Part shown: piece after piece, positions 1 to 64,000 of the stretch
How positions within the stretch are numbered: position 1 is the first letter of the stretch
How the letters are laid out: each line of letters opens with the position of its first letter
DNA from: a virus
Length of the DNA stretch: 64,000 nucleotides
Virus record (IMG/VR): IMGVR_UViG_3300042566_002057
Span: 1-64,000 of that record
Direction: 5' to 3' (one strand)
Notes under the pieces: model-generated
Database searches by the model: none
What the model saw: the letters and a program-made list of their open reading frames with translations, nothing else
Told to the model about the DNA's origin: nothing
Made by a program: the position numbers and the translations under genes

Positions 1-378
1 AAACTAAGTTTTTTCTTTAATGACGTAGATTATATTGATCAAGAAGTAATACAAGAAGACATTGAGTTACTTGCTAGATTTGCAAAAAATGCTCCAAACT
101 CCATTGAGAACTTAAAAGGTCTTAAACTATCAGAGCAGATTTCACTTATCAAAAAGTTTTTCGAGAAATTTAAGGACGATCCAATTGTGGCTATTTCAAT
201 TTTAGAAAAACAAAAGGTTGATAAAGACATTGAATTAGATGAAACAACATCTTTACTTTTAGAATTATCAGTCAGAAAAGAAATTATTAATGATACTAAA
301 GGTAAAGTTTATAAAATATTTGGTGTCGAACCAAATACTGAAAATTCTAAAGATGATGATATATCTTGGCTTTTTTAG
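1..378 (+). CDS. hypothetical protein, 5'-truncated by window edge
   Basis: Frame 1 is open from base 1 to TAG at 376-378 and is in frame with the 187..378 ORF. Confidence 0.7.
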   Translation, partial: KLSFFFNDVDYIDQEVIQEDIELLARFAKNAPNSIENLKGLKLSEQISLIKKFFEKFKDDPIVAISILEKQKVDKDIELDETTSLLLELSVRKEIINDTKGKVYKIFGVEPNTENSKDDDISWLF

Positions 379-426
379 TAATAAACTTTTAGATTTTTAA
401 TTAATATAAAAAAGAAAAATAATTTT

Positions 427-750
427 ATGGTAGCATATATAACAGAATTAAACAGTGAGAACTGGGAGACATTCAAAAATGGCGAGTTAGTACTTATTGA
501 TGTTTGGGCTCCTTGGTGTGGACCTTGTAAAATGGTTTCTCCAATTATTGACGAGATATCTAATAAATTTCACGGTCAATTATCTGTTGGTAAATTAGAA
601 GCTGATGGTAATAGAGATATCGTAGGTGAATTATCTGTTAGAAACATCCCTACTATTCTTATCTTCAAAAATGGAGTTGAAGTTGAAAGAAAAGTTGGAG
701 TTACTAAACTAGAAGAATTATCTGAACTTATCGAACAACACCTTTCTTAA
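427..750 (+). CDS. trxA: thioredoxin
   Basis: WAPWCGPC active site, 107 aa, cis-Pro motif IPT. Confidence 0.95.
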   Translation: MVAYITELNSENWETFKNGELVLIDVWAPWCGPCKMVSPIIDEISNKFHGQLSVGKLEADGNRDIVGELSVRNIPTILIFKNGVEVERKVGVTKLEELSELIEQHLS

Positions 751-1319
751 TGAAAACATTAAACGATTTGTTTGATTTAATCAAACAATCAGATGTAACC
801 TTAATTGGTTATACCTTTCAGAATGAAAGAATGAAAGACGAGTTAATTTCCAATTTCAATTATATTGAGGTTGGTCAAATTGATTCGTCTTTTTCTTTTC
901 GTTCTTTTTTAAGAGACCTTAAACTTAAATCAATTTTAGAAAATGATTCTGTAAAGTACCCAGATTATATTCTTTTAGATACAAATAATATACCTTTTAA
1001 GAATAATGATGCGTTATACGGAAGACAAAAATTCTTAAAAACCCTTGTTGAAGATTTAAGAAGTCAACTCTATACAGATTGTTCCGGATTTCCAGGGAAA
1101 CCTCAATTTAAAATTATATTAACTACATCTTTATATAGAAGTGGTGTAAACTCTGAAGGTAATGACATAAAAAACTTTAGTGGAGGAAGTTCCACATTAT
1201 ATGTTTCCGATTTAGTATTTACAATATCAGATAACAAAATTAAAGTCATTAAAAATAGATTTGGAATGGATGGTGATGAAATACTTTATAATACCGAACA
1301 ACAAATTGTAGAAATTTGA
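750..1319 (+). CDS. hypothetical protein, possibly a degenerate DnaB/RecA-like C-terminal fold
   Basis: C-terminal KVIKNRFG resembles the DnaB KNR-G motif; no Walker A seen. Confidence 0.5.
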   Translation: MKTLNDLFDLIKQSDVTLIGYTFQNERMKDELISNFNYIEVGQIDSSFSFRSFLRDLKLKSILENDSVKYPDYILLDTNNIPFKNNDALYGRQKFLKTLVEDLRSQLYTDCSGFPGKPQFKIILTTSLYRSGVNSEGNDIKNFSGGSSTLYVSDLVFTISDNKIKVIKNRFGMDGDEILYNTEQQIVEI

Positions 1320-1332
1320 TTATATTTGTAGT

Positions 1333-1767
1333 ATGAGTATTGTAACAAATAAAAAAGCCTACTTTGAGTATTTCGTATTAGAAGAATATGAAGCTGGAAT
1401 TGTTTTGCTTGGTTCTGAGGTTAAATCAATCCGTCAGTCGAATGTAACACTAACAGATTCTTTTATTTATCTTAAAAATGGTGAAGTATGGATTAAGAGT
1501 TTAAGAGTGGCTAGATATAAACAAACTCATATGGCTGAACCTCATGATGAAAATCGTGACAAGAAACTTTTATTAACTAAAAAAGAAATTGCTCGTATTA
1601 GTAGACTTTTAGATGATAAAGGTACAACTTGTGTACCTCTTACAATTTTTGCAAAAAATAATAAAGTAAAAGTAAAAATTGGTGTAGTTAAAGGAAAAAA
1701 ATTATGGGATAAACGTCAAACAATAAAAGAAAGAGACCAGAAAAGAGAAATGCAAAAAGGTTATTAA
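1333..1767 (+). CDS. smpB: SsrA-binding protein SmpB
   Basis: NKKAYFEY, EAGIVLLGSEVKSIR, KKLLL and GKKLWDKR motifs. Confidence 0.97.
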   Translation: MSIVTNKKAYFEYFVLEEYEAGIVLLGSEVKSIRQSNVTLTDSFIYLKNGEVWIKSLRVARYKQTHMAEPHDENRDKKLLLTKKEIARISRLLDDKGTTCVPLTIFAKNNKVKVKIGVVKGKKLWDKRQTIKERDQKREMQKGY

Positions 1768-3314
1768 CGTAAGATAGTATCGATGTATCTTTCCATAAGA
1801 TTTACGGTTTTCATATCTTTATCTAAATTTTGTTCTTTAGATGCGTATTCTGCTCCTCTATTAACATCACCATCATTATAATAGAAATTTTTGATGATTA
1901 TTTCTACACCTCCTGAAAAATAACCACTCTGTTCGTTTACAAAATTTCTAATACTTTCCAATTTATATCTAATAAATAGTAGATCATCTAATGTTTCAAT
2001 TTTAGAATCTGTTAAATACTTCTGAATTTTCTGACTTAAAAGTACCATTTTACCAATCAGTTCATTTGTTTTCTCATCACCAGAACCTTTAACTCTTTCT
2101 ATTGAACCTTTATATCTATCATTAAATTTCACAGATTCTTCCTTTTTATCTTTAAATCTTCTACTAAGTTCTTCTAAGTAATGTGGTTTTTCTTCATCCG
2201 AAGAATTAATTAAATTTTTAATATTTCTAGATATTCTGTCAATAGTAGTTGGTATTGAAGGATTATCAGATATAAGAGCAAATAATATCATGTCTCCACA
2301 AGAAACAGATTTTATCATATTCTGAAGATTTCTTAATTCACTTTCGGTTGTTTTTATCGTAAGGCCATATAATTCAACTATCTTTGACAAATATCTTTGA
2401 TAGTTTAGTTTTTTTATTTCACTATCAGACATAAGAGCGGTTGCTCCTTTTTTCTCTTCAGATCTTAATTTTTTAATACCAGATACACTTTCATCACCTA
2501 TCAACTCGTCTATGTAAAGAACTATTGCAAAATCAACATCCTCTAAATTTGCTCTTTTAATAGAATAAGCATCTCTTCTTGTAGTCAAATTTCCATCTCT
2601 ATCTATAGCAAGTTCTTTATCCGATCCAACAATTTCCAAATCTTCTGATCCTCTTCTATAGATATGTAATTTTGAGTGGTCATCAGCGGGGTGATCAATT
2701 CGACCCAAATTCCAAGATCTTCTACCATATTGCCTCCAGTCACCATCTGGTGTTCCACCATCAGCTACATCTTGTATTCCAAAAAGTTTTTCTCCTTCAA
2801 TAAAAATTGTACCTAAAGCTAGATAACTCAGATGTTCATAGTCACTGAAATAACAAACTATCTCGTCACCTGTTTTTAGAACTGAATAATTAGTGACTGG
2901 TATTAATTTACCAGTTTTTAAACCTAAATTATCTTTAATATAGTTCATTTCTGTATCTGTAAACTCACCTGATGTATCTGAAATATCTTCTGATTTTCCA
3001 ACACCAGTAAATCCTAAATAACCTTTATCAATAGAAAACCAAAATTTAAGAGCATAAACACCTCGTGGGTTTGAGATATCATAATTTTCAGGGACTTGAA
3101 TCTCAAAAGCTTTTTTCGCAGACATATATCTAACTTGTCCATCAGATATTTTATCGATTGGAAAGTCATAAGATTCCATTAAGATATTTCTTAAGTGATT
3201 TAAAAACTTTTCCTTTTCACTTTTTGAGACCTTATCACCAATATAACTCAATACAGATCTAATTGCAGAAGATTCAAATGCTTCAAATAGCTTAAGATAT
3301 TTAAATTGTTTCAT
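1764..3314 (-). CDS. hypothetical protein, probable virion protein (N-terminal KYLKLFEAF motif)
   Basis: 516 aa ORF with the shared N-terminal motif and an upstream AATATATA. Confidence 0.75.
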   Translation of the reverse strand: MKQFKYLKLFEAFESSAIRSVLSYIGDKVSKSEKEKFLNHLRNILMESYDFPIDKISDGQVRYMSAKKAFEIQVPENYDISNPRGVYALKFWFSIDKGYLGFTGVGKSEDISDTSGEFTDTEMNYIKDNLGLKTGKLIPVTNYSVLKTGDEIVCYFSDYEHLSYLALGTIFIEGEKLFGIQDVADGGTPDGDWRQYGRRSWNLGRIDHPADDHSKLHIYRRGSEDLEIVGSDKELAIDRDGNLTTRRDAYSIKRANLEDVDFAIVLYIDELIGDESVSGIKKLRSEEKKGATALMSDSEIKKLNYQRYLSKIVELYGLTIKTTESELRNLQNMIKSVSCGDMILFALISDNPSIPTTIDRISRNIKNLINSSDEEKPHYLEELSRRFKDKKEESVKFNDRYKGSIERVKGSGDEKTNELIGKMVLLSQKIQKYLTDSKIETLDDLLFIRYKLESIRNFVNEQSGYFSGGVEIIIKNFYYNDGDVNRGAEYASKEQNLDKDMKTVNLMERYIDTILR

Positions 3315-3803
3315 CTTTTTATATATTAATTTTTTGGTGTTTAAAACTTATTTTCTATCTTTGTATACAATTAAAGAGACATCAAACAATAGTTTCTATT
3401 TTAACAGCTATGAAACAAGTATTTATACTTCAAGTGCTGAATATTTTTTTGTGAGTTTGATGTAATTATGGTAGTAAGTAGCTGGTAAATAAATTTGCAT
3501 TCTTATTAAAAAACAGTGAACTACCTCGTATTATAAATATAAAGATATAATAACTAAAGAATGCGGGTGTTGAAATTGTTGGTGATAAACATCTTAAACT
3601 AATTAAACTAAGAAACCCAACGAAAGAAGATTTAATCGAGTAGAATGGTAACACTACTCAAAGAAGGGTGATGAGCCCATTAAAAGGTAATCCTAAGTGA
3701 TGAGGTCACTAAAAGTCAAGATACTAAAGGTTCTAGGGTTCCGACCATACTTGACAGACGTTCCAAAATCTTCTTTTTTTAAGAAAGTTAAATAAAAAAT
3801 AAA

Positions 3804-4238
3804 ATGATAAAAGAACAAATTAATGCAGATTACATGACGGCATTCAAAGCAAAGAATACTGTTGCAAAAAACTTACTTTCTGTTGTGAAAGGTGAGATTC
3901 AAACCATTGAGAAAAATACTGGTGTTGAAAATATGTCTGATGAAGATGTTCTTAAAATTCTTCAAAAGTCTGCTAAGTCTTTACGAGAAACTATTTCATC
4001 TTTAGAAAAAGCACAAACAGGAATGTATTTTTCAAATGATTTAGTTTCAGCAAAAGAAGAATTGAGTATTATCGAATCTTATCTTCCAAAACAAATGTCT
4101 AAAGAAGAAATAACTGAAAAAGTAACTGAGTTGGTAAATTCTGGAGTTACTCAGATGGGAGCAATTATGAAAGAATTCTCAACTCTTCCGGTTGATAAGA
4201 AAATGGTTTCTGAAATTGTAAAAGAATTAGTAAAATAA
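3804..4238 (+). CDS. GatB/YqeY domain protein
   Basis: IKEQINADYMTAFKAK, EELSIIESYLPKQMS and MGAIMK match the YqeY pattern. Confidence 0.9.
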   Translation: MIKEQINADYMTAFKAKNTVAKNLLSVVKGEIQTIEKNTGVENMSDEDVLKILQKSAKSLRETISSLEKAQTGMYFSNDLVSAKEELSIIESYLPKQMSKEEITEKVTELVNSGVTQMGAIMKEFSTLPVDKKMVSEIVKELVK

Positions 4239-4274
4239 TTTGTGAAAATAAATTAATTTCTCTATATTTGAATT

Positions 4275-4499
4275 ATGAAAAAATTAATATTTGTTTTAGT
4301 TGTTTTGGTTTCTCTAACTTCTTGTAATGGTAGAAGATTTAATTTAAGAGTTTGTAGTGGTGATGGCATCGCTTATACAGAAACTTGGATTGAGTGTGAT
4401 TCTTTCCAGATGGTTTCCAGAGACGAAGCAGTTATCTGGGTAGATGGTCAACAGATGAGAATTTTTGGAGACCGAGGAATTAAACCTGAAACAAATTAA
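4275..4499 (+). CDS. small lipoprotein
   Basis: MKK + hydrophobic stretch + LTSC lipobox; TATATTTG promoter element just upstream. Confidence 0.75.
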   Translation: MKKLIFVLVVLVSLTSCNGRRFNLRVCSGDGIAYTETWIECDSFQMVSRDEAVIWVDGQQMRIFGDRGIKPETN

Positions 4500-4527
4500 A
4501 CCAGTCTTTTGGTTGTTATATGATAAT

Positions 4528-4555
4528 AAAAAACCCACTATTAAGTGGGTTTTTT
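4528..4555. terminator. bidirectional intrinsic terminator
   Basis: AAAAAACCCACT-ATTA-AGTGGGTTTTTT between convergent genes. Confidence 0.8.
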
Positions 4556-5479
4556 AATAAGTTTATTGGTTGAAAATTCCCCAGTCGAATATTTTGGTTC
4601 CTTTGACATCTGCTGAATAGATTTTTTCTTTAGTTCATCATCTTTCTTTATAGATCCAATACAATCTATATCTACAACACATATCTCAAGAGAGCTTTGT
4701 TTATATTTTTTTCCTATAACTTCCCAACTATCCGGTTTATATTTAACATTTCCTTGATCATCAAGTTCTGGTTCTAATTTGTCTTCACCATATGGTCTTT
4801 CACTATATACACCAGAAAGACCCAAACTTTTAACCAAGTTCATTGAATCTTGATCCATTTCGGATATCATTTTGAAATCAAAATAGTCTGCTCTCAAAAA
4901 CTTACTTCCTGGTTTGATATTTATAGAATAAACAAATATACTATCAATATCTTCGGAAGCCCTTGCCATATAGTGTATAGTGTCCCAATCCGTTTTTTCG
5001 TCTTCGTCATAAGTACTCAGATAAAATCCCCATTTATTCTTGATATTTGCATCACCTTTTGATTTATCTTCTAAAGTTTCTGCTCTATCAGAAGACATTG
5101 GATTCATTGAGTTTTTTATAGAACCTGTGTTAAGATTAGGATTTAAAGAAACATGAGTAAAAAAACTAACATTGTTTTCTTTGATTATATCTTCAATAGA
5201 AATCCACATTTTTGACCAATGTTCTTTAAGATAAAAAGATTTTTTTTCTATCCACAGTTTATTTCTCTCTTCATCTGTTTTGTTATCAATATCTTTAATT
5301 TTAAGAAAGTTTTCTCTAGCAACATCATCTATCGTATAATTTTTAAAAAAATCTACGAATTTATCATTTTCACTCAGAATTCCTTTCCAAGGTAGTTGAT
5401 TTTTTACATCTAATGGATATTGATTAAATATATTATTTCCATCAATAGAAAAACTTTCAAATGTCTTAATATAAATCAT
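4541..5479 (-). CDS. hypothetical protein (N-terminal YIKTFESF motif)
   Basis: 312 aa ORF with the shared N-terminal motif and upstream AATATATA. Confidence 0.75.
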   Translation of the reverse strand: MIYIKTFESFSIDGNNIFNQYPLDVKNQLPWKGILSENDKFVDFFKNYTIDDVARENFLKIKDIDNKTDEERNKLWIEKKSFYLKEHWSKMWISIEDIIKENNVSFFTHVSLNPNLNTGSIKNSMNPMSSDRAETLEDKSKGDANIKNKWGFYLSTYDEDEKTDWDTIHYMARASEDIDSIFVYSINIKPGSKFLRADYFDFKMISEMDQDSMNLVKSLGLSGVYSERPYGEDKLEPELDDQGNVKYKPDSWEVIGKKYKQSSLEICVVDIDCIGSIKKDDELKKKSIQQMSKEPKYSTGEFSTNKLIKKPT

Positions 5480-5580
5480 ATCTTTTTTATTTTTTAGTAT
5501 ATATTAAATAAAAAATCCGTATCTTTGTATCACTGAATTGGTAACCAATCCAACTGGGGTCGAGCTGTAACTGGTTTTTT

Positions 5581-6015
5581 TTATTTAATATCTCCTCTTT
5601 TTCTTAGAGTGTATAAAATCTGTTTTACTGTTTCTTCACTTAAATCTAATTCAATTGATAGTTGACTTACATCAGTTAGCCCTTCTTCATAAAGTTCTTT
5701 TACCATTTCCATATCATCTAATGTGAAGTCCTCAAATGTATAACCTTCTTTGATAAACTGATTAAAAGTTAAAACTTTCTCTTCAATTTTTTCTGGAAGT
5801 TTATCGTGTTTTGTTTTAGCAAAATCTCTTAATTTATTGATGGCTCTTTTTTTAGCCTTTTCTTTTGCAGTTTTACTTTTAGAACCTTCTGTTTCATTTT
5901 TGATAAATGATTTCGCAACATCTTTTGCTGCTTTTGGAACGTCTTTATTTTCACCAGTAGCGAAAGCATAAGCGGCTCCCATAAGTCTTTGTTGTGTTTT
6001 AGAACGCGATGGCAT
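5581..6015 (-). CDS. DUF3008-like protein with C-terminal HTH-like segment
   Basis: MPSRSKTQQRLMGAA...DFAKTKHDKLPEK resembles DUF3008; C-terminal LSIELDLSEETVKQIL is HTH-like. Confidence 0.6.
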   Translation of the reverse strand: MPSRSKTQQRLMGAAYAFATGENKDVPKAAKDVAKSFIKNETEGSKSKTAKEKAKKRAINKLRDFAKTKHDKLPEKIEEKVLTFNQFIKEGYTFEDFTLDDMEMVKELYEEGLTDVSQLSIELDLSEETVKQILYTLRKRGDIK

Positions 6016-6059
6016 AAGAAACTATATTTTTTACTATATATAGAAAAATTAAAATAGAT

Positions 6060-6272
6060 ATGAGTCAGTTAAGAAACAATGGTATCTACTCTAAAAACGA
6101 GTATGTTGGGAAAACTTTAGAAGAAGCTAGTAAATATGCTGAACAAGGTGGATTCATAATACGAATAGTAGAAAAAGAAGGTATACCACTTATGCTTACA
6201 CACGATGTAAAAGAAAATAGATTAAACTTTAGAACAAAAGGTAATAAAGTTGTTGATGTCTTTGGTGGATAG
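6060..6272 (+). CDS. potato-inhibitor-fold (I13/I78-like) peptidase inhibitor
   Basis: VGKTLEEA...LTHDVKENRLNF...VVDVFGG pattern (TxD...RL...V..V..G). Confidence 0.6.
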   Translation: MSQLRNNGIYSKNEYVGKTLEEASKYAEQGGFIIRIVEKEGIPLMLTHDVKENRLNFRTKGNKVVDVFGG

Positions 6273-6331
6273 AAAATAAATACTTATATTTATATGCCTG
6301 GTTTGGATATTTAAATTGAAAAATATTGAAA

Positions 6332-6384
6332 TAAATTTGGTAGAATTAAAACTTTTATCTAATTTTGTATAAAATAATGACAAA
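6332..6384 (+). promoter_or_regulatory. Bacteroidota-type promoter; 53-nt block repeated identically at 19826-19878
   Basis: TTTG 6336-6339, 20-nt spacer, TAATTTTG 6360-6367; AATATATA follows at 6401. Confidence 0.8.
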
Positions 6385-6415
6385 GGAAGAATAACTTTTT
6401 AATATATAAGAAATA

Positions 6416-6517
6416 ATGACAACAAATCGCACACATAAACATTTTAGTAAATCGAGCAAGTGGTTTAGCACCCAGTTCGGTACTGAAAAAGTATTGCGTG
6501 ATTTGACTACACTATAA
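6416..6517 (+). CDS. attenuator leader peptide 1, MTTNRTHKHFSKSSKWFSTQFGTEKVLRDLTTL (Phe/His/Trp, also Lys/Ser)
   Basis: 33-codon ORF before a terminator and the Phe/His/Phe/Trp tRNAs; AGTTCGG 6474-6480 is complementary to the terminator 5' arm. Confidence 0.85.
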   Translation: MTTNRTHKHFSKSSKWFSTQFGTEKVLRDLTTL

Positions 6518-6542
6518 GTAGTAAAATTAAATACAATATTTA

Positions 6543-6578
6543 AGGTCCGAACTCAAAAAGTTCGGACTTTTTTGTTTT
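6543..6578 (+). terminator. attenuator terminator 1
   Basis: AGGTCCGAACT-CAAAA-AGTTCGGACTT plus T-tract, directly upstream of tRNA-Phe. Confidence 0.9.
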
Positions 6579-6588
6579 ATAATAAATT

Positions 6589-6661
6589 GGAACGGTGGCA
6601 GATCAGGTGATTGCGCTGGACTGAAAATCCAGAGGAATGGGTTCGATACCCATCCGTTCCA
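6589..6661 (+). tRNA. tRNA-Phe(GAA)
   Basis: GGAACGG/CCGTTCC acceptor; CTGGA-CTGAAAA-TCCAG anticodon arm; TTCGA T-loop. Confidence 0.9.
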
Positions 6662-6738
6662 CGGAGTCCTGAAATAACAGGAAACCCCCACTCCCATATG
6701 GCAGCCAGTCCATTAACCTGGTGAAGTGGGGTTTATAT

Positions 6739-6812
6739 GGTGAATGTAGCTCAATCGGTAGAGCACTGGTTTGTGAAGCCAGAGGTAGCGGGATCGTAAC
6801 CCGTCGTTCACC
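6739..6812 (+). tRNA. tRNA-His(GTG)
   Basis: G-1 and C73; CTGGT-TTGTGAA-GCCAG; atypical T-loop ATCGTAA. Confidence 0.9.
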
Positions 6813-6817
6813 CAAAA

Positions 6818-6889
6818 GGAGACTTAGCTAAGTAGGTTTAGCGTCCGGTTGAAGCCCGGAAGAGGTCGGTTCGATTCCGTCAGTCTCCA
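6818..6889 (+). tRNA. tRNA-Phe(GAA)
   Basis: TCCGG-TTGAAGC-CCGGA; GGAGACT/AGTCTCC acceptor. Confidence 0.85.
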
Positions 6890-6896
6890 CTAAAAA

Positions 6897-6969
6897 GCGT
6901 CATTTGTGTAATGGCTTAGCATCTTCGGTTCCAACCCGAAGGGTCAGGGTTCGAGTCCTTGGTGACGCG
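6897..6969 (+). tRNA. tRNA-Trp(CCA)
   Basis: TTCGG-TTCCAAC-CCGAA; G73. Confidence 0.9.
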
Positions 6970-7063
6970 CAATTACAAGTATGTAATCCAATTTAACTCC
7001 GAATGAGTTAATTGAATGATGTAAGAAGATTTTAGAGTTTAATAATTATAAAATAGAAAAAAA

Positions 7064-7099
7064 ATGAAAAAGAAAATGGAAACTAAACGAAAACGTTAA
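7064..7099 (+). CDS. putative Lys leader peptide MKKKMETKRKR
   Basis: 11 codons with 5 Lys, followed directly by a hairpin (7100-7129) and three Lys tRNAs. Confidence 0.65.
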   Translation: MKKKMETKRKR

Positions 7100-7143
7100 G
7101 TGATGGCTTACTAAGTTATAAGTCATCACATCGGAAAAATTAT

Positions 7144-7216
7144 GACTTCGTAGCTTAGTAGGTAGAGCACCTGGCTTTTAACCAGGGGGTCGCGAGTTCG
7201 ATTCTCGCCGGGGTCA
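7144..7216 (+). tRNA. tRNA-Lys(TTT)
   Basis: CCTGG-CTTTTAA-CCAGG. Confidence 0.92.
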
Positions 7217-7227
7217 CAAGGTAATAA

Positions 7228-7315
7228 GCACCTATGGCTCAATTGGTAGAGCATCGCACTTTTAATGCGAGGGGTAGACGTAAGTCCGTTGAAGGTTCGA
7301 GTCCTTCTGGGTGCA
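7228..7315 (+). tRNA. tRNA-Lys(TTT) with long variable arm
   Basis: TCGCA-CTTTTAA-TGCGA; extended variable region containing GAC-GTAA-GTC. Confidence 0.85.
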
Positions 7316-7321
7316 CTAAAT

Positions 7322-7396
7322 GACTTCGTATCCGTAATTGGTTTCCGGACCTGACTCTTAATCAGGGATATGTGGGTTCGAGTCCCACCGGAGTCA
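7322..7396 (+). tRNA. tRNA-Lys(CTT)
   Basis: CCTGA-CTCTTAA-TCAGG. Confidence 0.88.
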
Positions 7397-7407
7397 CAAA
7401 TATAAAT

Positions 7408-7534
7408 GGGGATGTAGCTCAGTGGTAGAGAAAACTATCTCTTTTGAAATTTTACCTCGTGAGAGTGTTGATTGAAAGAGTTACTTCGTATATTTGAAAT
7501 TATAAGGTCGTGGGTTCGAATCCCACCATCCCCA
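7408..7534 (+). tRNA. tRNA of uncertain identity with a ~56-nt structured insertion after the D-arm
   Basis: Canonical GGGGATG/CATCCCC acceptor, D-arm and T-arm; insertion at about 7431-7487; irregular anticodon arm around TTGAAA. Confidence 0.65.
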
Positions 7535-7575
7535 CAAAAAGAAAAAGAAAAAATTAATATATAAAAAATAAGATT

Positions 7576-7650
7576 ATGAAAACTATTATGTCAACATCGA
7601 AAAGTTCTAGTCGCTCGTCAAAGATGAGGGAGGTTCGATCGTATTCATAA
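7576..7650 (+). CDS. attenuator leader peptide 3, MKTIMSTSKSSSRSSKMREVRSYS (Ser/Arg)
   Basis: 9 Ser and 3 Arg in 24 codons; GAGGGAGGTTCGA 7626-7638 pairs with the terminator 5' arm. Confidence 0.88.
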   Translation: MKTIMSTSKSSSRSSKMREVRSYS

Positions 7651-7673
7651 TAGTCATAATAAGATATTGTGTT

Positions 7674-7709
7674 AACCCTCGAACCTAAAGTTTGAGGGTT
7701 TTTTGTTTT
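7674..7709 (+). terminator. attenuator terminator 3
   Basis: AACCCTCGAAC-CTAAA-GTTTGAGGGTT plus T-tract. Confidence 0.9.
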
Positions 7710-7713
7710 ATAT

Positions 7714-7787
7714 AGTTCCATAGTTTAATTGGATAAAACACCGGATTACGGCTCCGGAGATTGAGGGTTCGAGTCCTTCTGGAACTA
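7714..7787 (+). tRNA. tRNA-Arg(ACG)
   Basis: CCGGA-TTACGGC-TCCGG. Confidence 0.9.
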
Positions 7788-7793
7788 CAAATT

Positions 7794-7880
7794 GGAAAAG
7801 TAAGAGCAGTTGGTCTAAGCTCGGCGGTCTTGAAAACCGTAGGCCCTAGTGGTGTGTGAGTTCGAGTCTCACCTTTTCCG
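7794..7880 (+). tRNA. tRNA-Ser(TGA)
   Basis: GCGGT-CTTGAAA-ACCGT; long variable arm; G73. Confidence 0.88.
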
Positions 7881-7885
7881 CAAAA

Positions 7886-7969
7886 GGAGAATAAACTAAT
7901 CTGGTGATTAGGACCGCCTGCTAAGCGAGTCGTACTTTATAGTATGGGGTTCAATTCCTCTGTTCTCCG
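7886..7969 (+). tRNA. tRNA-Ser(GCT)
   Basis: CTGCTAA loop; long variable arm; G73. Confidence 0.82.
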
Positions 7970-7975
7970 CTATTT

Positions 7976-8061
7976 GGAGAGTAAACTGATGAGGTCATCA
8001 GCCACGCCTGGAAAGCGTTGGGTGCGTTCAATCGTATGGGTTTCGAGTATTCTGCTCTCCG
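7976..8061 (+). tRNA. tRNA-Ser(GGA)
   Basis: CACGC-CTGGAAA-GCGTT; long variable arm; weak T-stem. Confidence 0.78.
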
Positions 8062-8070
8062 CAAAAATGA

Positions 8071-11000
8071 TTACACAACACCAGTTATTATACCACCAGT
8101 AACAGTAACTATTTGACCATCTGCACTAAATGTTCCTGTCCATCCACTTGATACCGCTGAATCGACATAACCTTTAGTAACAAGTGAGTAAGTAGAAAAA
8201 TTAGCGGTATAATCATCTGTATATACCAGTCCCTTTTGATTAGCATCTGTGACTAATAATCTATTGTCTGAACTTCCATCATTTATATTCTGATCGATAT
8301 TTGTAATTAATATACCAGTAGATAATGATCCATCAAATGCAAAAATTGATGTACTTTGGTTATCTACAAAGACCCTCGAATATGTAGATGAGTCATATGT
8401 TACCTTTAAGTCTATAGCTGTGCCAAAGTTGTATATTCTTGACTCATTCAAGTTATTGTAGACTTTGTTATCAATAAATACAGAAGCTGTCACTGAAAAT
8501 CTTCCTAAGTTATTGATATAAAAGTTCTTTAGATCTCCTTCAATAAAAACTTGTGATGTAAGTGTTCCACCTAATTCAATATTTCCCGAAATACTTTGTG
8601 TTAGACCATTTTCACCCTGAACTTTTTGTGAATCAACATATCCTTTAGTTACAAGTGAATAAGTTGTGAAGTTTCCTACATAATTACCATCATAAACAAT
8701 ACCTTTATTATTGATATTATCAACAACTATTAAAGTGTTATTTATCGAACCATCTGAAATTGCTTGAGATCCAGCATAAGTACTAATAATGCTACTATAT
8801 GTACCAACTCTTGATTCTATTTTAATAGTGTCCATCTCACCTACTAAACCGGATCCCGTTACACCAGGAGCTCCATATATGAGCAAACCACCTGAAATGT
8901 CATGTGCTAAAAATCTAAGTGTGTTAGGACCATGTATCAAAAGTGTTGAACTATTTAAAAATTGTGATCTTGATGAGAAATAAACACTCGAAGTTAATGA
9001 AATTCTAGATGCGCCTAAAAAATGCAAATTTTTGTTGTCTACTTGAACAGTTGTATCTTGAGAAAGTGTTCCACCTAGTCCAATCACTCCTGATGATACA
9101 TAACTTAGACCATTTCCTGGTGTAGTAGATGAAATTGAATCAACATACCCTTTAGTTACAAGTGAATAAGTAGTGAAATTTGCAGTATAATCAGATCTAT
9201 ATACTATACCCTTCTGACTAATATCATCAGCTACTATAATTCTATTATTTGTTGATCCATCGCTTAATGGTTGGTCTTGTGAGTGAAAATTTATTCCAGA
9301 GTATCCAACACCATCAAAATTATATATATTTAATACTCCTGGTGTAATATCTACAATTGAGTAAGTTCCACTAGGATCATCAACTCTAGTATAGTAATTA
9401 TCACCATCATTCCACTGTGCACTAGTATTTGTGGATGGAGAAAAAACTGTATTAACTATAAAAGCTGAAGCTGTGACTGAAAATCTACTAAAATCGTTAA
9501 AATATACATTATTATCATAACCGTCAATAATCACTGGTCCACTTAGAGTTCCTCCTAAACCAATGTATCCTGAACTAAAAGTAAGACCATTATTTACATA
9601 TTGTTGTTTTTCATCAACATATCCTTTAGTAACTAATGAGTAAGTAGTAAAGTTTGGAGAATAATCTCCAACATATACTATTCCTTTATTTGATACATCT
9701 GTGACTAATATATTATTATCCGATGAGCCATCACCAATTGGTTGTGTTTCGTTATGAACTGTAATAGACGATACTCCGTTATTACCCACACTTTCAATAT
9801 TTATTGTACCAATATTTATTCTTGTTCTAGAATAAGTTGCATTATCAATTGTTGCTACTATGTTTTGGTAATCAGCTTGTTGTAAATAAACTTGACTATA
9901 ATAATCAGATGATATAACTCTATTATCTATGTTGTTAGATGCGGTCATTGTAATTCTGTATGCATCTGATATCTCTAAATCATATCCCTGTCCATAGATA
10001 ATTGTATTTAGTGAAAGCACACCACCTAATCCAATTTTATTATCAGTCTGTGACAGACCATTCATCGCATCACTAACAATAGTTTGTTCAGAACCAGAAA
10101 GTCCTGCATTCCAGTATTGAGATGAAGAACTCCAGAATATTTTAGAATAAGTTCCATCTCCTAAATTAACTTCAATTCCAGCATCAATTGCTGGTCCGCT
10201 ATATGTTCCATTAAGAGTTATAAAATTATCCTCGACAACAAGATTTTCTGTATAAATTGTTGATGTAGTTCCTAAAATAGCTAAGTCACCTAAGATAGTA
10301 ACAGAGTCATTAAACTGTCTATTACCATCAATTATGGATTTAAGTGAAACTTGATTACTTCCATTTAATTCAATTGACGTATTATCTACTTGTGATAAGA
10401 AATTACTATCTACATAATTCTTATCTATTAATGAATAAGTAACAAAAGTAGCTGAGTAATCAAATGCGTATCTTAGTCCTTCTAAGTTTCCGGATATAAC
10501 TGTTGAGTTACCGAAATTCAAATTAAATACACTTGGTGAGTAAATAATCAAATCACTTGTATTCATATCAATATATGTCTCTGAAATAGAACCATTATTT
10601 GTTGATATTACGACATTACCACTTGTAAATCCTTCATCTAAGTATATTCTACCACCACCATTACCACTAACTAAAGATGTACCAGTACCCATTACTATAT
10701 TTTGACCCAACGAATCATTGCCCTGAGTTAGTACTTGTTCCAATGTTGGTGTTGTAGAGGCTGGGGCCGTTCCCCAGTAAGCTTGACCAGCACCATCTGT
10801 TAACAATACTTCTGATAATGAACCATCAACATTTGGTAGTTTATAAGCATTATTTATATTAACACTGTTACCTAAATAAACTGTATTTGATTCAGTAGCT
10901 GATAAATTCACACCTCCAATAATAACACTATTATAGATTCCTGATTCAATGAATGCTGACTCAGATGAAATTGATGTTATCGGTGACTGAACAGCTGGTG

Positions 11001-11895
11001 TAGTTGAATAAGTAGTAGTATCTCTTACTAAAATACCATTTTTCCCAGTTAGGTGAGTAGATGAACTAGTTGATGAAAATATACCAATAATTGAGTTTGA
11101 TAAAAATGGTTTGTCTGTTGCTAAAATAACATCATTTGCACTATTAAACTCTAATAAGCCATATCCAGCACCTGATTTAATTCTATCACCATCTTTAATA
11201 ACTAACTGAGGAACATAAACTGTATTATTCTCATCTGCTATCATATCACTTCCTCCAATAATAACTGAGTTTGCTATTCCACCATATGTTGTTGAATTAT
11301 AGCTATTTAAATGTAAACTTGATTTATTAAGAGAACCAATGTCATATGTTGATTCTGATTTTATTATATCAATTTGACCAGAAAGTAAAGATGTATCATT
11401 TAGTGTCACATAATATGAATTCGGTGTGATATTTTGTACACTATAAATGGTTAAGTCTCCTACTCGATTGTTAATACTAATTGAATTTAAGTCAATAGTT
11501 GAAGCAGTATTACTTGTTAAATCAGTCATACTTATTGAAATTTCACCAAGACTTTGCTTGATACTATTTAAACCAAAGTAAGTACCATCATTAGTACTTA
11601 TCTCTAAGGCAGATGTTCCAAAATTAATTTGATTATTGCTTCCAGATGTAATAAGTGAGGTATTAGAACCCATCTCAATAGAGTAGGTTCCAGTGGATGA
11701 ACCCACTTTAAGAACATCTAAAAGTGATGGAGTCGCTGAGATTCCTGCAGTTCCACCAACACCGATTTGTATTATTGTACCGGAAGTATCTTTTTGTTTA
11801 AGAAAGCCATCTAAATCATAACCTATTATCCAACCCTGTGAAGGAGTTGCTGCGGTTGTCATCGAAACGGTAGATCCAAAATTTATAGTGCTCAT
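8071..11895 (-). CDS. long repetitive tail-fibre-like structural protein
   Basis: 1274 aa, Ser/Thr/Gly/Asn rich; five YxxNFTTYSLVTKGYVD-type repeats alternating with NGL...IGLGGTL; upstream AATATATA. Confidence 0.7.
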   Translation of the reverse strand: MSTINFGSTVSMTTAATPSQGWIIGYDLDGFLKQKDTSGTIIQIGVGGTAGISATPSLLDVLKVGSSTGTYSIEMGSNTSLITSGSNNQINFGTSALEISTNDGTYFGLNSIKQSLGEISISMTDLTSNTASTIDLNSISINNRVGDLTIYSVQNITPNSYYVTLNDTSLLSGQIDIIKSESTYDIGSLNKSSLHLNSYNSTTYGGIANSVIIGGSDMIADENNTVYVPQLVIKDGDRIKSGAGYGLLEFNSANDVILATDKPFLSNSIIGIFSSTSSSTHLTGKNGILVRDTTTYSTTPAVQSPITSISSESAFIESGIYNSVIIGGVNLSATESNTVYLGNSVNINNAYKLPNVDGSLSEVLLTDGAGQAYWGTAPASTTPTLEQVLTQGNDSLGQNIVMGTGTSLVSGNGGGRIYLDEGFTSGNVVISTNNGSISETYIDMNTSDLIIYSPSVFNLNFGNSTVISGNLEGLRYAFDYSATFVTYSLIDKNYVDSNFLSQVDNTSIELNGSNQVSLKSIIDGNRQFNDSVTILGDLAILGTTSTIYTENLVVEDNFITLNGTYSGPAIDAGIEVNLGDGTYSKIFWSSSSQYWNAGLSGSEQTIVSDAMNGLSQTDNKIGLGGVLSLNTIIYGQGYDLEISDAYRITMTASNNIDNRVISSDYYSQVYLQQADYQNIVATIDNATYSRTRINIGTINIESVGNNGVSSITVHNETQPIGDGSSDNNILVTDVSNKGIVYVGDYSPNFTTYSLVTKGYVDEKQQYVNNGLTFSSGYIGLGGTLSGPVIIDGYDNNVYFNDFSRFSVTASAFIVNTVFSPSTNTSAQWNDGDNYYTRVDDPSGTYSIVDITPGVLNIYNFDGVGYSGINFHSQDQPLSDGSTNNRIIVADDISQKGIVYRSDYTANFTTYSLVTKGYVDSISSTTPGNGLSYVSSGVIGLGGTLSQDTTVQVDNKNLHFLGASRISLTSSVYFSSRSQFLNSSTLLIHGPNTLRFLAHDISGGLLIYGAPGVTGSGLVGEMDTIKIESRVGTYSSIISTYAGSQAISDGSINNTLIVVDNINNKGIVYDGNYVGNFTTYSLVTKGYVDSQKVQGENGLTQSISGNIELGGTLTSQVFIEGDLKNFYINNLGRFSVTASVFIDNKVYNNLNESRIYNFGTAIDLKVTYDSSTYSRVFVDNQSTSIFAFDGSLSTGILITNIDQNINDGSSDNRLLVTDANQKGLVYTDDYTANFSTYSLVTKGYVDSAVSSGWTGTFSADGQIVTVTGGIITGVV

Positions 11896-11997
11896 CTATC
11901 TGAAATTATTGTTAGAGTATATATTATTTTACAAAGTGTCTTTTATTTTTAACTTTGCAAAAATTTGAGATATAATTTAAAAACACTCACTTAAATT

Positions 11998-12375
11998 ATG
12001 AAATTAGCCTTAATCGCACACGATGGTAAAAAAGCAGATATGGTTGCCTTTGTTATGAAAAGATTAGAATTCTTCAATCATAAAGAGGTAGAGATTGTAG
12101 CGACTGGAACAACCGGTGGTATGATTCAACGAGCCGGAGTGGATAAAGTTAAAACCGTACTTTCAGGACCACTTGGTGGTGACGCTGAAATAGGTTCGAT
12201 GGTTGCTAATGGAGAACTAGATGCTGTTATTTTCTTTAGAGATCCTTTAGACAAACACCCACATGATGTTGATATATCTATGTTAATGAGACTTTGTGAT
12301 GTTCATAATGTTCCATTAGCAACTAATTATAGGAGTGGTGATATTATGGTGAAATATTTTAGAAAAAAGATATGA
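11998..12375 (+). CDS. mgsA: methylglyoxal synthase
   Basis: ALIAHDGKK, ATGTTG, SGPLGGD, FFRDPL, PHDVD and LATN motifs. Confidence 0.97.
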   Translation: MKLALIAHDGKKADMVAFVMKRLEFFNHKEVEIVATGTTGGMIQRAGVDKVKTVLSGPLGGDAEIGSMVANGELDAVIFFRDPLDKHPHDVDISMLMRLCDVHNVPLATNYRSGDIMVKYFRKKI

Positions 12376-12623
12376 CTTGTGGTCAGACAATAGAATTTCT
12401 GACTAGGATATTACAGACTTCTATTGAAAAAAATTTATACGAGTTATCAAATACAATTATCACGATTCAACAACGACTTCTTGAAAAGTATAAATTAGAA
12501 GATATAGTTGAGTTATCTTACTTCACTGAAGTTTTACAGAAATCAATCGGAGGTTTATCTCATGAGGGTAAAGAAATACTATTACCAATTTTAAGAGAAC
12601 TGAAATTAAATACAATTCTTTAA
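12372..12623 (+). CDS. hypothetical protein (C-terminal LRELKLNTIL motif)
   Basis: ORF overlaps the mgsA stop codon. Confidence 0.65.
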   Translation: MTCGQTIEFLTRILQTSIEKNLYELSNTIITIQQRLLEKYKLEDIVELSYFTEVLQKSIGGLSHEGKEILLPILRELKLNTIL

Positions 12624-12991
12624 TACTTAGGTAATTTCATATCAGTTGTGATTTCAATTCTAAAGTTAAATCCAGTATCTTCATCACTTCCATATTTTAC
12701 TTCAGCGTCATAACCCATCTCACCACCAAATGTTGTTGGTTTTGGACCATTCTGAAGTTGTCTACGTCTTTCTTCTTCTCTTCTTCTTTTTTCTTCTTCC
12801 TGAGCAACCATTTGCTCAAATGTTAAGTTATTTTGAGGATTCTGATTATGTTGTATTTCTTCTTGTCTAGTGGAAAATTGAGTAGCATCATATCCATATT
12901 TTCTTAACAGTTCTTCAGCTTCCCAACCGGTAACTTCTCTTTCTGATTCAATGTGTTGTTGATCAACTATTCTTGCTTGTGGTCTTTCCAT
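12620..12991 (-). CDS. hypothetical protein
   Basis: 123 aa ORF. Confidence 0.7.
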   Translation of the reverse strand: MERPQARIVDQQHIESEREVTGWEAEELLRKYGYDATQFSTRQEEIQHNQNPQNNLTFEQMVAQEEEKRRREEERRRQLQNGPKPTTFGGEMGYDAEVKYGSDEDTGFNFRIEITTDMKLPKY

Positions 12992-13008
12992 GATTACATA
13001 TTATTTTT

Positions 13009-13476
13009 TCACAATCTTTTCATTTGTATTGCATTTCCAGCTTGGCTAATACTAAATCCAACCGGTGAGTTCATATCTAAATACCTCTTATATATTTTAG
13101 TTCTAGATGTTACATAGTCTTTTTCTAAGTCTTTTGCTAAACCAACAAAGAAAATGTTTTTAGCCCAATAACATCTTTTCGTAAAGTCATTTAAGATATC
13201 ACCAAATACAGTTTCTAATACTTTATAAGGATTTACATTTACAATCTTACTAACTGAATAAGAACCTTCGTCTTCTACAAAATAAAGTAACTCATAAACA
13301 GTACTTAATTCACCAACTTTATTAACTGGTATGTTTTTAAATTCAACTAAGTAGTTATTATTTTCTGAATCTAAAAATTCATACTTATACATAAATGGAT
13401 CATCTGATATTAAATTAAATCCATAAGAGTCAACTTTTTCATTTATAAAGTTATCATATAATGATATTTTTCTCAT
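13009..13476 (-). CDS. hypothetical protein (N-terminal ISLYDNFINE motif)
   Basis: 155 aa ORF; upstream AATATATA. Confidence 0.7.
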   Translation of the reverse strand: MRKISLYDNFINEKVDSYGFNLISDDPFMYKYEFLDSENNNYLVEFKNIPVNKVGELSTVYELLYFVEDEGSYSVSKIVNVNPYKVLETVFGDILNDFTKRCYWAKNIFFVGLAKDLEKDYVTSRTKIYKRYLDMNSPVGFSISQAGNAIQMKRL

Positions 13477-13560
13477 AAATCTATATATTAAATTAAAAAA
13501 AAGTATTAAAATCCAAAAACAGAGAAAACTTTTTGTTATATATACATATAATTAGAACAT

Positions 13561-13633
13561 CGCGGGGTGGAGCAGTCGGTAGCTCGCTAGGCTCATAACC
13601 TAGAGGTCACACGTTCGAGTCGTGTCCCCGCTA
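13561..13633 (+). tRNA. tRNA-fMet(CAT)
   Basis: CGCGGGGTGGAGCAG start; C1 mismatch; CTCATAA loop. Confidence 0.92.
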
Positions 13634-13700
13634 CTAAAAAAATAAAAATAAATTTGGTAGATTAAAAAAGTCTACTTATATTTGTAAAACAATTAAAGAA

Positions 13701-13778
13701 ATGATGACAACAGTTGCAACATATTATTATGAGGTCGAGAGCAAAAGCTCCGTCAGACGAGTATTAGTTATGTCGTAA
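13701..13778 (+). CDS. attenuator leader peptide 4, MMTTVATYYYEVESKSSVRRVLVMS (Tyr/Glu)
   Basis: TAT TAT TAT GAG GTC GAG; GTCAGAC 13752-13758 pairs with GTCTGAC of the terminator; promoter TTTG 13653 / TATATTTG 13677. Confidence 0.88.
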   Translation: MMTTVATYYYEVESKSSVRRVLVMS

Positions 13779-13800
13779 TTGAAAAATATTATATAACTTA

Positions 13801-13836
13801 AACCCAGTCTGACTTCAGATTGGGTTTTTTGTTTTT
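13801..13836 (+). terminator. attenuator terminator 4
   Basis: AACCCAGTCTGA-CT-TCAGATTGGGTT plus T-tract. Confidence 0.9.
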
Positions 13837-13846
13837 AAATTAATTT

Positions 13847-13914
13847 GGGATGGGTTATGGTGACGGCCGGATCTGTAAAATCCTAGCAGGTGAGTTCGAG
13901 TCTCACGCATCCCA
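13847..13914 (+). tRNA. tRNA-Tyr(GTA)-like, reduced D-arm and short variable region
   Basis: GGAT-CTGTAAA-ATCC; GTGAG-TTCGAGT-CTCAC T-arm; only about 68 nt. Confidence 0.6.
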
Positions 13915-13919
13915 CAAAT

Positions 13920-13953
13920 GGTCCTGTCGACTAATGGTTAGGTCAACACCCTT
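13920..13953 (+). pseudogene. 5' half of a tRNA-Glu-like gene ending in the anticodon loop
   Basis: GGTCCTGTCGACTAATGGTTAGGTCAACACCCTT followed by an A-rich promoter region. Confidence 0.7.
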
Positions 13954-14019
13954 AAAAAATAAAAACAAAAAAGATATTGTGGATTAAAAAAGTTTAATTA
14001 TCTTTGTAAAACAAAAGAC

Positions 14020-14091
14020 GGTCCCATCGTCTAACGGTTAGGACATTAGGTTTTCATCCTAAAAATCGGAGTTCGATTCTCCGTGGGACTA
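14020..14091 (+). tRNA. tRNA-Glu(TTC)
   Basis: TTAGG-TTTTCAT-CCTAA. Confidence 0.92.
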
Positions 14092-14186
14092 CAAATGTCG
14101 GAGTAATTAACCGATACTAACAAGAAGATGTATCATATATCGCAGTGAGATTTGGTACCAGTAATTTCTGATATGTCTACTTGAAT

Positions 14187-14265
14187 AACTGCTTATGGTG
14201 TAAATTGGTTTGCACGTCGGTCACTAAGGCCGAAGGGTTATAGGTTCGAGTCCTATGGGTAGTTC
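14187..14265 (+). tRNA. atypical tRNA with CTA anticodon (amber suppressor candidate)
   Basis: TCGGT-CACTAAG-GCCGA; 7-bp D-stem GTGTAAA/TTTGCAC; canonical T-arm. Confidence 0.6.
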
Positions 14266-14270
14266 AACAT

Positions 14271-14353
14271 TGGAAGGTGGCAGAGTGGTTAAATGCGGCG
14301 GACTGTAAATCCGCTCTCTTACGAGTACGGGGGTTCGAATCCCTCTCTTCCAA
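14271..14353 (+). tRNA. tRNA-Tyr(GTA)
   Basis: GCGGA-CTGTAAA-TCCGC; long variable arm. Confidence 0.93.
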
Positions 14354-14448
14354 CAAATAATATAATACTGTATCATGATGTTCCATGATTGAAAGTTTAT
14401 AATAGGGAAAAGAAAACTTTTTATATATACAATAATATAAATAATACA

Positions 14449-14526
14449 ATGAAGAATTTACTTAACATATCAGCATTTATAGCGAACGGCGCGGGGAGTG
14501 ACCGTAGTTGGCTGGTTGTTATGTAA
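14449..14526 (+). CDS. attenuator leader peptide 5, MKNLLNISAFIANGAGSDRSWLVVM (Ile-ATA/Ala/Gly)
   Basis: ATA TCA GCA TTT ATA GCG AAC GGC GCG GGG; TGGCTGG 14509-14515 pairs with CCAGTCA of the terminator. Confidence 0.85.
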   Translation: MKNLLNISAFIANGAGSDRSWLVVM

Positions 14527-14553
14527 ATTTCAGATATTGAAACTAACATACTT

Positions 14554-14582
14554 AACCCAGTCAGAAATGATTGGGTTTTTTT
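14554..14582 (+). terminator. attenuator terminator 5
   Basis: AACCCAGTCA-GAAA-TGATTGGGTT plus T-tract. Confidence 0.9.
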
Positions 14583-14586
14583 ATTT

Positions 14587-14667
14587 CGGCAAGTACCGTT
14601 GGAATCTTATACATTCTATACACGTAGCGGGAAGTTGAAAACGTGGGTTCGAATCCCACCTTGCCGA
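14587..14667 (+). tRNA. non-canonical tRNA-Ile(TAT)-like RNA lacking a normal D-arm
   Basis: CGGCAAG/CTTGCCG acceptor; TGGAAT-CTTATAC-ATTCTA arm; canonical T-arm. Confidence 0.6.
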
Positions 14668-14679
14668 CAAATGATACAA

Positions 14680-14753
14680 GCGGGTATCGTATAATGGTTT
14701 AATTACACCGGCCTTCCAAGTCGGTGATGTCGGTTCGATTCCGGTTACCCGCA
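14680..14753 (+). tRNA. tRNA-Gly(TCC)
   Basis: CCGGC-CTTCCAA-GTCGG. Confidence 0.9.
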
Positions 14754-14758
14754 CAAAT

Positions 14759-14834
14759 GGGCTAGCATGTTCCAAGGCTTCGGCGACTTACCCTTGCAAG
14801 GTAGGTGTGGTGGGTTCGATTCCCATCTGGTCCA
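14759..14834 (+). tRNA. tRNA-Ala(TGC)
   Basis: TTACC-CTTGCAA-GGTAG; G3-U70; irregular D-arm. Confidence 0.8.
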
Positions 14835-14855
14835 CAAAAAAAATAAATATGAGGA

Positions 14856-14981
14856 ATGAAAGTAGTAATTAAAGGCGAATTTAAATCAAGTAAAGTAAAT
14901 CTAAGAAATTCAGAAGAAATTAAATTAGATGTTTATTTAGAAAGACTAATTAAAAAGATTAAAAAGAGAATTAAAAAATAA
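14856..14981 (+). CDS. small basic hypothetical protein (41 aa) inside the tRNA cluster
   Basis: MKVVIKGEFKSSKVNLRNSEEIKLDVYLERLIKKIKKRIKK fills the tRNA spacer. Confidence 0.4.
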   Translation: MKVVIKGEFKSSKVNLRNSEEIKLDVYLERLIKKIKKRIKK

Positions 14982-14986
14982 AATAA

Positions 14987-15062
<76 letters not shown>

Positions 15063-15104
15063 AAATGCCGGGTGATCCACCGTTGAATCACGGTGCCGGC
15101 TCCA

Positions 15105-15178
15105 GGGGGATTAGCTCATTTGGCTAGAGCGCTTGTCTGGCAGACAAGAGGTGACGAGTTCAATCCTCGTATCCTCCA
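15105..15178 (+). tRNA. tRNA-Ala(GGC)
   Basis: CTTGT-CTGGCAG-ACAAG; G3-U70. Confidence 0.92.
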
Positions 15179-15180
15179 CA

Positions 15181-15215
15181 AAAAAGTCTAGTTATTTATT
15201 TAACTAGACTTTTTT
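15181..15215 (+). terminator. intrinsic terminator after the Gly/Ala cluster
   Basis: AAAAAGTCTAGTTA...TAACTAGACTTTTTT. Confidence 0.75.
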
Positions 15216-15228
15216 AATATATAACATT

Positions 15229-15726
15229 ATGAAATATCTTAGAAGATTTAATGAAAATATTAGCATGTACGATCCTGAATGGAAGGAGTCTTTACCTGAA
15301 ACTTTTTCAATATTAAAAGGAGAGGATGATGGTGTACATAAACACGTTTATAAGAAAGGTAATATTATGTTAAATTCTGATATGGTCCAGATAACTTATT
15401 ATAATGAAGACTGGGGTATACCAGATACTTTAGAATTCGATATTCATACAGTTAGAGACACGCAAACTGGTGACTTGAGACTAGATATTGACATTACATA
15501 TGGTAATGAAGTTGCTTGTGAATTTTCAATTGACAAAACAAATGGAGTTAGAGTAATCCAAGACACCACTTATCATTCCAAGTTTGACCCATCTAATACT
15601 GTATTTGCTTTTACTGATGATAGTCTTAAGCAATTTGTGGAATTCTTAAACAGATTTAACACTGGTATAAAAGTAACCACTCATGATTTGAGATTTTTAG
15701 ACGGTTATGATAATTATCAACATTAA
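15229..15726 (+). CDS. hypothetical protein (MKYLRRFNE motif); paralog of the N-terminal domain of 33836..35218
   Basis: Shared EFDIH...DITYG...EF.I...SK(F/Y)D...FN.GI segments. Confidence 0.75.
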   Translation: MKYLRRFNENISMYDPEWKESLPETFSILKGEDDGVHKHVYKKGNIMLNSDMVQITYYNEDWGIPDTLEFDIHTVRDTQTGDLRLDIDITYGNEVACEFSIDKTNGVRVIQDTTYHSKFDPSNTVFAFTDDSLKQFVEFLNRFNTGIKVTTHDLRFLDGYDNYQH

Positions 15727-15814
15727 TTTGACTAATTGATTTTTTTATTTATATTTGTTATTGAGGAAACTTATTTTCAATTTTCTCGTATATTTATAAA
15801 TACAAACACATTTT

Positions 15815-16468
15815 ATGCTTAGTAACGAACAAGTTCAACAAATAAAACAAATTATCGAATCAGATCCAAGATTTGTAACAAAAATCAATGAGGCTATTTC
15901 TTATACTGGTAAAGAAAGTGGTCATTCGCACGCTTCTCCAATGGAAGATATGATTCGTGAAATTCTTATTGATAAATTAGGAGCTAAAAAATCATCCAAA
16001 GACCGTTCACTTGCTGATATCTACTTAAATGATAATTTAATAAATGTTAAGTTTGGTTCTCCAAAAATCCAACCGAATGGTCGACCTAAATATGGTCAAC
16101 CAAATATGTGTGCTATGAGAAGAATTATGAAAGAGTTTTATTATGACTCTACTATTGATTCTTATTACATTATCAAAGTTAATCTAAAAAATGGTGAATA
16201 TACTTTACATGTCTTTGATATGTTAGATTATATTGACTATCTTACTTGGAATTCGGGTACTGGTCAAATTATGTTGAAAGAAAATGACTTTTATAATATA
16301 ATAAATACTTATGTACCAAGTTTAAATATTGAAGAGAAAAAGACTAAAATCAAAGATTTATATGATTTTGGATGTGAGAAGCATATTCTTCTTAGAATAA
16401 ATCAATATATGTCACAGTCTAATAATTCTGAAAGATTTAAAACTCAACTACGAAAACTGTTAGAGTGA
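15815..16468 (+). CDS. putative type II restriction endonuclease (PD-(D/E)XK-like)
   Basis: E...ADIYLNDNLINVKFG catalytic-like pattern; convergent with a methyltransferase. Confidence 0.55.
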   Translation: MLSNEQVQQIKQIIESDPRFVTKINEAISYTGKESGHSHASPMEDMIREILIDKLGAKKSSKDRSLADIYLNDNLINVKFGSPKIQPNGRPKYGQPNMCAMRRIMKEFYYDSTIDSYYIIKVNLKNGEYTLHVFDMLDYIDYLTWNSGTGQIMLKENDFYNIINTYVPSLNIEEKKTKIKDLYDFGCEKHILLRINQYMSQSNNSERFKTQLRKLLE

Positions 16469-16495
16469 AGAAGCCACCGCTTGTCGGTGGTTTTT

Positions 16496-18097
16496 TTATA
16501 CTTTATAAAGTTCTTCAATATTTAAGTTAAAGTCTTCTGGTGTAATTCCATTATTTTTCTTATAGTTAATACTTTCCTTTACTAACTGAATTGCTTTCTG
16601 TTTGTTTTCTTCACTTACCCAGAACGGATAAGGTAATCTTTCGATATCTTTACTTTGTATATTTTTAGTGTGATTAATAACACTTTTTAATATCTCATTA
16701 CATTTAGATGTAAGTAACCACCCAATAATAAAAAGTAGTTCTGATTTATTAACACCTTCTTTTAATACAGCTATCGGAGCTCCTGAGTCTAAAATATAAC
16801 CAGATGGTAAGTATCTTGCTTTTATGGATGATGAAATAAGTTGCCAAGTAAGACCTTCTCTTTTAAAATAAGGTTTACCACCAACACCGTGTAAGTACCA
16901 GTTACCATTTTTCTTAAAAGTTATACAAGCATCGCCATCATCTTTCCAGAATATCACAGTATTTGGTTTACTATAAAGAGTCTCATTAGTCGCTTTATTA
17001 TAATAACAATAATCACTATTTGGAATAGTTATTACAGACGGAGTTTCTTTCTTAGTTATTGAAATATTTCTACGAGTTGATCCAGATTTTTCTAAATCCT
17101 GATACTCTTTTATTTTACCTAATGATAACTTATTATTTCTAGCTTTTGATATTTCTCTTTCTAATGTAATTGGATCATCAAAGAATGTAAAGTCATACTC
17201 TTCAATAATTGTATTGTCTTCTCTGATATCCCTTAAAAAAAGTTCGTTTTTACCAACAGTCATTCCACTTGTTCCAATTAAGTAACTTTGTAGTTTTTCT
17301 CCAACAAAATACTTTACATATTCTTGTTGAATATACCAAGAAAAATTACTTGTTAGAATCATATTATCATAAGGTATTTCAACGCTATCTAATAATATGT
17401 GGTTTTGATGATTTGATTTATGATGTGTTAAAACTATCATTGGATAATCAGTTTCTTCTGAGAAGTTTAATAATCTTTCTATTTGATTATAACCTTGTTC
17501 ATAAAGAAATAATCTTAAACCAGTCATTGTTTTGATTGTAAGAAATGTATCAGATGATATAAAAACTAATTTACCATCTGGTTTAAGACATTCAATTGAT
17601 TTAATCATAAAGAATGAGTAAGTCTCTTTTTTAATTTTGTGACCGTTTCTTATACCATACTTTTTATCCATTTCATCTTGATACTTTGGATCGATTGTTC
17701 CTCCAAATGGTGGATTTCCTATGATATAATCAAAACCATCTACTGTAGGATTGTAAAGAAAGTAATCTGAAAGTAATAAGTTATGAGTTTCTGGTAAGAA
17801 TCCATACTTTTCTTTTATGTTTTCAAGACACTCGTTGTAAAGTTCAGAATCATATTCTACACCATAAAGATTATTATTAAGAATCTTGGTAAGTTTTTCT
17901 TCTACTGTACCTTCATAAATTTCTAAAAATTCATCTATTATACTGATAATAAAATTACCACATCCAAAAGAAGGTTCTAATACTTTATTTGATTTAGTGA
18001 AAGTGTATCTTTTAACAATTGACCGACATTTGTCAATTGGTGTCATAAATTGACCTAATTGTTTCTTCTTTGTTCTCTGTGTTTTAACTTCTGCCAT
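16496..18097 (-). CDS. N6-adenine DNA methyltransferase (gamma class, Eco57I/TaqI-like)
   Basis: GQFMTP, VLEPSFGCGNF (motif I), IIGNPPF (motif IV). Confidence 0.92.
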   Translation of the reverse strand: MAEVKTQRTKKKQLGQFMTPIDKCRSIVKRYTFTKSNKVLEPSFGCGNFIISIIDEFLEIYEGTVEEKLTKILNNNLYGVEYDSELYNECLENIKEKYGFLPETHNLLLSDYFLYNPTVDGFDYIIGNPPFGGTIDPKYQDEMDKKYGIRNGHKIKKETYSFFMIKSIECLKPDGKLVFISSDTFLTIKTMTGLRLFLYEQGYNQIERLLNFSEETDYPMIVLTHHKSNHQNHILLDSVEIPYDNMILTSNFSWYIQQEYVKYFVGEKLQSYLIGTSGMTVGKNELFLRDIREDNTIIEEYDFTFFDDPITLEREISKARNNKLSLGKIKEYQDLEKSGSTRRNISITKKETPSVITIPNSDYCYYNKATNETLYSKPNTVIFWKDDGDACITFKKNGNWYLHGVGGKPYFKREGLTWQLISSSIKARYLPSGYILDSGAPIAVLKEGVNKSELLFIIGWLLTSKCNEILKSVINHTKNIQSKDIERLPYPFWVSEENKQKAIQLVKESINYKKNNGITPEDFNLNIEELYKV

Positions 18098-18200
18098 CTA
18101 AGAAATAGTTTTTAATTATATCGGAAATTTGATAATATGTTTAATTTGTTTATTATCGGAAGTATATACATTTATATATATGTAAAAATAAGTATAGATT

Positions 18201-18371
18201 ATGCCAGCAAAAGATAAAATGTTTTCTTTAAGAATTCCTGAAAAACTTCTGGAAGAATACAGACAATTCTGTGAAGAAAACTCAATTAATATATCTAAAA
18301 GACTTAGAAAGTTTATGGAAAGAGATTTAGAGGTGTGGTATCAGAAGAAAAAATCTAATATCGGAAAATAA
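18201..18371 (+). CDS. ribbon-helix-helix DNA-binding protein (56 aa)
   Basis: MPAKDKMFSLRIPEKLLEEYRQFCEENSINISKRLRKFM pattern; divergent from the MTase; below the ORF-track cutoff. Confidence 0.75.
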   Translation: MPAKDKMFSLRIPEKLLEEYRQFCEENSINISKRLRKFMERDLEVWYQKKKSNIGK

Positions 18372-18395
18372 TATATACAAAAAATAGAATAAACA

Positions 18396-19805
18396 ATGAG
18401 ATATATTAAAGGCTACTCAAAATTTATAAATGAATCAAAAAGAGAAATTGAAAAAAATGCTTTAATTGTTGAAAAGCAAGTACTTAATGAGTTTTCCTCT
18501 GACTTTTGGTCATTGTGTTTAAGATCTAAAATATTCACTAATGAGGAAAAATCTTATATCGAAAATAACTTGATTGGTCAAAATGTTTCTTTGGTAACTG
18601 AAGAGTGGGAATGGTTAGATAAAGCTGTAGATTGGGCTAAAGACAAAGGAGAGAAAATGTTAAACTTTGTCGGTGATAAAATTAAAGCTGTTAAAAATGG
18701 TCTTAAAGAATTTGTCAGCTCAATGGTTGCTTTTGCTAAGAAATTATTTATTTCTGGATTAAATGGTGTTTTATCACAAGCTGCTAAGTTCAAACAAAAA
18801 ATTTCAGGAGACGGTAAAGTAAAAAAACAAATTGAGGAACTAGATCCTCAAAAGTCTAAAAATGAAATCGAAGATTTAAAGAAGACCTTTCAATTTTGGG
18901 CACCTGGTAAAACAGCAGCTGAAGCAAAACCATCAGCTGATGTAGCAGCAGGTCAAATTGAGGCTAAACTAAAAACAGCAGAAGGTGAAGCTGTTTCATC
19001 AACTGAGAAAAACTTAACAGAAGCTGAAGAAGAAGCAAAGAATGAATCAGTATCAACAATTATCTATTCTACTTCAGATGATATTTTAGAAAGTTTTTAT
19101 AATCTTTCATTAATAAAAGAAGCTGAAGAAGCTCCAGAAGGTGGTGAAGAAAAAAAGACAACTGGTCAAAAATGTATTGATTGGATTTTAGGATTCTTAG
19201 GTCAAGAGAAAATGGATCCAGATGCTAAAACAGGAAAGAAATTATTCTGGTGGGGTAAATTATTCTTAAAAATTCTTTCTACTTGTTTAAGTCCTATTCT
19301 AAAAGTAGTTGAAGTTTTAGTTAAAACTGGTGCTAATTTAGCACTTAAAGGTGTTTCAATGATTACAGGAGCTTTAGGTGGTCCCGGTGCTTTTGAATTT
19401 GCTTTACTTGGTGGTTTATGTGGTGGAATTATCGGTATAATATATGATTCACTTATGTTATTTGGTGATGCTGGAGCATCAACTGGTGCTGATACAATGG
19501 GTATGGTTAAAAAGTGGTTAGCACACGCTATAAATGAATCACTTGAATTATTTCCATCTTATAAAACATTAAAGTATATCTTTGCTGGATTTTGTGCTGG
19601 AATGACACTTTGGCATGTTATTGAAGAAATCAAACATTTAATGCATGCTGGTCACGGAGAACACAAAGAAGGCGAAGCGAAGGAAGGAGAAGCTGTAAAA
19701 CCAGGAGAAAAACCTGTGGTAACAAAACCTGGAGAGAAACCTGAACCTGTTAAACCAGGAGAAAAACCAGCAACTGGAGGAGCACCTGCACCAGCAGCGG
19801 CATAA
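18396..19805 (+). CDS. hypothetical protein with hydrophobic segments and a KPGEKP-rich tail (probable virion protein)
   Basis: MRYIKGYSKFINE N-terminal motif; upstream AATATATA. Confidence 0.75.
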   Translation: MRYIKGYSKFINESKREIEKNALIVEKQVLNEFSSDFWSLCLRSKIFTNEEKSYIENNLIGQNVSLVTEEWEWLDKAVDWAKDKGEKMLNFVGDKIKAVKNGLKEFVSSMVAFAKKLFISGLNGVLSQAAKFKQKISGDGKVKKQIEELDPQKSKNEIEDLKKTFQFWAPGKTAAEAKPSADVAAGQIEAKLKTAEGEAVSSTEKNLTEAEEEAKNESVSTIIYSTSDDILESFYNLSLIKEAEEAPEGGEEKKTTGQKCIDWILGFLGQEKMDPDAKTGKKLFWWGKLFLKILSTCLSPILKVVEVLVKTGANLALKGVSMITGALGGPGAFEFALLGGLCGGIIGIIYDSLMLFGDAGASTGADTMGMVKKWLAHAINESLELFPSYKTLKYIFAGFCAGMTLWHVIEEIKHLMHAGHGEHKEGEAKEGEAVKPGEKPVVTKPGEKPEPVKPGEKPATGGAPAPAAA

Positions 19806-19918
19806 AAAATTAAAAATATTTTAATTAAATTTGGTAGAATTAAAACTTTTATCTAATTTTGTATAAAATAATGACAAAAACCTCGAAAGAGAGTAATAAC
19901 TTTTAATATATAACAACA

Positions 19919-20032
19919 ATGAGAACAAATAATACAAATATGATGAACCTGACACTCAATGTGGTGAATATTACGTTATGTAATATTAGACCGTCTGAGG
20001 GTTCCTTCCTATTTAGAAAATTTGTCTCGTAA
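19919..20032 (+). CDS. attenuator leader peptide 6, MRTNNTNMMNLTLNVVNITLCNIRPSEGSFLFRKFVS
   Basis: Codons 1-24 use only M,R,T,N,L,V,I,C, the amino acids of the 14 downstream tRNAs; TCTGAGGGTTC 19994-20004 pairs with the terminator 5' arm. Confidence 0.92.
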   Translation: MRTNNTNMMNLTLNVVNITLCNIRPSEGSFLFRKFVS

Positions 20033-20063
20033 AATGTGACGTATTTATAACTAAATATAAAAA

Positions 20064-20095
20064 GAACCCTCAGATAAAAATCTGAGGGTTTTTTT
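20064..20095 (+). terminator. attenuator terminator 6
   Basis: GAACCCTCAGAT-AAAA-ATCTGAGGGTTT plus T-tract. Confidence 0.92.
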
Positions 20096-20110
20096 ATGTC
20101 TAAAAAATTA

Positions 20111-20195
20111 CGGTAGGTACCCGAGCGGTCTTCAGGGACCAGTCTGATACACTGGGTGAGAAATCACAACGTGGGTTCAAATCCCACCCTACCGA
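20111..20195 (+). tRNA. tRNA-Ile(GAT) with long variable arm
   Basis: CCAGT-CTGATAC-ACTGG; variable hairpin GTGA-GAAA-TCAC. Confidence 0.82.
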
Positions 20196-20203
20196 CAAAA
20201 TAT

Positions 20204-20275
20204 GGCTCCTTCGTCCAATGGATAGGACGTCGCTCTTCTAAAGCGAAGATACTGGTTCGAATCCAGTAGGGGCTA
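20204..20275 (+). tRNA. tRNA-Arg(TCT)
   Basis: TCGCT-CTTCTAA-AGCGA. Confidence 0.9.
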
Positions 20276-20285
20276 CAAATAAAAT

Positions 20286-20367
20286 GCCGAGGTGGTGGAA
20301 TGGTAGACACACCAGTTTAAGAAGCTGGTATCCTCAGGGTGTGAGAGTTCGAGTCTCTCCCTCGGTA
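20286..20367 (+). tRNA. tRNA-Leu(AAG)
   Basis: CCAGT-TTAAGAA-GCTGG; Leu-type body with long variable arm. Confidence 0.85.
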
Positions 20368-20373
20368 CAAAAT

Positions 20374-20462
20374 GGGCTTGTAGCTGATTTGGTTTTAGCT
20401 GGTGACTGTTAATCACTGTATGAAAAATTGAAATAAAGTAGGTTCGAATCCTACCTGGCCCG
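20374..20462 (+). tRNA. tRNA-Asn(GTT) with long variable region
   Basis: GGTGA-CTGTTAA-TCACT; G73. Confidence 0.78.
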
Positions 20463-20468
20463 CAAATC

Positions 20469-20539
20469 GCCCCGATGGCGTAAAGGTAGCGTATCTCTTT
20501 TACATGGAGAAGGCAGTGGTTCGATACCACTTCGGGGTA
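20469..20539 (+). tRNA. tRNA-Val(TAC)
   Basis: TCTCT-TTTACAT-GGAGA. Confidence 0.85.
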
Positions 20540-20546
20540 CTAAAAT

Positions 20547-20619
20547 TGTCAGTTAGCTCATTTGGTAGAGCACTTGTCTGATACACAAGAGGTGGTGGGA
20601 TCGTAACCCGCACTGACAA
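20547..20619 (+). tRNA. tRNA-Ile(GAT)
   Basis: CTTGT-CTGATAC-ACAAG; ATCGTAA T-loop. Confidence 0.87.
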
Positions 20620-20625
20620 CAACAA

Positions 20626-20708
20626 GCACCTGTGGTCGAGTGGTGTCGTAAGACGAGAGGCACTGGATTGCAAACCCAGTCACGGGGGTTCGAATCCCTC
20701 CAGGTGCT
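20626..20708 (+). tRNA. tRNA-Cys(GCA) with extra hairpin in the D-loop
   Basis: TTGCAAA loop; U73; GTC-GTAA-GAC insert. Confidence 0.82.
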
Positions 20709-20716
20709 CAAAATAT

Positions 20717-20788
20717 GCTGATGTCGTATAATGGTTATTACATTGCCTTTGTAACGCAAATATGTGGGTTCGACTCCCTCCATCAGCT
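20717..20788 (+). tRNA. tRNA-Thr(TGT)
   Basis: GCTGATG/CATCAGC acceptor; TTTGTAA loop. Confidence 0.82.
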
Positions 20789-20794
20789 CTAAAA

Positions 20795-20866
20795 TGTCTC
20801 GTAGTTTAATGGGAAAACGTTACCTTGACATGGTAAAGAGAGTGGGATCGTTACCCACCGAGACAA
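20795..20866 (+). tRNA. tRNA-Val(GAC)
   Basis: TTACC-TTGACAT-GGTAA. Confidence 0.85.
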
Positions 20867-20871
20867 CAAAA

Positions 20872-20990
20872 AATAATGGATGGTGATTGCAAGGGTTACT
20901 TCGTTTAATGACTAAACAATTGACTTTTAATCAATCTACACTGGTTCGATCCCAGTAGTATATCACTCTTCAAGGCTTTCCTCCGTTATT
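20872..20990 (+). ncRNA. tRNA-Lys(TTT)-like core embedded in a structured element, no normal acceptor end
   Basis: D-like arm, ATTGA-CTTTTAA-TCAAT and ACTGG-TTCGATC-CCAGT, flanked by TGATTGCAAGGGTTACTTCG and ACTCTTCAAGGCTTTCCTCC. Confidence 0.6.
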
Positions 20991-20996
20991 TTATTT

Positions 20997-21069
20997 GCCT
21001 CTATGACGTAATTGGCAGTCGTATGCGCCTTAGAAGCGTAGTGTCCGAGTTCGAATCTCGGTAGAGGTA
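20997..21069 (+). tRNA. tRNA-Leu(TAG), short variable loop
   Basis: TGCGC-CTTAGAA-GCGTA. Confidence 0.85.
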
Positions 21070-21083
21070 CAAACAAAACGAAT

Positions 21084-21156
21084 GCCCCGGTGACGTAATT
21101 GGCAGTCGTATCCGGCTTAAAATCGGAGTGTGCGGGTTCGAATCCCGTCTGGGGTA
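21084..21156 (+). tRNA. tRNA-Leu(TAA), short variable loop
   Basis: TCCGG-CTTAAAA-TCGGA. Confidence 0.85.
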
Positions 21157-21164
21157 CAAAATAA

Positions 21165-21237
21165 GCAGTTATCGTATAATCGGTGATTACACGTCCTTGG
21201 TAAGGATGAGACCCCAGTTCGATCCTGGGTATCTGCT
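21165..21237 (+). tRNA. tRNA-Thr(GGT)
   Basis: CGTCC-TTGGTAA-GGATG. Confidence 0.87.
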
Positions 21238-21243
21238 CTAAAT

Positions 21244-21313
21244 GCCGCGGCTTAGTGGAAAAGGACATTGGCTCATATCCGATGTTAAGTGAGTTCGAAC
21301 CTCATACGCGGTA
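21244..21313 (+). tRNA. tRNA-Met(CAT) (elongator Met or Ile2)
   Basis: ATTGG-CTCATAT-CCGAT; reduced D-arm. Confidence 0.7.
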
Positions 21314-21323
21314 CTAATAAAAA

Positions 21324-21396
21324 GCCTCTATGACGTAATTGGTAGTCGTATTTGTCTCAAAAGCAAAGTGTCCGGATTCGAATTCCGGTAGAGGTA
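21324..21396 (+). tRNA. tRNA-Leu(CAA), short variable loop
   Basis: TTTGT-CTCAAAA-GCAAA; paralog of 20997..21069. Confidence 0.85.
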
Positions 21397-22092
21397 CTAA
21401 GAAAGTATATAACTTTCAAGTTTATCAAAGTACTCTAAATCTACAAGATAGTATTCGTCACATATAAAAGTAATCTCTTGTAAATTGACTTTATTTATAT
21501 TACCCTCTTGATATCCATTGACTATGTAGTTTACATCACTTAGAACTTCATCAGTAATTTCTATATTATTGTATTCTTTATACCAATCAAAATTATCTCT
21601 TAATTCGGTAAAAAGATCATCTATATTTGGATTCCAAAAATATCTAAATCCATTTTTAGGAAAAAACATATATGTGTTTTTTAGTCTGTCTGGTCCAGCA
21701 TAATCAGATGCAATAGAAAGATTTTTAGTAGCAAACACACCACGACTTCTAAGTGGTATTCCAAATTTTCTTTCTAGACCTTTATTTATCAGTTCATTTA
21801 TTTCCCAATTTGTGTCTTTTGCTTTTCTTTTTTCGATTGGTTCTATCTTCCAAACTCCATCCAATATATTTGTTTGATTAACAGGTTCTTTATAATCCAT
21901 TTTATTTCTAAACATTTCCGCCTCCCATGCTGTGTCAGGACTAGTTAAAAATCCTCTATATAAAGAACTTATTCTATTAGTTTTTAGAAGATTTAAAAAT
22001 TCACCACATTCAGATTCTAAGATATCTACCATCTTCTCAAATGTATTATCATTATTTTCTGTAAAAATTCTAAATTCTTTGAGGTATTTCAT
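21397..22092 (-). CDS. hypothetical protein (MKYLKEFRIFTE motif)
   Basis: 231 aa; LYRG and FAT motifs loosely resemble ADP-ribosyltransferase folds; upstream AATATATA. Confidence 0.7.
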   Translation of the reverse strand: MKYLKEFRIFTENNDNTFEKMVDILESECGEFLNLLKTNRISSLYRGFLTSPDTAWEAEMFRNKMDYKEPVNQTNILDGVWKIEPIEKRKAKDTNWEINELINKGLERKFGIPLRSRGVFATKNLSIASDYAGPDRLKNTYMFFPKNGFRYFWNPNIDDLFTELRDNFDWYKEYNNIEITDEVLSDVNYIVNGYQEGNINKVNLQEITFICDEYYLVDLEYFDKLESYILS

Positions 22093-22158
22093 ATTTGTAT
22101 ATATTAATTTAACAAAAAATAATTTGATAGTCTAAGGTAATATAACTATATTTGTCTT

Positions 22159-23616
22159 ATGAAAAATATTGTTACAAGAATTGCGCCTTCTCCTACAGGA
22201 CCATTTGCTCATATTGGAAATGTTAGAACCTTACTTTATAACTACTTTCTTGCTAAAAGACACGGTGGTAAATTCATTGTTCGTTTAGAAGATACAGATC
22301 GTGACCGTTATACACCATCGTTTTTAACATATTTCAAAGATATGTGTGATTGGCTTGGAATAGTTCCAGATGCTTCTTACTGGAATCCTGATCCAACTAT
22401 TGGTTCTTTTACACAATCAGAAAGAGATTACTCTAAATATGTTAAATTCTTACTAGATAATGGTCTGGCTTATTACGCTTTTGACACTAAGGATGATTTA
22501 GATTCTCTTAAATCAAAAGGTCTTAAATATGACGCGACTACTCGTATGTCTATGAATAACTCTTTGACTAATCCATCAACTGATTTGATGTTACAAAGTG
22601 GTGTTCCCTATGTTATTCGTTTCGCAGTAACTCCTGATGTTGATATCACTTTTGATGATGCTATTTTAGGAACTATTACTATAAACACAAATACACTTGA
22701 TGATAAAGTTCTTATTAAGTCTAATGGTATTGGTTCTTATCATCTTTGTAATGTTTGCGACGACCACGATATGGGAGTTACTCATGTTCTTAGAGGTAAC
22801 GAGTGGGTAAATTCTACACCTTTTCATATTCTAATGTATAATGCTCTTGGATGGGATGTTCCAACATTTGCTCACTTACCATTAATTATGAATCCGGATG
22901 GTAAGGGAAAGTTATCAAAAAGAACAGCAATGAAGTATGGTATTCCAATTGCTCCAATCGGATATACCGATGATTCAGGTACTTATGTTCCTGGTTGGAA
23001 GGATTTAGGATATGATCCTAAGGCATTTATGAACGCACTTGCTCTTATCGGTTGGAACCCAGGAGACGATGTTGAAATTATGTCAATGAGTGGTATGATT
23101 AATTCATTCTCTTTAGATAGAGTTAATAAATCAGGTGCTCGTTTTGATATGGATAAAGCAAAGTGGATTAACGCTTATCATTTAAGAATGACCTCAAACT
23201 CTTGTCTTAAACCTTTTATCAATATAAAAGACGATAGATACTCTGATGATAAGTTAGATATGATTATTAATTTGGCTAAAGAAAGATCAAACTTCAAGTC
23301 TGACTTAAATGTAATTGTTGATTTATTTTACAATAATCCTATCATAACAGATGTTAAAAAGTTAGATGATAATTTTGTAAAAGTATTTTCTAAATTTATT
23401 TTATCTGATGTTGATTACACTAGTTCTGACTCTATCAAAGATTCTATATTGTCTGTGTGTAATGATGTTGATGTGAAAATTGGAAAAGTAATGCCTGGAT
23501 TAAGAATGGCTTTAGTTGGTGGAATTTCTGGACCAGACTTACCAACAACTATGTTTATTTTAGGTAAAGATGAAGTTATCAAAAGAATTTCAACTTCTTT
23601 ACCAGTACTAAACTAA
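22159..23616 (+). CDS. gltX: glutamyl-tRNA synthetase
   Basis: RIAPSPTG, HIGN, RLEDTD, THVLRG and KLSKR motifs. Confidence 0.97.
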   Translation: MKNIVTRIAPSPTGPFAHIGNVRTLLYNYFLAKRHGGKFIVRLEDTDRDRYTPSFLTYFKDMCDWLGIVPDASYWNPDPTIGSFTQSERDYSKYVKFLLDNGLAYYAFDTKDDLDSLKSKGLKYDATTRMSMNNSLTNPSTDLMLQSGVPYVIRFAVTPDVDITFDDAILGTITINTNTLDDKVLIKSNGIGSYHLCNVCDDHDMGVTHVLRGNEWVNSTPFHILMYNALGWDVPTFAHLPLIMNPDGKGKLSKRTAMKYGIPIAPIGYTDDSGTYVPGWKDLGYDPKAFMNALALIGWNPGDDVEIMSMSGMINSFSLDRVNKSGARFDMDKAKWINAYHLRMTSNSCLKPFINIKDDRYSDDKLDMIINLAKERSNFKSDLNVIVDLFYNNPIITDVKKLDDNFVKVFSKFILSDVDYTSSDSIKDSILSVCNDVDVKIGKVMPGLRMALVGGISGPDLPTTMFILGKDEVIKRISTSLPVLN

Positions 23617-24189
23617 CTACTTTATTAATGTAACATGACCGGTGATCATTTTAAGTTCACCGGTTTCTTTCATGTCTATTAACATAGTCCAGACATAAAC
23701 TCCATCTTGAACCAAACTACCATTGTGAGTACCATCCCATTTATCGTTCGCGTTGTGAGATTCCCAAATCACATCACCCCATCTATTATAAATTAATAAC
23801 TCAAAATTTTCTATTGAGATACCACTTGTTAATATTGGACCCCATGTTTGATTAAATTCATTCCCATCTGGAGTAAAACTGTTTGGTACCCAATATATGA
23901 GTGGATCACATTCGGTTACTACTATTTGTAAGACTTGAGGTACACTTTCACACCCAATATCATTATATCCAATAGCAACAAGTTCATATTGACCTGGATC
24001 GCTAAATATAATATCTGTGCTACTTCCTTCATCTATTAAACTACCATTTAAGAACCAAGATATTGTACCACTTACATCTAATGATGTAGAATAAGTAAAT
24101 ACTTTTTCATACTCACAAATCTCAAACTCTTGTTGTGAGTATGATATAAAGTAACTGAATAAAAATAATATCAAAAATAAGTGTCTCAT
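23617..24189 (-). CDS. secreted protein with gliding-motility-associated (T9SS type B) C-terminal domain
   Basis: Signal peptide; VPNSFTPDGNEFN...IYNRWG...WDG...GVYVW...GHVTLIK. Confidence 0.88.
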   Translation of the reverse strand: MRHLFLILFLFSYFISYSQQEFEICEYEKVFTYSTSLDVSGTISWFLNGSLIDEGSSTDIIFSDPGQYELVAIGYNDIGCESVPQVLQIVVTECDPLIYWVPNSFTPDGNEFNQTWGPILTSGISIENFELLIYNRWGDVIWESHNANDKWDGTHNGSLVQDGVYVWTMLIDMKETGELKMITGHVTLIK

Positions 24190-24190
24190 T

Positions 24191-24757
24191 TTAGTTATGT
24201 TGTATTGGTGTCAATGTTGGTTGTGGTGCTACACCAGTATTTGACGTAGCAGTAAAAGTACAACCACCATTTGAGTAAGTATATGTAATTGTTGCTGCTC
24301 CTGCTCCAGCGACTTGTGGACAAAATTGCCCATTAACTACACCTGTTCCTGACCAAACACCACCCACTGGTAATCCTACTAATGGTACACATGGATCAGT
24401 TACACAAAATGGACCAACAGATGTAATAGTTGGAACAACTTGATAAATCAAAACATTTAAGTTCACAGGATTTGATGGACAACCTTGTTGTGAAGTATAA
24501 ACAACACTTACCGCGTTATTAATAAGTCCTGGAGGACAATTTGACCAGTTAACATTGATTGAGTTTGTACCCTGACCCGATGTAATAGTAGCACATGCTG
24601 GTACGGTCCAAGTATAAGTACCAGCACCAATTGAAGTAACTTGATACTGTGATAAAGATTGTGTTTGATAACAAACTGTGTCTGGGTTTGTTGTTGTTAG
24701 TTGACCAAAAGCCACTGATGTTAAGAGAACAAAGAATAATAAAATTAATTTTTTCAT
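24191..24757 (-). CDS. secreted PKD/Ig-like Cys-rich protein
   Basis: Signal peptide; YTWTVP...SGQGTNSINVNW; ends PIQHN. Confidence 0.75.
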   Translation of the reverse strand: MKKLILLFFVLLTSVAFGQLTTTNPDTVCYQTQSLSQYQVTSIGAGTYTWTVPACATITSGQGTNSINVNWSNCPPGLINNAVSVVYTSQQGCPSNPVNLNVLIYQVVPTITSVGPFCVTDPCVPLVGLPVGGVWSGTGVVNGQFCPQVAGAGAATITYTYSNGGCTFTATSNTGVAPQPTLTPIQHN

Positions 24758-24775
24758 TTTTTCATTTAATTTTTA

Positions 24776-25825
24776 TTAGTTGTGGCTTATTGGGCCTAAA
24801 ACTATTTGAGGTGGTTGTGTTATTGTTACACTACCAGTGGCAGTGCAACCATTTAAGTTTATTGTTACAGTATAAGTACCTGGACAAAGTCCATTTATTG
24901 ATTGAGTTGTTGCTCCATTTGACCATAAATATGTTGCACCTGGATAATTAGCATTCGCCGTTCCGTTACAAAGACCAAAACAAGTTACATTAGTAAAGGT
25001 AGGATTTATTACTAATGGTGTTGGTGTGTAAGTTATTGTAGCATAACCATTTCCTGCATTGTTTGCCGGTAGACAAGTGCCACCTAATGGCATAAGTGAA
25101 GAACCAGCTCCTCCACCTCCTCCGCCATTTGATCCAGTACAACAACCGTCATTTCCACCACCACCTCCACCGTAGTATCCACCTCCACCACCTCCACCTG
25201 AGGCAGTTGACCAAAGACCACCATTACCACCTTGACCTAAAGTTCCAGCTTGACCACCTGGTGGTGTGAAATTCCAAGGGGCTCCCCCAACACCTCCAGT
25301 AGCTTGAGTGCCTCCACCACCACCAGTTCCAAATGAAGATGCACCGGCACCGCCATTTATACAGTTTGCTGTACCACCGGCTGCTGGTGACGAACCTCCG
25401 CTTTTTCCACCACCACCTCCAGCAACAATTACTCTATTACCTAAAGCAGTTCCACCGATTCTGATATCAGTGGATCCACCACCTCCACAAGAATTATAAT
25501 TTGCGTTTGCTGGATTTGATGCAAATCCGGTACCTCCACCATTCCAACCACCAGAGTTGTTACCACATGTTCCCATACCACCAACGTAGATATTTAATGT
25601 TTGTCCTGGTGTTACATTTAGAGTTGCTGTTATTCTGGATCCATTTCCTCCGGTGTTACCACCACCTTTGGCTCCAGCTACTACAACATTAATAGACGTG
25701 ACACATGGTGGAACAATCCAATTTTGTACTGAACCGGTATAGTTGAAATTAACAGTTTGAGTCTGTGAAAATGAAATATTGATTAAACAAGATAATAAGG
25801 CCAATAGTAAAAACTTTAATTTCAT
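24776..25825 (-). CDS. secreted glycine-rich protein with a SprB-like repeat
   Basis: Signal peptide; Gly-rich core; NVTCFGLCNGTA...YLWSNG...GLCPGTYTVT; ends PISHN. Confidence 0.8.
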   Translation of the reverse strand: MKLKFLLLALLSCLINISFSQTQTVNFNYTGSVQNWIVPPCVTSINVVVAGAKGGGNTGGNGSRITATLNVTPGQTLNIYVGGMGTCGNNSGGWNGGGTGFASNPANANYNSCGGGGSTDIRIGGTALGNRVIVAGGGGGKSGGSSPAAGGTANCINGGAGASSFGTGGGGGTQATGGVGGAPWNFTPPGGQAGTLGQGGNGGLWSTASGGGGGGGYYGGGGGGNDGCCTGSNGGGGGGAGSSLMPLGGTCLPANNAGNGYATITYTPTPLVINPTFTNVTCFGLCNGTANANYPGATYLWSNGATTQSINGLCPGTYTVTINLNGCTATGSVTITQPPQIVLGPISHN

Positions 25826-28285
25826 TTACCTAATCTCAATTTTTATTACAGATGTTGTTAGACTACTGTTTCTGATGTATATATAGTATAATCCAGTCGA
25901 ATTTTTTAATTCTTCGATTAAAAAGCTGTTTATTCCAGGTTTTACATCAATTATTTTGTTAAAAATTTGTGAACCCTTAGTGTCATTGATTATAACCTCA
26001 CTTTCACCGAGCAAATTTTTATCATTTAATATCACTTGAAAATCTCCCGTGCTTGGATTTGGAAATATTGAAAAATAACCCTTTGTATTTCCATTACAAA
26101 TAACATTTATTGGTCCATACTCTTTGAGTTGTCCGTCAATGTCATATTGAATTAGTTTGTAATAATTATTCCCGTCAATTGCGTTCCCGTCTTTTGTGTT
26201 ATATGTTAATTCTTGAGTTGAGTTGCCAGCAGATTCCAAAGTTGTTAATGACGACCAATTTTCACCATCTCTTGATTTTACAACTTCAAAATAGTCTGAG
26301 TTATGTTCGGTTGCCGTTTTCCACTCTAAAGATATGATATTATTATTACAAGTTCCGTCAAATGATAATAATTCCACAGGTAATGCTCCGTTTGTAATTA
26401 TATTAAAAAATCTAACTTGAGTTCCACAGTTTGATGAATTTGAAACTGTAGCTCTAACAGACCCATCGGTTGTTGTTTGAGGCCAATAAAAAGATATTGA
26501 TGGTGTGTTAGAGTTTGGTATGTTATTCCATAAAGGTGCTGTAACTGACTCTGTATATGCCCATTGATAATTTGCGTTTGGAACAGGTGTTATTGAATAT
26601 GTTTCTTGTGTTCCTGCAATAATTGTATTGTTCCCCGACACTGTAGAAACAAATCCAACTGAAGGGTTTACGGTTATTGTTGTTGATGTTGCATTTGAAC
26701 AACCGTTTGATGATACTGTTAGTGTGTATGTTTGATTGGTTGTTGGTGAAGCAAAAGGACTTGGTGCGTTTGGATTTGTTAGTCCTGTAGATGGAGACCA
26801 TGAGTAAGTCACTGGTGATCCCCCATTATTCCCCACTGATGAAATCAATTGTGTGTTAGATCCCGAACAAATTGTGTTTGTTACTGAACTCACCGAAACC
26901 GTTGGTGTTGGGTTAACGGTAACCGCAGTCGAGACACATCCATTACTAAAAAGACCTCCGTTGAAATTTCTAGCATTATAAGTAGTGGTTGTGGTAGGAG
27001 ACACCGTGATGGAATTTCCTACACCAATCTGAGTTACACCACATCCATTAATATACCAATAAACCGTTCCAACGGCTCCATTCGCAGTTAAAGTGGTTGA
27101 TCCTCCCGAACAGATTGGATTACTTGACTGCGTGATTGATGTTGGTGAAGGAGGTGGTGGTGTAGCACAAGTTAATGCAATTGAAAATGGACTTGTAGTG
27201 CTATACCCATGAACTAATATGTAATAATTTACTCCTACCGATGAATTCCAAGTATAAGACGCAGATGATGAAGAACATATTGGGCCCCAATCATCATTTC
27301 CACCAACACAAGTTAGTGATGAACAATTAGGACCACTAAATACCGATATTTTACTATCCCATGCGGTTGCACATAAGTTAGCACTCATGTTTTGACCATT
27401 TCCTGCAACCATATACCAAACACCACCAGTTGTTTGACTAACACCACAAAAACCCCCCATTTCACCTGTCCCTGTAGTTGTTGAGTTTACGGTAGTTCCG
27501 GCGATTGATTGTCCACATACTATTGGTGTTGCGTTACAGACTAAATCATTTACGGGTGCTGCAGGTGCAGAACAAGAAAGACATTCAATCGTTGTTGTCC
27601 CACAAGATGACGCAGTTCCACATGATGAATTAGTATTGTAGTGAATATAATAAGTTCCCGACACAGGAGCAGTCCATGTTAAAGGTGAAAAACCTGCAGC
27701 AACCACAGTTCCATTGTATGATGTGTGTCTAACCGTTATATAACCACCTAAATTATATGTCGATCTATATTGTCTTCCCGAAACAACACTAAAAATGGTA
27801 TTATACTCTGATTGAAAGGTGCAAGTGCTAATTGTTTGAGCACCCGGTATAGATGGTGCGGTTAACGACCCATAAGAATATATATTAACACATCCTCCAC
27901 CACCACCTCCACCAGAACACGAAGCAATACAAGTGTTTCCACCAAAACTTGCTGATCCTGTGGTTGGTTGTATGGTATTTAATAGAATTGTCCCTGTGTT
28001 ATTTCTGATTTGAACTCTCATTTCTGAAGGCCAAGATCCTGACAATGTTCTCCAAACTCTAATTGTTTGCCCACTACTTGCCGTAAAATTAAATATTGTT
28101 GGTCCATAACCTGATGATAAAGTTATATTATTTAACACAGTCAATCCATTTACACTAACAGAAACATAACCACCGTTCCAACCATCACCATAAGTGTCTG
28201 TTAAATAAATTTGATGTGTGCAAGATTGTGATAAAGTGACGAAACTTGCAAAAAAAACAAAAATTGATAATAATAAATTCTTCAT
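25826..28285 (-). CDS. large secreted protein with T9SS type A C-terminal domain
   Basis: Signal peptide; Ig-like repeats; LPVELLSF...WKTATEHNSDYF; IFPNPS...GLYYI...KIEIR. Confidence 0.88.
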   Translation of the reverse strand: MKNLLLSIFVFFASFVTLSQSCTHQIYLTDTYGDGWNGGYVSVSVNGLTVLNNITLSSGYGPTIFNFTASSGQTIRVWRTLSGSWPSEMRVQIRNNTGTILLNTIQPTTGSASFGGNTCIASCSGGGGGGGCVNIYSYGSLTAPSIPGAQTISTCTFQSEYNTIFSVVSGRQYRSTYNLGGYITVRHTSYNGTVVAAGFSPLTWTAPVSGTYYIHYNTNSSCGTASSCGTTTIECLSCSAPAAPVNDLVCNATPIVCGQSIAGTTVNSTTTGTGEMGGFCGVSQTTGGVWYMVAGNGQNMSANLCATAWDSKISVFSGPNCSSLTCVGGNDDWGPICSSSSASYTWNSSVGVNYYILVHGYSTTSPFSIALTCATPPPPSPTSITQSSNPICSGGSTTLTANGAVGTVYWYINGCGVTQIGVGNSITVSPTTTTTYNARNFNGGLFSNGCVSTAVTVNPTPTVSVSSVTNTICSGSNTQLISSVGNNGGSPVTYSWSPSTGLTNPNAPSPFASPTTNQTYTLTVSSNGCSNATSTTITVNPSVGFVSTVSGNNTIIAGTQETYSITPVPNANYQWAYTESVTAPLWNNIPNSNTPSISFYWPQTTTDGSVRATVSNSSNCGTQVRFFNIITNGALPVELLSFDGTCNNNIISLEWKTATEHNSDYFEVVKSRDGENWSSLTTLESAGNSTQELTYNTKDGNAIDGNNYYKLIQYDIDGQLKEYGPINVICNGNTKGYFSIFPNPSTGDFQVILNDKNLLGESEVIINDTKGSQIFNKIIDVKPGINSFLIEELKNSTGLYYIYIRNSSLTTSVIKIEIR

Positions 28286-28492
28286 TGCATATAAAATTAA
28301 AACACATTAATTATTATACTCACTTGAAGAATCCTAATTAGAAACCCCCATCTACCATGGGCCGGTCGAGTTTAGTTATACCAGGCATAACAATATATAT
28401 ATTATGATTATCTAAATTTTATCAGTGATTATAAGAGCACATTATTATATACTGTATTTATTTTATAATTTGATGAGATTCGTTGAATATTT

Positions 28493-30727
28493 TTACTCGT
28501 AAAGAGGATATTTAGGTAAATAAAGTCTTGTTGTTGCGTTATCTGCTAAAACTAAATATTTAGAATCATCTCTAACAATATATTGATTTAGTTGTTTAGT
28601 ATGTTCTTTTTCTGGAATTAACTCAGCGAATAATCTAACATTAGTGATTTTCATATCAGAACCTAAAATTTGTGCTGTGAATCCTCTAGCCTCAAAGTTT
28701 ATAGGTGTTATTGATTGTTCATTTTTATATAACATTTTCAATATTGTATTAGGTAAATCAGCTGCGTCTTCTTCATCATCAACATTTCGCTTGTAGATGT
28801 ATTGGTTCATTTTACCGTTTCTTTGGTCTATATTACAGATATAACCATGCCACACCTCTTCATTAAGAGCAGTTGTAGTATTTGTAGGTTGATTATATAA
28901 ATGGAAACTGTAAGTATCTGAGTTCATTGTTACAATTACTTCATCATTTCTTAAATCAATTTTAAATCCTTTTTGTATATTTTCATCATAGAAATTAATA
29001 AAGTTATAAAGTTCATCCTGTATGTAATTATTGATGTTAAACCATAATTGGAATCCAATATTATTAGTTTCATTAATTAAAGACCATAAGTTTTTATAAA
29101 TAACTCCTGGACTTCTATACTCAACTGATGCCATATCATAGTGAGATTTAGCAATAATTGTTGATGAGTTTTCAACCAATTCTTTATCAATTTGTACTTT
29201 ATACTCTAATCTAATAGGATCTCGTGTAAGTGGTTGAAATTGTGGTTTGTTTGCGATAGCATTTTTCTGATCATTTATTTCATTACCAAATAGTTCTTCA
29301 ATAGTAGTGTTTTTAGTAAGCTCATCAATTTTATTTCTAATTTCAATATTATCAGCAATAACATTTGCTTTCTGAGTAAATTTCTTCAATATCAATTTAT
29401 AATAAACAGCTGAGTTATTAAAGTTCCTAAATTGTTGAGCATGGTCAACTTGATACATTCTATTAACATCACAGAAATAAAGAAAATCTTCTTTTGATGG
29501 TCTTCTTTGTATACCAAATACTTCCTTAAATGATTGTTTAGTTATGTGCGCTTCCATAGTCTCAAATAAGTTAAGATCAAATTGATTCATAACAATCTGA
29601 GAATCTGGAAAATTATTACCATTAATTGAAACTTTAATTTCAGCCTCACATACTACGTTATAAAGAGCGTACTCGTTTAATATGTGATCCTGTCCTTTCT
29701 TATCAGGGTCAGTACAAAAGTATTTGACTTTATGACCAAATATTTGTTGAGCGTCAGTACTCAATTTAGTTAAAAGATTTATAGCTGTATTTTGTTGATA
29801 CGGATTATAAAGTTGAGCTTTTTCATCTGTTGACATTTGTGGAAGATTTGATTGTCCTGGTGGACAAGCGGCACCCCCAGATTGATTCATATTAGTATTT
29901 GGTACGAAATTCCCATTAGCGTCATATGTACCAAGCATGTTTGATTGACAACATTCTCTTATACCAAAAAGGTTAGTTTTTTTATAGTCGTTTGTTATAT
30001 TCTGAAAATCACCAATCAAGTTTATATCTTGAATTCTTACATCTTGATTTGACTCATTCTCTATAAGGTATTCAATCTGAAAAAATCTTATAGGTGATAT
30101 TCTTTTTGATACTATATTTCCTCTATTAAACTTTTCCCATTCAGACCAAGTTCTTGTTGAGTCTTGTGAATATCTATATTTTATTGTACATCCTTCTGGA
30201 ATACCAGTTGGTGATATTATTTCAATATCAGTTATGTTAAATATTTTAAGAATGTATGGAGGTCTTATTACCTTCATCTCACCGGAACCGATAGTTACAT
30301 TACTACCATCATCAACTAAATCTCTTTCTAATTCTCCATCAAGACTATATCTTATTAGTCTAATTTCTCCTCCGCCTTCTGATCCACCTCTTACCCATTT
30401 TACTTCTAAATAAAGTGGATCTTTGGTATCTACTAGTGGAAAGTTGTCAACAAAAAGACCTAAAGTCAACCAATCAGTCCAGACATTTCCATTTCTTGAA
30501 ATTCTGTAAAATGTAGTTAAATATCTATTTGGACTAAAATTAAGACCTTCATAATAAAATTTTGTAAGTTTTTTTATATTTTGTAAATCTGGAAAACTCA
30601 AAATATACTCATCTCCCGGATTTCTTAAATAAGGTGCACTATTAACATCACTTTCAGGAAGTGTATAGTCAAACTTATCGGAGATATTAAAAATCCCATC
30701 AGAATAATTGTAATCAACATTATACAT
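28493..30727 (-). CDS. phage structural protein (possible neck/baseplate-related)
   Basis: 744 aa; central region loosely like myovirus neck proteins (FG...Y...D.ILNEY; RPSKEDFLYF); upstream AATATATA. Confidence 0.55.
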   Translation of the reverse strand: MYNVDYNYSDGIFNISDKFDYTLPESDVNSAPYLRNPGDEYILSFPDLQNIKKLTKFYYEGLNFSPNRYLTTFYRISRNGNVWTDWLTLGLFVDNFPLVDTKDPLYLEVKWVRGGSEGGGEIRLIRYSLDGELERDLVDDGSNVTIGSGEMKVIRPPYILKIFNITDIEIISPTGIPEGCTIKYRYSQDSTRTWSEWEKFNRGNIVSKRISPIRFFQIEYLIENESNQDVRIQDINLIGDFQNITNDYKKTNLFGIRECCQSNMLGTYDANGNFVPNTNMNQSGGAACPPGQSNLPQMSTDEKAQLYNPYQQNTAINLLTKLSTDAQQIFGHKVKYFCTDPDKKGQDHILNEYALYNVVCEAEIKVSINGNNFPDSQIVMNQFDLNLFETMEAHITKQSFKEVFGIQRRPSKEDFLYFCDVNRMYQVDHAQQFRNFNNSAVYYKLILKKFTQKANVIADNIEIRNKIDELTKNTTIEELFGNEINDQKNAIANKPQFQPLTRDPIRLEYKVQIDKELVENSSTIIAKSHYDMASVEYRSPGVIYKNLWSLINETNNIGFQLWFNINNYIQDELYNFINFYDENIQKGFKIDLRNDEVIVTMNSDTYSFHLYNQPTNTTTALNEEVWHGYICNIDQRNGKMNQYIYKRNVDDEEDAADLPNTILKMLYKNEQSITPINFEARGFTAQILGSDMKITNVRLFAELIPEKEHTKQLNQYIVRDDSKYLVLADNATTRLYLPKYPLYE

Positions 30728-30847
30728 ACGAATTTATATATTAAAAAACAAAGGGCATTTACAATTTTTTTATTCACAAATTTGTATTTATTCTAAATAG
30801 TCCTTATATTTGTAATGTTAAAAGTATAAAAGACAAAAATAAATACG

Positions 30848-32101
30848 ATGAATATAAAAGAAACATTCTTAAAACTAACAAATCGTACATATCCACACGG
30901 TACAGAAGGAAAATTATTTCCTTATTTGTATTCCGAAATTGAAGGTCTACAAGTCGATGAATTTGGAAACTTATTCGTAAAAGTAGGTGAAAGTGATGTT
31001 ATGTTCACTTCTCACTTAGATACAGCAACTTCTGCAAATACTGAAGTAAATCACGTATTTGATGGTAACATTATAAAAACTGATGGTAAATCTATTCTTG
31101 GTGCTGACGATAAAGCAGGTGTAACAGTGATGATGTATATGATTAAAAATCAAGTACCAGGACTTTACTACTTTTTCTTAGGTGAAGAAGTCGGATGTGT
31201 TGGTTCTAAAAAAGTAGCAGCTGCTCAGAAAGAAACTAAAATTGAAGGTATCAATAAAGTAATTTCGTTTGACCGTAGAAATACTAAATCAGTAATTACC
31301 TATCAAAGTTCTCAACGATGTGCTTCTGATGCATTCGGTCGAGCATTGGCTGGAGAATTAAATAGAGCAAACGACTCATTTGAATATGAAATTGACCCAA
31401 CTGGTGTATTAACTGACTCTGTTCAATTTATTAAGATTTATGCAGAGTGTACTAACATTTCAGTTGGTTATCAATCAGAACACACTTTTTCAGAGTCGCA
31501 AGATATTGACCACTTAGAAAAATTGGCAGTGGCTTGTACTAAAGTAGACTGGATTGGATTACCTGTTGAAAGAGATCCTTCTAAAGTTGAATACCGAAGC
31601 TACGGTGGTTACGGTGGTGGTTGGGATTGGGAAGATGATTACGCTTACTCTAATCGATACAAAAACTATAAAGGTAATAGTTGGAATAGTTGGAATGGTT
31701 GGGATAAGTCACCAGCTGCTAAGAAGAAAGAAAATGAGAAGATTTGGTTCCAAGACAAAACATATAACTATGTTTCTCAAGTGACATTAGATCCATATAC
31801 TAAGAAATATGTTAGTGTTGACTTATGTAAAGACCGAATCTTATTTGAGAAGATTTTAATTGATAAGTTATTAACATCACTTGATTTGAGTTTTATTTCA
31901 ACTACTTGGGATGGATTTAAACTTAAAGTCAACTACACTGATAATCATTCTTCTGAATGTGACCGTAATGATTTGATTGAATATCTACCAGAGTTAGACT
32001 ATAAGAAACTAGATGATGATTTAGATAACTCAAAATTTAATAGTAACTCTAACAATTATGACTATGACTATGGAGACTGGTGTGACTCATTCTACGATTA
32101 A
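30848..32101 (+). CDS. M28/M20-family metallopeptidase
   Basis: SHLDT, LGADDKAG, GEEVG, SFDR and NISVGY..EH motifs. Confidence 0.85.
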   Translation: MNIKETFLKLTNRTYPHGTEGKLFPYLYSEIEGLQVDEFGNLFVKVGESDVMFTSHLDTATSANTEVNHVFDGNIIKTDGKSILGADDKAGVTVMMYMIKNQVPGLYYFFLGEEVGCVGSKKVAAAQKETKIEGINKVISFDRRNTKSVITYQSSQRCASDAFGRALAGELNRANDSFEYEIDPTGVLTDSVQFIKIYAECTNISVGYQSEHTFSESQDIDHLEKLAVACTKVDWIGLPVERDPSKVEYRSYGGYGGGWDWEDDYAYSNRYKNYKGNSWNSWNGWDKSPAAKKKENEKIWFQDKTYNYVSQVTLDPYTKKYVSVDLCKDRILFEKILIDKLLTSLDLSFISTTWDGFKLKVNYTDNHSSECDRNDLIEYLPELDYKKLDDDLDNSKFNSNSNNYDYDYGDWCDSFYD

Positions 32102-32261
32102 TAAAAAGAGTCCTAATTTAGGACTCTTTTCTTCTATAAATAAATATAATAGAAAACAAAGACTCAAGGCTGTTCTTTTTCAACAACTAAATGATGCTGT
32201 AGATAGACGAGATACTAAAAGAATTGAAACGATTTGTAAACGATATTTTAAAATTGATAAA

Positions 32262-32409
32262 AATGGAAATTGGAAAAATGACAATATCTGAGGCACTTCC
32301 TCATTTACAAGCTATAGCATCCGTTTATGGCTTAAGACTAAACAGAGTAAAAGAATTTAAGTTAGCTAGAGTAATTTTGGCTAATCTTTACTGTAGAGAA
32401 GTAGTATAA
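32262..32409 (+). CDS. small hypothetical protein
   Basis: MEIGKMTISEALPHLQ... within the 32224..32409 ORF; start uncertain. Confidence 0.5.
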
Positions 32410-32427
32410 TAAAAAAATAAATAAATT

Positions 32428-32862
32428 ATGACTTTTGAGGATAAAGTAAAATATTTTAATGTAGTGAAAAACTATAAACGAATGGCTTCTAATTTAGTAA
32501 GTGAAATATCATCTTATGAAAATTGGTCTGATGAATTTTGTAGAAAACAAGTAAAAGAACTTTACGCTAAATTGGTTGAAAAGTTTGATGGAGTTGATTT
32601 CACAGAATTCACTGTTGAGGAATTAAAACAATTAGACTTTCAACTTTGGGATGAAAATACAATCTTAATGCCAGTTTGGGCATTAGATTGCTTAATTGAT
32701 GGTACCAAAGTCGTAAGTATTGATGGTCAAGAAATAACTTTTGATAAATCAAAAGGTTTAGATAAAGATACGAGATTCGGTTGTACCGCTTATGGTTTTA
32801 CTTTATCACAACTAAGAGACTCTGCTATTGAGAACATTTTAGAAAAAGGTGAAGAAGAGTAA
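32428..32862 (+). CDS. hypothetical protein
   Basis: 144 aa; C-terminal LRDSAIENIL motif. Confidence 0.7.
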   Translation: MTFEDKVKYFNVVKNYKRMASNLVSEISSYENWSDEFCRKQVKELYAKLVEKFDGVDFTEFTVEELKQLDFQLWDENTILMPVWALDCLIDGTKVVSIDGQEITFDKSKGLDKDTRFGCTAYGFTLSQLRDSAIENILEKGEEE

Positions 32863-33403
32863 ATATAAAATAGCAATTTTTATATCAGGTAAAGGTTCTA
32901 ACGCTAAAAAACTGGTTGAGTATTTTAGAGAACATAATGATATAGAAGTTGCTATTATTGTTTCAAATAAACCAAACATTGATATTGAAAATCTTTGTTT
33001 ATCAAATGGAGTAGATTATATTGAAACCTCAGAAGTGATTGATATAATCGAAAATAAAAATATTGATTTAATAGTTCTTGCTGGTTACTTAAAGTTAATA
33101 CCTAATGAACTAATATCTATATTTACAAATCGTATAATTAATATACACCCATCACTTCTTCCAAAGTTTGGTGGTAAAGGTATGTATGGTAGAAAAGTAC
33201 ATCAGTCAGTAATTGAGTCTGGTGAAAAAGAATCTGGTATAACAATTCACTATGTTAATCAAAACTATGATGAAGGTGAAATTATTAAACAGATAAAAAT
33301 CAAACTTTCGGATTCTGAAACTCCTGATACTTTAGAATCCAAAATACACGATATTGAACTAGAAAATTTCCCTAAGATTATTGAACAAATTTTATGCAAA
33401 TAG
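32849..33403 (+). CDS. purN: phosphoribosylglycinamide formyltransferase
   Basis: SGKGSN, LAGYLK, INIHPSLLPKFGGKGMYG, SGITIH and YDEG motifs. Confidence 0.93.
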   Translation: MKKSKYKIAIFISGKGSNAKKLVEYFREHNDIEVAIIVSNKPNIDIENLCLSNGVDYIETSEVIDIIENKNIDLIVLAGYLKLIPNELISIFTNRIINIHPSLLPKFGGKGMYGRKVHQSVIESGEKESGITIHYVNQNYDEGEIIKQIKIKLSDSETPDTLESKIHDIELENFPKIIEQILCK

Positions 33404-33801
33404 AAGTATTAAAATTAGGTTATATTATACCAAAAGTTGTTGGTGGTAATATAGATAGAGAAAAAGAAACTATTATGATTGTCTATAATGGTGGTCCTAT
33501 CTTCGATCACTATGTTTCAATTCTAAAAGAAAAATGTGGTGATGAATACAAGTTTTTAAAAACTGACAAAAATATCATAGGTGGTCCACTTAGATACATA
33601 CCTGGTAATATTGATAATAGACTATTTGGTGAATTAGATGATAATTTGGTGGTAGGAATGTCATTTGCAGTTGGAAGTTGGCACAGTTCGATTGTCCAAA
33701 AAATCATAAATAAAAACATAGCTATTACAAATAATTCTGTTTATGCTATTCACAATATTTCTGAATTTAGAAATAAAAAAATACAAGATTTAGGTTTGTA
33801 A
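33394..33801 (+). CDS. hypothetical protein
   Basis: 135 aa; C-terminal FRNKKIQDLGL. Confidence 0.65.
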   Translation: MQIEVLKLGYIIPKVVGGNIDREKETIMIVYNGGPIFDHYVSILKEKCGDEYKFLKTDKNIIGGPLRYIPGNIDNRLFGELDDNLVVGMSFAVGSWHSSIVQKIINKNIAITNNSVYAIHNISEFRNKKIQDLGL

Positions 33802-33835
33802 ATATTCTCATCTTAAAACTATAATATATAGTATT

Positions 33836-35218
33836 ATGAGATATCTTAAGACTTTTGAGGGTATTGTACCGGTAAGACCTGGTACTAACAAAGAATATAG
33901 AATTCAGAATCTACCACATAAGGGAGAACCTATTGAGGATGATAATAATATCTCTATAATGCAACAAGATTGGTTTGAAAAATTACTACCAGATACTCTT
34001 TATATTGTATCTGATCCAAAATTGAGTAAATTAAACTTCGACCAATCATTAACTCCAGTTCCAAAAGGAGAATATGCCTTCGATAAAAATGATTGTACCA
34101 TAGATAATGGATTAGTTCAATTTAATTATTGGTATGATCCAAGATTACATCCAGGTACTGAGTTAGAAGATGGTGAACCATCTTGTATTGAATTTGATAT
34201 TCATTTCTCAAAAAATGATAGTGGATTTAAATTAATTGTTGATATAACTTATGGTGATCATAAAGCAACTGAATTTACAATTGAAGCTCCAAATAAGATT
34301 AATGTTGTTCACTATACTGGTGTTGATTCTAAATACGATGACTCTACACACTGGGGATTCAAAGATGAATCTATAAAAGATTTAGTGAAATTCTTTAATG
34401 CTTTTAATCATGGTATACAAATACAACCTGAAGATTTATCATTTATTGATGAGCATTTTGATAGTTATAAACACGATATACATAATCAAGATCATCTTTA
34501 TACAGATGAATCTGATTTAATTGAGTTTGGTAATTCAGTGAAAGAATCAAATGATTCTGATATATTTTTGATTATTAATAATGCTAAACCACCTCAGTAT
34601 AAATATTATCCAAAAGTAGTTAAGTATTTAACTATTAAAAATTTACCATTTAGAGTGGCTACTACACCTGAAGAAGTAGAAAAATATAATTCAGAATATA
34701 ATATTATAGGTGCTTTTTCAACCGGTTCTGATTTTAGTATGACTAATCCAGATTCAACTTCTGAATATTCAACAAATGAAAAAGCGTTAGAAATATTAAG
34801 TTGTCCTATAATTTCTATGTGTTATGGTTTCCAATCAATGGCTAAGTTTTATGGTCAAGAAATAACAGGTGGAGACTTAAACTGTAATCAATTCTTACTA
34901 ACTGATTATGATGATTCACACTTCTTGTTTAGTGGAATTGATCTATCAACTCAGAAATTAAGTTTTTGTTTTCATGATTATCCAGTTAATGTACCTTCTG
35001 GTTTTAGAAATATTGCAATGTTAGGTGATGTTATTTCTGGAATATCAAACACATCAACCGAAAGATATGGTATACTTTTTCATCCTGAAGAATTAGAACA
35101 AACTTATATTATCTTAGATAATTTTGTAAATCATTGTTATTCTAAGGTAAGTTTTAATAAAGAAAGTGAGTTTATTCTACAAACTTATGAATCTTTTATT
35201 AATAAAATCAAAAAATAA
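33836..35218 (+). CDS. phage domain fused to a class I glutamine amidotransferase-like domain
   Basis: SMCYGFQ nucleophile elbow and FHPE; N-terminal MRYLKTFE motif. Confidence 0.75.
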   Translation: MRYLKTFEGIVPVRPGTNKEYRIQNLPHKGEPIEDDNNISIMQQDWFEKLLPDTLYIVSDPKLSKLNFDQSLTPVPKGEYAFDKNDCTIDNGLVQFNYWYDPRLHPGTELEDGEPSCIEFDIHFSKNDSGFKLIVDITYGDHKATEFTIEAPNKINVVHYTGVDSKYDDSTHWGFKDESIKDLVKFFNAFNHGIQIQPEDLSFIDEHFDSYKHDIHNQDHLYTDESDLIEFGNSVKESNDSDIFLIINNAKPPQYKYYPKVVKYLTIKNLPFRVATTPEEVEKYNSEYNIIGAFSTGSDFSMTNPDSTSEYSTNEKALEILSCPIISMCYGFQSMAKFYGQEITGGDLNCNQFLLTDYDDSHFLFSGIDLSTQKLSFCFHDYPVNVPSGFRNIAMLGDVISGISNTSTERYGILFHPEELEQTYIILDNFVNHCYSKVSFNKESEFILQTYESFINKIKK

Positions 35219-35309
35219 TTTGGTCAGATTGAAACTTATCTATATCTTTGTAGTATAAATCTGACAAATAATTAAAAAGAGAGTAATAATATTTAATATA
35301 TAAGAAATA

Positions 35310-35405
35310 ATGACAACAATTAACGTAAATATCGCACAAGTTAACCCGCAACCTCAGGATCAGGATCGTGAGAGAGTGGCTAACTATGTCTTTACAATAA
35401 GTTAA
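35310..35405 (+). CDS. attenuator leader peptide 7, MTTINVNIAQVNPQPQDQDRERVANYVFTIS (Gln/Pro/Asp)
   Basis: CCG CAA CCT CAG GAT CAG GAT; GTGGCTAACT 35376-35385 pairs with GGTTAGTCAC 35435-35444; promoter TTTG 35219 / TATCTTTG 35243. Confidence 0.9.
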   Translation: MTTINVNIAQVNPQPQDQDRERVANYVFTIS

Positions 35406-35427
35406 TGTTTAAGTTAAATAAATTTGT

Positions 35428-35463
35428 AAAACCCGGTTAGTCACAAACTAATCGGGTTTTTTT
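35428..35463 (+). terminator. attenuator terminator 7
   Basis: AAAACCCGGTTAGT-CACAA-ACTAATCGGGTTTT plus T-tract. Confidence 0.92.
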
Positions 35464-35465
35464 AT

Positions 35466-35538
35466 TGTCCTATGGTGTAATTGGCAACACGTCTGGTTTT
35501 GATCCAGAAGAGTTGAGGTTCGAGCCCTTGTGGGACAG
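35466..35538 (+). tRNA. tRNA-Gln(TTG)
   Basis: TCTGG-TTTTGAT-CCAGA; T1-A72. Confidence 0.9.
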
Positions 35539-35543
35539 CAAAA

Positions 35544-35617
35544 CGAGAAGTGACTAAGGTTTTAAGCACGGGCGGTCTGGAGCCGTCAGTTAGTGGGTTC
35601 GATTCCCACCTTCTCGA
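35544..35617 (+). tRNA. tRNA-Pro(TGG)
   Basis: GGCGG-TCTGGAG-CCGTC; C1-G72; A73. Confidence 0.75.
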
Positions 35618-35622
35618 CAAAT

Positions 35623-35695
35623 GGTCTATTGGTGAAATGGCTTATCATCCCATCCTGTCACGATGGAGTAGACGGATCGTAACCGTCATAGACCG
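35623..35695 (+). tRNA. tRNA-Asp(GTC)
   Basis: CCATC-CTGTCAC-GATGG; G73. Confidence 0.88.
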
Positions 35696-35759
35696 CACAA
35701 AGTAACTGTTTGGCGGTGAAAGTACTCTTTAGAGAATAGAGTAAAATAATTCTCAATAT

Positions 35760-35842
35760 TGTGGAGTCGGCTAATTGGCAGGCCACCTGACTTTGAATCA
35801 GGGAGATAACACTCAGTGTAGGTTCGAGTCCTACCTCCACAA
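35760..35842 (+). tRNA. tRNA-Gln(TTG) with long variable arm
   Basis: CCTGA-CTTTGAA-TCAGG. Confidence 0.82.
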
Positions 35843-35849
35843 CAAAAAA

Positions 35850-35937
35850 CTAGGTGTGTAGGCAATTGGAAGCCGACCTGATTTGGGGTCAGGAATGAAC
35901 ATAAAGTTCTATGTGGGTTCGAGTCCCACCACTTAGA
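35850..35937 (+). tRNA. tRNA-Pro(TGG) with long variable arm
   Basis: CCTGA-TTTGGGG-TCAGG; GAAC-ATAAA-GTTC variable hairpin. Confidence 0.82.
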
Positions 35938-35943
35938 CAAATT

Positions 35944-36016
35944 GGTCTATTGGTGAAATGGCTTATCATTCCATCCTGTCACGATGGAGTAGACGGATCG
36001 TAACCGTCATAGACCG
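35944..36016 (+). tRNA. tRNA-Asp(GTC), near-identical duplicate of 35623..35695
   Basis: One substitution relative to the first copy. Confidence 0.88.
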
Positions 36017-36042
36017 CAAAAATTTAGAAATTTAATATAAGT

Positions 36043-36270
36043 ATGTTTGGTTGGAGAAAAGAAATATCAAATTTAGAATGTGATATAATCGCAGTTGAAG
36101 GTTATTTATCAGGTCTAAATTATCGTCTTAACTCACTTGTAAATCTTAGTAATAATCCTGATTATAGAGGTGATTTAACAGATGAAATAAAAAGAGTTAG
36201 ATTAGAAATAGAAGAAAATGAGATTAAATTAAACGAATTAAGACTCAGATTGAATCCACCTTCCATCTGA
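36043..36270 (+). CDS. hypothetical coiled-coil protein
   Basis: 75 aa ORF. Confidence 0.55.
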   Translation: MFGWRKEISNLECDIIAVEGYLSGLNYRLNSLVNLSNNPDYRGDLTDEIKRVRLEIEENEIKLNELRLRLNPPSI

Positions 36271-36624
36271 TAAAAACTCAAAAGTTCCAACATAATCAAA
36301 TCTATCACCCCACTCTTTTGGTGATATAAGTGATAGAAACTCCTCACCATTTTCTTTTATATAAAGATGATATGATTTACCAGGTATTGGTTCAAAACTG
36401 TGTTTTGCTAGGTAAAGTCTTTCATTGATATTTATCTCTTCAATTAACTTTTTGTATTCGGATTGTAACTCAGAAAATTTAGAACTGAAATGGTGTTTAA
36501 GTTTAGAAGTTTTTTCTAACTTAAATAATTGTATATCGTCTGGTGAAAATTTTTGAGAACCAATTTCTGTAGGATATGCCTTTAATCTACGATCATCAAC
36601 AAAACTATCCGGTTTTTCTTTCAT
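36238..36624 (-). CDS. DUF2452-like protein
   Basis: YPTEIGS...Y.A..SFEPIPGK.YHLY...FLSLISP.EW pattern. Confidence 0.7.
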   Translation of the reverse strand: MKEKPDSFVDDRRLKAYPTEIGSQKFSPDDIQLFKLEKTSKLKHHFSSKFSELQSEYKKLIEEININERLYLAKHSFEPIPGKSYHLYIKENGEEFLSLISPKEWGDRFDYVGTFEFLSDGRWIQSES

Positions 36625-36668
36625 ATACTTTATATAAAATAGATTAATATTGTTTTATATATAGTTAG

Positions 36669-37121
36669 ATGAAGACCTGCGTTTACAAAATACAATTTGA
36701 TAAAAACTCTTTTGATCTCAATGATGATTATGATAGATTATCTGAAGTAGAGAAAGAAAGAATTTCGGATTTAGATGCTGAAACTTTTTTTGACTATGAA
36801 AAAGATGGAAACTATACTTGTTTTGTAATAACTACTCCAGTCGAAATGAAGAAGTATATTTCAATACTAACTAACAATCTTATTATTTGTGACTGTCAGG
36901 ATATTTCTTCAGATGTTTTAAAATTCAAATTAGATTTAGAAGAAGAGTTAAGAGACCAAATCTCAACTATCAATTCAATAAAATATAGTTTCTTTATAGA
37001 TGATATTTATGAATGGATTGAAAGTAATTTAGATATGGATATGGTTTTAGATAGAATATCAGAAGTCGGTATTGATTCTCTTTCTAAAATTGAAAAAGAT
37101 TTCCTAAATAACTTTCATTAG
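36669..37121 (+). CDS. hypothetical protein
   Basis: 150 aa; C-terminal LDRISEVGIDSLSKIEKDFL. Confidence 0.7.
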   Translation: MKTCVYKIQFDKNSFDLNDDYDRLSEVEKERISDLDAETFFDYEKDGNYTCFVITTPVEMKKYISILTNNLIICDCQDISSDVLKFKLDLEEELRDQISTINSIKYSFFIDDIYEWIESNLDMDMVLDRISEVGIDSLSKIEKDFLNNFH

Positions 37122-37171
37122 GTTTGTTTATTACTTAACTTTTATTTATATTTGCACTATAAACTATCATT

Positions 37172-37342
37172 ATGCAAAAATTTAAAACAAAAATTGTTAA
37201 AAATATTGGTCAATCTATGGCTGATTTTATAATCAAAAGACTTGAATCTACATCGACTCAAGAAGAATTTGATTTCTGGTTTTCAATGGGTACTAAATTA
37301 AATGCCTATTGTGTAGTTTTTCATGACATTTACTTAGACTAA
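37172..37342 (+). CDS. small hypothetical protein (56 aa)
   Basis: ATG downstream of a TATATTTG promoter; stop abuts the next gene. Confidence 0.6.
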   Translation: MQKFKTKIVKNIGQSMADFIIKRLESTSTQEEFDFWFSMGTKLNAYCVVFHDIYLD

Positions 37343-37343
37343 T

Positions 37344-37739
37344 ATGAAAAAATTATTTTTAGACGATATAAGACAACCAAAAGATGCAATCAATCTTGTA
37401 CCATCACATCACAATAGAATGTATTGGGAACAAGATTGGCATGTTGTAAGAAATTACAAAGAGTTTACTAACTGGATATCATTTCATGGTGTACCTGACT
37501 TAATTAGTTTTGACCACGATTTGGCTGATATTCACTATGAAGTAGACTTCTCTGATTGGGAATTTTCTTCTGACCAACTTGGTGTTGAAGAAACTGGACT
37601 TGACTGTGCAAAATGGTTAGTTGATTACTGTGTAGACAATGGATTTGGTTTACCACAATATATCGTTCATTCTGCAAACCCTGCTGGTAAGAAAAATATC
37701 CAAGGATATTTAGATAACGCAACAAAACACTTATTTTAA
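37344..37739 (+). CDS. cyclic-phosphate-processing receiver-like domain protein
   Basis: LFLDDIR.P, ISFDHDL, TG.DCAKWL and HSANP.G motifs. Confidence 0.75.
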   Translation: MKKLFLDDIRQPKDAINLVPSHHNRMYWEQDWHVVRNYKEFTNWISFHGVPDLISFDHDLADIHYEVDFSDWEFSSDQLGVEETGLDCAKWLVDYCVDNGFGLPQYIVHSANPAGKKNIQGYLDNATKHLF

Positions 37740-37740
37740 T

Positions 37741-38046
37741 ATGATTAGTTTTATTGAAAAACATTTAATAACAGCTATCACAAATCAAGTTAAAGAAAAA
37801 TATAAAATTCTAAAATTTAGTGGATTTCTTTATTTTGATGAAACGATACCTGATGGTAAAAAAGAGATTAATAGAGTAAATGAAAGTAATCCTTTTCCTA
37901 AAGAAGAAGTTTTGCCTTTAAGTTGGTACTTTATTAGACCAGCTACTTTGGCTAAAATTTATCTTAAACTCAAATTTAATCAATTTTATATCTATAAAGA
38001 GATAGATGGTAAAAGCCACAAAATGAGAATTAAAAATAGAAAGTGA
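37741..38046 (+). CDS. hypothetical protein
   Basis: 101 aa ORF in an operon. Confidence 0.65.
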   Translation: MISFIEKHLITAITNQVKEKYKILKFSGFLYFDETIPDGKKEINRVNESNPFPKEEVLPLSWYFIRPATLAKIYLKLKFNQFYIYKEIDGKSHKMRIKNRK

Positions 38047-38759
38047 TTTTAGAAAAGGACTTTTCTTGGGCTACTAAACTTAGTTACGACACTGAGTACT
38101 ACTGTGATGAATACGGATGTAATGAAGAACGTATTTGTAGGTGCTCAGTGATTAGTAACGCTCAAGTCACTGGAGTCAGATTTTCGGACTTAAATAAAGA
38201 AATTTTTGACGAGTATCGAGATAACTCTACTATCACTAAAAGAAATAATAAACTAAATTCTTTACTTCATAACATTACCTATAATATAGATTGGTATACA
38301 GTAAATAGAATTCTTGTTGCAAACAAACTTTTTCTACCTCAGTCTTGGAACATAAATATATTCAACGGATACTATGGTCAGGAAATTGGTGAAGTAACAA
38401 TCGAACCAGAGCTATCTAAAAAGATAGACACTGAAATTAATAAGGCTCTTGAAATTTTAGACCTACAAAAAAGAATAGAATATTTACTTACTATCGAATA
38501 TGGTGGTGTTCTTCCAGAACTTAAAAATTGTAAATGGGAAGAGATAGAAATTGATTCAGATAAAATTTATTACGGTAATACTCGTCACAAAGATAATGTT
38601 CTATCAAAAGAACTGGATTATTATTCAGATAGTCAATATAAAGGAATTCGAGGAATTGTTATCAATAAATTTGGAGGTTATCAATTAATAGATGGTTATC
38701 ATAGATGTTTATCAACTAAACTATCTACAGTAAAGGTTTTAAGAGCTTCTAAATATTAA
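38043..38759 (+). CDS. hypothetical protein with ParB/Srx-like C-terminus
   Basis: YQLIDGYHR motif. Confidence 0.6.
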   Translation: MILEKDFSWATKLSYDTEYYCDEYGCNEERICRCSVISNAQVTGVRFSDLNKEIFDEYRDNSTITKRNNKLNSLLHNITYNIDWYTVNRILVANKLFLPQSWNINIFNGYYGQEIGEVTIEPELSKKIDTEINKALEILDLQKRIEYLLTIEYGGVLPELKNCKWEEIEIDSDKIYYGNTRHKDNVLSKELDYYSDSQYKGIRGIVINKFGGYQLIDGYHRCLSTKLSTVKVLRASKY

Positions 38760-40693
38760 AGATTATGCCACTCTTCGGAGTCTAGCTCTTCAAATCTTGT
38801 AGACAACTTAGTTTTGAGTTCATGAATAGATTTTCTATATTCTTCATCATCATCAAATTTCATTCTAGTTTGACCCTCAACTTTTATTATATCGTCTAGT
38901 TGTTTGATTTTAGTTTCTAACTTATTGAGAACATTCTCTAATACTTCATCCACATTTTTATTGTATTGTATAATATCAATCACTCTTGAGTTATCCATAT
39001 TTATCTCATAATCTAAAGCAATTGCATCTTCTTCTAATAACCATTCTACTCCATAGATATCTGGTGAGTCAGATGATTTAGGCTCACCTACTTTATAAAT
39101 TGTTCTTTCTAAAATCTTAGGGATATACTTATCTTCATAGTCTTTTGTAAGAAGGTCTTTTTGTATGTACTCATAATCATCCCAGTCAGAATATTTATCA
39201 CATAGTTTTTCATACCATAACATATTTCTCATTTCTCTGAGTTTGATTATGTCTCTATCATTCATATAACACCAGTTTCCTTCTGAATTTTCAACATCAC
39301 CATCTGTATAGATTTCAGTAATTGTTTTTACTGCTCTTTCATCCCAAATCCAATTTCCATAAATATCTGAATAAACAGCATCATCAACGTGAACATATTC
39401 ATCTGAATGCTCATCATAAACGATATCATCGTCATCTTGATGGTACCAACCTCTTCTTCTACTTGAACCGACATCAATTCTAACTGCATAATCTCTTAAC
39501 AAATGGTCGCCATATGCGTCTGAATAAACAGCTTCATCTTCTGGTATCATTCTATCATGCCATTCAGACCAAACACCACCTTCAACTTCACTATACCCAC
39601 CACCAGTATCTTCTAATATGTAACAACCTTCTTGGTCACTTTCTTGATTATCATCATTATAAAGTTTACCTATTCTTGGGTCATATCTTCTAAAAGTGTC
39701 CATATAAGGATATCTTTGATAGTCATAGTCACCTCCGAATCTATCAACTTGAACATCCATATCAACATTTATTTCATTTCCGTTATAAGTTATATTAGTA
39801 AAACTATGGTGATTATTATTTGTTTTGTAAATCCATCCTTGTTCTTTTGCAAAGTTTCTAAATTTATTAACATCTGAATCTTTAATAGTATATTGTCTAT
39901 CCATAAAATATTCAACACCTTCAAATTTTTCACCAATTCCACTATGAATTGATTTAAATTTCCAAATTAAGGCTCTTCCTAAAATTTTATCATCTTCTCT
40001 GAGAATTAATAATCTACAAACATCTGGATTTTTAACATAGATATTAAAGATGTTTCTTTTTTGAGCCATGCAAGAATTACCAAGTGTTCCACTTTTTTCT
40101 TTATAATTATCAGAGTTATACCAAAATGCGATATCATCTCCAGATACTAACTCAAAGTGTTCTCCAGATTTTTCTACAGCTGCCTTAAATGAGTTTACGA
40201 ATTCCTCGACTTGTTTAGAATTATATTTACCAGGAAATACTTTATTAACTAATCTACCTATAGCAATTTGATTTCTTCCTTTAACATATGGATCTACACC
40301 ATCATCAAAGTTACCCATTCCTCTAAGAGAACTTTTTAGATTACCATATTCTTTATTATGAATATACCAAATATCATCAGCTAAATCTTTGTTGGGTTTT
40401 TGGTCTAAGTCAATACCATTAATGTATAAATCTTTAAGATCCGGAAACTTTTCATCTAATATCTTTTTAACATTTCGCATTGTAGAGAATGAAAGAAATC
40501 CTTCTTTATCTAAATCAATAAAAGTAATATCTGGTTTTATATCAGTTGATTCTATACCTAATAAATCATCACTAATATCATCAGAAACTTTATTTAATTG
40601 TTTTCTTAAAGCGGGTGAAAAGTAAATCATCGATTCATTAATTAGACTTTCTAATAACAAATCTTCAACAAATGAATTATATCTATATAACAT
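38756..40693 (-). CDS. hypothetical phage protein (GNSCM / GRALIW / MDRQY / PYMDT motifs)
   Basis: 645 aa; acidic repeats; upstream AATATATA. Confidence 0.75.
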   Translation of the reverse strand: MLYRYNSFVEDLLLESLINESMIYFSPALRKQLNKVSDDISDDLLGIESTDIKPDITFIDLDKEGFLSFSTMRNVKKILDEKFPDLKDLYINGIDLDQKPNKDLADDIWYIHNKEYGNLKSSLRGMGNFDDGVDPYVKGRNQIAIGRLVNKVFPGKYNSKQVEEFVNSFKAAVEKSGEHFELVSGDDIAFWYNSDNYKEKSGTLGNSCMAQKRNIFNIYVKNPDVCRLLILREDDKILGRALIWKFKSIHSGIGEKFEGVEYFMDRQYTIKDSDVNKFRNFAKEQGWIYKTNNNHHSFTNITYNGNEINVDMDVQVDRFGGDYDYQRYPYMDTFRRYDPRIGKLYNDDNQESDQEGCYILEDTGGGYSEVEGGVWSEWHDRMIPEDEAVYSDAYGDHLLRDYAVRIDVGSSRRRGWYHQDDDDIVYDEHSDEYVHVDDAVYSDIYGNWIWDERAVKTITEIYTDGDVENSEGNWCYMNDRDIIKLREMRNMLWYEKLCDKYSDWDDYEYIQKDLLTKDYEDKYIPKILERTIYKVGEPKSSDSPDIYGVEWLLEEDAIALDYEINMDNSRVIDIIQYNKNVDEVLENVLNKLETKIKQLDDIIKVEGQTRMKFDDDEEYRKSIHELKTKLSTRFEELDSEEWHNL

Positions 40694-40729
40694 GTAATAT
40701 ATATTAAAATTATTTTTTATATTTGTAAT

Positions 40730-41206
40730 ATGAATTTACCAGAACCATTTGTTATACTACTTATAGGTCCCCCACTTTCAGGTAAGACTACCTGGATACG
40801 TGAAAATTTTCCAACAACTGATGTTATTTCGCGTGACGAAATTGTAATGGAAGTTTATGGGTCTAAAAACTACACCGAAGCATTTGGTAGTGTTGATCAA
40901 AAAGAAGTCGATAGAATTCTTAATCAAAGATTTTTAGATTTTTCAACTGAAAAAAGAAATGTGATAGTTGATATGACTAACATGACTATTAAAAGAAGAA
41001 GAGCCACTCTTAATTACTTCTCAAATGATTACTATAAAATGGCTGTAATCTTTCCTATACTTTCAGATGATGAGTATGGAAGAAGAAATCTTAAAAGAAT
41101 TAAAGAAGAAAATAAAGATTTACCAATGCATGTTATAAAAAATATGATATCTTCTTACAATCCTATCTCACCAGACGAAGGATTTGATAAAGTAATTTCT
41201 TTATAA
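40730..41206 (+). CDS. P-loop kinase (AAA_33 / polynucleotide kinase-like)
   Basis: GPPLSGKT, SRD, IVDMTN...RR and EGFD motifs. Confidence 0.85.
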   Translation: MNLPEPFVILLIGPPLSGKTTWIRENFPTTDVISRDEIVMEVYGSKNYTEAFGSVDQKEVDRILNQRFLDFSTEKRNVIVDMTNMTIKRRRATLNYFSNDYYKMAVIFPILSDDEYGRRNLKRIKEENKDLPMHVIKNMISSYNPISPDEGFDKVISL

Positions 41207-41279
41207 ATTTTAATAGAACCTTTGTAAAATTTGGTTTTTAGAGGTTTTGTGCTTATATTTGTTATAAATCAAAATATAT

Positions 41280-41636
41280 ATGACTTCATCTAATTCTAAA
41301 TACGTCTTAAATCTTAATGATTTAGTTATCAAAGAAAAAGAAGTAGTATCAGATTGGGAAGAACTGATTTGTGAGGATGAAGATGAGTATTTTACTCGAG
41401 ACGACCAATATATTCTATTTGATATGAATGGAATAGAAGTCTCTGTGAATTTTGAGTTGACTGTTCGTGGAAGAGTTTACTCAGATCCAGGTGACTATTG
41501 GACACCACCGAGTTGTGATGTTGATATTGTGAGTGTTGAAGTTGATGTGACTGATTTGTTTATTGACGACTATGATGTTTTATTAGATAGAGAGTTAACA
41601 AAAACAATGGAGTCATTAGTTAAAAAATATTTATAA
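41280..41636 (+). CDS. hypothetical acidic protein
   Basis: 118 aa; DPGDYWTPP. Confidence 0.7.
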   Translation: MTSSNSKYVLNLNDLVIKEKEVVSDWEELICEDEDEYFTRDDQYILFDMNGIEVSVNFELTVRGRVYSDPGDYWTPPSCDVDIVSVEVDVTDLFIDDYDVLLDRELTKTMESLVKKYL

Positions 41637-41639
41637 ACT

Positions 41640-41960
41640 ATGGACAAAGTTTATTTTAATAAAGACTACTACGGTAGTTGGTGGTTAAAATCACTTGAAG
41701 ATTTTTATTCATTTGACTGTGTTAATATAACTACAAATGAAATATCAAATCATATACTTTCTTGGACTCGTAATATCGACGTTTCTATTTATGATGAAGA
41801 AGTAATTAGAGTCTATGATATTGAAGTAGATAAAGAGAAATATTACTTTTTAGTAATTCCTAAAAATAATGCTTTTATTCTTAAAGCTAAAAATCCACTT
41901 GAATTAGAAAGATTAGTAAATAACAATAATCTAATATTAGTAGGTACTACTTTAGATTAA
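41640..41960 (+). CDS. hypothetical protein
   Basis: 106 aa ORF. Confidence 0.6.
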   Translation: MDKVYFNKDYYGSWWLKSLEDFYSFDCVNITTNEISNHILSWTRNIDVSIYDEEVIRVYDIEVDKEKYYFLVIPKNNAFILKAKNPLELERLVNNNNLILVGTTLD

Positions 41961-41981
41961 TCTAATTTTATATATAGTCAT

Positions 41982-42842
41982 ATGAGAGTAAGAAAACTCG
42001 GAGACTATAAACCGAAAGTGCTAATATTTCAAGGTTCACCAAGAGACGAAGATACTTGTTCAGATATGGATTCTAAAACCCATAAAGTAGTAAAGTATAT
42101 AAAGTCAAAATGGTCACCTTTCGTTAGTTTTCATGAAATAGACTTAGCTGTCAATCAAAGTAAAAGACCAATAATTCAACCATGTAAGGGTTGTATATCT
42201 ACATCTGGTGGATTTCATTGTCACTTTGCTTGTTCTTGTTATTCTAAAGGTGATAAACAAAAGAAAGATTTATTAGCAGAAGCTGATGTTTATCAATTAT
42301 TACAGGATTGTGATGCATTTATAATTGTTTCACCAATACACTGGCATTCTCTTACATCACAAGTAAAATTACTTTTTGATAGACTGGTGTGTATAAATCA
42401 AACTTTAACTGTTGATGATGCAAAGAAATTAATGGGTGATGGAAATATCAAAAACTCAGAAATTACTGGTAAGTTTTCTAAGTCTGGTAAATATGATCAT
42501 ATGTTGAGAAATCACTTAGAAGGAAAAGTTGCTGCTTTTTACGTACACGGTGATGATGGTGCTGATGATTATGAGGGTAAAGAACTTCCAGAATCATATC
42601 AAGATGTTTTTGATGATGGATTTGGTAAAAATCCTAAAAATGTTGTAATGCCATTTGTAATGCAACTTAAATACTCTGGTGTATTTGTACCTGATGAATT
42701 AATTGAAGCTTTTTATATAAATAAAGGTGTCAATTATTATGTGGCTAATCAAAAATTTAATAAAGAAAAAGAATTTTTTGATAAAGCTGATACACTTATA
42801 GATAATCTATTGAACTATTTAGACGAAAAATCTAATATATAA
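41982..42842 (+). CDS. flavodoxin-like iron-sulfur flavoprotein / NAD(P)H-dependent FMN reductase
   Basis: QGSPR, PCKGC...CHFACSC and SPIHW...K.LFDRL motifs. Confidence 0.85.
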   Translation: MRVRKLGDYKPKVLIFQGSPRDEDTCSDMDSKTHKVVKYIKSKWSPFVSFHEIDLAVNQSKRPIIQPCKGCISTSGGFHCHFACSCYSKGDKQKKDLLAEADVYQLLQDCDAFIIVSPIHWHSLTSQVKLLFDRLVCINQTLTVDDAKKLMGDGNIKNSEITGKFSKSGKYDHMLRNHLEGKVAAFYVHGDDGADDYEGKELPESYQDVFDDGFGKNPKNVVMPFVMQLKYSGVFVPDELIEAFYINKGVNYYVANQKFNKEKEFFDKADTLIDNLLNYLDEKSNI

Positions 42843-42845
42843 GAT

Positions 42846-43352
42846 ATGTATATTAAAAGATTCAATGAAATGGTCGGTTTTGATGATGAAGAAACCAGAG
42901 ATAGATTAGAGATACCTAATCTCAGAGGTGAACTTGAGCCATCAAGTGTTTCCATGAAACCTTACTCTAAACCTTTTGAGTCAGAAACAACAGAGACTTT
43001 TGTTAAAAAACTATTATATAGATACCCTGTTTTAGACAGATTTCATGGAAATATTCAGAAAATTGATTCAACCGAAGTTTATAATTTTTACGCAACGAGC
43101 TTAGAACCCAAAGACGGAATGGAATTTTATACTCAATTATCATTAGCCTTTAATAAAGGTGACTACTATTGCTTAGCGGTATTAAGAGGACTAGAAGATT
43201 TTGATGATGAAGATAAATGGTATAAAAAAGACATTACTGTAGAAAATGTCGATGATACATTTGAGTTTGTAGATGCTTTTCTAAAAGCTTGTAAAGGTCT
43301 ACATATAGTTGCTAAATCTCATTTAGAGGAAGATAGATTTAGAAATAACTAA
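42846..43352 (+). CDS. hypothetical protein (MYIKRFNE motif)
   Basis: 168 aa; upstream AATATATA. Confidence 0.7.
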   Translation: MYIKRFNEMVGFDDEETRDRLEIPNLRGELEPSSVSMKPYSKPFESETTETFVKKLLYRYPVLDRFHGNIQKIDSTEVYNFYATSLEPKDGMEFYTQLSLAFNKGDYYCLAVLRGLEDFDDEDKWYKKDITVENVDDTFEFVDAFLKACKGLHIVAKSHLEEDRFRNN

Positions 43353-43455
43353 TCTTTTTTAATTTTTTTTTATTATTTTTTTGGTCAATTAAAACTTTCG
43401 CTTTATATTTGTATAAATAAAGTCGGTAACGATTTTACGTTCATTGAAATATTAA

Positions 43456-43543
43456 GGGGAAGTTCCAGAGAGGCAAATGGGGTTTCAGTTGGTGCTGAAA
43501 TTGGTCTTAAGATCTTCGTAGGTTCGAGTCCTATCCTTCCCCA
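43456..43543 (+). tRNA. class II tRNA-like gene with aberrant anticodon loop
   Basis: GGGGAAG/CTTCCCC acceptor; TTTCA-GTTGGTGC-TGAAA; variable hairpin; canonical T-arm. Confidence 0.6.
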
Positions 43544-43554
43544 CAAAAAGTAAA

Positions 43555-43710
43555 TTTTTTTACAAAAGATTTGGTAGATTAAAAAAAAGTCATTATCTTT
43601 GTAAAACGAAATTGAGATAGGCAACGATTCAGATACAAGTCTCAATTTTTTTTACAAAAGATTTGGTAGAATAAAATAAAATATCTATCTTTGTAAAACA
43701 AAATTGAAAA
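43555..43710 (+). promoter_or_regulatory. tandem duplicated Bacteroidota-type promoters
   Basis: TTTTTACAAAAGATTTGGTAGA...TATCTTTGTAAAAC.AAATTGA occurs twice. Confidence 0.8.
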
Positions 43711-43731
43711 AAGAAATATAAAAATACACAT

Positions 43732-43804
<73 letters not shown>

Positions 43805-43839
43805 CTAAAGAAAAACGTTCTTTGATTTATTGATTTTAC

Positions 43840-44715
43840 AGATTCTTTGACTTCGGTCATTGATGAATGTAACGGCCGCTTATGGTCGATAAATAAACCT
43901 CGAAAGGGGGATAAAGTGGATACAAAAGCTAATTGTATCTGCGTCTTGAGAGTTCTTCGGAACAATTGAGGTCGAGTAAGCAAGTGGGGCACCACAAGTT
44001 CTGAGTAGTCGAGGGTAACACTGTAGACCAAATGAGTTTGTGACTGGGCAATTGTAGATTGTTCAGTTGACTTCGGAAGAGGAATAGGAATAACCCATAG
44101 GAATTTTGTAAGAAATAAAGACTCACCGGTTTTTACTATTGCGAGTTCCAACTCAAAAGGTGTCTTAAAGTTGAAAGACAATCAGTCGTACAGGTGGTGC
44201 TGTTGACTGACACTAATCTCTCTACCAAGAGAGTAGATAAACCGAAAGGTAAGTCGTGGTGAAGATATCTTGAAGAGTTGTGATGGAGGCATCACACGGA
44301 GTAGTCCAGTATTCTTGAGACCAAAAGTTTTGAGAGCTGAGAGGTGACCACTACTTCGACATATCTACTAGCACTAAATTTCTAACTGTTAATTGGAAAC
44401 ATTTAAAAAATAAGAAATCGAAAGTGTTACCTAGTTACTGATGAAAGGTACCTACTTAGTCGTGAGTGTTCACGGCCACTGAAGCTCGAAAGGCTGACGT
44501 GATTTCATCGAAAAACTTATAGAGGGTCGAACCTCGAATCAGCTCGCAAGGTTGAATAAGCGGATTAAATGGAGAGTAAACAGTAACTCAAGAAGTGGTT
44601 AGTCTAACTAACCGGTACTGACAGAATACTACTCAAAAGGTAGTGGATAAGAAGGGAAACAATAATCCAACTAAAGTTCTGTCGCCATAGGATGTAATCT
44701 CAGTCCTTTTTTTTT
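43840..44715 (+). ncRNA. large structured ncRNA, probably GOLLD-like
   Basis: About 870 nt without a plausible + strand ORF; GC-richer; many GNRA/TTCG hairpins; flanked by tRNAs; ends GGATGTAATCTCAGTCC + T9. Family assignment is from memory only. Confidence 0.65.
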
Positions 44716-44719
44716 ATAT

Positions 44720-44793
44720 GGTCGGTTCGTCTAGCGGTTTAGGACGATAATCTTTTCAGATTAGAAACAGAGGTTCGAATCCTCTACCGACTA
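44720..44793 (+). tRNA. tRNA-Glu-like with 8-nt anticodon loop
   Basis: Glu-type body; ATAAT-CTTTTCAG-ATTAG. Confidence 0.65.
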
Positions 44794-44877
44794 CGAGTTT
44801 TCGTAGTGGTTAACTTATCCTCTAAACAGAGGGGTCTGTCTCAGAGACAGGGTGGATACCCAACTCCACACTAATAT

Positions 44878-44984
44878 GGCCCGTTCGTCTACTGGACCCG
44901 TAAGGGAAACTGAAACTAAGGTGGAAGTTTAGGATGTCCAATTTTTCGATTGGAAGACAGAGTGTTCGAATCCTCTACGGGCTA
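44878..44984 (+). tRNA. tRNA-Glu-like with D-loop insertion and 8-nt anticodon loop
   Basis: GGCCCGT/ACGGGCT acceptor; TCCAA-TTTTTCGA-TTGGA; ~33-nt D-loop insert. Confidence 0.6.
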
Positions 44985-45008
44985 CAAATAAAAACCCAGA
45001 CGTGTACT

Positions 45009-45030
45009 CCCATCTTCGGATGGGTTTTTT
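45009..45030 (+). terminator. intrinsic terminator
   Basis: CCCATC-TTCG-GATGGG-TTTTTT. Confidence 0.85.
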
Positions 45031-45063
45031 ATGCTTTTTTTGATAATTGTGTAATATTATAAC

Positions 45064-45549
45064 TTGATGAATATAGAAATCGAAAGAAAATTTTTACTTA
45101 AATCAATGCCAGATGTTAAACCAACTGAAGTAATTAAAATTGAACAATGGTATTTTAAAAATAACGAAGGCATCTGGGAAAGAGCTCGATACTGCAACTC
45201 GAATATTAAAGGCAAGTATTATATACACACCATCAAAACAACAATCTCAAAAGGCGTAAATATGGAAGATGAACATCCTCTAACAAAAGAGGAGTTTAAC
45301 CTATTTGTTGAGAATTGTAAAAAAGATGGAGTAGAATCTAGAAGTATATCTAAAAAAAGATGTATCTATCCACAAGGTAAATTAAAATGGGAAGTTGATA
45401 AATTTGAAGGTCACCTAATTATTGCTGAAATTGAAATTCCGGAACAAGACTATGAAGTTGTAATTCCTGAACATATCAAAAAAAGAGTCATAATTGAAGT
45501 GACTGGAATAAAACAATTTAGTAACAAAAACCTTTCTAACAAAATCTAA
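45064..45549 (+). CDS. CYTH domain protein
   Basis: EIERKFL, WEVD and IAEIE motifs. Confidence 0.9.
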   Translation: MMNIEIERKFLLKSMPDVKPTEVIKIEQWYFKNNEGIWERARYCNSNIKGKYYIHTIKTTISKGVNMEDEHPLTKEEFNLFVENCKKDGVESRSISKKRCIYPQGKLKWEVDKFEGHLIIAEIEIPEQDYEVVIPEHIKKRVIIEVTGIKQFSNKNLSNKI

Positions 45550-45559
45550 TATAAATTCT

Positions 45560-46135
45560 ATGAAAAATTTAGAACTTAGAATGTATGGTTTAGTGCCATA
45601 TAATATCTCACCGATTCAACAAGCTATACAATTTGGACACGCAGTTGTTGAATATGGTCAAAAAGTAAAAGGACATGGATTTGAATTGGCTTCGGTTACA
45701 TACAATGATTGGGCTGATAACTGGAAAACATTTATCATCTTAAATGGTGGAACTACAAATCACAAAACTTCTTTGGAAGATGGATTACCGTTTGGTACTC
45801 TAAATAATCACTTACTTACTTTAATGGATAATGGTATTGACTTTGCTCAATTTAATGAACCAGACTTAGGTGATCAATTAACAGCAGTTGTATTTATTGT
45901 TGATGAAAGAGTTTTCAATCGTAAAAAGTATCCGGACTTTGAGGATTGGGTAATTGAAAACTATGGTGAATTAATAAGATCTGACTATTATACAACATCT
46001 TATATGTTAGCTCAAAGAATTAAAAACTCTGAAAGTAAAAGTGACCAAAAAGTTTATCAATCCTGGATTAAATTTATTGGTGGTGAAAAGAATGTTTTCT
46101 TGAGAGACTTTCTAAAAAACTTTAAACTAGCATGA
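45560..46135 (+). CDS. peptidyl-tRNA hydrolase II-like protein
   Basis: QQAIQFGHAVVEY...W...IILNGG...FNEPDLGDQLTAV. Confidence 0.7.
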   Translation: MKNLELRMYGLVPYNISPIQQAIQFGHAVVEYGQKVKGHGFELASVTYNDWADNWKTFIILNGGTTNHKTSLEDGLPFGTLNNHLLTLMDNGIDFAQFNEPDLGDQLTAVVFIVDERVFNRKKYPDFEDWVIENYGELIRSDYYTTSYMLAQRIKNSESKSDQKVYQSWIKFIGGEKNVFLRDFLKNFKLA

Positions 46136-46512
46136 TAGATAGTTGGATGAAAATAGACGATTCTTACTTTGATGTGAATATCATTAGTACTCAGTTAAGT
46201 ATTGGATCACATGCTAATCTAAATATAAGTCTAAACACTATAAAAAATCCAGACTGTTATGGTTTTTTTACCAACTGGTTTGATAGTTCTTCTATAAGAA
46301 CTGGATATGCTAGTCAATATAAAAAAGATATATCATGTAAAAACTTTGACTCAAAAGGTTGTTTTATTAAAGCAATTGATTTTGATCCAAACACAAACAC
46401 TTTGAGTGTTGATGTTTCTTGTGATTATTTACAAACAGCAAATGTATCTGAAAGAAGAGATTCTAAAATCGATGAACTGTTAAACGAAACTTATAACAAA
46501 AAAACAATATAA
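46132..46512 (+). CDS. hypothetical protein
   Basis: 126 aa; C-terminal RRDSKIDELL. Confidence 0.65.
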   Translation: MIDSWMKIDDSYFDVNIISTQLSIGSHANLNISLNTIKNPDCYGFFTNWFDSSSIRTGYASQYKKDISCKNFDSKGCFIKAIDFDPNTNTLSVDVSCDYLQTANVSERRDSKIDELLNETYNKKTI

Positions 46513-46535
46513 ATTAAAATCTAAAATAAAGTTCT

Positions 46536-48644
46536 ATGGAAGAAAACAAACAATACTTAGAGACTGTACCTGATGTAAGAGCAGCTCTTGAAGACGATGA
46601 TGATGATAGAGGATATGGTTCCTCAAAAAAATCAGAGTCTAAATCTAAGACTCCGGTCTTAGATACTTACAGCCGAGACCTTACTAAAATGGCCGAAGAT
46701 GGTAGACTTGATCCTATCGTAGGTAGAGAAAAAGAAATTGAAAGAGTTTCACAAATTTTATCTCGTAGAAAAAAGAACAATCCAATTTTAATTGGTGAAC
46801 CAGGTGTTGGTAAATCTTCTATTGCGGAAGGTTTAGCTTTAAGAATCGTTCAGAGAAAAGTTTCAAGATTACTTTTCAATAAAAGAATCGTTATGCTTGA
46901 CTTAGCTTCTATGGTTGCTGGTACTAAATATCGTGGTCAGTTTGAGGAAAGAATTAAAGCTCTTATGGCTGAAATGGAAAAAGAACCAGATGTAATTCTT
47001 TTCATTGATGAAATTCACACAATGATTGGGGCTGGTGGTGCTTCTGGATCATTAGATGCTTCTAATATGTTCAAACCGGCACTTGCACGTGGTGAAATCC
47101 AAATCATCGGAGCTACTACTTTGGATGAATATAGAAAACACATTGAGAAAGACGGAGCTCTTGAAAGAAGATTCCAAAAAGTAACTGTTGAACCTGCTAC
47201 TTCTGATGAGTCAATTCAGATTCTTAATAACATTAAAGACAAGTATGAATACCATCATAATGTTACTTACACTGAAGGTGCTATCAAAGCTTGTGTTGAA
47301 TTAACAAATCGTTATCTTACTGATAGACATTTACCAGATAAAGCAATTGATGCTTTAGATGAAGTAGGTGCTCGTGTTCATATTTCTAACATCAACGTTC
47401 CTAAAGAAATTACAGACATTGAGAAGAAGATTGTTGAAATTAAAGAAAAGAAAAACGATGTAATTCGTTCTCAAAAATATGAAGAGGCGGCTCGTCTTCG
47501 TGATGTTGAACGTCAACTTAATACCGAACTTGAAGAAGCAAGAAAAGCTTGGGAAGAAGAACAAAAAAATCATCGTCAAATTGTAAATGAAGAAGCTGTT
47601 GCTGAAGTTGTTTCAATGATGTGTGGTATTCCTTTACAAAAGATTTCACAAAACGAGAATGACAAACTTGCTAAGATGCCAGAGAGTATTCAAGGTAAAG
47701 TAATTGGTCAAGATGAAGCTGTTGGAAAGATTGTAAAAGCGATTCAACGTGGTCGAGTTGGTCTTAAAGATCCTAATAAACCAATTGGTTCATTTATGTT
47801 CTTAGGACCTACGGGTGTTGGTAAAACACAATTGGCTAAAGTTTTGGCGAAGTATCTATTTGACTCAGAAGATTCTTTAATTAGAATTGATATGTCTGAG
47901 TATATGGAAAAATTCGCAGTATCTCGTTTGATTGGAGCGCCCCCGGGATATGTTGGTCACGATGAAGGTGGTCAGTTAACTGAAAAAGTTAGACGTAAAC
48001 CTTATTCGGTAGTTCTTTTAGATGAGATTGAAAAAGCTCACCCTGAAGTATTTAACTTACTTCTACAAGTTCTTGATGATGGTCAATTGACTGACTCACT
48101 TGGTAGAAAAGTAAACTTTAAGAACACCATTATCATTATGACTTCTAATACTGGTTCTCGTCAGTTGAAGGACTTTGGAACTGGTGTAGGATTTGCTACT
48201 AAACACAAAGAAGATAAAAAAGATGAAGAAGCAAATGCTGTGATTGAAAAAGAACTTAAAAAGAAATTTGCTCCAGAATTCTTAAACCGTGTTGATGATG
48301 TTGTGATGTTTAACTCTCTTGAAAAAGAAGACATCAATAAAATTATCAAAATTGAGTTAGAAAGACTTGTTGATAGAGTGAAACAAATGGAATACAATCT
48401 TGAAATTACAGATAATGCCGTTGAATACATTGCTTCACAAGGATTTGATCCTCAATACGGAGCTCGTCCTCTAAAAAGAGCGATTCAGAAAAATGTAGAA
48501 GATGTTCTTACTGAAGAAATTATTACATCAAATCCAGAAAAGAATTCACTTATGATATTGGATTACAATTCTGAGGATGATAAAATGGTCGTCATTTTAG
48601 AAAAGAAGAAAAAAACTACTCGTAAGAAGAAAACTGAAGAGTAA
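46536..48644 (+). CDS. clpC: ClpC/ClpB-family AAA+ ATPase lacking the N-terminal Clp repeat domain
   Basis: GEPGVGKS and GPTGVGKT Walker A motifs; UVR-like middle domain; GAPPGYVG; GVGF loop. Confidence 0.9.
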
Positions 48645-48669
48645 AAATTAAAAGAGAGAGTATTATTAA

Positions 48670-49593
48670 ATGAATAAAGATTCTAAAATTTATGTAGCTG
48701 GTCATCGAGGTATGGTTGGATCTGCAATAGTAAGAAGACTAGAAGAGTTAGGTTACACTAACATTGTTACTGCTCCACGAAATAAACTAAACCTATTAGA
48801 CCAGTCGGAGGTTGATAATTTCTTCACAAAACAAAAGCCAGAATATGTTTTTTTAGCAGCAGCTAAGGTTGGTGGTATAAAAGCCAACAGTGAAATGAAA
48901 GGAGATTTCATCTATGATAATCTTATGATACAAACAAATGTCATTAGAGCTTGTAAAGAACAAGGTGTAGAAAAATTACTTTTTTTAGGGAGTTCTTGTA
49001 TTTATCCAAAGTTAGCACCTCAACCTATCAAAGAAGATTACTTACTAAGTGGTAAGTTAGAACCAACTAATGATGCTTATGCTATTTCTAAAATAGCCGG
49101 AATCATGATGTGTCAGTCATTTAATCAACAATATGGAACTAATTTCATCTCAGTAATGCCAACTAATCTTTATGGTAAAAATGATAATTATGATTTAAAT
49201 AATTCTCACGTTTTACCTGCTATGATTCGTAAGTTTCACGAAGCTAAGTTAGAAGGAAAAGATAAAGTTGAAATTTGGGGAACTGGTACTCCAATGCGTG
49301 AGTTTCTTTATGTAGATGACTTAGCAGATGCTTGTGTTTATCTTATGAGCAGTTATGACGAATCTGAAATAGTAAATATTGGAACAGGTGAAGATATAAC
49401 AATTAAAGACTTAGCTTACTTAGTAAAAGATGTTGTTGATTTTCAAGGTGAAATTTATTTTAACACTGACATGCCGGATGGAACACCTAGAAAACTTTTA
49501 GACGTATCAAAACTAAAAGATTTAGGTTGGACCTACAAAACATCTCTTAAAGAGGGAATACAAAAAACTTACTTAGATTATGTCAGTAAATAA
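48670..49593 (+). CDS. fcl: GDP-L-fucose synthase
   Basis: GHRGMVGSA, AAAKVGGI, LGSSCIYP and YAISK motifs. Confidence 0.96.
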   Translation: MNKDSKIYVAGHRGMVGSAIVRRLEELGYTNIVTAPRNKLNLLDQSEVDNFFTKQKPEYVFLAAAKVGGIKANSEMKGDFIYDNLMIQTNVIRACKEQGVEKLLFLGSSCIYPKLAPQPIKEDYLLSGKLEPTNDAYAISKIAGIMMCQSFNQQYGTNFISVMPTNLYGKNDNYDLNNSHVLPAMIRKFHEAKLEGKDKVEIWGTGTPMREFLYVDDLADACVYLMSSYDESEIVNIGTGEDITIKDLAYLVKDVVDFQGEIYFNTDMPDGTPRKLLDVSKLKDLGWTYKTSLKEGIQKTYLDYVSK

Positions 49594-50620
49594 AAAAGCT
49601 TTAATAACTGGAATTACCGGAATGGATGGTTCACACTTAGCTGAACTACTACTTGAAAAAGGATATGAAGTTCACGGTATTATTAGAAGAACATCAACTT
49701 TTAACACAGTTAGAATTGACCATATCTTCGATAGATTAAAATTACACTATGGTGATGTCACGGATCCATTAGTTATTTCTAGTCTAATCTCAGAAATTCA
49801 ACCTGATGAGGTTTACAATTTAGCAGCTCAATCTCATGTTAAGGTTTCATTTGAAATACCTTATTATACTGCTCAAGTTGATGGACTTGGAACACTTGTT
49901 GTATTGGATGCTGTTAGAAATCACTGTCCAAAAGCTAAAGTTTATCAAGCATCAACTTCAGAACTTTATGGTGGTATGGGTTATAATATGCCAGAAACTG
50001 GATATACTGAAGAATCTAAAATGCATCCAAGAAGTCCTTATGGAGTTGCTAAATTATATGGTCTTTGGATTACTAAAAATTATAGAGAATCATATAATAT
50101 GTTTATCTGTAATGGTATTCTTTTTAACCACGAAGGTGAGCGTAGGGGAGAAACATTTGTTACTCGTAAAATAACTTTAGCACTCGCTAAGATTAAAAAA
50201 TCTATTGAAAATGGTGAAGACTTCCAAACATTAAAATTAGGCAATCTTTATTCCAAAAGAGACTGGGGATATGCCAAAGATTATGTAAGGGGTATGTGGA
50301 TGATGTTACAAAAAGATGAACCAGATGATTATGTATTATCAACAAATGAAACATACTCAATTAAAGAGTTTGTTGAAATGGCTTGTAAAGAGTGTGGTTG
50401 GAACATAAACTGGATCGGTGAAGGTGTAAATGAAAAAGGAATTTTAGATAATGGATTAACTATTATAGAAGTAAGTCCAAAATACTATAGACCAGCTGAA
50501 GTACAAATACTCTTAGGTGATTATACAAAAGCTAAAGAAAAATTAAACTGGATTCCAGAAGTAAAACTTCCAGAGTTAGTTAAAATCATGATGCAACATG
50601 ATATTAAAAATATAAAATAA
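49580..50620 (+). CDS. gmd: GDP-mannose 4,6-dehydratase
   Basis: GITGMDG, NLAAQSHV, QASTSE and SPYGVAK motifs. Confidence 0.96.
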   Translation: MSVNKKALITGITGMDGSHLAELLLEKGYEVHGIIRRTSTFNTVRIDHIFDRLKLHYGDVTDPLVISSLISEIQPDEVYNLAAQSHVKVSFEIPYYTAQVDGLGTLVVLDAVRNHCPKAKVYQASTSELYGGMGYNMPETGYTEESKMHPRSPYGVAKLYGLWITKNYRESYNMFICNGILFNHEGERRGETFVTRKITLALAKIKKSIENGEDFQTLKLGNLYSKRDWGYAKDYVRGMWMMLQKDEPDDYVLSTNETYSIKEFVEMACKECGWNINWIGEGVNEKGILDNGLTIIEVSPKYYRPAEVQILLGDYTKAKEKLNWIPEVKLPELVKIMMQHDIKNIK

Positions 50621-50623
50621 AAG

Positions 50624-51328
50624 ATGATACATATTTTATGGTGTACACTTAGACCTTCTCAATTTATTAACATGCATCAGGAGTGGATGAGAAGAGCTGA
50701 AAATCCTGAAAACATACAAACTTATGTGGCTGTCAATTGGGAACAACACGCAAACGAATTAAGAGATTACTTAAAAAAGAATTATTTAATTACACTTAAT
50801 ACTAATCGTATTGGTGTTTGTTATCCATCATATCAATTATCTTCTAACTTAGGTGTAAATATGGGTCAATGTAAAGATGATGATATTGTTGTTTTTGCAT
50901 CTGATGATTTTATGGCACCTCAAGGATGGGACACTTATCTTATTGATAAATTAAAAGAAAGAACATCTGCTCTTTTTGTAAGAGATGGTTATCAACTACC
51001 AGACTCTTCTAATATGTTACATCCAGCAATCACTATTCCAATTATGACATATGATTGTTTACTAAAGATAAACAGAGCTATTTATCATCCATCTTATAAC
51101 CATATGTTTTCAGATTGTGAGCTTTATCTAACATTAAAAGATTTAGGTCTTTTATATGATGATAGATTAAATGATGAAACAACATTTGAGCATCACCATT
51201 ATGCCGCTGGTAAAAGAACTGCTGACCAGGCCGACCAAGCTTATAGTAATAAGTGGAAAGAAGATGAGATAACTTGGAATAAAAGAAAAGATATGTCAGT
51301 AGAAGAAAGAATTTTAGTATCGGAATGA
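50624..51328 (+). CDS. GT-A fold glycosyltransferase-like protein
   Basis: ASDDF DxD-like motif; MFSDCE; EHHH. Confidence 0.6.
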   Translation: MIHILWCTLRPSQFINMHQEWMRRAENPENIQTYVAVNWEQHANELRDYLKKNYLITLNTNRIGVCYPSYQLSSNLGVNMGQCKDDDIVVFASDDFMAPQGWDTYLIDKLKERTSALFVRDGYQLPDSSNMLHPAITIPIMTYDCLLKINRAIYHPSYNHMFSDCELYLTLKDLGLLYDDRLNDETTFEHHHYAAGKRTADQADQAYSNKWKEDEITWNKRKDMSVEERILVSE

Positions 51329-52155
51329 AAAAGAAAATTAAAATAGACTTTACAGACTTCTGGGGTGGATTTGATAAGACAAATAATTACTTCTACAACT
51401 TATTGAAAGATGAATTTGATGTGGTGATAACTTCTAATCCTGACTTTTTATTTTTCTCTGTTTTTGGTAACCAACATCAAAATTATAAGTGTAAAAAGAT
51501 TTTTTACACTGGTGAGAATGTTGCACCACCGTTAGGATATTGTGATTACTCTTTCTCATTCGATTATTTAGATGATGTGAGAAACTATAGACTACCACAT
51601 TATTTATTATATGATGGTTATTATGAATTAGAAAGAGAAAAGATAATTGATAATAGTTTATCCAATCGTAAGTTTTGTAATTTTATTGCTTCTAATGGTA
51701 ATTGTCAAGAAAGAAATCAATTTGTTCAATTATTATCACAGTATAAAAAAGTAGATTGTGGTGGTCAATGGATGAATAACATTGGTTATGCGGTAACTGA
51801 TAAGAGAAAATTTCAATCAGAATATAAATTTTCCATCTCATTTGAGAATAATGCTTATAGACCTCAATTTCCTGGATACACGACTGAGAAAATTATGGAA
51901 CCTATGACAGTCAACTCAATGCCAATATACTGGGGTAATCCAGAGATTTATAAAGAATTTAATACTAAATCTTTTGTAAATTTTTACGATTTCAACAATA
52001 TAAACGAAATGGTTGACTATATTATAGAACTCGATAAGAATGATAACTTATATTTAGATAAGTTAAGAGAACATTGGTTTGTTAATAATGAAACACCAAC
52101 TAATAATAAGATAGAAAATATAAAGTCTTTCTTATATAAAATATTTAATAACTAA
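51325..52155 (+). CDS. alpha-1,3-fucosyltransferase (GT10)
   Basis: FYTGEN, YKFSISFEN, GYTTEKI and PIYWG motifs. Confidence 0.9.
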   Translation: MKKKIKIDFTDFWGGFDKTNNYFYNLLKDEFDVVITSNPDFLFFSVFGNQHQNYKCKKIFYTGENVAPPLGYCDYSFSFDYLDDVRNYRLPHYLLYDGYYELEREKIIDNSLSNRKFCNFIASNGNCQERNQFVQLLSQYKKVDCGGQWMNNIGYAVTDKRKFQSEYKFSISFENNAYRPQFPGYTTEKIMEPMTVNSMPIYWGNPEIYKEFNTKSFVNFYDFNNINEMVDYIIELDKNDNLYLDKLREHWFVNNETPTNNKIENIKSFLYKIFNN

Positions 52156-52779
52156 ATGACTGGAATAGTAGTAGCAAGATACAATGAAGACACAAAGTGG
52201 TTAGAAGAATTTAATGATTTTAATATTCACTTGTATAATAAAGGTGAAGATGAATTAGTAAATTCAATAAAACTACCAAATGTTGGAAGAGAAGCACATA
52301 CTTATCTAACACATATTGTTAATAATTATGATAATCTTGATGATGTTATAATTTTCACTCAGGGTAATCCTGATCACGCCTCTGATATAAATGAATTTAG
52401 AAGTTTAGAAAACTTCAGTGGTTACAAAACATTTGTTGAATATTATGGGAATATGACTGATGGTGAAATAATATCTAGAAAGAATCAACCAGGTGCTTAT
52501 TGGATGGCTTTTTCACAAAGAAGTCAAATAACACCAAATGTTGTTTACAAATTTCTATATGGAAAAGAAATTTCTAATTGTTGGGTTGCTGTTTGTGCAA
52601 TTTTTGCGGTAGACAAAGAAACAATATTAAAACACCCAAAAGAAAAATACCAACAATTACTTATGTTATTTGATAGACCAGATTTTAACTGGATGGCTTA
52701 TGTTCTTGAATATAGTTGGACACTTATGTTTAAACCAGAGGGATTCAATACTGAAGAAGTAAAAGAAAATATAATATAA
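52156..52779 (+). CDS. DUF3431-like protein
   Basis: VVARYNED, LPNVGREAHTYL.HI, FTQG and LE..W motifs. Confidence 0.75.
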   Translation: MTGIVVARYNEDTKWLEEFNDFNIHLYNKGEDELVNSIKLPNVGREAHTYLTHIVNNYDNLDDVIIFTQGNPDHASDINEFRSLENFSGYKTFVEYYGNMTDGEIISRKNQPGAYWMAFSQRSQITPNVVYKFLYGKEISNCWVAVCAIFAVDKETILKHPKEKYQQLLMLFDRPDFNWMAYVLEYSWTLMFKPEGFNTEEVKENII

Positions 52780-52827
52780 ATGAATTTTTATTACAAAACA
52801 ATAAGATAAATAATTATAAAATTAAAT

Positions 52828-54063
52828 ATGAAACAAATTTCACAAATTGAAAATAAAGAAAAAAATATCAATTGTTTAATATCAGGTGAGCAACTATTAA
52901 AGATATTAGATTTTGGAATGCATCCTTACGCAGATACATTTATTCCTGAAAATTTAGTTGATAAAAGTGAACCTGTATTTCCATTAGAAGTTTACTTGAA
53001 TCCTAATAATGGTAATATACAATTAGGTTGTGTTACAAACGATTTTGATAGATATAATTTATATGATTACTCATATACTTCATCTAACTCAAATTTTTCT
53101 AAAACACACTGGAGAAAATATAAAGATAGAATTGTAGAAAAATTCAATCCAGTTGATAAGTTTATCATTGAAGTAGGATCTAACGATGGTTTTTTATTAG
53201 GTATGTTCTCTGAATCAAATTCAATTCTTGGGGTTGATTCTTCGAAACAAATGGTAGATGTTGCTAATAGTAATGGTGTGAGAAGTATTCATAGAATTTT
53301 TAATACTGATACCGCTAATGAAATAAAAAGTAATTATGGTTTGTGTGATATACTTATTGCGAATAATGTATTTAATCACTCTAATAATCCTGTAGACTTT
53401 GCAACTGGTGTGTCTAACATTCTAAATACCGATGGTGTTTTTGTATTTGAATTACCCTACTGGTTTGATACTGTAAGAAGTGGTAAATTTGATCAAGTTT
53501 ATCATGAGCACATAAGCTACTTCACAGTAAATTCAGCTTATCATTTACTAAAAAAGGCAAATTTAGAAATCTTTGATGTAGAATTAGTTGACTACCACGG
53601 TGGAAGTATAAGAGTTTACTCTAGAAAATCATCAAGTCCTAAAATGAATCCATTAGTCAAGAAACTAATAGATGATGAAGTGTCATATGGTTTATTTAAC
53701 TCTGAGACATATGTAAAATGGCAGAAAGAACTTGAACTTAAAAGAAATCAATTTTTATCTGAAATATTTGATCTTAAGATTAAAAATCCTAATTCAATAA
53801 TAATAGGTGTTGGTGCTGCAGCTAAAGCAAATACATTTCTTAATTATTACAGAATTGATAAAAGTATATTAAATTATATCACTGATTCGTCAGAGTATAA
53901 AATTGGAAAACTTACACCACTTAGTAGGATTCCAATTGTATCAGATGATATTTTTTCCGAGTTTGATGATGTTTACGCGATGATTTTATCTTGGAACATT
54001 TCACAAGATTTGATAGATATACTTAAAAAAATAAATCCAAAAATTAAATTTATAAAAATATGA
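52828..54063 (+). CDS. NDP-sugar C-methyltransferase
   Basis: EVGSNDG, NVFNH, YHEHISYF, HGGSIR and GAAAKA motifs. Confidence 0.9.
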   Translation: MKQISQIENKEKNINCLISGEQLLKILDFGMHPYADTFIPENLVDKSEPVFPLEVYLNPNNGNIQLGCVTNDFDRYNLYDYSYTSSNSNFSKTHWRKYKDRIVEKFNPVDKFIIEVGSNDGFLLGMFSESNSILGVDSSKQMVDVANSNGVRSIHRIFNTDTANEIKSNYGLCDILIANNVFNHSNNPVDFATGVSNILNTDGVFVFELPYWFDTVRSGKFDQVYHEHISYFTVNSAYHLLKKANLEIFDVELVDYHGGSIRVYSRKSSSPKMNPLVKKLIDDEVSYGLFNSETYVKWQKELELKRNQFLSEIFDLKIKNPNSIIIGVGAAAKANTFLNYYRIDKSILNYITDSSEYKIGKLTPLSRIPIVSDDIFSEFDDVYAMILSWNISQDLIDILKKINPKIKFIKI

Positions 54064-54464
54064 AAGTTATTAATATATTCGACGGAGATAATCCTAATTT
54101 AGAAGTTCATAGAGATGGTAGAGGAACTATCGCTGATATTTTTTACAATACAAAAATTGAGCATGTTGCAATTATTCAATCCGAACCTAATGTAATTAGA
54201 GGAAATCACTACCATAAAGAAACTACACAGTCTATGTTAATGACTAAAGGATCACTTGAATATTGGTACAAGCCAGTAGAAAGTGATGAGCCAGCTAAGA
54301 TGTATCTTTGTAAAGTTGGTGATCTAATCACAACTGGGCCATATGAAATACACGCTCTAAAAATTACAGAAGAAGGAAACGAATTTATTGTTTTTACAGA
54401 AGGTAAAAGAGGAGGAATGGATTATGAGTCCGATACTTATAGAGTTGATTCAATAATTCCATAA
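54060..54464 (+). CDS. cupin-fold sugar isomerase/epimerase
   Basis: DGRG, RGNHYH and HA motifs. Confidence 0.75.
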   Translation: MKVINIFDGDNPNLEVHRDGRGTIADIFYNTKIEHVAIIQSEPNVIRGNHYHKETTQSMLMTKGSLEYWYKPVESDEPAKMYLCKVGDLITTGPYEIHALKITEEGNEFIVFTEGKRGGMDYESDTYRVDSIIP

Positions 54465-54486
54465 ACAGAATAAATTAATAAATTTT

Positions 54487-55008
54487 ATGAAAGTTGGTGA
54501 AGATGTTATCATAGATAATGATGTTGTATTTAAGAGACCTGAATTTGTCTCTATCGGAGATCATGTTGCAATTGACAAAGGATTTTATTGTACAACTAAA
54601 ATAGAGATAGGTAACTACGTTCACATATCACCATATGTAACTTGTATAGGTGGTGTAGATGGTCACTTCATTTGTAAAGGTTTTAACAACATTATGGCTG
54701 GAGCTAGAATAGTTTGTTCATCTGATAGGTTTGATGATAGTGGTTTATTTGGTGCTATGATTCCTAATCAACTAAAAGGAAATCAAATAATAAAACCTGT
54801 GATAATGGAAGAGTTCTCTAATATAGGAACGAATTCAATAGTGTTACCAGGTTCTATATTAAGAAAGGGTGTATTGTTAGCCGCTGGTTCTCTATTAATC
54901 GGAGATACAGAAGAATGGGGAGTTTATAAAGGAAATCCGGCTGTTTTGGTAAAAAAGATTAATCCTGAAAAAATTATAAAAAATGCAAAACTATTAGGTT
55001 ATGAGTAA
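54487..55008 (+). CDS. hexapeptide-repeat acyltransferase
   Basis: IGDHVAID, IGNYVHIS and GNPA motifs. Confidence 0.85.
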   Translation: MKVGEDVIIDNDVVFKRPEFVSIGDHVAIDKGFYCTTKIEIGNYVHISPYVTCIGGVDGHFICKGFNNIMAGARIVCSSDRFDDSGLFGAMIPNQLKGNQIIKPVIMEEFSNIGTNSIVLPGSILRKGVLLAAGSLLIGDTEEWGVYKGNPAVLVKKINPEKIIKNAKLLGYE

Positions 55009-55732
55009 ATATGTTTATAATAGTTGGCCTTTGGGTAAAGTCTCTAAAGATTTACAAAGACCAGAATTAGAAATAATAAAAGAAATGGGATATCATTGGT
55101 CGGATCCAAGAGATGTAATTGATATGTTTGAGGAAAAAATTGCTAAGTTTGCTGGTTCCAAATTTGCAGTTTCTGTAGATTGTTGTTCTAATGGACTTTT
55201 TCTTTGTATGAAATACCTACAAAGTATTTCGTCTGAAAATAAAAAATTAGAAGTTACTATCCCTAATAGAACTTATGTTTCAGTAGCTATGCAAATCAAA
55301 CATGCTGGTTGGATTCCTAAATTCGATGAGATTAACTGGAATGGTGTATATCAATTAGGTGATACAAGAATCTGGGATGGTGCTGGAAGATACACAAAGG
55401 ATATGTATTTAGGTGGTGATGTTTTACAAGTATTATCTTTTCAAATAAAAAAGAAAATTCCAATTGGTAAGGGTGGTGTTATTCTAACAGACGATGAACA
55501 AGCATATAACTGGTTGAAGTTAGCATCTTATGATGGTAGAGATTTAAGGACTCCTTATACAGATGAGAACCATATCAGACAAATAGGTTGGCATATGTAT
55601 ATGACACCTGAGGATGCCGCTAGAGGTATTATACTTATGGATAAAACACCTGAAATCAATGAAGACTTTCAAAATGATGGTATGTATCCAGAAATAAAAG
55701 AATTATTAAAAAATATAAATTTATATGAGTAA
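55001..55732 (+). CDS. DegT/DnrJ-family aminotransferase (short form)
   Basis: FEEKIAKF, LSFQIKK and GKGGVILTDD motifs. Confidence 0.8.
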   Translation: MSKYVYNSWPLGKVSKDLQRPELEIIKEMGYHWSDPRDVIDMFEEKIAKFAGSKFAVSVDCCSNGLFLCMKYLQSISSENKKLEVTIPNRTYVSVAMQIKHAGWIPKFDEINWNGVYQLGDTRIWDGAGRYTKDMYLGGDVLQVLSFQIKKKIPIGKGGVILTDDEQAYNWLKLASYDGRDLRTPYTDENHIRQIGWHMYMTPEDAARGIILMDKTPEINEDFQNDGMYPEIKELLKNINLYE

Positions 55733-56717
55733 GAAAAAAGCGTTTATAACAGGAATATCCGGCCAAGATGGTTCATATCTTTCAGAGTATTTACTATCTA
55801 AAGATTATGAGGTTTATGGTATAGTAAGAAGAAGTTCGGTAGCTGAAAATCAACTATCAAGACTTAATCCAGTAATTGATAAAATAAATGTCTCTTATGG
55901 TGATATGTTGGATCAAACATCATTAGAAAAAGCACTTACTGATATCAAACCAGATGAAATTTATAATTTAGCAGCTCAGTCGCATGTTAGAGTAAGTTTT
56001 GATGTACCTCAATTCACAGTACAGACTAACTCAATTGGTGTTGTGAATATATTAGAAGCTTATAAAAGAATAGTTCCTGAAGCTAAATTCTATCAAGCTT
56101 CAAGTTCTGAAATGTTTGGACTTAGTGTAGACGATGATGGTTATCAAAGAGAAACAACATCTCTTAATCCGGTATCACCATATGGTTGCTCTAAGGTCTT
56201 TGCGTATAATATGGTTAGACATTATAGAAGAGCACACGGATTACATGCGGTTAATGGTATATTATTCAACCATGAGTCTCCAAGAAGAGGAAGTAACTTT
56301 GTAACTAATAAAGTTGTAAAGAGTGCTTGTCTTATAAAACTTGGTAAATTAGATAAACTTGAACTCGGTAACTTGGACTCTTATAGAGATTGGGGTCACT
56401 CAAAAGACTATGTAAGAGCAATGCACTCAATATTAAATCACGATACTCCTGATGACTTTGTTGTATCAACTGGTAGAACAAATAGTGTAAGAGAGATGTG
56501 TGATGTGGTTTTTAAATATTTAGACTTAGATTATAAAGATTATATTTTACAGAATCCTAAGTTTTTGAGACCGGAAGAACTTCCATATCTTAAGGGTGAT
56601 TGTAGTAAATTAAAAAATACTATTAATTGGGAACCAGAGTACTCATTTGAGGAAATGATGTATGAGATGTGTGATCATTGGATGGATGTTTTACAAAATA
56701 AAGAATCTCTTCGATGA
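55725..56717 (+). CDS. gmd: GDP-mannose 4,6-dehydratase (second copy)
   Basis: GISGQDGSY, NLAAQSHV, SPYGCSK and NHESPRRG motifs. Confidence 0.95.
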   Translation: MSKKKAFITGISGQDGSYLSEYLLSKDYEVYGIVRRSSVAENQLSRLNPVIDKINVSYGDMLDQTSLEKALTDIKPDEIYNLAAQSHVRVSFDVPQFTVQTNSIGVVNILEAYKRIVPEAKFYQASSSEMFGLSVDDDGYQRETTSLNPVSPYGCSKVFAYNMVRHYRRAHGLHAVNGILFNHESPRRGSNFVTNKVVKSACLIKLGKLDKLELGNLDSYRDWGHSKDYVRAMHSILNHDTPDDFVVSTGRTNSVREMCDVVFKYLDLDYKDYILQNPKFLRPEELPYLKGDCSKLKNTINWEPEYSFEEMMYEMCDHWMDVLQNKESLR

Positions 56718-57427
56718 AAAAAATAATAGCTTTCTCACTATGGGGTGATAATTCGATTTATTGGACAGGAGCAGTTAGAAATATAGAACTTGCTAAAAAG
56801 TTTTATCCAGATTGGTTTTGTAGATTTTACGTTGATTCAAATTGTAAAAAAGAACTTATAGAAACTCTTTCAGGTGAGAACGTTGAGATTGTTCTTATGA
56901 ACTCTTCTAACTATGATTATAGTAATATTTCACCTAGATTTAATCACTCTGGTTTATTTTGGAGATTTTTGGCTTTATCAGATGAATCTGTTGATTATGT
57001 AATTTCGAGAGATTGTGATTCGCGTATTTCTAAAAGAGAGTCAGATGCTGTAAATGAGTGGTTGAATTCAGATAAGAGATTTCATATTATGAGAGACCAT
57101 CCTTACCACAGAGTTCCTATATTAGCTGGAATGTGGGGTTGTAAAAGAGAGTTTTTATCAAATATAAAAGAACTTCTTAACTTTTGGGAAAACTATCCAC
57201 ATAAAGGTGTTTTTCATGCAGAGGATCAAGACTTTTTAGGTCAATTAATTTATTCTTTAGTGAAAAATGAGTGTATGGAGCACTCTGAGTTTAATATATC
57301 CTATGGTAATGAAATAAGAAACTTTCCTGAAAAAAGAGTTGATTATGAATTCATAGGAGATGTATTTGATGAAAATGATAATAGAAATCCAGATTATTGG
57401 ATATTAATAAAAAATATAGAAGGTTAA
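56714..57427 (+). CDS. putative glycosyltransferase
   Basis: FSLWG, FWRF, RDCDSR, MRDHP.H and DQDFL motifs. Confidence 0.65.
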   Translation: MKKIIAFSLWGDNSIYWTGAVRNIELAKKFYPDWFCRFYVDSNCKKELIETLSGENVEIVLMNSSNYDYSNISPRFNHSGLFWRFLALSDESVDYVISRDCDSRISKRESDAVNEWLNSDKRFHIMRDHPYHRVPILAGMWGCKREFLSNIKELLNFWENYPHKGVFHAEDQDFLGQLIYSLVKNECMEHSEFNISYGNEIRNFPEKRVDYEFIGDVFDENDNRNPDYWILIKNIEG

Positions 57428-58279
57428 ATGAAAATAGATAAGATACTATTCATTAGTGACTCGAATATAAACTATTTGAGTTTTTGGAATTCAATTTCCA
57501 AGTATTACAAAAAAAGATTCAATTTAGACAGTAAGTTGTTTTTTATTGGTGAGAAAACTTCAGAAAATGAACAATTCTTATCAGAAGAGTGGGGTGAAGT
57601 TGAAGTAGTAAAACCACTTGAAAATGTTCCAATAATTATACAAAGCTTATGGGGTAAATTTTGGTTTACTCAAACTGAGCCAGATACAAACTGGTTGATT
57701 GGTGATATTGACTTATACCTTCTTAATAAAGAATATTTTGAGTATTGTATGTCTATTATACCAGATGGTACTTATGCACATATTAACGCAAATGGTTACA
57801 AAGATGGTAATTGGTGGGAAAGACCGTTGACTGGTATTCCTGGGTATTTTCACTGTGGGCCTGGTAAAAAATTTAAGGAATACTTAGAACTATCTGATTC
57901 TTTTGAGGAAGATTGTCTTTATATCTACAATTCTAAAAAATATGGAATACTTTATAATGGATTAATTCAACACGAAGATCAAGCTCCTCAAAGAGTTAAA
58001 GATAAAAAAGAATTTGGATTTATTTGTTGTGAGGAAAACTTAACTACTGAAAGGTTAAAAAGACACAAAGATCAAATAACTTCAATTACTTATCCTACAA
58101 ATTTAGTAAGAGTTGAAACTCCTTATGCTCTTCATGGTCAAGCTACTCCAGAAGATTTTGATTTTGTACATATTTTCAATCCAACACATAAGAACTTTTA
58201 TATTGACTTTCATGCACCAAGACCATACACTGTGTTTGGTGATAGAATAGAAAAAATATTAGACTACTATTATGAATAG
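57428..58279 (+). CDS. putative glycosyltransferase
   Basis: GDID DxD motif; located in the glycan cluster. Confidence 0.55.
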   Translation: MKIDKILFISDSNINYLSFWNSISKYYKKRFNLDSKLFFIGEKTSENEQFLSEEWGEVEVVKPLENVPIIIQSLWGKFWFTQTEPDTNWLIGDIDLYLLNKEYFEYCMSIIPDGTYAHINANGYKDGNWWERPLTGIPGYFHCGPGKKFKEYLELSDSFEEDCLYIYNSKKYGILYNGLIQHEDQAPQRVKDKKEFGFICCEENLTTERLKRHKDQITSITYPTNLVRVETPYALHGQATPEDFDFVHIFNPTHKNFYIDFHAPRPYTVFGDRIEKILDYYYE

Positions 58280-59081
58280 CATTTATCAATGGTGTGGAAG
58301 ATTTGGAAATAATGTTCAACAAATATCTAATGCTATATTTTTTTGTAAAGAGAATTCATTGAACTTTCAGTCACCTGATAACGAAGTTATAAATTCATTT
58401 TCTGTGAATTTTGGTCAAAATCTTTGTAATCCAGGACTTTATTTTTTTCATATACCAAGTAAAATAGGCTCAGGTATTCCTGATTATACTACTGGTGATA
58501 TTCCTCTTTTATATAAAGTTCGTAGAGAAATTTGTAAAGAATATATCTATCCAAATCTAAAAATAAATTTTGATAACGTAAAAGAGTTAGATAATGATAC
58601 TGTTGTGATGCACATAAGAAGTGGTGATATCTTTTCAAGAAAAGATTATTATTGCTCGGTGGTATCAAACTACTTACAAAATCCTCTCGACTACTATATA
58701 AAAATCTCAGAAAACTATAATAAAGTAATTGTATTAACTGAAGACTATCAAAATCCTGTCATAGCTGAGTTAAACAAAATTGAAAAGTTTGATATTCGTA
58801 TATTAGGTATACAAGAGACAATAGAAATTATGTTATCTGCAAAGAATATAGTAACTTCTGGAGTATCAAGCTTTGGTATAGCTTGTGCTTTACTATCCAA
58901 AAATGTGAAGAGAGTTTATGCTTCTGATTTGATTGTTGATGAAATACTTAACTTCAATGATTTGATACAAACTGATATTGAAGTAAAAGTGACTAGTATA
59001 GATACCGAACGATATATTAAATGGAATAATTGGTTAAATAGTGATGAACAAAGAAAAATAATGATAGAATATGTTTTATAG
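58272..59081 (+). CDS. GT11-like fucosyltransferase
   Basis: GRFGNN, HIRSGD and SSF motifs. Confidence 0.65.
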   Translation: MNSIYQWCGRFGNNVQQISNAIFFCKENSLNFQSPDNEVINSFSVNFGQNLCNPGLYFFHIPSKIGSGIPDYTTGDIPLLYKVRREICKEYIYPNLKINFDNVKELDNDTVVMHIRSGDIFSRKDYYCSVVSNYLQNPLDYYIKISENYNKVIVLTEDYQNPVIAELNKIEKFDIRILGIQETIEIMLSAKNIVTSGVSSFGIACALLSKNVKRVYASDLIVDEILNFNDLIQTDIEVKVTSIDTERYIKWNNWLNSDEQRKIMIEYVL

Positions 59082-59691
59082 TCAGTCAGGTGAAGACCAA
59101 ATTTTATACGATAAGTATTTAAATTACAGAGATGGATTTTTTATAGAGTTGGGTGCAATGGATGGTGTTTGCTATTCAAATACACACTTTTTTGAGAATA
59201 ATTTAAATTGGACCGGGGTTTTGATAGAACCTACAAATCAATACAATCGGTTAATTGAAAATAGACCAAAATGTCATAATTTTAATTATGCTATTACTAA
59301 AGAAGAAGGATATGTAGACTTTGTTGGTGATGGTGCTGTTGGTGGTGTGGTTGAAACTATGCATGAAAATCATAGAATTGGAAATCATATAGATAATAAT
59401 ATCTATCAAGTAAAATCAATTCCAATCTCTGATTTACTAAAAGACTTAAATATAGAAAGAGTAGATTTATTTTCGATAGATGTTGAAGGTGGTGAGTTGC
59501 AAGTTTTAGAGACATTTGATTGGAGTATTCCTGTTTACATAGTATTAATTGAAATGGCAAGGTATTACCCTGAGAAAGATGAGAACTGTAGAAAAATACT
59601 TAGATCTAAAGGATTTGAACTAGACGCAACACTTAATATTAATAGTGGGTGTGAAGAAGTGTGGGTCAATAAAAATAATTCAAGAAAATGA
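59071..59691 (+). CDS. FkbM-family methyltransferase
   Basis: YSQSGED, ELGAMDG, GVLIEP and SIDVEGGE motifs. Confidence 0.9.
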   Translation: MFYSQSGEDQILYDKYLNYRDGFFIELGAMDGVCYSNTHFFENNLNWTGVLIEPTNQYNRLIENRPKCHNFNYAITKEEGYVDFVGDGAVGGVVETMHENHRIGNHIDNNIYQVKSIPISDLLKDLNIERVDLFSIDVEGGELQVLETFDWSIPVYIVLIEMARYYPEKDENCRKILRSKGFELDATLNINSGCEEVWVNKNNSRK

Positions 59692-60533
59692 AAATACTTA
59701 TATCAGATATTTACTTAGCAGGAAGAGACAATTGTGACTGGAAAGATGGTTATGAACTTTACTATGCATTTCAGAGTTTAGGATATCAAGTTGATATCGC
59801 TGGTAAAAATGGTATTATACCAGAAACCGAAATTCCTAATATAGCTCATAATTATGATTTAATAATCATAACTGAAAACTATCCACAATATAGTAATTGG
59901 CAGTGGTGGAATTGGAGAGAAATTAAAACACCTAAATTATTTTGGGCTATAGATACTCATCTAATTGACTTTACTGACTTTATTAATTATCATAAAATTG
60001 ATTATGTTGCTTTTAACAATAAGAGAGATATAGATAAAATGATAACATCTGCTAAAAAATTCTGGTTACCTTATGGTATTTCTAAAAAACACTATGGTGT
60101 TGATTATGAGACAGAAAAAGTACACGACATATCCTTTATTGGTGGATTAAATCCAGATAGACAATATTATATTGAAAAATATGGTATGAAACATTTTCAA
60201 CTTTATGGTCCAAATTATGTTAGAGAGATGCAAAAATCAAAAATTTGTTTCAATAAATCTATGTCTCACGATTTGAATGCTAAGAATATGGAAATAATAG
60301 GTTCGGGTACTTTTATGTTATCAAATATTAACGAAGACTTTTTACAATTTATGGACTATAATGAAAGTATAAAAGAAATGATGTACGTTGATGATATTGA
60401 TTTAGATAACAAAATCAAATTCTACTTAGAAAATGATGAGAAAAGAAATGAAATATCTAAAAATGCTAGAAATTACATCTTTGATAATCACTCATATGAG
60501 AAAAGAATGGAATATTTAATAAGCAATTTATAA
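59688..60533 (+). CDS. glycosyltransferase (CgeB-like, GT-B)
   Basis: SKICFN...N.KNMEI.G.G.F.L; HSYEKR. Confidence 0.75.
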   Translation: MKILISDIYLAGRDNCDWKDGYELYYAFQSLGYQVDIAGKNGIIPETEIPNIAHNYDLIIITENYPQYSNWQWWNWREIKTPKLFWAIDTHLIDFTDFINYHKIDYVAFNNKRDIDKMITSAKKFWLPYGISKKHYGVDYETEKVHDISFIGGLNPDRQYYIEKYGMKHFQLYGPNYVREMQKSKICFNKSMSHDLNAKNMEIIGSGTFMLSNINEDFLQFMDYNESIKEMMYVDDIDLDNKIKFYLENDEKRNEISKNARNYIFDNHSYEKRMEYLISNL

Positions 60534-60548
60534 AAAACAATTAAAAAA

Positions 60549-61358
60549 ATGAACAGAATTATTTATCTTCTAAAAAATGATCCTAAAGAGATAGGAATGT
60601 TATTCAAAAGTTTAGAACTATTGAATGCTAACTTTCTTCCTAATAATAACTACCCTATTTATATTTTACATGATGAACCAATTAGTGATGAGACATTTCA
60701 ACAACTCAAAGAATATTCTGGTGTTGATTTTACCACTGTACTTATCAGCTTTGAGACCGATGAATATAAATCTAAAACGGTGGGAGTGCCTGATCAAATT
60801 ATGGTTCCTGGTATTGATAGAGGATTTGGAATAGGTTATAGACATATGTGTAGATTTTACTCATATGGTATGTATCTTATTCCTGAACTACAAGATACCA
60901 ATTACTATTTACGATTAGATTGTGACTCATATTTTACAAAAACTGTAGATTTTGATATATTCAAGCATATGGAAAATGGTGGATTTATCTACGGTTACAA
61001 TCAAATTACAACAGACAATCCACTTGTGTCACAAGGTCTTTGGGAAACAAGTAAAGAATATTCTAAAACCGTTGATGTAATTAAAGTTCCAATAGATGAA
61101 ATTAGACAGTATAATGTTTACTATACAAACTTTGAGATTGCTAAATTTGGTTGGTTTAGTGAATCCGTATATAAAGGCTTCTTCAATCATGTTGATGAAG
61201 TTAATGGAATCTACATCTATAGATGGGGAGACCACTGTATCAAATATCTGGGTGTAGAGATGTTCTTAGAAGACAGTAAAAAATGCCATCTAAACCTACC
61301 TTACTCACATGGAAATATATATAACATAAATGAATTTCAACAATTTATTAATAGGTAA
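60549..61358 (+). CDS. GT15 (KRE2/Mnt1-like) mannosyltransferase
   Basis: GYRHMCRFYS, YYLRLD, YTNFEI and GIY.YRWGD motifs. Confidence 0.85.
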   Translation: MNRIIYLLKNDPKEIGMLFKSLELLNANFLPNNNYPIYILHDEPISDETFQQLKEYSGVDFTTVLISFETDEYKSKTVGVPDQIMVPGIDRGFGIGYRHMCRFYSYGMYLIPELQDTNYYLRLDCDSYFTKTVDFDIFKHMENGGFIYGYNQITTDNPLVSQGLWETSKEYSKTVDVIKVPIDEIRQYNVYYTNFEIAKFGWFSESVYKGFFNHVDEVNGIYIYRWGDHCIKYLGVEMFLEDSKKCHLNLPYSHGNIYNINEFQQFINR

Positions 61359-62127
61359 TACATCTCAGTTATCACAATATTTCCCTGAGGAAAATTTTGT
61401 TAAAATCTCATCAAGAGATATTGACTTTGATTACATCTGCTCACAAAATTGGAACAGAGTTTATATTTGTTTTGGTGAATCTAGAAAATTCATTACTGAT
61501 ATAAAGTTACATGATGACATTAACTTTTACTTGACACTACAGATAGTAGATAAACTTAAAGATATATCTAAAAATATTATAGTTTACTCATCTTGTGAAT
61601 TGTGGAATAAATATGATGGTCAAATTTCTATAGATTTAAATTTTAATTTCTATAGTACATCTTACTTACAGTCTAAATATAGGTTATCAAAGTATATTAT
61701 ATCAAATAAGTCTAAATACTCAAATGTTATAATACTTTATCCATTCAATTTTAATTCAACGTATAGAAGTGAAAATTTCTTATTTGGAAAAATATTTAAC
61801 TCAATAATAAATAAAAAAGTAGTAGAGATTGGTGATACCTATTTTTATAGAGATATTATACATCCAAAGTTTGTAGTTCAGAAATCATTAGTTTCAACAG
61901 AACATGAGATTATTGGTTCGGGTAGAAAAGTATTTGTGAATGATTTTATAAGAGATCTTTATAACGCATTTGGCTTAAAATATGAAGATTATGTAATTGA
62001 AAATACAAATAAATTCAATGAGTATGAGAAAAAAAACGAATACTATCTAAGATCTAATAGTTGTCTATATAATTATCAACAATTACTTAGTGATACGATA
62101 GAAGATATAAATAATTGTTTATTATGA
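61330..62127 (+). CDS. NAD-dependent epimerase/dehydratase-like protein
   Basis: YSSCE, YLQSK and YRDIIH motifs. Confidence 0.65.
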   Translation: MNFNNLLIGNTSQLSQYFPEENFVKISSRDIDFDYICSQNWNRVYICFGESRKFITDIKLHDDINFYLTLQIVDKLKDISKNIIVYSSCELWNKYDGQISIDLNFNFYSTSYLQSKYRLSKYIISNKSKYSNVIILYPFNFNSTYRSENFLFGKIFNSIINKKVVEIGDTYFYRDIIHPKFVVQKSLVSTEHEIIGSGRKVFVNDFIRDLYNAFGLKYEDYVIENTNKFNEYEKKNEYYLRSNSCLYNYQQLLSDTIEDINNCLL

Positions 62128-63011
62128 TAGATATTATATTAGTTCACACTGGTACTGTTTTTGAGAGTTATATAAATGATTGTATCACTCAACTAAAAAA
62201 ATTTAACTTAAAAATACATCTAATATTAAGTGATTGTTTGTTCGACAAGGTCGAACACAAAGATGTTATTTTAGTAAAAGCAGAAGACTACCTAGATGAT
62301 TATTATAATAATTTTAATCTTATTGGACATGACAATTCTTTTAGAGATGGATTTTGGATAAGAACTTCAACAAGATTCTTCTTGATAAATTCATATGCTC
62401 GTAATAACAACGTACAATCTTTTTTTCACATAGAAAATGATAATTTGATATTCAATGATTTAAACAACATCAAACAATTTTTACAATCACAATCTTATGA
62501 TATGGCCTTAGTTGTTGATTCAGAACAAAGATGTATACCATCTGTTATTTGGTTTAGAGATTCAACTATAACAAAAAGGTTATCAGAACACATTTATAAT
62601 AACAATAGTGTTAATGATATGACAAATTTGTATAATTTTTTTATATCAAATAGAGATATTGTCACAAACTTACCAATAATACCATCTTATGTAGAACAGA
62701 CAAAATTAATTAGTACTACCGGAATAAATTATTCTGGTGAAATTAATTATTCAAATTTTTATGAAGAGCTACAGTGTGTGTTTGATGGAGCTGCTATTGG
62801 TCAATACATAGGTGGAATTGACACAAGAAATAATCCAAGAGAAACTGAAGGTTTTGTAAATGAAACTACAATATTTGATGTTTCTAAATTCAATTTTTTT
62901 TGGAAAAATACAAAACCATATTTTGGTGATGAATTAATTCCTATAGTTAATTTACATTTACATAGTAAAAATCTAAAAAAATTCTTAAATTATGGACTTT
63001 ATACAAGGTGA
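62115..63011 (+). CDS. putative glycosyltransferase
   Basis: RFF, HIENDN, FDGAAIGQY.GGID and NLHLHSK motifs. Confidence 0.6.
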   Translation: MFIMIDIILVHTGTVFESYINDCITQLKKFNLKIHLILSDCLFDKVEHKDVILVKAEDYLDDYYNNFNLIGHDNSFRDGFWIRTSTRFFLINSYARNNNVQSFFHIENDNLIFNDLNNIKQFLQSQSYDMALVVDSEQRCIPSVIWFRDSTITKRLSEHIYNNNSVNDMTNLYNFFISNRDIVTNLPIIPSYVEQTKLISTTGINYSGEINYSNFYEELQCVFDGAAIGQYIGGIDTRNNPRETEGFVNETTIFDVSKFNFFWKNTKPYFGDELIPIVNLHLHSKNLKKFLNYGLYTR

Positions 63012-63837
63012 GAAATTCATATACTTACAAAATGAGAATATAGTTTATTGTGCAACTCACGATGTAAATCAGTTCTTCAGAAGTTGTCAAATTAGTAAAC
63101 CATTTATTTTAATAACACATAATAGTGATGGATATATAACTGACAATCCGAGATATGTAAATACACTTGAACCACATCACCACGCTGATGTGAGTCTAAT
63201 TCCAGAAAACTTACATAAATGGTTTGGTTGTATGGTAGAATATCAACATGAAAAAATAGTTTCAATACCAATTGGAGTTGAAAATGCAATGCACTTCCGT
63301 AACAAAGGAGAAATAATAATCAATACATTAAATAAAAAAAATAATAAGTATTCAGATAAATTACTTTTTGTCAATTTTAAGATTTCTAATAATTACTCAG
63401 AAAGAATATCTGCATACAAGTCTGTTGAAGGTAAACCATTTTGTACATTTTCAGAAAAAATGTTTACAGAAGAACAACTTAATCCACCTACAGAAGCTTT
63501 TCCACCTATACACACAGAACCTTATGAGTATTTTGTTGATGAGATTAGCAAACATAAGTTTGTTTTATGTCCGGTGGGTAATGGATTAGAATCACATAGG
63601 TTATGGGAAGTTCTATACATAGGTTCAATTCCTATTACTCGTAGAAATGTAAACTACTCATTTTACGAAGATAAACTACCTATACTTATGGTAGATGATT
63701 GGTCTGAAATCACAGAAGATTTTTTAATTCAGAAATATTCAGAAATAACAAACAAATTAGAGAATAACTTCTATAATTTAGAAATGTTAAATTTTTCATA
63801 TTGGAGAGATTTAATCATTAACGAATCAAAAAAATAA
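62992..63837 (+). CDS. exostosin-like (GT47) glycosyltransferase
   Basis: KFVLCPVGNGLESHRLWEVLY.GSIPI. Confidence 0.75.
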   Translation: MDFIQGEKFIYLQNENIVYCATHDVNQFFRSCQISKPFILITHNSDGYITDNPRYVNTLEPHHHADVSLIPENLHKWFGCMVEYQHEKIVSIPIGVENAMHFRNKGEIIINTLNKKNNKYSDKLLFVNFKISNNYSERISAYKSVEGKPFCTFSEKMFTEEQLNPPTEAFPPIHTEPYEYFVDEISKHKFVLCPVGNGLESHRLWEVLYIGSIPITRRNVNYSFYEDKLPILMVDDWSEITEDFLIQKYSEITNKLENNFYNLEMLNFSYWRDLIINESKK

Positions 63838-63843
63838 ATTAAA

Positions 63844-64000
63844 GTGAAATTTAGAATTATTCTTCCTCCAGTAGGTGGTTTATTTAGTCAACTACACATG
63901 GGTATTTGTATTCTTATAAAAGAGACAAATTTAGAAGATGTCGAGGCTTTTAATTTGAGTCCTTCCTCAATATATATAAATAAAAAGGATAATTATATAA
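63844..64000 (+). CDS. hypothetical protein, 3'-truncated
   Basis: GTG start; open to the window end; GGLFSQ. Confidence 0.5.
   Translation, partial: MKFRIILPPVGGLFSQLHMGICILIKETNLEDVEAFNLSPSSIYINKKDNYI

Follow-up and report, generated by a model that had tools for sequence, protein, structure and literature searches.

A huge phage of Bacteroidota probably makes each of its tRNA sets only when ribosomes read the corresponding codons slowly. Within the window (the whole stretch of 64,000 nt analysed here), six tRNA arrays each stand behind a short leader ORF and an intrinsic terminator (Table 1). These units are best read, with high probability, as leader-peptide attenuators of the trp/his type, in which a ribosome governs whether transcription enters the phage's own tRNA genes. 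The sequence shows directly how the units are built, that leader codons match the arrays, that the units are conserved, and that pairings covary; the evidence is computational throughout. Every sequence-level prediction open to testing came out as predicted, which supports the attenuator interpretation originally proposed. In agreement with its claim of novelty, our literature search found no leader-peptide control of phage tRNA genes, the descriptions that it did find being limited to amino-acid and synthetase genes.

Table 1. Coordinates of the leader units and associated elements in the window.
Feature	Position	Strand	Description
Promoter, unit A	6336..6367	+	Bacteroidota-type motif
TAATATATA motif, leader A	6400..6408	+	7 nt before leader ATG
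Leader ORF A	6416..6517	+	33 codons; conserved in 11 records
Antiterminator segment, leader A	6473..6485	+	complementary to 5' arm, -13.2 kcal/mol
Terminator A	6542..6573	+	intrinsic; 12-bp stem, T-run; covariation in relatives
tRNA array A	6589..6970	+	Phe(GAA), His(GTG), Phe(GAA), Trp(CCA)
Lys-rich mini-ORF	7064..7099	+	11 codons, 5 Lys
Hairpin after Lys mini-ORF	7100..7129	+	flush with stop codon; no U tract
tRNA array B	7144..7397	+	Lys(TTT), Lys(TTT), Lys(CTT)
TAATATATA motif, leader C	7555..7563	+	no host-type promoter motif there
Leader ORF C	7576..7650	+	24 codons; 9 Ser and 3 Arg codons
Antiterminator segment, leader C	7625..7638	+	5'-arm complementarity
Terminator C	7674..7704	+	intrinsic
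tRNA array C	7714..8063	+	Arg(ACG), Ser(TGA), Ser(GCT), Ser(GGA)
Promoter, unit D	13653..13684	+	Bacteroidota-type motif
Leader ORF D	13701..13778	+	25 codons; run YYYEVE
Antiterminator segment, leader D (weak)	13750..13759	+	-6.2 kcal/mol; -10.9 in LR745206
Terminator D	13800..13830	+	intrinsic
tRNA array D	13844..14354	+	Tyr-like(GTA), truncated tRNA fragment, promoter copy, Glu(TTC), structured stretch, Tyr(GTA)
Leader ORF E	14449..14526	+	25 codons; Ile = ATA twice, Ala = GCA/GCG, Gly = GGC/GGG
Antiterminator segment, leader E	14508..14516	+	-10.2 kcal/mol
Terminator E	14554..14582	+	intrinsic
tRNA array E	14587..15179	+	Ile(TAT), Gly(TCC), Ala(TGC), Gly(GCC), Ala(GGC)
Promoter, unit F	19830..19861	+	Bacteroidota-type motif
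Leader ORF F	19919..20032	+	37 codons
Antiterminator segment, leader F	19993..20004	+	12 bp, -21 kcal/mol
Terminator F	20064..20095	+	intrinsic; stem covariation
tRNA array F	20111..21397	+	Ile, Arg(TCT), Leu, Asn, Val, Ile, Cys-like, Thr, Val, Lys-like pseudo-tRNA, Leu, Leu, Thr, CAT tRNA, Leu
Promoter, unit G	35219..35250	+	Bacteroidota-type motif
Leader ORF G	35310..35405	+	31 codons; run PQPQDQD
Antiterminator segment, leader G (weak)	35378..35386	+	-7.2 kcal/mol; no covariation signal in family
Terminator G	35429..35463	+	intrinsic
tRNA array G	35466..36017	+	Gln, Pro, Asp, Gln, Pro, Asp

All six predicted leader ORFs, of 24–37 codons, are present (A, C, D, E, F, and G, starting at 6416, 7576, 13701, 14449, 19919, and 35310); that of E, 25 codons from the ATG at 14449 to 14526, is nested in a longer, TTG-started frame. 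A GC-rich hairpin followed by a T-run, the strong intrinsic terminator that had been proposed, lies 3' of each ORF. The leader stop codon is positioned 21–31 nt before this hairpin in the six window leaders, and 16–33 nt before it across relatives, while the array starts 2–15 nt after each T-run, as closely as had been claimed. Strictly defined, about ten distinct strong terminators occur in the entire 152 kb contig, and five of them are leader terminators directly upstream of tRNA arrays; the sixth leader terminator, that of unit E, falls just under the cut. The terminator stems covary in relatives.

The expectation of a promoter at all six leaders holds for four of them. The Bacteroidota-type motif (TTTG, 17–21 nt, TAnnTTTG), with 18 matches in the window versus 3.75 expected, precedes leaders A, D, F, and G in exact form, and the 32-nt instance of unit A recurs in unit F. 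Leaders C and E, which are internal to arrays, are without it and have the phage TAATATATA-type motif alone. Many long phage genes have this second motif 4–7 nt (at times ~20 nt) ahead of their start, and the leader ATGs share the same start context.

The tRNAs cover all 20 amino acids, as predicted, once those found with relaxed thresholds or by eye are counted: Tyr-like at 13844, Ile(TAT) at 14587, Ala(TGC) at 14759, Ser(GCT) at 7884, Ser(GGA) at ~7977 (called by eye and by synteny with relatives), Cys(GCA) at 20626, and the CAT tRNA at 21241. The element preceding the Lys tRNAs is of a different kind. It does contain a Lys-rich ORF, kept in relatives as a 9-codon ORF with alternating Lys, but the hairpin behind it lacks the U tract of a terminator, so that it is not a canonical attenuator; the stem sequence of this hairpin is wholly different between relatives, with the structure retained. 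The tRNA-Glu at 14020 has a promoter copy of its own, behind a truncated tRNA fragment. The initiator-type Met tRNAs (13561 and 43732) are leaderless, each with a promoter immediately before it, which fits the attenuator reading because elongation cannot sense an initiator tRNA.

The codons of each leader match the anticodons of the array that follows. Codons 5–19 of leader A are nearly all Arg, His, Lys, Phe, Ser, or Trp, and codons 2–24 of leader F specify only Arg, Thr, Asn, Met, Leu, Val, Ile, and Cys, with 22 of these 23 sensor codons cognate. In the permutation test that had been suggested, the true assignment of leaders to arrays is the unique maximum of 5040 permutations (68 of 179 window codons cognate, against a permutation mean of 26.6), and it is also the unique best in all nine relatives with at least three leaders. 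Cognate codons make up 45% of those before the antiterminator segment versus 20% from the segment onward (p = 2e-8). The match extends to the isoacceptor level. ATA accounts for 28 of 39 Ile codons in leaders before Ile(TAT), and ATT/ATC for 13 of 15 before Ile(GAT); likewise, CGN accounts for 20 of 26 Arg codons before Arg(ACG), and AGA for 14 of 15 before Arg(TCT). Homologous leaders share descent, so that no count pooled over several records consists of independent observations.

The search of related jumbo phages that had been suggested finds the same leaders in 15 related huge-phage records, including genomes of 634 and 642 kb, and an ORF of similar length is conserved in 54 leaders. Where tRNA blocks have been split or fused, leader composition is seen to track their tRNA content. 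Gln-only arrays follow poly-Gln leaders with runs of 4–7 Gln codons; fused Tyr/Glu/Ile/Gly/Ala arrays and fused Phe/Lys/His/Trp/Ser/Arg arrays have leaders that contain those five or those six residues. The big array is split in two of the relatives (G007 and G008), in which Arg and four Leu tRNAs follow a leader that contains Arg and five Leu, and a second leader has only Thr, Asn, Val, Ile, and Cys and precedes exactly those tRNAs. The leader ORFs behave as coding sequence; in family F, gap runs are multiples of three in 27 of 27 cases inside the ORF versus 8 of 36 outside.

Complementarity between an ORF segment and the 5' arm of the terminator, predicted for every leader, is strong in F (-21 kcal/mol) and good in A, C, and E (-10 to -13 kcal/mol), but weak in D and G, where the window alone gives -6 to -7 kcal/mol against a shuffled mean of -6.4, i.e., chance level. 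Overall, ORF-to-5'-arm duplexes average -10.5 versus -6.4 kcal/mol for shuffled ORFs (Wilcoxon p = 7e-10). An ORF pairs better with the terminator arm of its own leader than with arms taken from orthologues in families A (p = 0.006), C (0.03), D/E (0.009), and F (0.001). In homologs the pairing covaries in four of the six families of leaders; in the Gln/Pro/Asp and poly-Gln families it is weak or does not covary. In family F the antiterminator is 87.9% paired in nine relatives, with five compensatory pairs, and none of 500 shuffles is as high; in leader C, a compensatory change turns GGTTCGA/TCGAACC into GATTCGA/TCGAATC in LR745206.

Constrained folding of the leaders gives a divided answer. 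With a ribosome footprint on the sensor codons, the nascent fold pairs the 5' arm with the ORF in 54 of 54 leaders, as the stalled state requires. However, the antiterminator fold is also lowest in energy for 40 of 54 leaders when the nascent RNA is untranslated, and for 35 of 54 when a ribosome is at the stop codon. Fold energies thus do not cleanly separate run-through from stalling, and discrimination would therefore have to be kinetic. Consensus folding yielded no conserved 1:2 (anti-antiterminator) helix. In addition, 8–14 codons follow the antiterminator segment within the ORFs, a feature that trpL, hisL, and pheL lack and that counts against the attenuator reading, as do the weak pairings, the missing terminator of the Lys element, and the separate promoter of the tRNA-Glu at 14020.

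In the mechanism that we propose, transcription would start at the host-type promoter and/or the phage TAATATATA-type signal, and a ribosome would start on the short leader ORF, the first two-thirds of which would hold sensor codons cognate to the tRNAs of the array that follows. When charged cognate tRNA is scarce, slow decoding at any sensor codon would stall the ribosome upstream of the antiterminator segment, leaving it free to pair with the emerging 5' arm; the hairpin would not form, and polymerase would enter the array. With fast decoding, the ribosome would cover the segment on its way to the stop codon, the terminator would form, and transcription would end. The outcome would be negative feedback on each set, down to the isoacceptor, with slowly read codons causing their own tRNAs to be made. 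Gates would act in series within operons (A, the Lys element, and C; D, then E), and a distal array would therefore need read-through at every earlier gate. We infer that the leaders are translated, that ribosomes stall on them, which way and how strongly the units respond, and what triggers them in nature; as to the last, we speculate that starvation or anticodon nucleases provoke the read-through into the tRNAs.

The switch could be real and yet respond chiefly to the frequency of leader translation rather than to the supply of tRNA, which we regard as unlikely. Two start signals, a promoter ~45 nt upstream and TAATATATA by the ATG, would then yield differing 5' ends and ribosome loading, and attenuation would serve as an early/late infection timer that codon bias merely tunes. 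Both signals do coexist at leaders 6416, 19919, and 35310, and the antiterminator fold of most untranslated leaders means that ribosome loading alone would alter the outcome; but a timer has no need for composition that follows array content through splits and fusions, nor for isoacceptor-specific synonymous codons.

Very unlikely, in our judgement, is that the small ORFs are ordinary micro-protein genes with terminators of their own, the arrays being reached by leaky read-through or from unseen promoters and the codon resemblance being a by-product. Conserved ORFs, gene-like start contexts, and C-terminal tails partly conserved within families would suit such genes. They would not explain, however, why in every genome the composition reflects the anticodons downstream and shifts when these do, nor would they account for the covarying complementarity of ORF and terminator arm; the peptides are of low complexity, their sensor residues drift in position among relatives while the counts are kept, and the gap from terminator to tRNA, at just 2–15 nt, is too short to hold a promoter motif. 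Direct sensing as in a T-box, in which anticodons of uncharged tRNAs pair with the codon run independently of translation, is scarcely credible. Codon runs are complementary to anticodons by construction, but no T-box or other Rfam riboswitch matches at E <= 1 in 6200–21500; start, stop, frame-preserving indels, and gene-like context are kept, none of which an untranslated RNA needs; and up to eight specificities in one 70-nt run are without T-box precedent.

Among known systems, the 634 and 642 kb genomes of Al-Shayeb et al. 2020 (PMC7162821) belong to the same clade and are the nearest named relatives; these genomes carry up to 67 tRNAs and have Bacteroidetes as predicted hosts, and the text of that study, from which 'attenuat' and 'leader' are absent, does not address array regulation. 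T-box riboswitches, which bind uncharged tRNA directly without need of translation (PMC2879506), likewise couple terminator/antiterminator control to the state of a specific tRNA, but the phage leaders in 6200–21500 have no T-box match, and the ORF features argue for translation.

The phage leaders resemble the trpL, hisL, pheL, leuL, and thrL leaders (textbook; PMC3082878, PMC1183508) in their short ORF containing regulatory codons, in the intrinsic terminator and the antiterminator pairing that excludes it, and in the proposed logic of read-through upon ribosome stalling. They differ in being phage-encoded and in that they would regulate tRNA genes, so that the product would be the sensed species itself and the loop direct, not through a metabolic pathway. 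Their ORFs are longer and continue past the antiterminator segment, their stop-to-terminator distance is kept, their 1:2 helix is not recovered, and Rfam leader families give no sequence match in 6200–21500. The pheST attenuator with its pheM leader is likewise a leader-peptide control that answers to charged tRNA and targets the translation apparatus, but its target is a synthetase on a bacterial chromosome, and only one amino acid is involved. Multivalent attenuators also sample several amino acids by one leader: ilvGMEDA senses Ile, Val, and Leu, and thr senses Thr and Ile. The phage, in contrast, would sample up to eight amino acids in 23 consecutive codons (19922–19990), and the sensed set is the tRNA set of the array instead of the end products of a pathway.

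Six tRNA arrays of the window start 2–15 nt past a strong hairpin-plus-T-run terminator, and each of these terminators lies 21–31 nt downstream of the stop codon of a 24–37-codon ORF (16–33 nt across relatives), which confirms the originally noted architecture of short ORF, terminator and tRNA array. The terminators have energies of −14 to −18 kcal/mol, T-runs and covarying stems, and the terminator helix is 94.9% paired in a nine-member alignment of family F (leader 19919, named like all leaders by its ORF start, with its orthologues). Under a strict definition, the whole contig holds about 10 distinct strong terminators, five of which are leader terminators. A terminator placed downstream of a promoter and directly upstream of structural RNA genes is hard to explain as anything other than a gate. 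The Bacteroidota-type promoter motif (TTTG, 17–21 nt, TAnnTTTG) occurs 18 times, against 3.75 expected. A promoter had been noted ahead of every leader; this fails for leaders 7576 and 14449, both of which are without the host-type motif and are probably internal gates. The initiator-type Met tRNAs (13561 and 43732) have promoters and no leader, which agrees with a sensor working through elongation. We confirm that the observed leader/terminator/tRNA design is real and far beyond chance.

The phage contig totals 152 kb, the window being its first 64 kb, and all of its tRNA genes fall inside the window. The closest named relatives are LR745206.1 (634,780 bp) and LR756502.1 (642,428 bp); the hosts of the 634 and 642 kb Mahaphage-clade genomes are predicted to be Bacteroidetes (PMC7162821). 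ARAGORN reports 36 tRNA genes in the window, but at default settings it misses several, and leaders 13701 and 14449 were recovered with relaxed thresholds. Relaxed thresholds, Rfam and reading by eye added a Tyr-like gene (13844), Ile(TAT) (14587), Ala(TGC) (14759), Ser(GCT) (7884), Ser(GGA) (near 7977), Cys(GCA) (20626) and a CAT tRNA (21241). The relatives compared are the tRNA regions of 15 records, namely LR745206, LR756502, eight IMG/VR contigs (105–476 kb) and five shorter ones. Searching with a permissive DNA pattern for leader starts gave mainly chance matches in AT-rich phages, and only about 13 of 117 loci were relatives, chosen by tRNA content. Leaders were detected automatically by a terminator no more than 60 nt from a tRNA and an ORF end 10–45 nt ahead of the terminator. 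After exclusions, this pass over 16 records, including the window, yielded 54 leaders. Homologous leaders are indeed found in related huge phages, with the ORF conserved throughout and the pairing in families A, C, D/E and F.

Several tRNA-like genes of the window are unusual. The second-copy Lys, Ile, Asn, Gln and Pro tRNAs are 84–90 nt long, with extra arms normally absent from these types, and relatives likewise have many tRNAs of 81–91 nt. The tRNA-like gene at 7408–7535 is interrupted in the anticodon region by about 55 inserted nt, which could be an intron or a mobile insert; further odd tRNA-like stretches lie at 20872–20966 and, among the relatives, at L001 3690–3760, and a short motif, GGTTACTTCG, is repeated in or beside such stretches in the window and LR745206. 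The tRNA-like genes at 43456–43542, 44720–44794 and 44879–44993 have odd anticodon loops, to which ARAGORN assigns two-base 'anticodons'; one candidate among them has a large insertion, and 43456–43542 is served by a separate host-type promoter at 43380. A match to GOLLD RNA (44297–44706; Rfam RF02032, 298.9 bits) is flanked by a Met tRNA on one side and more tRNA-like genes on the other, and the 490 nt ahead of it (in 43806–44706) look equally structured and may be the variable 5′ half of GOLLD. Structured spacers of no assigned type separate tRNAs at 6663–6739 and 14093–14270, and low-threshold ARAGORN places a Val(CAC)-like gene at 14188–14265. At 13917–14019, a Glu-like tRNA is represented by its 5′ half, after which come a degenerate promoter-block copy and the intact tRNA-Glu (14020); this arrangement looks like a recombination scar giving Glu a leaderless promoter. 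Within the Ile/Gly/Ala array, a Lys-rich 41-codon ORF (14856–14981) lies between Ala(TGC) and Gly(GCC), with no terminator after it.

Three features point indirectly to translation of the leader ORFs, as judged from the sequences compared. All 54 leaders retain an ORF of comparable length, although their DNA is AT-rich and stop codons are common in it. The gap runs in family F come in multiples of three in 27 of 27 cases inside the ORF versus 8 of 36 outside. In addition, leaders and long phage genes share one start context: TAATATATA, a candidate phage-specific promoter or translation-start signal, lies 6–12 nt ahead of the ATG in leaders 6416, 7576, 19919 and 35310. Elsewhere on the contig it is found 4–7 nt, at times about 20 nt, upstream of the ATG in many long genes, among them ORFs of 744 and 1274 codons.

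Window coordinates of antiterminator segments (ORF stretches complementary to the terminator 5′ arm), examples of TAATATATA before long genes, and long second-copy tRNAs
Feature	Position	Strand
Antiterminator segment, leader 6416 (family A)	6473-6485	
Antiterminator segment, leader 7576 (family C)	7625-7638	
Antiterminator segment, leader 13701 (D)	13750-13759	
Antiterminator segment, leader 14449 (E)	14508-14516	
Antiterminator segment, leader 19919 (family F)	19993-20004	
Antiterminator segment, leader 35310 (G)	35378-35386	
TAATATATA	15215	+
TAATATATA	18369	+
TAATATATA	33822	+
TAATATATA	42833	+
TAATATATA	30743	-
TAATATATA	22106	-
TAATATATA	13490	-
TAATATATA	11926	-
Long second-copy tRNA	7228-7316	
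Long second-copy tRNA	20111-20196	
Long second-copy tRNA	20374-20463	
Long second-copy tRNA	35760-35843	
Long second-copy tRNA	35850-35938	

The leaders had been noted to carry codons for the tRNAs downstream of them, and a permutation of leaders against arrays supports this strongly. When whole ORFs are scored by plain wobble rules, with no 'sensor' window selected, 68 of 179 codons are cognate under the true leader-to-array assignment, and permuted assignments average 26.6. The true assignment alone scores highest among 5040 permutations, as it does among the 720 obtained when the Lys mini-ORF at 7064–7099 is omitted; it is again the unique best in every relative with at least three leaders, nine other genomes in all. 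Cognate codons make up 45% of those ahead of the antiterminator segment versus 20% from the segment onward. The match is at the codon (isoacceptor) level, beyond that of the amino acid. Leader 14449 encodes Ile as ATA, ahead of Ile(TAT), and leader 19919 as ATT, ahead of Ile(GAT); leader 7576 uses CGC and CGA ahead of Arg(ACG), and leader 19919 AGA ahead of Arg(TCT). Across all relatives, where the leaders are related by descent and the counts are not independent, Ile is ATA in 28 of 39 cases before Ile(TAT) and ATT or ATC in 13 of 15 before Ile(GAT), and Arg is CGN in 20 of 26 before Arg(ACG) and AGA in 14 of 15 before Arg(TCT).

Rearranged blocks in the relatives, where leader composition follows array content, give the strongest evidence (handles beginning with G or L denote related sequences). 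In LR745206, LR756502, G001 and G003, the Gln tRNAs form a separate block with a second leader of 16–17 codons, 4–7 of which are consecutive Gln codons. In G007, G008 and L096, the Tyr/Glu block is joined to the Ile/Gly/Ala block under one leader with Ile, Glu, Ala, Gly and Tyr. The big mixed array is split in G007 and G008: a leader with five Leu codons plus Arg precedes Arg(TCT) and four Leu tRNAs, and a second, with a sensor part limited to Thr, Asn, Val, Ile and Cys, stands ahead of tRNAs for Asn, Ile, Val, Cys and Thr. In G002 and G004, the Phe, His, Trp, Lys, Ser and Arg tRNAs lie in one block and the leader holds the same six residues; the first 27 residues of the G004 leader are identical to window leader 6416; this accounts for the Lys, Ser and Arg codons in leader 6416, whose unit also includes the Lys and Arg/Ser arrays farther downstream. 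The window and LR745206 differ by the loss of one His codon (position 9) and the gain of another (position 14), which preserves the number of His codons and not their placement.

Each ORF had also been noted to hold a segment complementary to the terminator 5′ arm. The duplex between ORF and 5′ arm averages −10.5 kcal/mol, compared with −6.4 kcal/mol when the ORFs are shuffled (p = 7e-10). Pairing becomes weaker when terminator arms are exchanged between orthologues in families A (p = 0.006), C (0.03), D/E (0.009) and F (0.001), for which the observation stands, but not in the Gln/Pro/Asp and poly-Gln families, where no swap effect was seen. In the same four families, the pairing is mutually exclusive with the terminator and is located 3′ of the regulatory codons. 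In the nine-member alignment, pairing of the family F antiterminator helix reaches 87.9% and includes five compensatory pairs, a value matched by 0 of 500 shuffles; when it is slid by 1–3 columns, pairing falls to 19–58%. The arms CCCTCAGA, CCCGAAC and CCCGAAA of this family each occur with a matching ORF segment. In family A, the arm of L096 changes from CCGAACT to CCAAGTT together with the ORF segment, from AGTTCGG to AACTTGG; the alignment of this family misplaces the antiterminator segment of one divergent member, and swapped-arm duplex energies were therefore used rather than column counts.

Folding with a constrained ORF does not separate a stalled ribosome from one at the stop codon. 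When a ribosome footprint covers the sensor codons, the 5′ arm of the nascent RNA, folded before the 3′ arm exists, is paired to the ORF in 54 of 54 leaders, which fits the predicted read-through upon stalling. The run-through state is not told apart, because the same pairing is also the minimum-energy fold in 40 of 54 naked RNAs and in 35 of 54 leaders whose ribosome is placed at the stop codon; the two outcomes, run-through and stall, must then be distinguished kinetically. A trp-like 1:2 helix is present in single-sequence minimum-energy folds of leaders 6416, 7576 and 14449 and is absent from the consensus folds, which recover only the terminators and two short local hairpins. We propose that slow decoding of the sensor codons would stall the ribosome and let the 5′ arm pair with the ORF, thereby blocking the terminator and allowing transcription of the tRNA array. 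The outcome would be set by the position of the lead ribosome as the 3′ arm emerges, by refolding behind it and by following ribosomes. The distance of 21–31 nt from stop codon to terminator and the 8–14 codons after the antiterminator segment suggest a ribosome that crosses the segment and then sits between both pairing partners, which we conjecture it must do.

The Lys mini-ORF at 7064–7099 had been counted as a further leader, ahead of the Lys tRNAs. It is conserved, in that relatives keep a 9-codon ORF with Lys at alternate positions, and its stop codon always directly abuts a strong hairpin (to 7129), the sequence of which is completely different between records; but no U tract follows the hairpin, the first Lys tRNA beginning 14 nt later, which rules it out as a seventh attenuator. 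The Lys element is real and presumably works in some other way. A T-box riboswitch is not supported: its covariance model (specifier loop, T-box sequence) has no match at E ≤ 1 in 6200–21500. The Rfam Trp, His, Leu, Thr and Phe leader families likewise have no match at E ≤ 1 in that region or at gathering score in the whole window. For the six leaders, the comparative sequence evidence supports the predicted attenuator reading well.

On balance, and with no great confidence, we lean towards a broader view of tRNA supply as a set of modular, isoacceptor-specific closed-loop controllers, in which a block would be transcribed only when its own codons are read slowly, with gates nested in series in operons and repeatedly rewritten as blocks split, fused and shuffled across the huge-phage clade, including the 634–642 kb genomes. 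If so, the phage could respond to host anticodon nucleases or to the decay of host tRNAs by making precisely those tRNAs that are being lost. Feedback from decoding speed onto tRNA gene transcription would extend a textbook mechanism to a new regulatory target, and such gating would explain the grouping of arrays by amino acid. The correspondence of leader composition to array content is a signature searchable in any phage genome, and the leaders could serve as compact, orthogonal sensors that report how abundant or how well charged chosen tRNAs are.

The earlier claim that no account exists for phage tRNA arrays agrees with our literature search, which, together with the huge-phage paper (PMC7162821), yielded no description of leader-peptide control of tRNA genes, older subscription papers being outside its coverage. 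Leader-peptide attenuators regulate genes for amino-acid biosynthesis, transport or synthetases, whereas the phage leaders precede tRNA arrays. Such arrays are a hallmark of large phages, and we know of no account of how phages set the timing and amount of their own tRNAs. Leaders resembling attenuators may at one time have been considered for the tRNA-Phe genes of E. coli. The new point is tRNA arrays as the regulated genes, and it concerns the target class, not the mechanism. The phage leaders share the logic of the trp, his, phe, leu, thr, ilv and pheST leaders, but differ from them in their tRNA targets, their phage setting, the sampling of up to eight amino acids and the ORF geometry, the classic leaders having neither the kept stop-to-terminator distance nor the run of codons after the antiterminator segment.

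Follow-up and report, generated by a model that had tools for sequence, protein, structure and literature searches.

Control of tRNA genes in bacteria and phages is thought to act at promoters, through growth rate and the stringent response, and at processing. A locus in a huge lake phage, where a short ORF lies between a promoter and a series of tRNA genes, raises the question of whether transcription of tRNA genes can be governed by the speed at which their own codons are read. The DNA analysed here is a stretch of 64,000 nt (the window), which holds all 36 tRNA genes of a 152-kb contig; the uncultured 635-kb phage LR745206.1 is a relative of the window phage. We consider it likely that the element in front of the tRNA genes functions as an attenuator of the trp/his/ilv type, in which ribosomes control transcription of the tRNA operon of the phage. 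The sequence and its comparison with relatives provide an ORF, three alternative structures, conservation, covariation, a match between codons and tRNAs and a single promoter, on which this reading is built.

The features of the locus are collected in Table 1. On the + strand of 6000-8100, a scan with the Bacteroidota host motif alone finds the promoter motif only once, and this promoter module is also kept upstream of the orthologous leaders. About 48 nt of the promoter region are identical to 19830-19877, which precedes another leader at 19919. The tRNA genes behind the leader form Phe/His/Trp, Lys and Arg/Ser blocks. Both Ser-like tRNAs (GCU and GGA) are missed by ARAGORN, while 7885-7969 reaches 44 bits against a tRNA-clan model. 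The spacer between the first tRNA-Phe and tRNA-His, here called element X, is found at 17 loci with 10 distinct sequences and folds into three hairpins, one of which carries a compensatory change (CCAG/CTGG to TCAG/CTGA). It was considered as a tRNA and rejected, as ARAGORN calls none there at low threshold and the spacer has no match in Rfam.

Table 1. Features of the leader and tRNA locus (positions in the window)
Feature	Position	Strand	Description
Bacteroidota-type promoter	6336-6367	+	TTTG, 20-nt spacer, TAATTTTG; from motif scan
Leader ORF	6416-6517	+	33 codons, MTTNRTHKHFSKSSKWFSTQFGTEKVLRDLTTL, then UAA stop at 6515-6517
Region 1	6423-6457	+	5' arm of the putative 1:2 anti-antiterminator; overlaps sensor codons; from naked-leader MFE
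Sensor block	6428-6466	+	Codons 5-17, R T H K H F S K S S K W F
Region 2	6474-6510	+	3' arm of 1:2 and 5' half of the antiterminator
Extended antiterminator hairpin (2:3)	6474-6553	+	80 nt; stop 6515-6517 in apical loop
Intrinsic terminator (3:4)	6542-6578	+	12-bp stem 6542-6570, CAAAA loop, UUUUUUGUUUU tail
tRNA-Phe (GAA)	6589-6662	+	Begins 10 nt past the U tract
Element X	6663-6739	+	Conserved structured spacer RNA, 77 nt, between tRNA-Phe and tRNA-His
tRNA-His (GTG)	6740-6813	+	
Second tRNA-Phe (GAA)	6818-6890	+	
tRNA-Trp (CCA)	6897-6970	+	43 bits
Inner Lys/Arg mini-ORF and hairpin	7064-7129	+	MKKKMETKRKR and stop; 30-nt hairpin directly past the stop, no U tract
Three tRNA-Lys genes (TTT, TTT, CTT)	7144-7397	+	
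tRNA-like RNA	7408-7535	+	Carries an insertion
Inner Ser/Arg leader	7576-7706	+	MKTIMSTSKSSSRSSKMREVRSYS and stop; own terminator, stem 7674-7700
tRNA-Arg (ACG), tRNA-Ser (TGA), two Ser-like tRNAs	7714-8061	+	Ser-like tRNAs with GCU and GGA anticodon loops

The leader ORF starts 49 nt past the -7 box of the promoter and has no Shine-Dalgarno sequence. Its sensor block is strongly biased in composition, with 12 of the 13 residues of codons 5-17 belonging to the set Phe, His, Trp, Lys, Ser and Arg (P=1.4e-6 against a frequency of 0.27 in the phage proteome). Readers for the sensor codons are encoded on the same transcript: Arg-ACG can read CGC, Lys-UUU and Lys-CUU can read AAA and AAG, the Ser-like tRNA with GCU can read AGT and AGC, and Ser-UGA can read TCG. 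The Thr, Asn and Gln codons of the leader have no matching tRNA in the operon. Across the window, the real pairing of seven leaders with seven tRNA sets scores best of 5040 permutations.

Three alternative RNA structures can be drawn over this ORF and the sequence behind it. The antiterminator, obtained by folding 6472-6556 in ViennaRNA, is a single hairpin of -24.5 kcal/mol (z -5.05), with none of 200 shuffles as stable. It competes with a terminator at 6542-6578 of -16 kcal/mol (z -5.5), whose U tract runs to 6578. Positions 6544-6553 belong both to the antiterminator and to the 5' arm of the terminator, and the two structures are therefore mutually exclusive. The naked-leader MFE adds a third hairpin, in which 6423-6457 pairs with 6475-6505; the segment 6423-6506 folds with -25.0 kcal/mol (z -4.1). 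With 1:2, 2:3 and 3:4 all predicted, the leader shows the four regions expected of a complete attenuator of the trp type.

Most of this architecture had been proposed in a first-pass annotation of the same DNA, which had missed the 1:2 hairpin. The pairings that it listed, AGTTCGG (6474-6480) with CCGAACT (6547-6553), GTATTG (6491-6496) with CAATAT (6534-6539) and ATTTGACTAC (6501-6510) with GTAGTAAAAT (6518-6527), all recur in the one ViennaRNA hairpin, the last with one G/A mismatch. Its single long hairpin with the TAA near the apex is borne out, as the UAA sits in a 7-nt apical loop, and so is the exclusivity of hairpin and terminator, which share the segment given above. Its sensor does precede tRNAs for Phe, His, Phe and Trp; however, the final Phe codon (TTC 6476-6478) that it counted as part of the sensor lies within region 2 and does not qualify.

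Relatives of the leader were found by nucleotide pattern search, so that invariance at the pattern positions is no evidence of conservation. The pattern used on metagenomes fixed only Trp-Phe and region 2, leaving the His/Lys/Phe/Ser part of the sensor free to vary. The pattern TGGTTTAG..TTCGGTACT gave 30 viral matches, mostly chance matches inside protein genes, and the leader-like ones alone were retained. No match to the leader pattern was found in 185,579 bacterial and archaeal genomes, and a synteny search with the upstream 70-aa protein yielded two matches (L002 and L003), neither near a tRNA cluster. The pattern searches collected 77 related loci, which encode 55 different leader peptides. 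All 77 have an intact ATG-to-stop ORF, mostly of 30-35 codons, and all keep the sensor block HKHFSKS(S)(K)WF and the terminator. Where the fetched DNA is long enough, Phe, His and Lys tRNAs follow, and so do Trp, Arg and Ser tRNAs where the DNA reaches them.

The sensor shows signs of selection for its amino acids. In 51 of the 55 peptides Trp follows the ATG at a distance of 15 codons, in the remaining 4 at a distance of 14, and the interval has changed by whole-codon indels only. Residues of the six-amino-acid set make up 87.7% of the sensor block in orthologs, against 33.8% after the WF and 27% in the phage proteome. The second position before Trp is Ser in 33 of the 55 peptides, encoded by six codons of both the AGY and TCN types, and otherwise Asn, Phe, His, Ala or Thr; the position directly before Trp is Lys, Ser or Phe only. 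This use of synonymous codon families and of a limited set of residues at the variable positions indicates selection on the amino acid. The stretch TTT AGT AAA TCG (FSKS) is almost invariant at the nucleotide level, in keeping with an arm that pairs with region 2.

Strong conservation of the order of the sensor residues, beyond their composition, together with the near-invariance of the FSKS nucleotides, might also be expected of a real switch that is driven in another way. A protein or tRNA could bind the leader, as in TRAP-, PyrR- or T-box-like systems, or HKHFSKSSKWF could be an arrest peptide that senses a small molecule, as in TnaC- or SecM-like systems. We regard such a switch as improbable. 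The FSKS invariance is already explained by the pairing with region 2, the variable positions keep to the amino acids of the operon, and the leader matches neither the T-box (at the gathering threshold or at E<=1) nor any other Rfam family. Further, six other leaders of the genome, with unrelated sequences, follow the same codon-to-tRNA logic.

Downstream of the sensor, conservation changes its character. The nucleotides of region 2 (GTTCGGTACT..GTATTG) are read in two frames among the relatives, with 34 sequences giving ..FGTExVL.. and 23 giving ..GSVLKEYC.., and region 2 is therefore conserved as RNA and not as peptide. In both frames the stop falls near the middle of the stretch that regions 2 and 3 delimit (at a median of 0.49 of its length, range 0.34-0.57, in 60 distinct sequences), and it lies 28-51 nt before CCGAAC in all orthologs measured. 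At this distance a ribosome that has arrived at the stop would block region 2 and yet leave the terminator uncovered. This two-frame reading bears on the proposal that the ORF encodes a functional micro-protein, that the hairpin and U tract simply end its transcript, and that the tRNAs are transcribed by an unrecognised phage polymerase or from an unrecognised promoter. Huge phages may have transcription factors of their own, and the promoter scan was limited to the host motif. However, the C-terminal half of such a peptide would be in two frames among relatives, the 10 nt between the U tract and tRNA-Phe leave no room for another promoter, and in relatives the tRNAs behind the terminator are only 1-27 nt apart. 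A micro-protein gene with separately transcribed tRNAs is, in our judgement, very improbable, the least credible of the explanations considered.

Covariation supports the antiterminator and the terminator, the former in particular. The nucleotide just ahead of GTTCGG faces the one just behind CCGAAC: 24 sequences have A-T here, 22 have G-C and 4 have G.T, while 9 have a mismatch. The base of region 4 that corresponds to this covarying position stays A, so that where region 3 has C, no structure but the antiterminator can contain the pair. In two divergent relatives both arms have been redesigned and yet remain complementary, GAACTTGG/CCAAGTTC in L038 and GGTTCTGAT/ATCTGAATC in L036. Across orthologs, 96.3% of the cells in the antiterminator helices are paired and 5 pairs have changed on both sides, and none of 500 shuffles scores as high; the terminator has 99% of its cells paired and 6 pairs with compensatory changes. 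In its inner part, the antiterminator of the orthologs exceeds shuffles in structure only modestly (median z -1.5). For 1:2 the median z is -3.1, and no covariation is observable there, both arms being fixed by the search patterns.

The effect of ribosome position on folding was simulated by masking the ribosome footprint, from 15 nt before to 12 nt after the A site, at each codon and folding the transcript before region 4 was made. As long as the A site has not passed Trp16, region 2 pairs with the inner 7 nt of the 5' terminator arm at a probability of 0.8-1.0. The probability falls to about 0.5 for a stall at Phe17 and to 0.1-0.3 from Ser18 onward, and the same drop past Trp16 is seen in the window and in 11 orthologs. 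The range of stall positions that allows the antiterminator to form ends where the conserved block HKHFSKSSKW ends. In naked truncated RNA, 2:3 beats 1:2 in 6 of the 12 orthologs examined in detail, which makes a role of 1:2 as anti-antiterminator less secure.

Folding of the full-length RNA at equilibrium gives the terminator in every simulated state, even with a stalled ribosome, and never the antiterminator. A purely thermodynamic switch is therefore not upheld. Because the terminator always wins at equilibrium, read-through needs kinetic trapping, with the antiterminator forming first; such trapping, usual for attenuators, is what we infer here. The same strong terminator, thermodynamically favoured in every simulated full-length state, could also be taken as a constitutive and leaky damper that holds tRNA transcription at a fixed low level, the ORF and the complementary segments having no switching role. 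This would leave unexplained the conserved ORF, a sensor made of exactly the operon's amino acids, the covariation specific to 2:3 and a stop kept at the apex in two frames. It would also leave unexplained the paralogous leaders that match their own terminator arms. The terminators of six paralogous leaders of the genome are unrelated in sequence, and when the six leader ORFs are compared with the six terminator arms, the real pairing is the best of 720 permutations. We give the damper little credence.

The favoured mechanism is ribosome-mediated attenuation, in which leader translation, its coupling to transcription and the physiological signal are presumed. Transcription would start at the 6336-6367 promoter and the 33-codon leader would be translated. 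Given an ample supply of charged tRNAs for all of His, Lys, Phe, Ser, Trp and Arg, the ribosome would cross region 2 and reach the apical UAA. Region 2 would then be occupied, or recaptured by region 1, so that the terminator at 6542-6578 could form and RNA polymerase would stop 10 nt short of tRNA-Phe. When any of the six aminoacyl-tRNAs is scarce, the ribosome would stall in codons 5-16 and cover region 1. Region 2 (6474-6510) would be left to pair with the emerging region 3 in the 80-nt hairpin, which would block the terminator and let the polymerase enter the Phe-His-Phe-Trp genes and then the Lys and Arg/Ser blocks. The tRNAs are, on this sequence-based account, probably made only when ribosomes read the codons of the six amino acids slowly. 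The new tRNAs would in turn end the stall, and tRNA supply would thereby be under negative feedback.

The codons of the leader extend beyond the tRNAs that directly follow it. The first-pass annotation had related its extra Lys and Ser codons to the Lys and Ser clusters further downstream and suggested nested control of one long transcript. Both ideas gain support. Seven of the 8 residues other than Phe, His and Trp in codons 5-17 are Lys, Ser or Arg (P about 1e-4), the single Bacteroidota-type promoter in 6000-8100 is consistent with one transcript, and some relatives have no internal gate. In the usual layout among the roughly 30 relatives mapped, the leader and terminator are followed by Phe, His, Trp and Lys tRNAs and then by the Ser/Arg leader, its terminator and the Arg and Ser tRNAs. 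The inner Ser/Arg leader is kept in 18 of the mapped relatives. In six relatives (L039, L098, L103, L036, L027 and L057), Lys, Arg and/or Ser tRNAs lie directly behind the first leader, 1-27 nt apart, with neither inner leader nor terminator. In these relatives, the Lys, Ser and Arg codons of the first leader are the sole possible sensors for those tRNAs.

The composition of the sensor also varies with layout. By hand count, the sensor contains 4-5 Ser codons in each of the four relatives that lack the inner Ser leader (L039, L098, L103 and L036). Among the 18 loci where an inner leader is present, namely the window plus 17 relatives, 17 have 2-3. That the number of sensor Ser codons tracks operon layout is suggestive (Fisher P about 7e-4, the lineages not being independent). 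The Lys element is kept in relatives as well, with mini-ORFs such as MKTKLKYKR or METKRKR, each ending in a stop, and with hairpin stems that differ strongly and covary. A mis-pairing of the 3' arm of the Lys hairpin with the tRNA-Lys acceptor was considered and dropped, as it fits the window by eye but not the relative L001.

These comparisons support, at the level of sequence, a predicted organization in which the leader is an outer multivalent gate for the whole transcript, with inner gates following in the window. The leader would act as an any-of-six gate for 6336-8061, and inner gates would be formed by the Lys mini-ORF at 7064 and by the Ser/Arg leader at 7576. We lean, with only modest confidence, towards a two-tier, demand-driven control, in which the any-of-six outer sensor opens a transcript of at least 13 tRNAs and the inner leaders choose sub-blocks, replacing tRNAs that run short in infection. 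The locus adds hierarchy, an outer multivalent gate with inner ones, and provides natural comparisons in which the leader is the sole gate. As to how such a shortage might arise, cleavage of tRNAs by host or phage is one possible example.

If this reading is true, phages would sense the speed of decoding itself and replenish particular tRNAs as needed, which bears on why large phages carry tRNA sets and on how they cope with tRNA-targeting defences or with their own degradation of host tRNAs. No description of codon-by-codon feedback on tRNA transcription was found in the searchable literature. The locus also cleanly separates a sensor conserved as peptide from a region 2 conserved as RNA, and leaders of this kind offer compact, modular codon sensors to synthetic biology.

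Among known systems, the attenuators of ilvGMEDA and thr respond to several amino acids, and any one scarce aminoacyl-tRNA leads to read-through. Their leaders (Ile/Val/Leu in ilvGMEDA, Thr/Ile in thr) share with the phage leader the mixed codons, the intrinsic terminator and, as predicted for the phage RNA, the four regions with their 1:2, 2:3 and 3:4 pairings. In contrast to both, the phage element would control tRNA genes, would sense six amino acids and has its stop in the apical loop of a long antiterminator; it is also phage-borne, has a Bacteroidota-type promoter and is followed by putative inner attenuators on the same transcript. The closest in purpose is the pheM attenuator of pheST, the Phe-tRNA synthetase genes of E. 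coli, where Phe codons form a supply loop for charged tRNA-Phe. Like the proposed phage attenuator, pheM acts on the translation apparatus, but it senses one amino acid and controls a synthetase gene. A Phe-rich leader or attenuator at the E. coli tRNA-Phe genes pheU and pheV was considered and rejected, as both promoters in MG1655 lie directly next to the tRNA and neither locus has a leader ORF. The trpL, hisL and pheL leaders follow the same mechanistic logic as the phage leader, each with codon runs of one amino acid. For the pheL attenuator, a kinetic competition between antiterminator and terminator has been described (PMC3082878).

T-box riboswitches resemble the phage leader in that tRNA charging is sensed and a terminator/antiterminator switch acts on genes of translation supply, but they bind the tRNA directly and need no ORF. 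Even the best-scoring Rfam leader families stay well below their cut-offs in the phage leader, Thr_leader with 20.7 bits against 55 and L20_leader with 23 against 58.7. In the phylum of the host, the Bacteroid-trp motif, with a short Trp-codon ORF and a terminator, would show that the mechanism is in use. It differs from the phage leader in that it precedes trp biosynthesis genes. The motif (RF01692) is listed in PMC2864571 as a candidate cis-regulatory leader in Bacteroidetes. An Rfam scan of the window gave no match to it.

To our knowledge, the genes regulated by described leader-peptide attenuators are always those of amino-acid biosynthesis or of aminoacyl-tRNA synthetases, whereas the genes downstream of the phage leader are tRNAs. 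A full-text literature search returned no paper on bacterial or phage tRNA genes under a leader-peptide attenuator. The proposed mechanism is of a known kind, and its target, the tRNA genes, and its wiring are new.

The absence of Trp from several operon maps, which give the tRNA gene orders of relatives, is only apparent and is an artefact of the tRNA caller, because a Trp-like tRNA does occur at the sites for which ARAGORN lists no tRNA-Trp. This RNA, with a CCA anticodon loop (...GGTCTCCAAAACC...) and an aberrant D region, lies between tRNA-His and the Lys mini-ORF in related loci L031, L048, L039 and others. Also, a tRNA-His-like RNA with a GUG anticodon loop is the first gene past the terminator in several relatives. 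About 30 nt are inserted into its D-arm region, and it received no ARAGORN call in L004, L011 and other relatives (Table).

Within the window, the tRNA-shaped RNA scored 45 bits against the tRNA model, while the tmRNA model was matched weakly. It is kept in relatives, where the Lys or Trp tRNAs lie on one side of it and the Arg tRNA on the other. Further downstream, neither of the two long-arm tRNA-like genes (Ser) was called by ARAGORN, also when its threshold was lowered. Against the tRNA-Sec model, the first of them scored 44 bits, slightly below the cut-off.

Table. Features located in the window and in related loci
Feature	Source	Coordinates	Strand	Remark
77-nt structured spacer	window	6663-6739		between tRNA-Phe and tRNA-His
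Lys/Arg mini-ORF (MKKKMETKRKR) and hairpin	window	7064-7129		about 14 nt upstream of tRNA-Lys
tRNA-shaped RNA, insertion of about 55 nt	window	7408-7535		tRNA model match
Two long-arm tRNA-like genes (Ser)	window	7885-7969 and 7975-8061		GCU and GGA anticodon loops
Full-length GOLLD RNA	window	44297-44706		Rfam RF02032, 299 bits
tRNA-His-like RNA	L004	365-468
tRNA-His-like RNA	L011		minus	about 100 nt past terminator of L011 leader
14-codon ORF (MRALHTYKITIDLG) and terminator	L001 (LR745206.1)	4313-4400		upstream of protein gene, not tRNA

The spacer between tRNA-Phe and tRNA-His had no Rfam match and no tRNA call, and no small ORF within it is conserved. It occurs as 10 distinct sequences among the 17 loci that keep it and folds into three hairpins, one of which shows a compensatory change (CCAG/CTGG to TCAG/CTGA).

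The inner Lys/Arg mini-ORF is adjoined at its stop codon by a 30-nt hairpin that lacks a U tract and is no canonical terminator. The design of mini-ORF plus hairpin is kept in relatives (MKTKLKYKR, METKRKR and MRTITIKRKCKR), and the hairpin stems are entirely unlike one another. The hairpin may serve in pausing, processing or stability.

Because one stretch of about 48 nt (window 6336-6383 and 19830-19877), made up of the promoter and the beginning of the 5' UTR, recurs unchanged ahead of two different leaders, the attenuators look modular, with a common front end and exchanged sensor and terminator. In the same phage clade, the short ORF and terminator of L001, an uncultured 635-kb phage, may control a protein gene by attenuation; this ORF shows complementarity, at its 3' end (GATTGACTTGGG), to the next terminator's 5' arm.

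The GOLLD RNA of the window is flanked by tRNA genes, a location already known for this RNA in phages.

Follow-up and report, generated by a model that had tools for sequence, protein, structure and literature searches.

Two tRNA-associated RNAs of a phage genome are probable Y RNAs joining a conserved Ro60 handle to tRNA modules

The 64-kb window analysed here, which is part of IMG/VR record IMGVR_UViG_3300042566_002057 (152 kb in full, 68% complete), contains two loci that are probably phage Y RNAs. From comparative sequence data, we put the probability of this reading at about 80%. In each locus, a conserved stem formed by two strands (halves A and B; together the handle) would dock Ro60, and a variable domain would mimic a tRNA. 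Ro60, named Rsr in bacteria, is a ring-shaped RNA-surveillance protein with TROVE and vWA domains; like the Y RNAs, it is conserved across organisms from bacteria to humans. Both loci belong to an RNA family that shows covariation and is linked in phage genomes to Ro60 genes. Rather than a new intron or ribozyme, the two-part element represents an RNA of a known kind, whose arrangement here is unusual. What stands out is locus 1, an otherwise full tRNA whose 7-bp acceptor stem is open and whose anticodon arm is a GNRA-capped handle.

Half A is present exactly at 7469-7488 and 20884-20903, as first noticed, and no third copy was found in the window even when up to two mismatches were allowed (0/100 shuffles matched). 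Half B pairs with half A to form helix P2 at both loci: CUCUUUU (7439-7445) with GAAAGAG (7474-7480) in locus 1, and CUCUUC (20966-20971) with GcAAGGG (20889-20895) in locus 2. While the pairing of the halves stands, the two-part description is incomplete, as the element also has P1, an outer helix in which a bulged U (7466, 20881) is conserved. The order of parts is as the earlier note described it: locus 2 runs from half A through D-like, anticodon-like and T arms to half B, and locus 1 has tRNA 5' part, half B, CUC-GUGA-GAG cap, half A and tRNA 3' part. The comparative data strongly support the proposed circular permutation, with the two loci as permuted forms of one design, a bipartite pairing element with tRNA-like domains.

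From the outside in, the handle consists of P1, the bulged U, 2 bp, a 5 x 7-8 nt internal loop, a 7-bp P2 and single-stranded UUACUUC. The internal loop is asymmetric, with 5'-UGAYN facing a 7-8-nt loop that ends in UU. Two motifs are found in the handle: GG(U/C)GA..G in the 5' strand of half A, and YUAY (UUAC). Covariance models, a search proposed in the earlier note, recovered both loci. Model R2, from Ro60-adjacent RNAs, matched locus 2 at 20875-20987 (31.3 bits, E 1.6e-6), the sole significant R2 match in the window and the 152-kb record. Model R3, for which capped copies of other phages (crAss001 among them) were used, matched locus 1 at 7439-7487 (56.6 bits, E 2.4e-8; window search, filters off). 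With filters off, there was no further significant R2 or R3 match in the rest of the window. A lack of other instances or of covariation had been named as counting against the element. We found more than 100 copies adjoining Ro60 genes that are free-standing or close non-tRNA inserts, and all 15 helix pairs changed on both sides (15/15; 95.3% of cells paired). The covariation score was 0.924, compared to 0.22 in shuffled controls and no more than 0.15 when the partners were slid, in an alignment that was fitted to the model and so somewhat favours the structure. Single-sequence folding of the two loci was not significant (z = -1.9 and -1.4).

Locus 2 (20875-20987, + strand, model R2) is a putative Y RNA in which the Ro60 handle closes a core of D-like, anticodon-like and T arms. 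In the R2 alignment, half A (20875-20902, +) comprises the P1 strand AAUGGA, bulged U20881, GG, the loop UGAUU, the P2 strand GcAAGGG and UUACUUC; half B (20965-20987, +) comprises the P2 3' strand (A)CUCUUC, the loop AAGGCUUU, CC and the P1 3' strand UCCGUU. The tRNA-like core between them (20903-20964, +, Rfam tRNA) has a D-like arm without GG (GUUU-AAUGACU-AAAC), an anticodon-like arm whose loop corresponds to Lys UUU (AUUGA-CUUUUAA-UCAAU) and a T arm (ACUGG-UUCGAUC-CCAGU). It ends in an acceptor remnant, AGUA, that pairs with UACU at 20897-20900. The earlier statement that there is no real acceptor end therefore needs amending, since this 4-bp remnant is kept. The Rfam tRNA model matched 20897-20960 with 42.9 bits over model positions 4-67 only, and locus 2, without an acceptor end, is not a canonical tRNA.

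The Rfam tRNA model (RF00005) aligned to the whole of locus 1 (7408-7534, +; 45.4 bits), a putative Y RNA of tRNA shape with an open acceptor stem and the capped handle replacing the anticodon arm. It is not a canonical cloverleaf, as 72 nt stand where a 17-nt anticodon arm is expected. From the sequence and the Rfam alignment, the 5' part (7408-7431, +) comprises the acceptor strand GGGGAUG, U8 and A9, and the D arm GCUC-AGUGGUA-GAGA with G18 G19. Half B, assigned by model R3 (7439-7458, +), follows with the P2 3'-type strand CUCUUUU, the loop GAAAUUUU, AC and CUC, the last two pairing with GU and GAG of half A. A GUGA tetraloop of the GNRA type (7459-7462, +) caps P1; in other capped members this position is GCAA, GAAA or GUAA. 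Half A (7463-7487, +) is made up of GAG, bulged U7466, GU, the loop UGAUU, the P2 strand GAAAGAG and UUACUUC with the YUAY motif. Next is a hairpin, UAUA-UUUGAAAU-UAUA (7489-7504, +), the counterpart of the YrlA V stem-loop. Its loop has 8 nt (7 or 9 nt in close homologues) and is thus no canonical anticodon loop. The 3' part (7505-7534, +; sequence and Rfam alignment) contains AGGUC, the T arm GUGGG-UUCGAAU-CCCAC, the acceptor strand CAUCCCC and discriminator A. A Levitt pair between C48 and G15 is possible, and the gene encodes no CCA. Three homologues (L345, L353 and L355) have a compensatory change in the T stem, from GUGGG/CCCAC to GUUGG/CCAAC.

The element of locus 1 had been described as sitting like an intron after the D-stem. 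It does lie inside a tRNA, but it replaces the anticodon arm and interrupts no complete arm. We consider it highly improbable that locus 1 is a working tRNA gene with a removable small intron or a self-cleaving or self-splicing element, and locus 2 a permuted or degenerate copy of a mobile element. The acceptor stem, D arm and T arm of locus 1 are perfect, the element occurs within different tRNA scaffolds across phages, which could suggest mobility, and ARAGORN, which in normal mode called neither locus as a tRNA, can be forced to an intron model. However, excision would leave a 4-bp stem with the 8-nt loop, again of 7 or 9 nt in close homologues, and no canonical anticodon arm. Furthermore, most family members are without any tRNA exons, being minimal 70-nt forms at Ro60 genes whose P1 ends are open. 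No Rfam ribozyme or intron family matched either locus or the minimal copy of phage RsoM2USA at E <= 10, and the strongly conserved nucleotides fall on the published Ro60-binding and YUAY motifs (PMC4201824). Because more than 100 copies are free-standing or non-tRNA, with such copies at Ro60 genes, because the Rfam searches were negative, and because the handle is present in the published CcrColossus Y RNA loci, we reject the earlier suggestion of an undescribed intron or ribozyme.

The linkage of the family to Ro60 was seen from both directions. For a sample of 80 viral loci, the sole criterion was that a relative of the TROVE proteins of the element-linked phages is encoded. Covariance model R1 matched in 72 of these Ro60 (TROVE+vWA) loci, 70 with E <= 0.01, and all R1 matches are on the same strand as the TROVE ORF and flank it, often in tandem. 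A TROVE protein is encoded in 12 of 14 other phage records with the element, and in six independent contigs the element and the TROVE gene lie directly side by side on one strand. The adjacent proteins combine TROVE with a Ro60-type vWA domain that has the DxSGS MIDAS motif. Model R2 detected tandem copies adjoining the TROVE genes of CcrColossus (with GGCGA), Xanthomonas phage Tenjo, crAss001 and Bacillus phage G, and the handle is also present in RsoM2USA. In RsoM2USA copy 2 and two further members (L146, L139), the parts follow one another as in YrlA (T arm, closed acceptor hairpin, D arm). These data show at least four topologies in which one Ro60 handle and tRNA modules come together: a minimal form, a YrlA-like permuted one, a Yrn1-like closed D/anticodon/T core, and a full tRNA with an open acceptor stem.

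Both window loci are within tRNA arrays, away from any Ro60 gene. A phage-specific HMM at maximum sensitivity detected no TROVE gene in any part of the record (152 kb, 68% complete), which counts against the Y RNA reading. Three close relatives (G007, G008 and G009) encode a homologous locus-1 RNA together with a TROVE gene. In G009, which has both modules 10.9 kb apart, the TROVE gene is 124 kb upstream, a position that projects beyond the 5' end of the window's record. In the 642-kb relative LR756502, the RNA is present and no TROVE gene was detected, so such an RNA may work in the absence of a phage Ro60 as well.

The earlier note had also proposed a scaffold presenting decoy anticodon loops to host nucleases. 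The scaffold was right in spirit; what it is appears to be a putative Ro60 docking stem. A common reading of phage tRNA arrays is that they counter host defences directed at tRNAs, and the position of the loci within such arrays would suit decoys or sensors for host anticodon nucleases, with tRNA-like loops (e.g. Lys UUU) held on a stable scaffold and the stem serving stability or a non-Ro60 protein. So would the canonical CUUUUAA (Lys UUU) loop, found in locus 2 and in the unrelated L100/G001 family, the canonical 7-nt loops GUG, GUU, CUU and CAU of other members, and LR756502 with its RNA and no TROVE gene. The idea is weakened because close homologues of locus 2 differ in their anticodon-like loops (UUU; CAA and UAA in LR756502 and LR745206). 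Loop length also varies in the locus-1 lineage, minimal members are without any tRNA-like part, and decoys would not account for the tight linkage to Ro60 genes on the same strand. We therefore regard decoys as improbable.

Another reading, possible but doubtful, takes locus 1 as a bifunctional tRNA that would be processed, CCA-tailed and possibly aminoacylated, its handle bringing Ro60 to tRNA-handling machinery such as synthetases, EF-Tu or the ribosome. The 7-bp acceptor stem is present in all eight independent capped lineages (perfect in most), discriminator A in most, and CCA is encoded in one, L285. The tertiary-fold elements of locus 1 are intact (U8, A14, G18 G19, G15:C48, T loop UUCGAAU). 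Nevertheless, there is no anticodon arm for synthetases requiring one. It should be noted that this reading extends the Y RNA explanation and does not replace it. In its broadest and similarly doubtful form, the capped tRNA-embedded RNA (locus 1, crAss001 and several huge phages) would be a true hybrid, with tRNA-like maturation, a CCA tail and perhaps aminoacylation in addition to the Ro60 handle, and would directly couple Ro60 surveillance to the tRNA or translation machinery, or bait anticodon nucleases. The topologies also touch on the proposal that dimeric tRNA transcripts gave rise to YrlA. If the hybrid were true, the source of YrlA-type RNAs would instead be single tRNAs whose anticodon arm was elaborated before they became permuted.

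For the Y RNA reading, we propose that the conserved handle docks Ro60, with candidate binding also for the capped P1 of only 3+2 bp, and that the variable domain attached to P2 acts as a tRNA mimic. In locus 2 the handle would close the D/anticodon/T core, in the order of Yrn1; in locus 1 the GNRA-capped handle would serve as the anticodon arm, making the RNA an unpermuted counterpart of YrlA. Both may be transcribed together with the tRNA arrays and then cut free when RNase P and 3' processing act on the neighbouring tRNAs. The partner Ro60 could be encoded in the missing part of the phage genome or be that of the host. Through the tRNA-like elbow or UUACUUC, Ro60 might be tethered to a tRNA-handling enzyme or to an exoribonuclease such as PNPase, perhaps for RNA quality control or repair during infection. 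Counterparts of the window loci exist in huge phages and in the cultivable crAss001, and tRNA finders and Rfam miss or mis-call such Y RNAs in phage tRNA arrays.

The closest known relatives are the YrlA and YrlB Y RNAs of bacteria and phages (Rfam RF02553; PMC4201824; Wang et al. 2018, 10.1101/312249). P1, the 5 x 8-nt internal loop and the 7-bp P2 are also in the Rfam YrlA consensus; common to both are 5'-strand GG(C/U)GA..G and YUAY (UUAC), the V hairpin, a tRNA-like effector domain and family genes adjoining Ro60. The half A motif GG(U/C)GA..G corresponds to GNCGAAN0-1G of YrlA, described with the YUAY motif and phage YrlA RNAs by Chen et al. 2014 (PMC4201824), and to GGUCCGA of vertebrate Y RNA. 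Literal GNCGAAN0-1G is unmatched at the two loci, which have U for the published C (GGUGAUUG in locus 2, GUUGAUUG in locus 1). The CcrColossus Y RNAs, published in 2014 (PMC4201824), scored 26-47 bits with R2 and have GGCGA in the same model column, so the U form is a variant of one motif. Locus 1 and locus 2 differ from YrlA in the conserved bulged U of P1, in having neither the T arm-closed acceptor hairpin-D arm order of YrlA nor an adjoining Ro60 gene, and in lying within tRNA arrays. The anticodon-like arm of locus 2 and the free acceptor end of locus 1 are likewise without a counterpart in published YrlA. The earlier note had held that a match to a described Rfam family would speak against a new element. 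In substance there is one, as architecture and motifs are alike and related phage copies with a permuted tRNA module matched Rfam YrlA over its full length, although below threshold (30-56 bits; RF02553 gathering threshold 69 bits), whereas the window loci themselves matched neither Rfam YrlA nor Y_RNA at E <= 10.

Yrn1 of Deinococcus radiodurans, compared by description only, resembles locus 2 in topology: its Ro-binding stem surrounds, in tRNA order, D-like features, an 'anticodon arm' of 5 bp and a T arm (PMC4201824); its 'anticodon' loop has 6 nt, in contrast to the canonical 7-nt CUUUUAA of locus 2. Thermus phage phiLo encodes its own Ro60 and adjacent Yrl1/Yrl2 with a CGAA-type motif, which bind Ro60 and the host PNPase in vitro (PMC12135203). 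Its locus matched our model only weakly (14-17 bits), and, unlike for the window loci, no tRNA-like domain is described for Yrl1/Yrl2 (PMC12135203). In tmRNA and the TYMV tRNA-like structure, as in locus 1, an open acceptor/T-arm limb is kept and a non-tRNA extension replaces the anticodon arm. Both are aminoacylated; neither has sequence or family kinship to locus 1, where Rfam tmRNA gave chance-level fragments only. Finally, permuted tRNA genes and non-canonical tRNA introns of archaea and red algae share with the phage loci permuted tRNA modules and an insert near position 26. Those genes are processed to ordinary tRNAs via bulge-helix-bulge motifs, whereas the phage insert is a proposed protein-docking stem that also occurs without a tRNA, in phages of bacteria.

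The source of the window is a large phage; the window contains 36 tRNA genes (ARAGORN) and encodes a DNA methylase. An earlier note had described a two-part element associated with tRNAs, and this observation was confirmed: half A matches exactly at 7469-7488 and 20884-20903, and these are the only two matches in the window. No match was found in 100 shuffles, with up to 2 mismatches permitted. Comparison with homologues found by blastn in two uncultured phages of 630-640 kb and in Ralstonia phage RsoM2USA shows that halves A and B are opposite strands of a single stem. From the outside inward, this handle comprises helix P1, an invariant bulged U, two further base pairs (GG/CC, AG/CU or GU/AC), an internal loop of 5 nt (UGAYN) versus 7-8 nt ending in UU, the 7-bp helix P2 and the strand UUACUUC. 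The last is treated as single-stranded because no pairing partner in the linker 3' of the D arm was conserved across the lineages compared. Single-sequence minimum free energy folding was not significant for either locus.

The domain joined to P2 varies between copies. RsoM2USA has two tandem copies; the insert of one is only a 24-nt hairpin, and the other carries a circularly permuted tRNA made up of a T arm, a closed acceptor hairpin and a D arm. At locus 2 (20875-20987), the stem encloses a D-like arm, an anticodon-like arm (CUUUUAA) and a T arm. The Rfam tRNA model matches 20897-20960 there (42.9 bits) over model positions 4-67 only, and the tRNA core thus lacks an acceptor end. Since its D loop is without GG, locus 2 may be a looser tRNA mimic. 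At locus 1 (7408-7534), the stem is inside out: a GUGA tetraloop closes P1, and the ends of the molecule form a normal 7-bp tRNA acceptor stem. The same model matches all of 7408-7534 (45.4 bits), with 72 nt in place of the 17-nt anticodon arm, and the elements of the tRNA tertiary fold are kept (U8, A14, G18 G19, G15:C48 and UUCGAAU). The two loci had been read from the sequence as circular permutations of each other, and this is correct, as the stem encloses the core at locus 2 and is capped and inverted at locus 1. ARAGORN, when forced to an intron model at locus 1, returned tRNA-Phe (GAA) with a 35-nt intron; this call was rejected, its 'anticodon loop' belonging to the conserved handle.

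More than 118 loci came out of a pattern scan of viral contigs, and in about 70 the element is complete, with covarying P1 and P2. A scan for the GT variant recovered mostly an unrelated repeated sequence family, with real copies only in two viral loci, L285 and L314. As the rigid descriptor scan was noisy, covariance models were used in its stead. In genome contigs, no matching B half accompanied the A-half pattern among the at least 120 matches listed, and from these the exact A-half sub-motif looks phage-borne.

Pfam TROVE, a domain of the Ro60 protein, was positive in 8 of 9 foreign element-carrying records, and in 12 of 14 after later additions. On six independent contigs, the RNA lies ~100-300 nt from the TROVE open reading frame on the same strand. 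The adjacent proteins combine TROVE with a Ro60-type vWA domain bearing a MIDAS motif, so they are Ro60 homologues. We also ran the test in reverse, using 80 viral loci picked solely for encoding a relative of these TROVE proteins and a covariance model derived from three minimal copies. Matches were found in 72 of the 80 (70 at E <= 0.01), many with several tandem copies. In the matched loci, all matches are on the strand of the TROVE gene and immediately up- or downstream of it. Across the resulting alignment of 150 sequences, base pairing holds in 95.3% of cells, with compensatory changes at each of the 15 pairs. Covariation scores 0.924, whereas shuffles reach 0.22 and slid partners no more than 0.15; the alignment is model-fitted, which favours the structure, yet the margin is large.

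A model rebuilt from the Ro60-flanking RNAs (R2) was scanned across the whole window with filters off. Its single significant match was 20875-20987 (31.3 bits, E 1.6e-6; next best E 0.26), and this was likewise the sole significant match in the whole 152-kb record. Because locus 1 is permuted, R2 cannot read it, so other capped copies were sought by pattern scan. Eight other capped lineages were found, with GNRA caps GCAA, GAAA and GUAA and with covarying P1 and P2, each inside a tRNA that has its own, mostly perfect, 7-bp acceptor stem. Bacteroides phage crAss001 has two further capped copies directly 3' of its Ro60 gene, gp96. A model of six capped copies from outside the window's lineage, both crAss001 copies included (R3), found 7439-7487 as its sole significant match (56.6 bits, E 2.4e-8). 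The close homologues of locus 1 (L345, L353 and L355) show a compensatory T-stem change, GUGGG/CCCAC to GUUGG/CCAAC. Both loci thus belong to an RNA family with covarying helices, tight linkage to Ro60 genes, and the architecture and motifs of YrlA, a Y RNA (small Ro60 partner RNA) family.

The earlier note had suggested an undescribed small intron or ribozyme. The permuted pairing element it described stands; the intron or ribozyme reading does not, as the element is most probably a known kind of RNA. Exons are absent from most family members, none of the known catalytic families was matched, and excision would leave no usable anticodon arm. Rfam searches of both loci and the minimal RsoM2USA copy at E <= 10 returned tRNA only, with no ribozyme, intron, Y_RNA or YrlA match. 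We consider this reading very improbable. The loop of the hairpin 3' of UUACUUC measures 7, 8 or 9 nt among close homologues of locus 1, indicating that it is not a decoding anticodon loop. Such RNAs could instead serve as decoys for anticodon nucleases, and Lys-UUU loops do recur in two lineages; however, close homologues have CAA or UAA loops and minimal forms have no anticodon-like loop, so a decoy role seems unlikely.

No TROVE gene was detected in the 152-kb record, either by Pfam or with an HMM of phage TROVE proteins at maximum sensitivity, and there was no match among the ten large window open reading frames scanned. The record is 68% complete (CheckV). Its close relatives G007 (436 kb, 95% complete), G008 and G009 all have a homologous locus-1 RNA and a TROVE gene. 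In G009, the two modules are 10.9 kb apart, compared to 13.4 kb here, and the TROVE gene is 124 kb upstream of them; the equivalent spot here is beyond the 5' end of the record. LR756502.1 (642 kb) has a locus-2-type Y RNA at 402.4 kb and no TROVE gene detectable by Pfam or by search with the LR745206 protein, although its relative LR745206.1 has TROVE at 241 kb. This leaves room for use of a host Ro60 or for Ro60-independent action. RtcB (PF01139) was not found in this record or four relatives, so there is no rtcBA-type operon context.

Locus 2 is 7 nt 3' of a tRNA-Val gene and 9 nt 5' of a tRNA-Leu gene, and locus 1 follows three tRNA-Lys genes. Both RNAs would be transcribed inside tRNA arrays and released through processing of their neighbours, locus 1 itself having the shape of an RNase P substrate. 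The handle would then dock Ro60, and the tRNA-like domain or the UUACUUC strand may recruit a tRNA-binding enzyme or exoribonuclease. PNPase recruitment of this kind has been shown for Rsr and Y RNA in Deinococcus and, with phage phiLo, in vitro (PMC12135203). A hybrid that is also CCA-tailed or charged like a tRNA would extend this Y RNA reading without contradicting it, but we regard this as unlikely.

Other tRNA-related features of the window should also be noted. The Lys(UUU), Ile(GAU), Asn(GUU), Gln(UUG) and Pro(UGG) tRNAs at 7228-7316, 20111-20196, 20374-20463, 35760-35843 and 35850-35938 are 84-90 nt long owing to long variable regions, some hairpin-forming, an uncommon feature in tRNAs that normally belong to class I. 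Near the long ones are Lys, Ile, Gln and Pro copies of normal length; a second Asn gene was not called. The Gln-Pro-Asp trio is tandemly duplicated (35466-35696 and 35760-36017), and it is the second trio whose Gln and Pro have long variable arms. Directly after the tRNA array containing locus 2 is a class I Glu/Gln-type aminoacyl-tRNA synthetase gene (22159-23616, + strand; PF00749, 247 bits, with an anticodon-binding domain as well). The GOLLD RNA at 44297-44706 (+ strand; Rfam RF02032, 298.9 bits) is full-length and flanked by two odd tRNA-like genes (43456-43542 and 44720-44794), which ARAGORN calls 'tRNA-???' with 2-nt anticodons.

In crAss001 (L498, reverse strand of NC_049977.1), positions 2912-3630, 3' of the early-expressed gp96, hold two minimal handle RNAs, capped handles in tRNAs at 3088-3231 and 3345-3482, and an additional R2 match at 3485-3628 (26.9 bits). 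None of these is annotated in NC_049977.1. crAss001 is a cultivable model for testing the whole handle family. In L285 (IMGVR_UViG_3300022843_000009, reverse strand, ~5380-5640), a capped chimera encodes ACCA at its 3' end, lacks a D arm and is directly followed by a second, open-ended handle whose internal loop is UGAAA, compared to UGAYN in most copies.

More than 250 bacteria and phages have YrlA-type Y RNAs adjoining their Ro60 genes (Chen et al. 2014; PMC4201824). Besides a tRNA-like domain and a 'V' stem-loop, these RNAs carry a conserved YUAY and a 5' motif, GNCGAAN0-1G, that is the presumed contact with Ro60 (PMC4201824). The Rfam YrlA consensus (RF02553) has the layout of the handle, with 6 bp in P1, 7 bp in P2 and a 5 x 8-nt internal loop between them. 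It is matched from end to end by phage copies with a permuted tRNA module, at 30-56 bits and so under the 69-bit threshold. R2 found eight tandem handle RNAs upstream of the TROVE gene gp139 of Caulobacter phage CcrColossus (L497, 262-1455), a phage named in the YrlA literature (PMC4201824). Those copies have GGCGA where GGUGA stands here, and GUUACUUC is identical. One of them overlaps an annotated tRNA-Gln (673-740), which may be the tRNA-like part of the Y RNA. R2 copies also adjoin the TROVE genes of Xanthomonas phage Tenjo, crAss001 and Bacillus phage G, and Gordonia phage Trax and Thermus phage phiLo are matched weakly. Based on this layout, these motifs and these matches, the handle is most readily identified with the Ro60-binding module already known, here with U for C, and its UUAC with the published YUAY; the element is most probably the Ro60 handle of a Y RNA, a known kind of RNA, in variant form. 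In the literature searched, no description of the locus-1 topology was found, and what is new here relative to that literature is a capped handle within a tRNA having an open acceptor stem. By contrast, the YrlA acceptor stem is closed, without a free CCA end, unlike tmRNA and the TYMV tRNA-like structure (Wang et al.; 10.1101/312249), and dimeric tRNA transcripts have been discussed as the source from which YrlA arose (10.1101/312249). Deinococcus Yrn1, compared by its description, has the topology of locus 2, with arms in tRNA order and a 5-bp 'anticodon arm' (PMC4201824).
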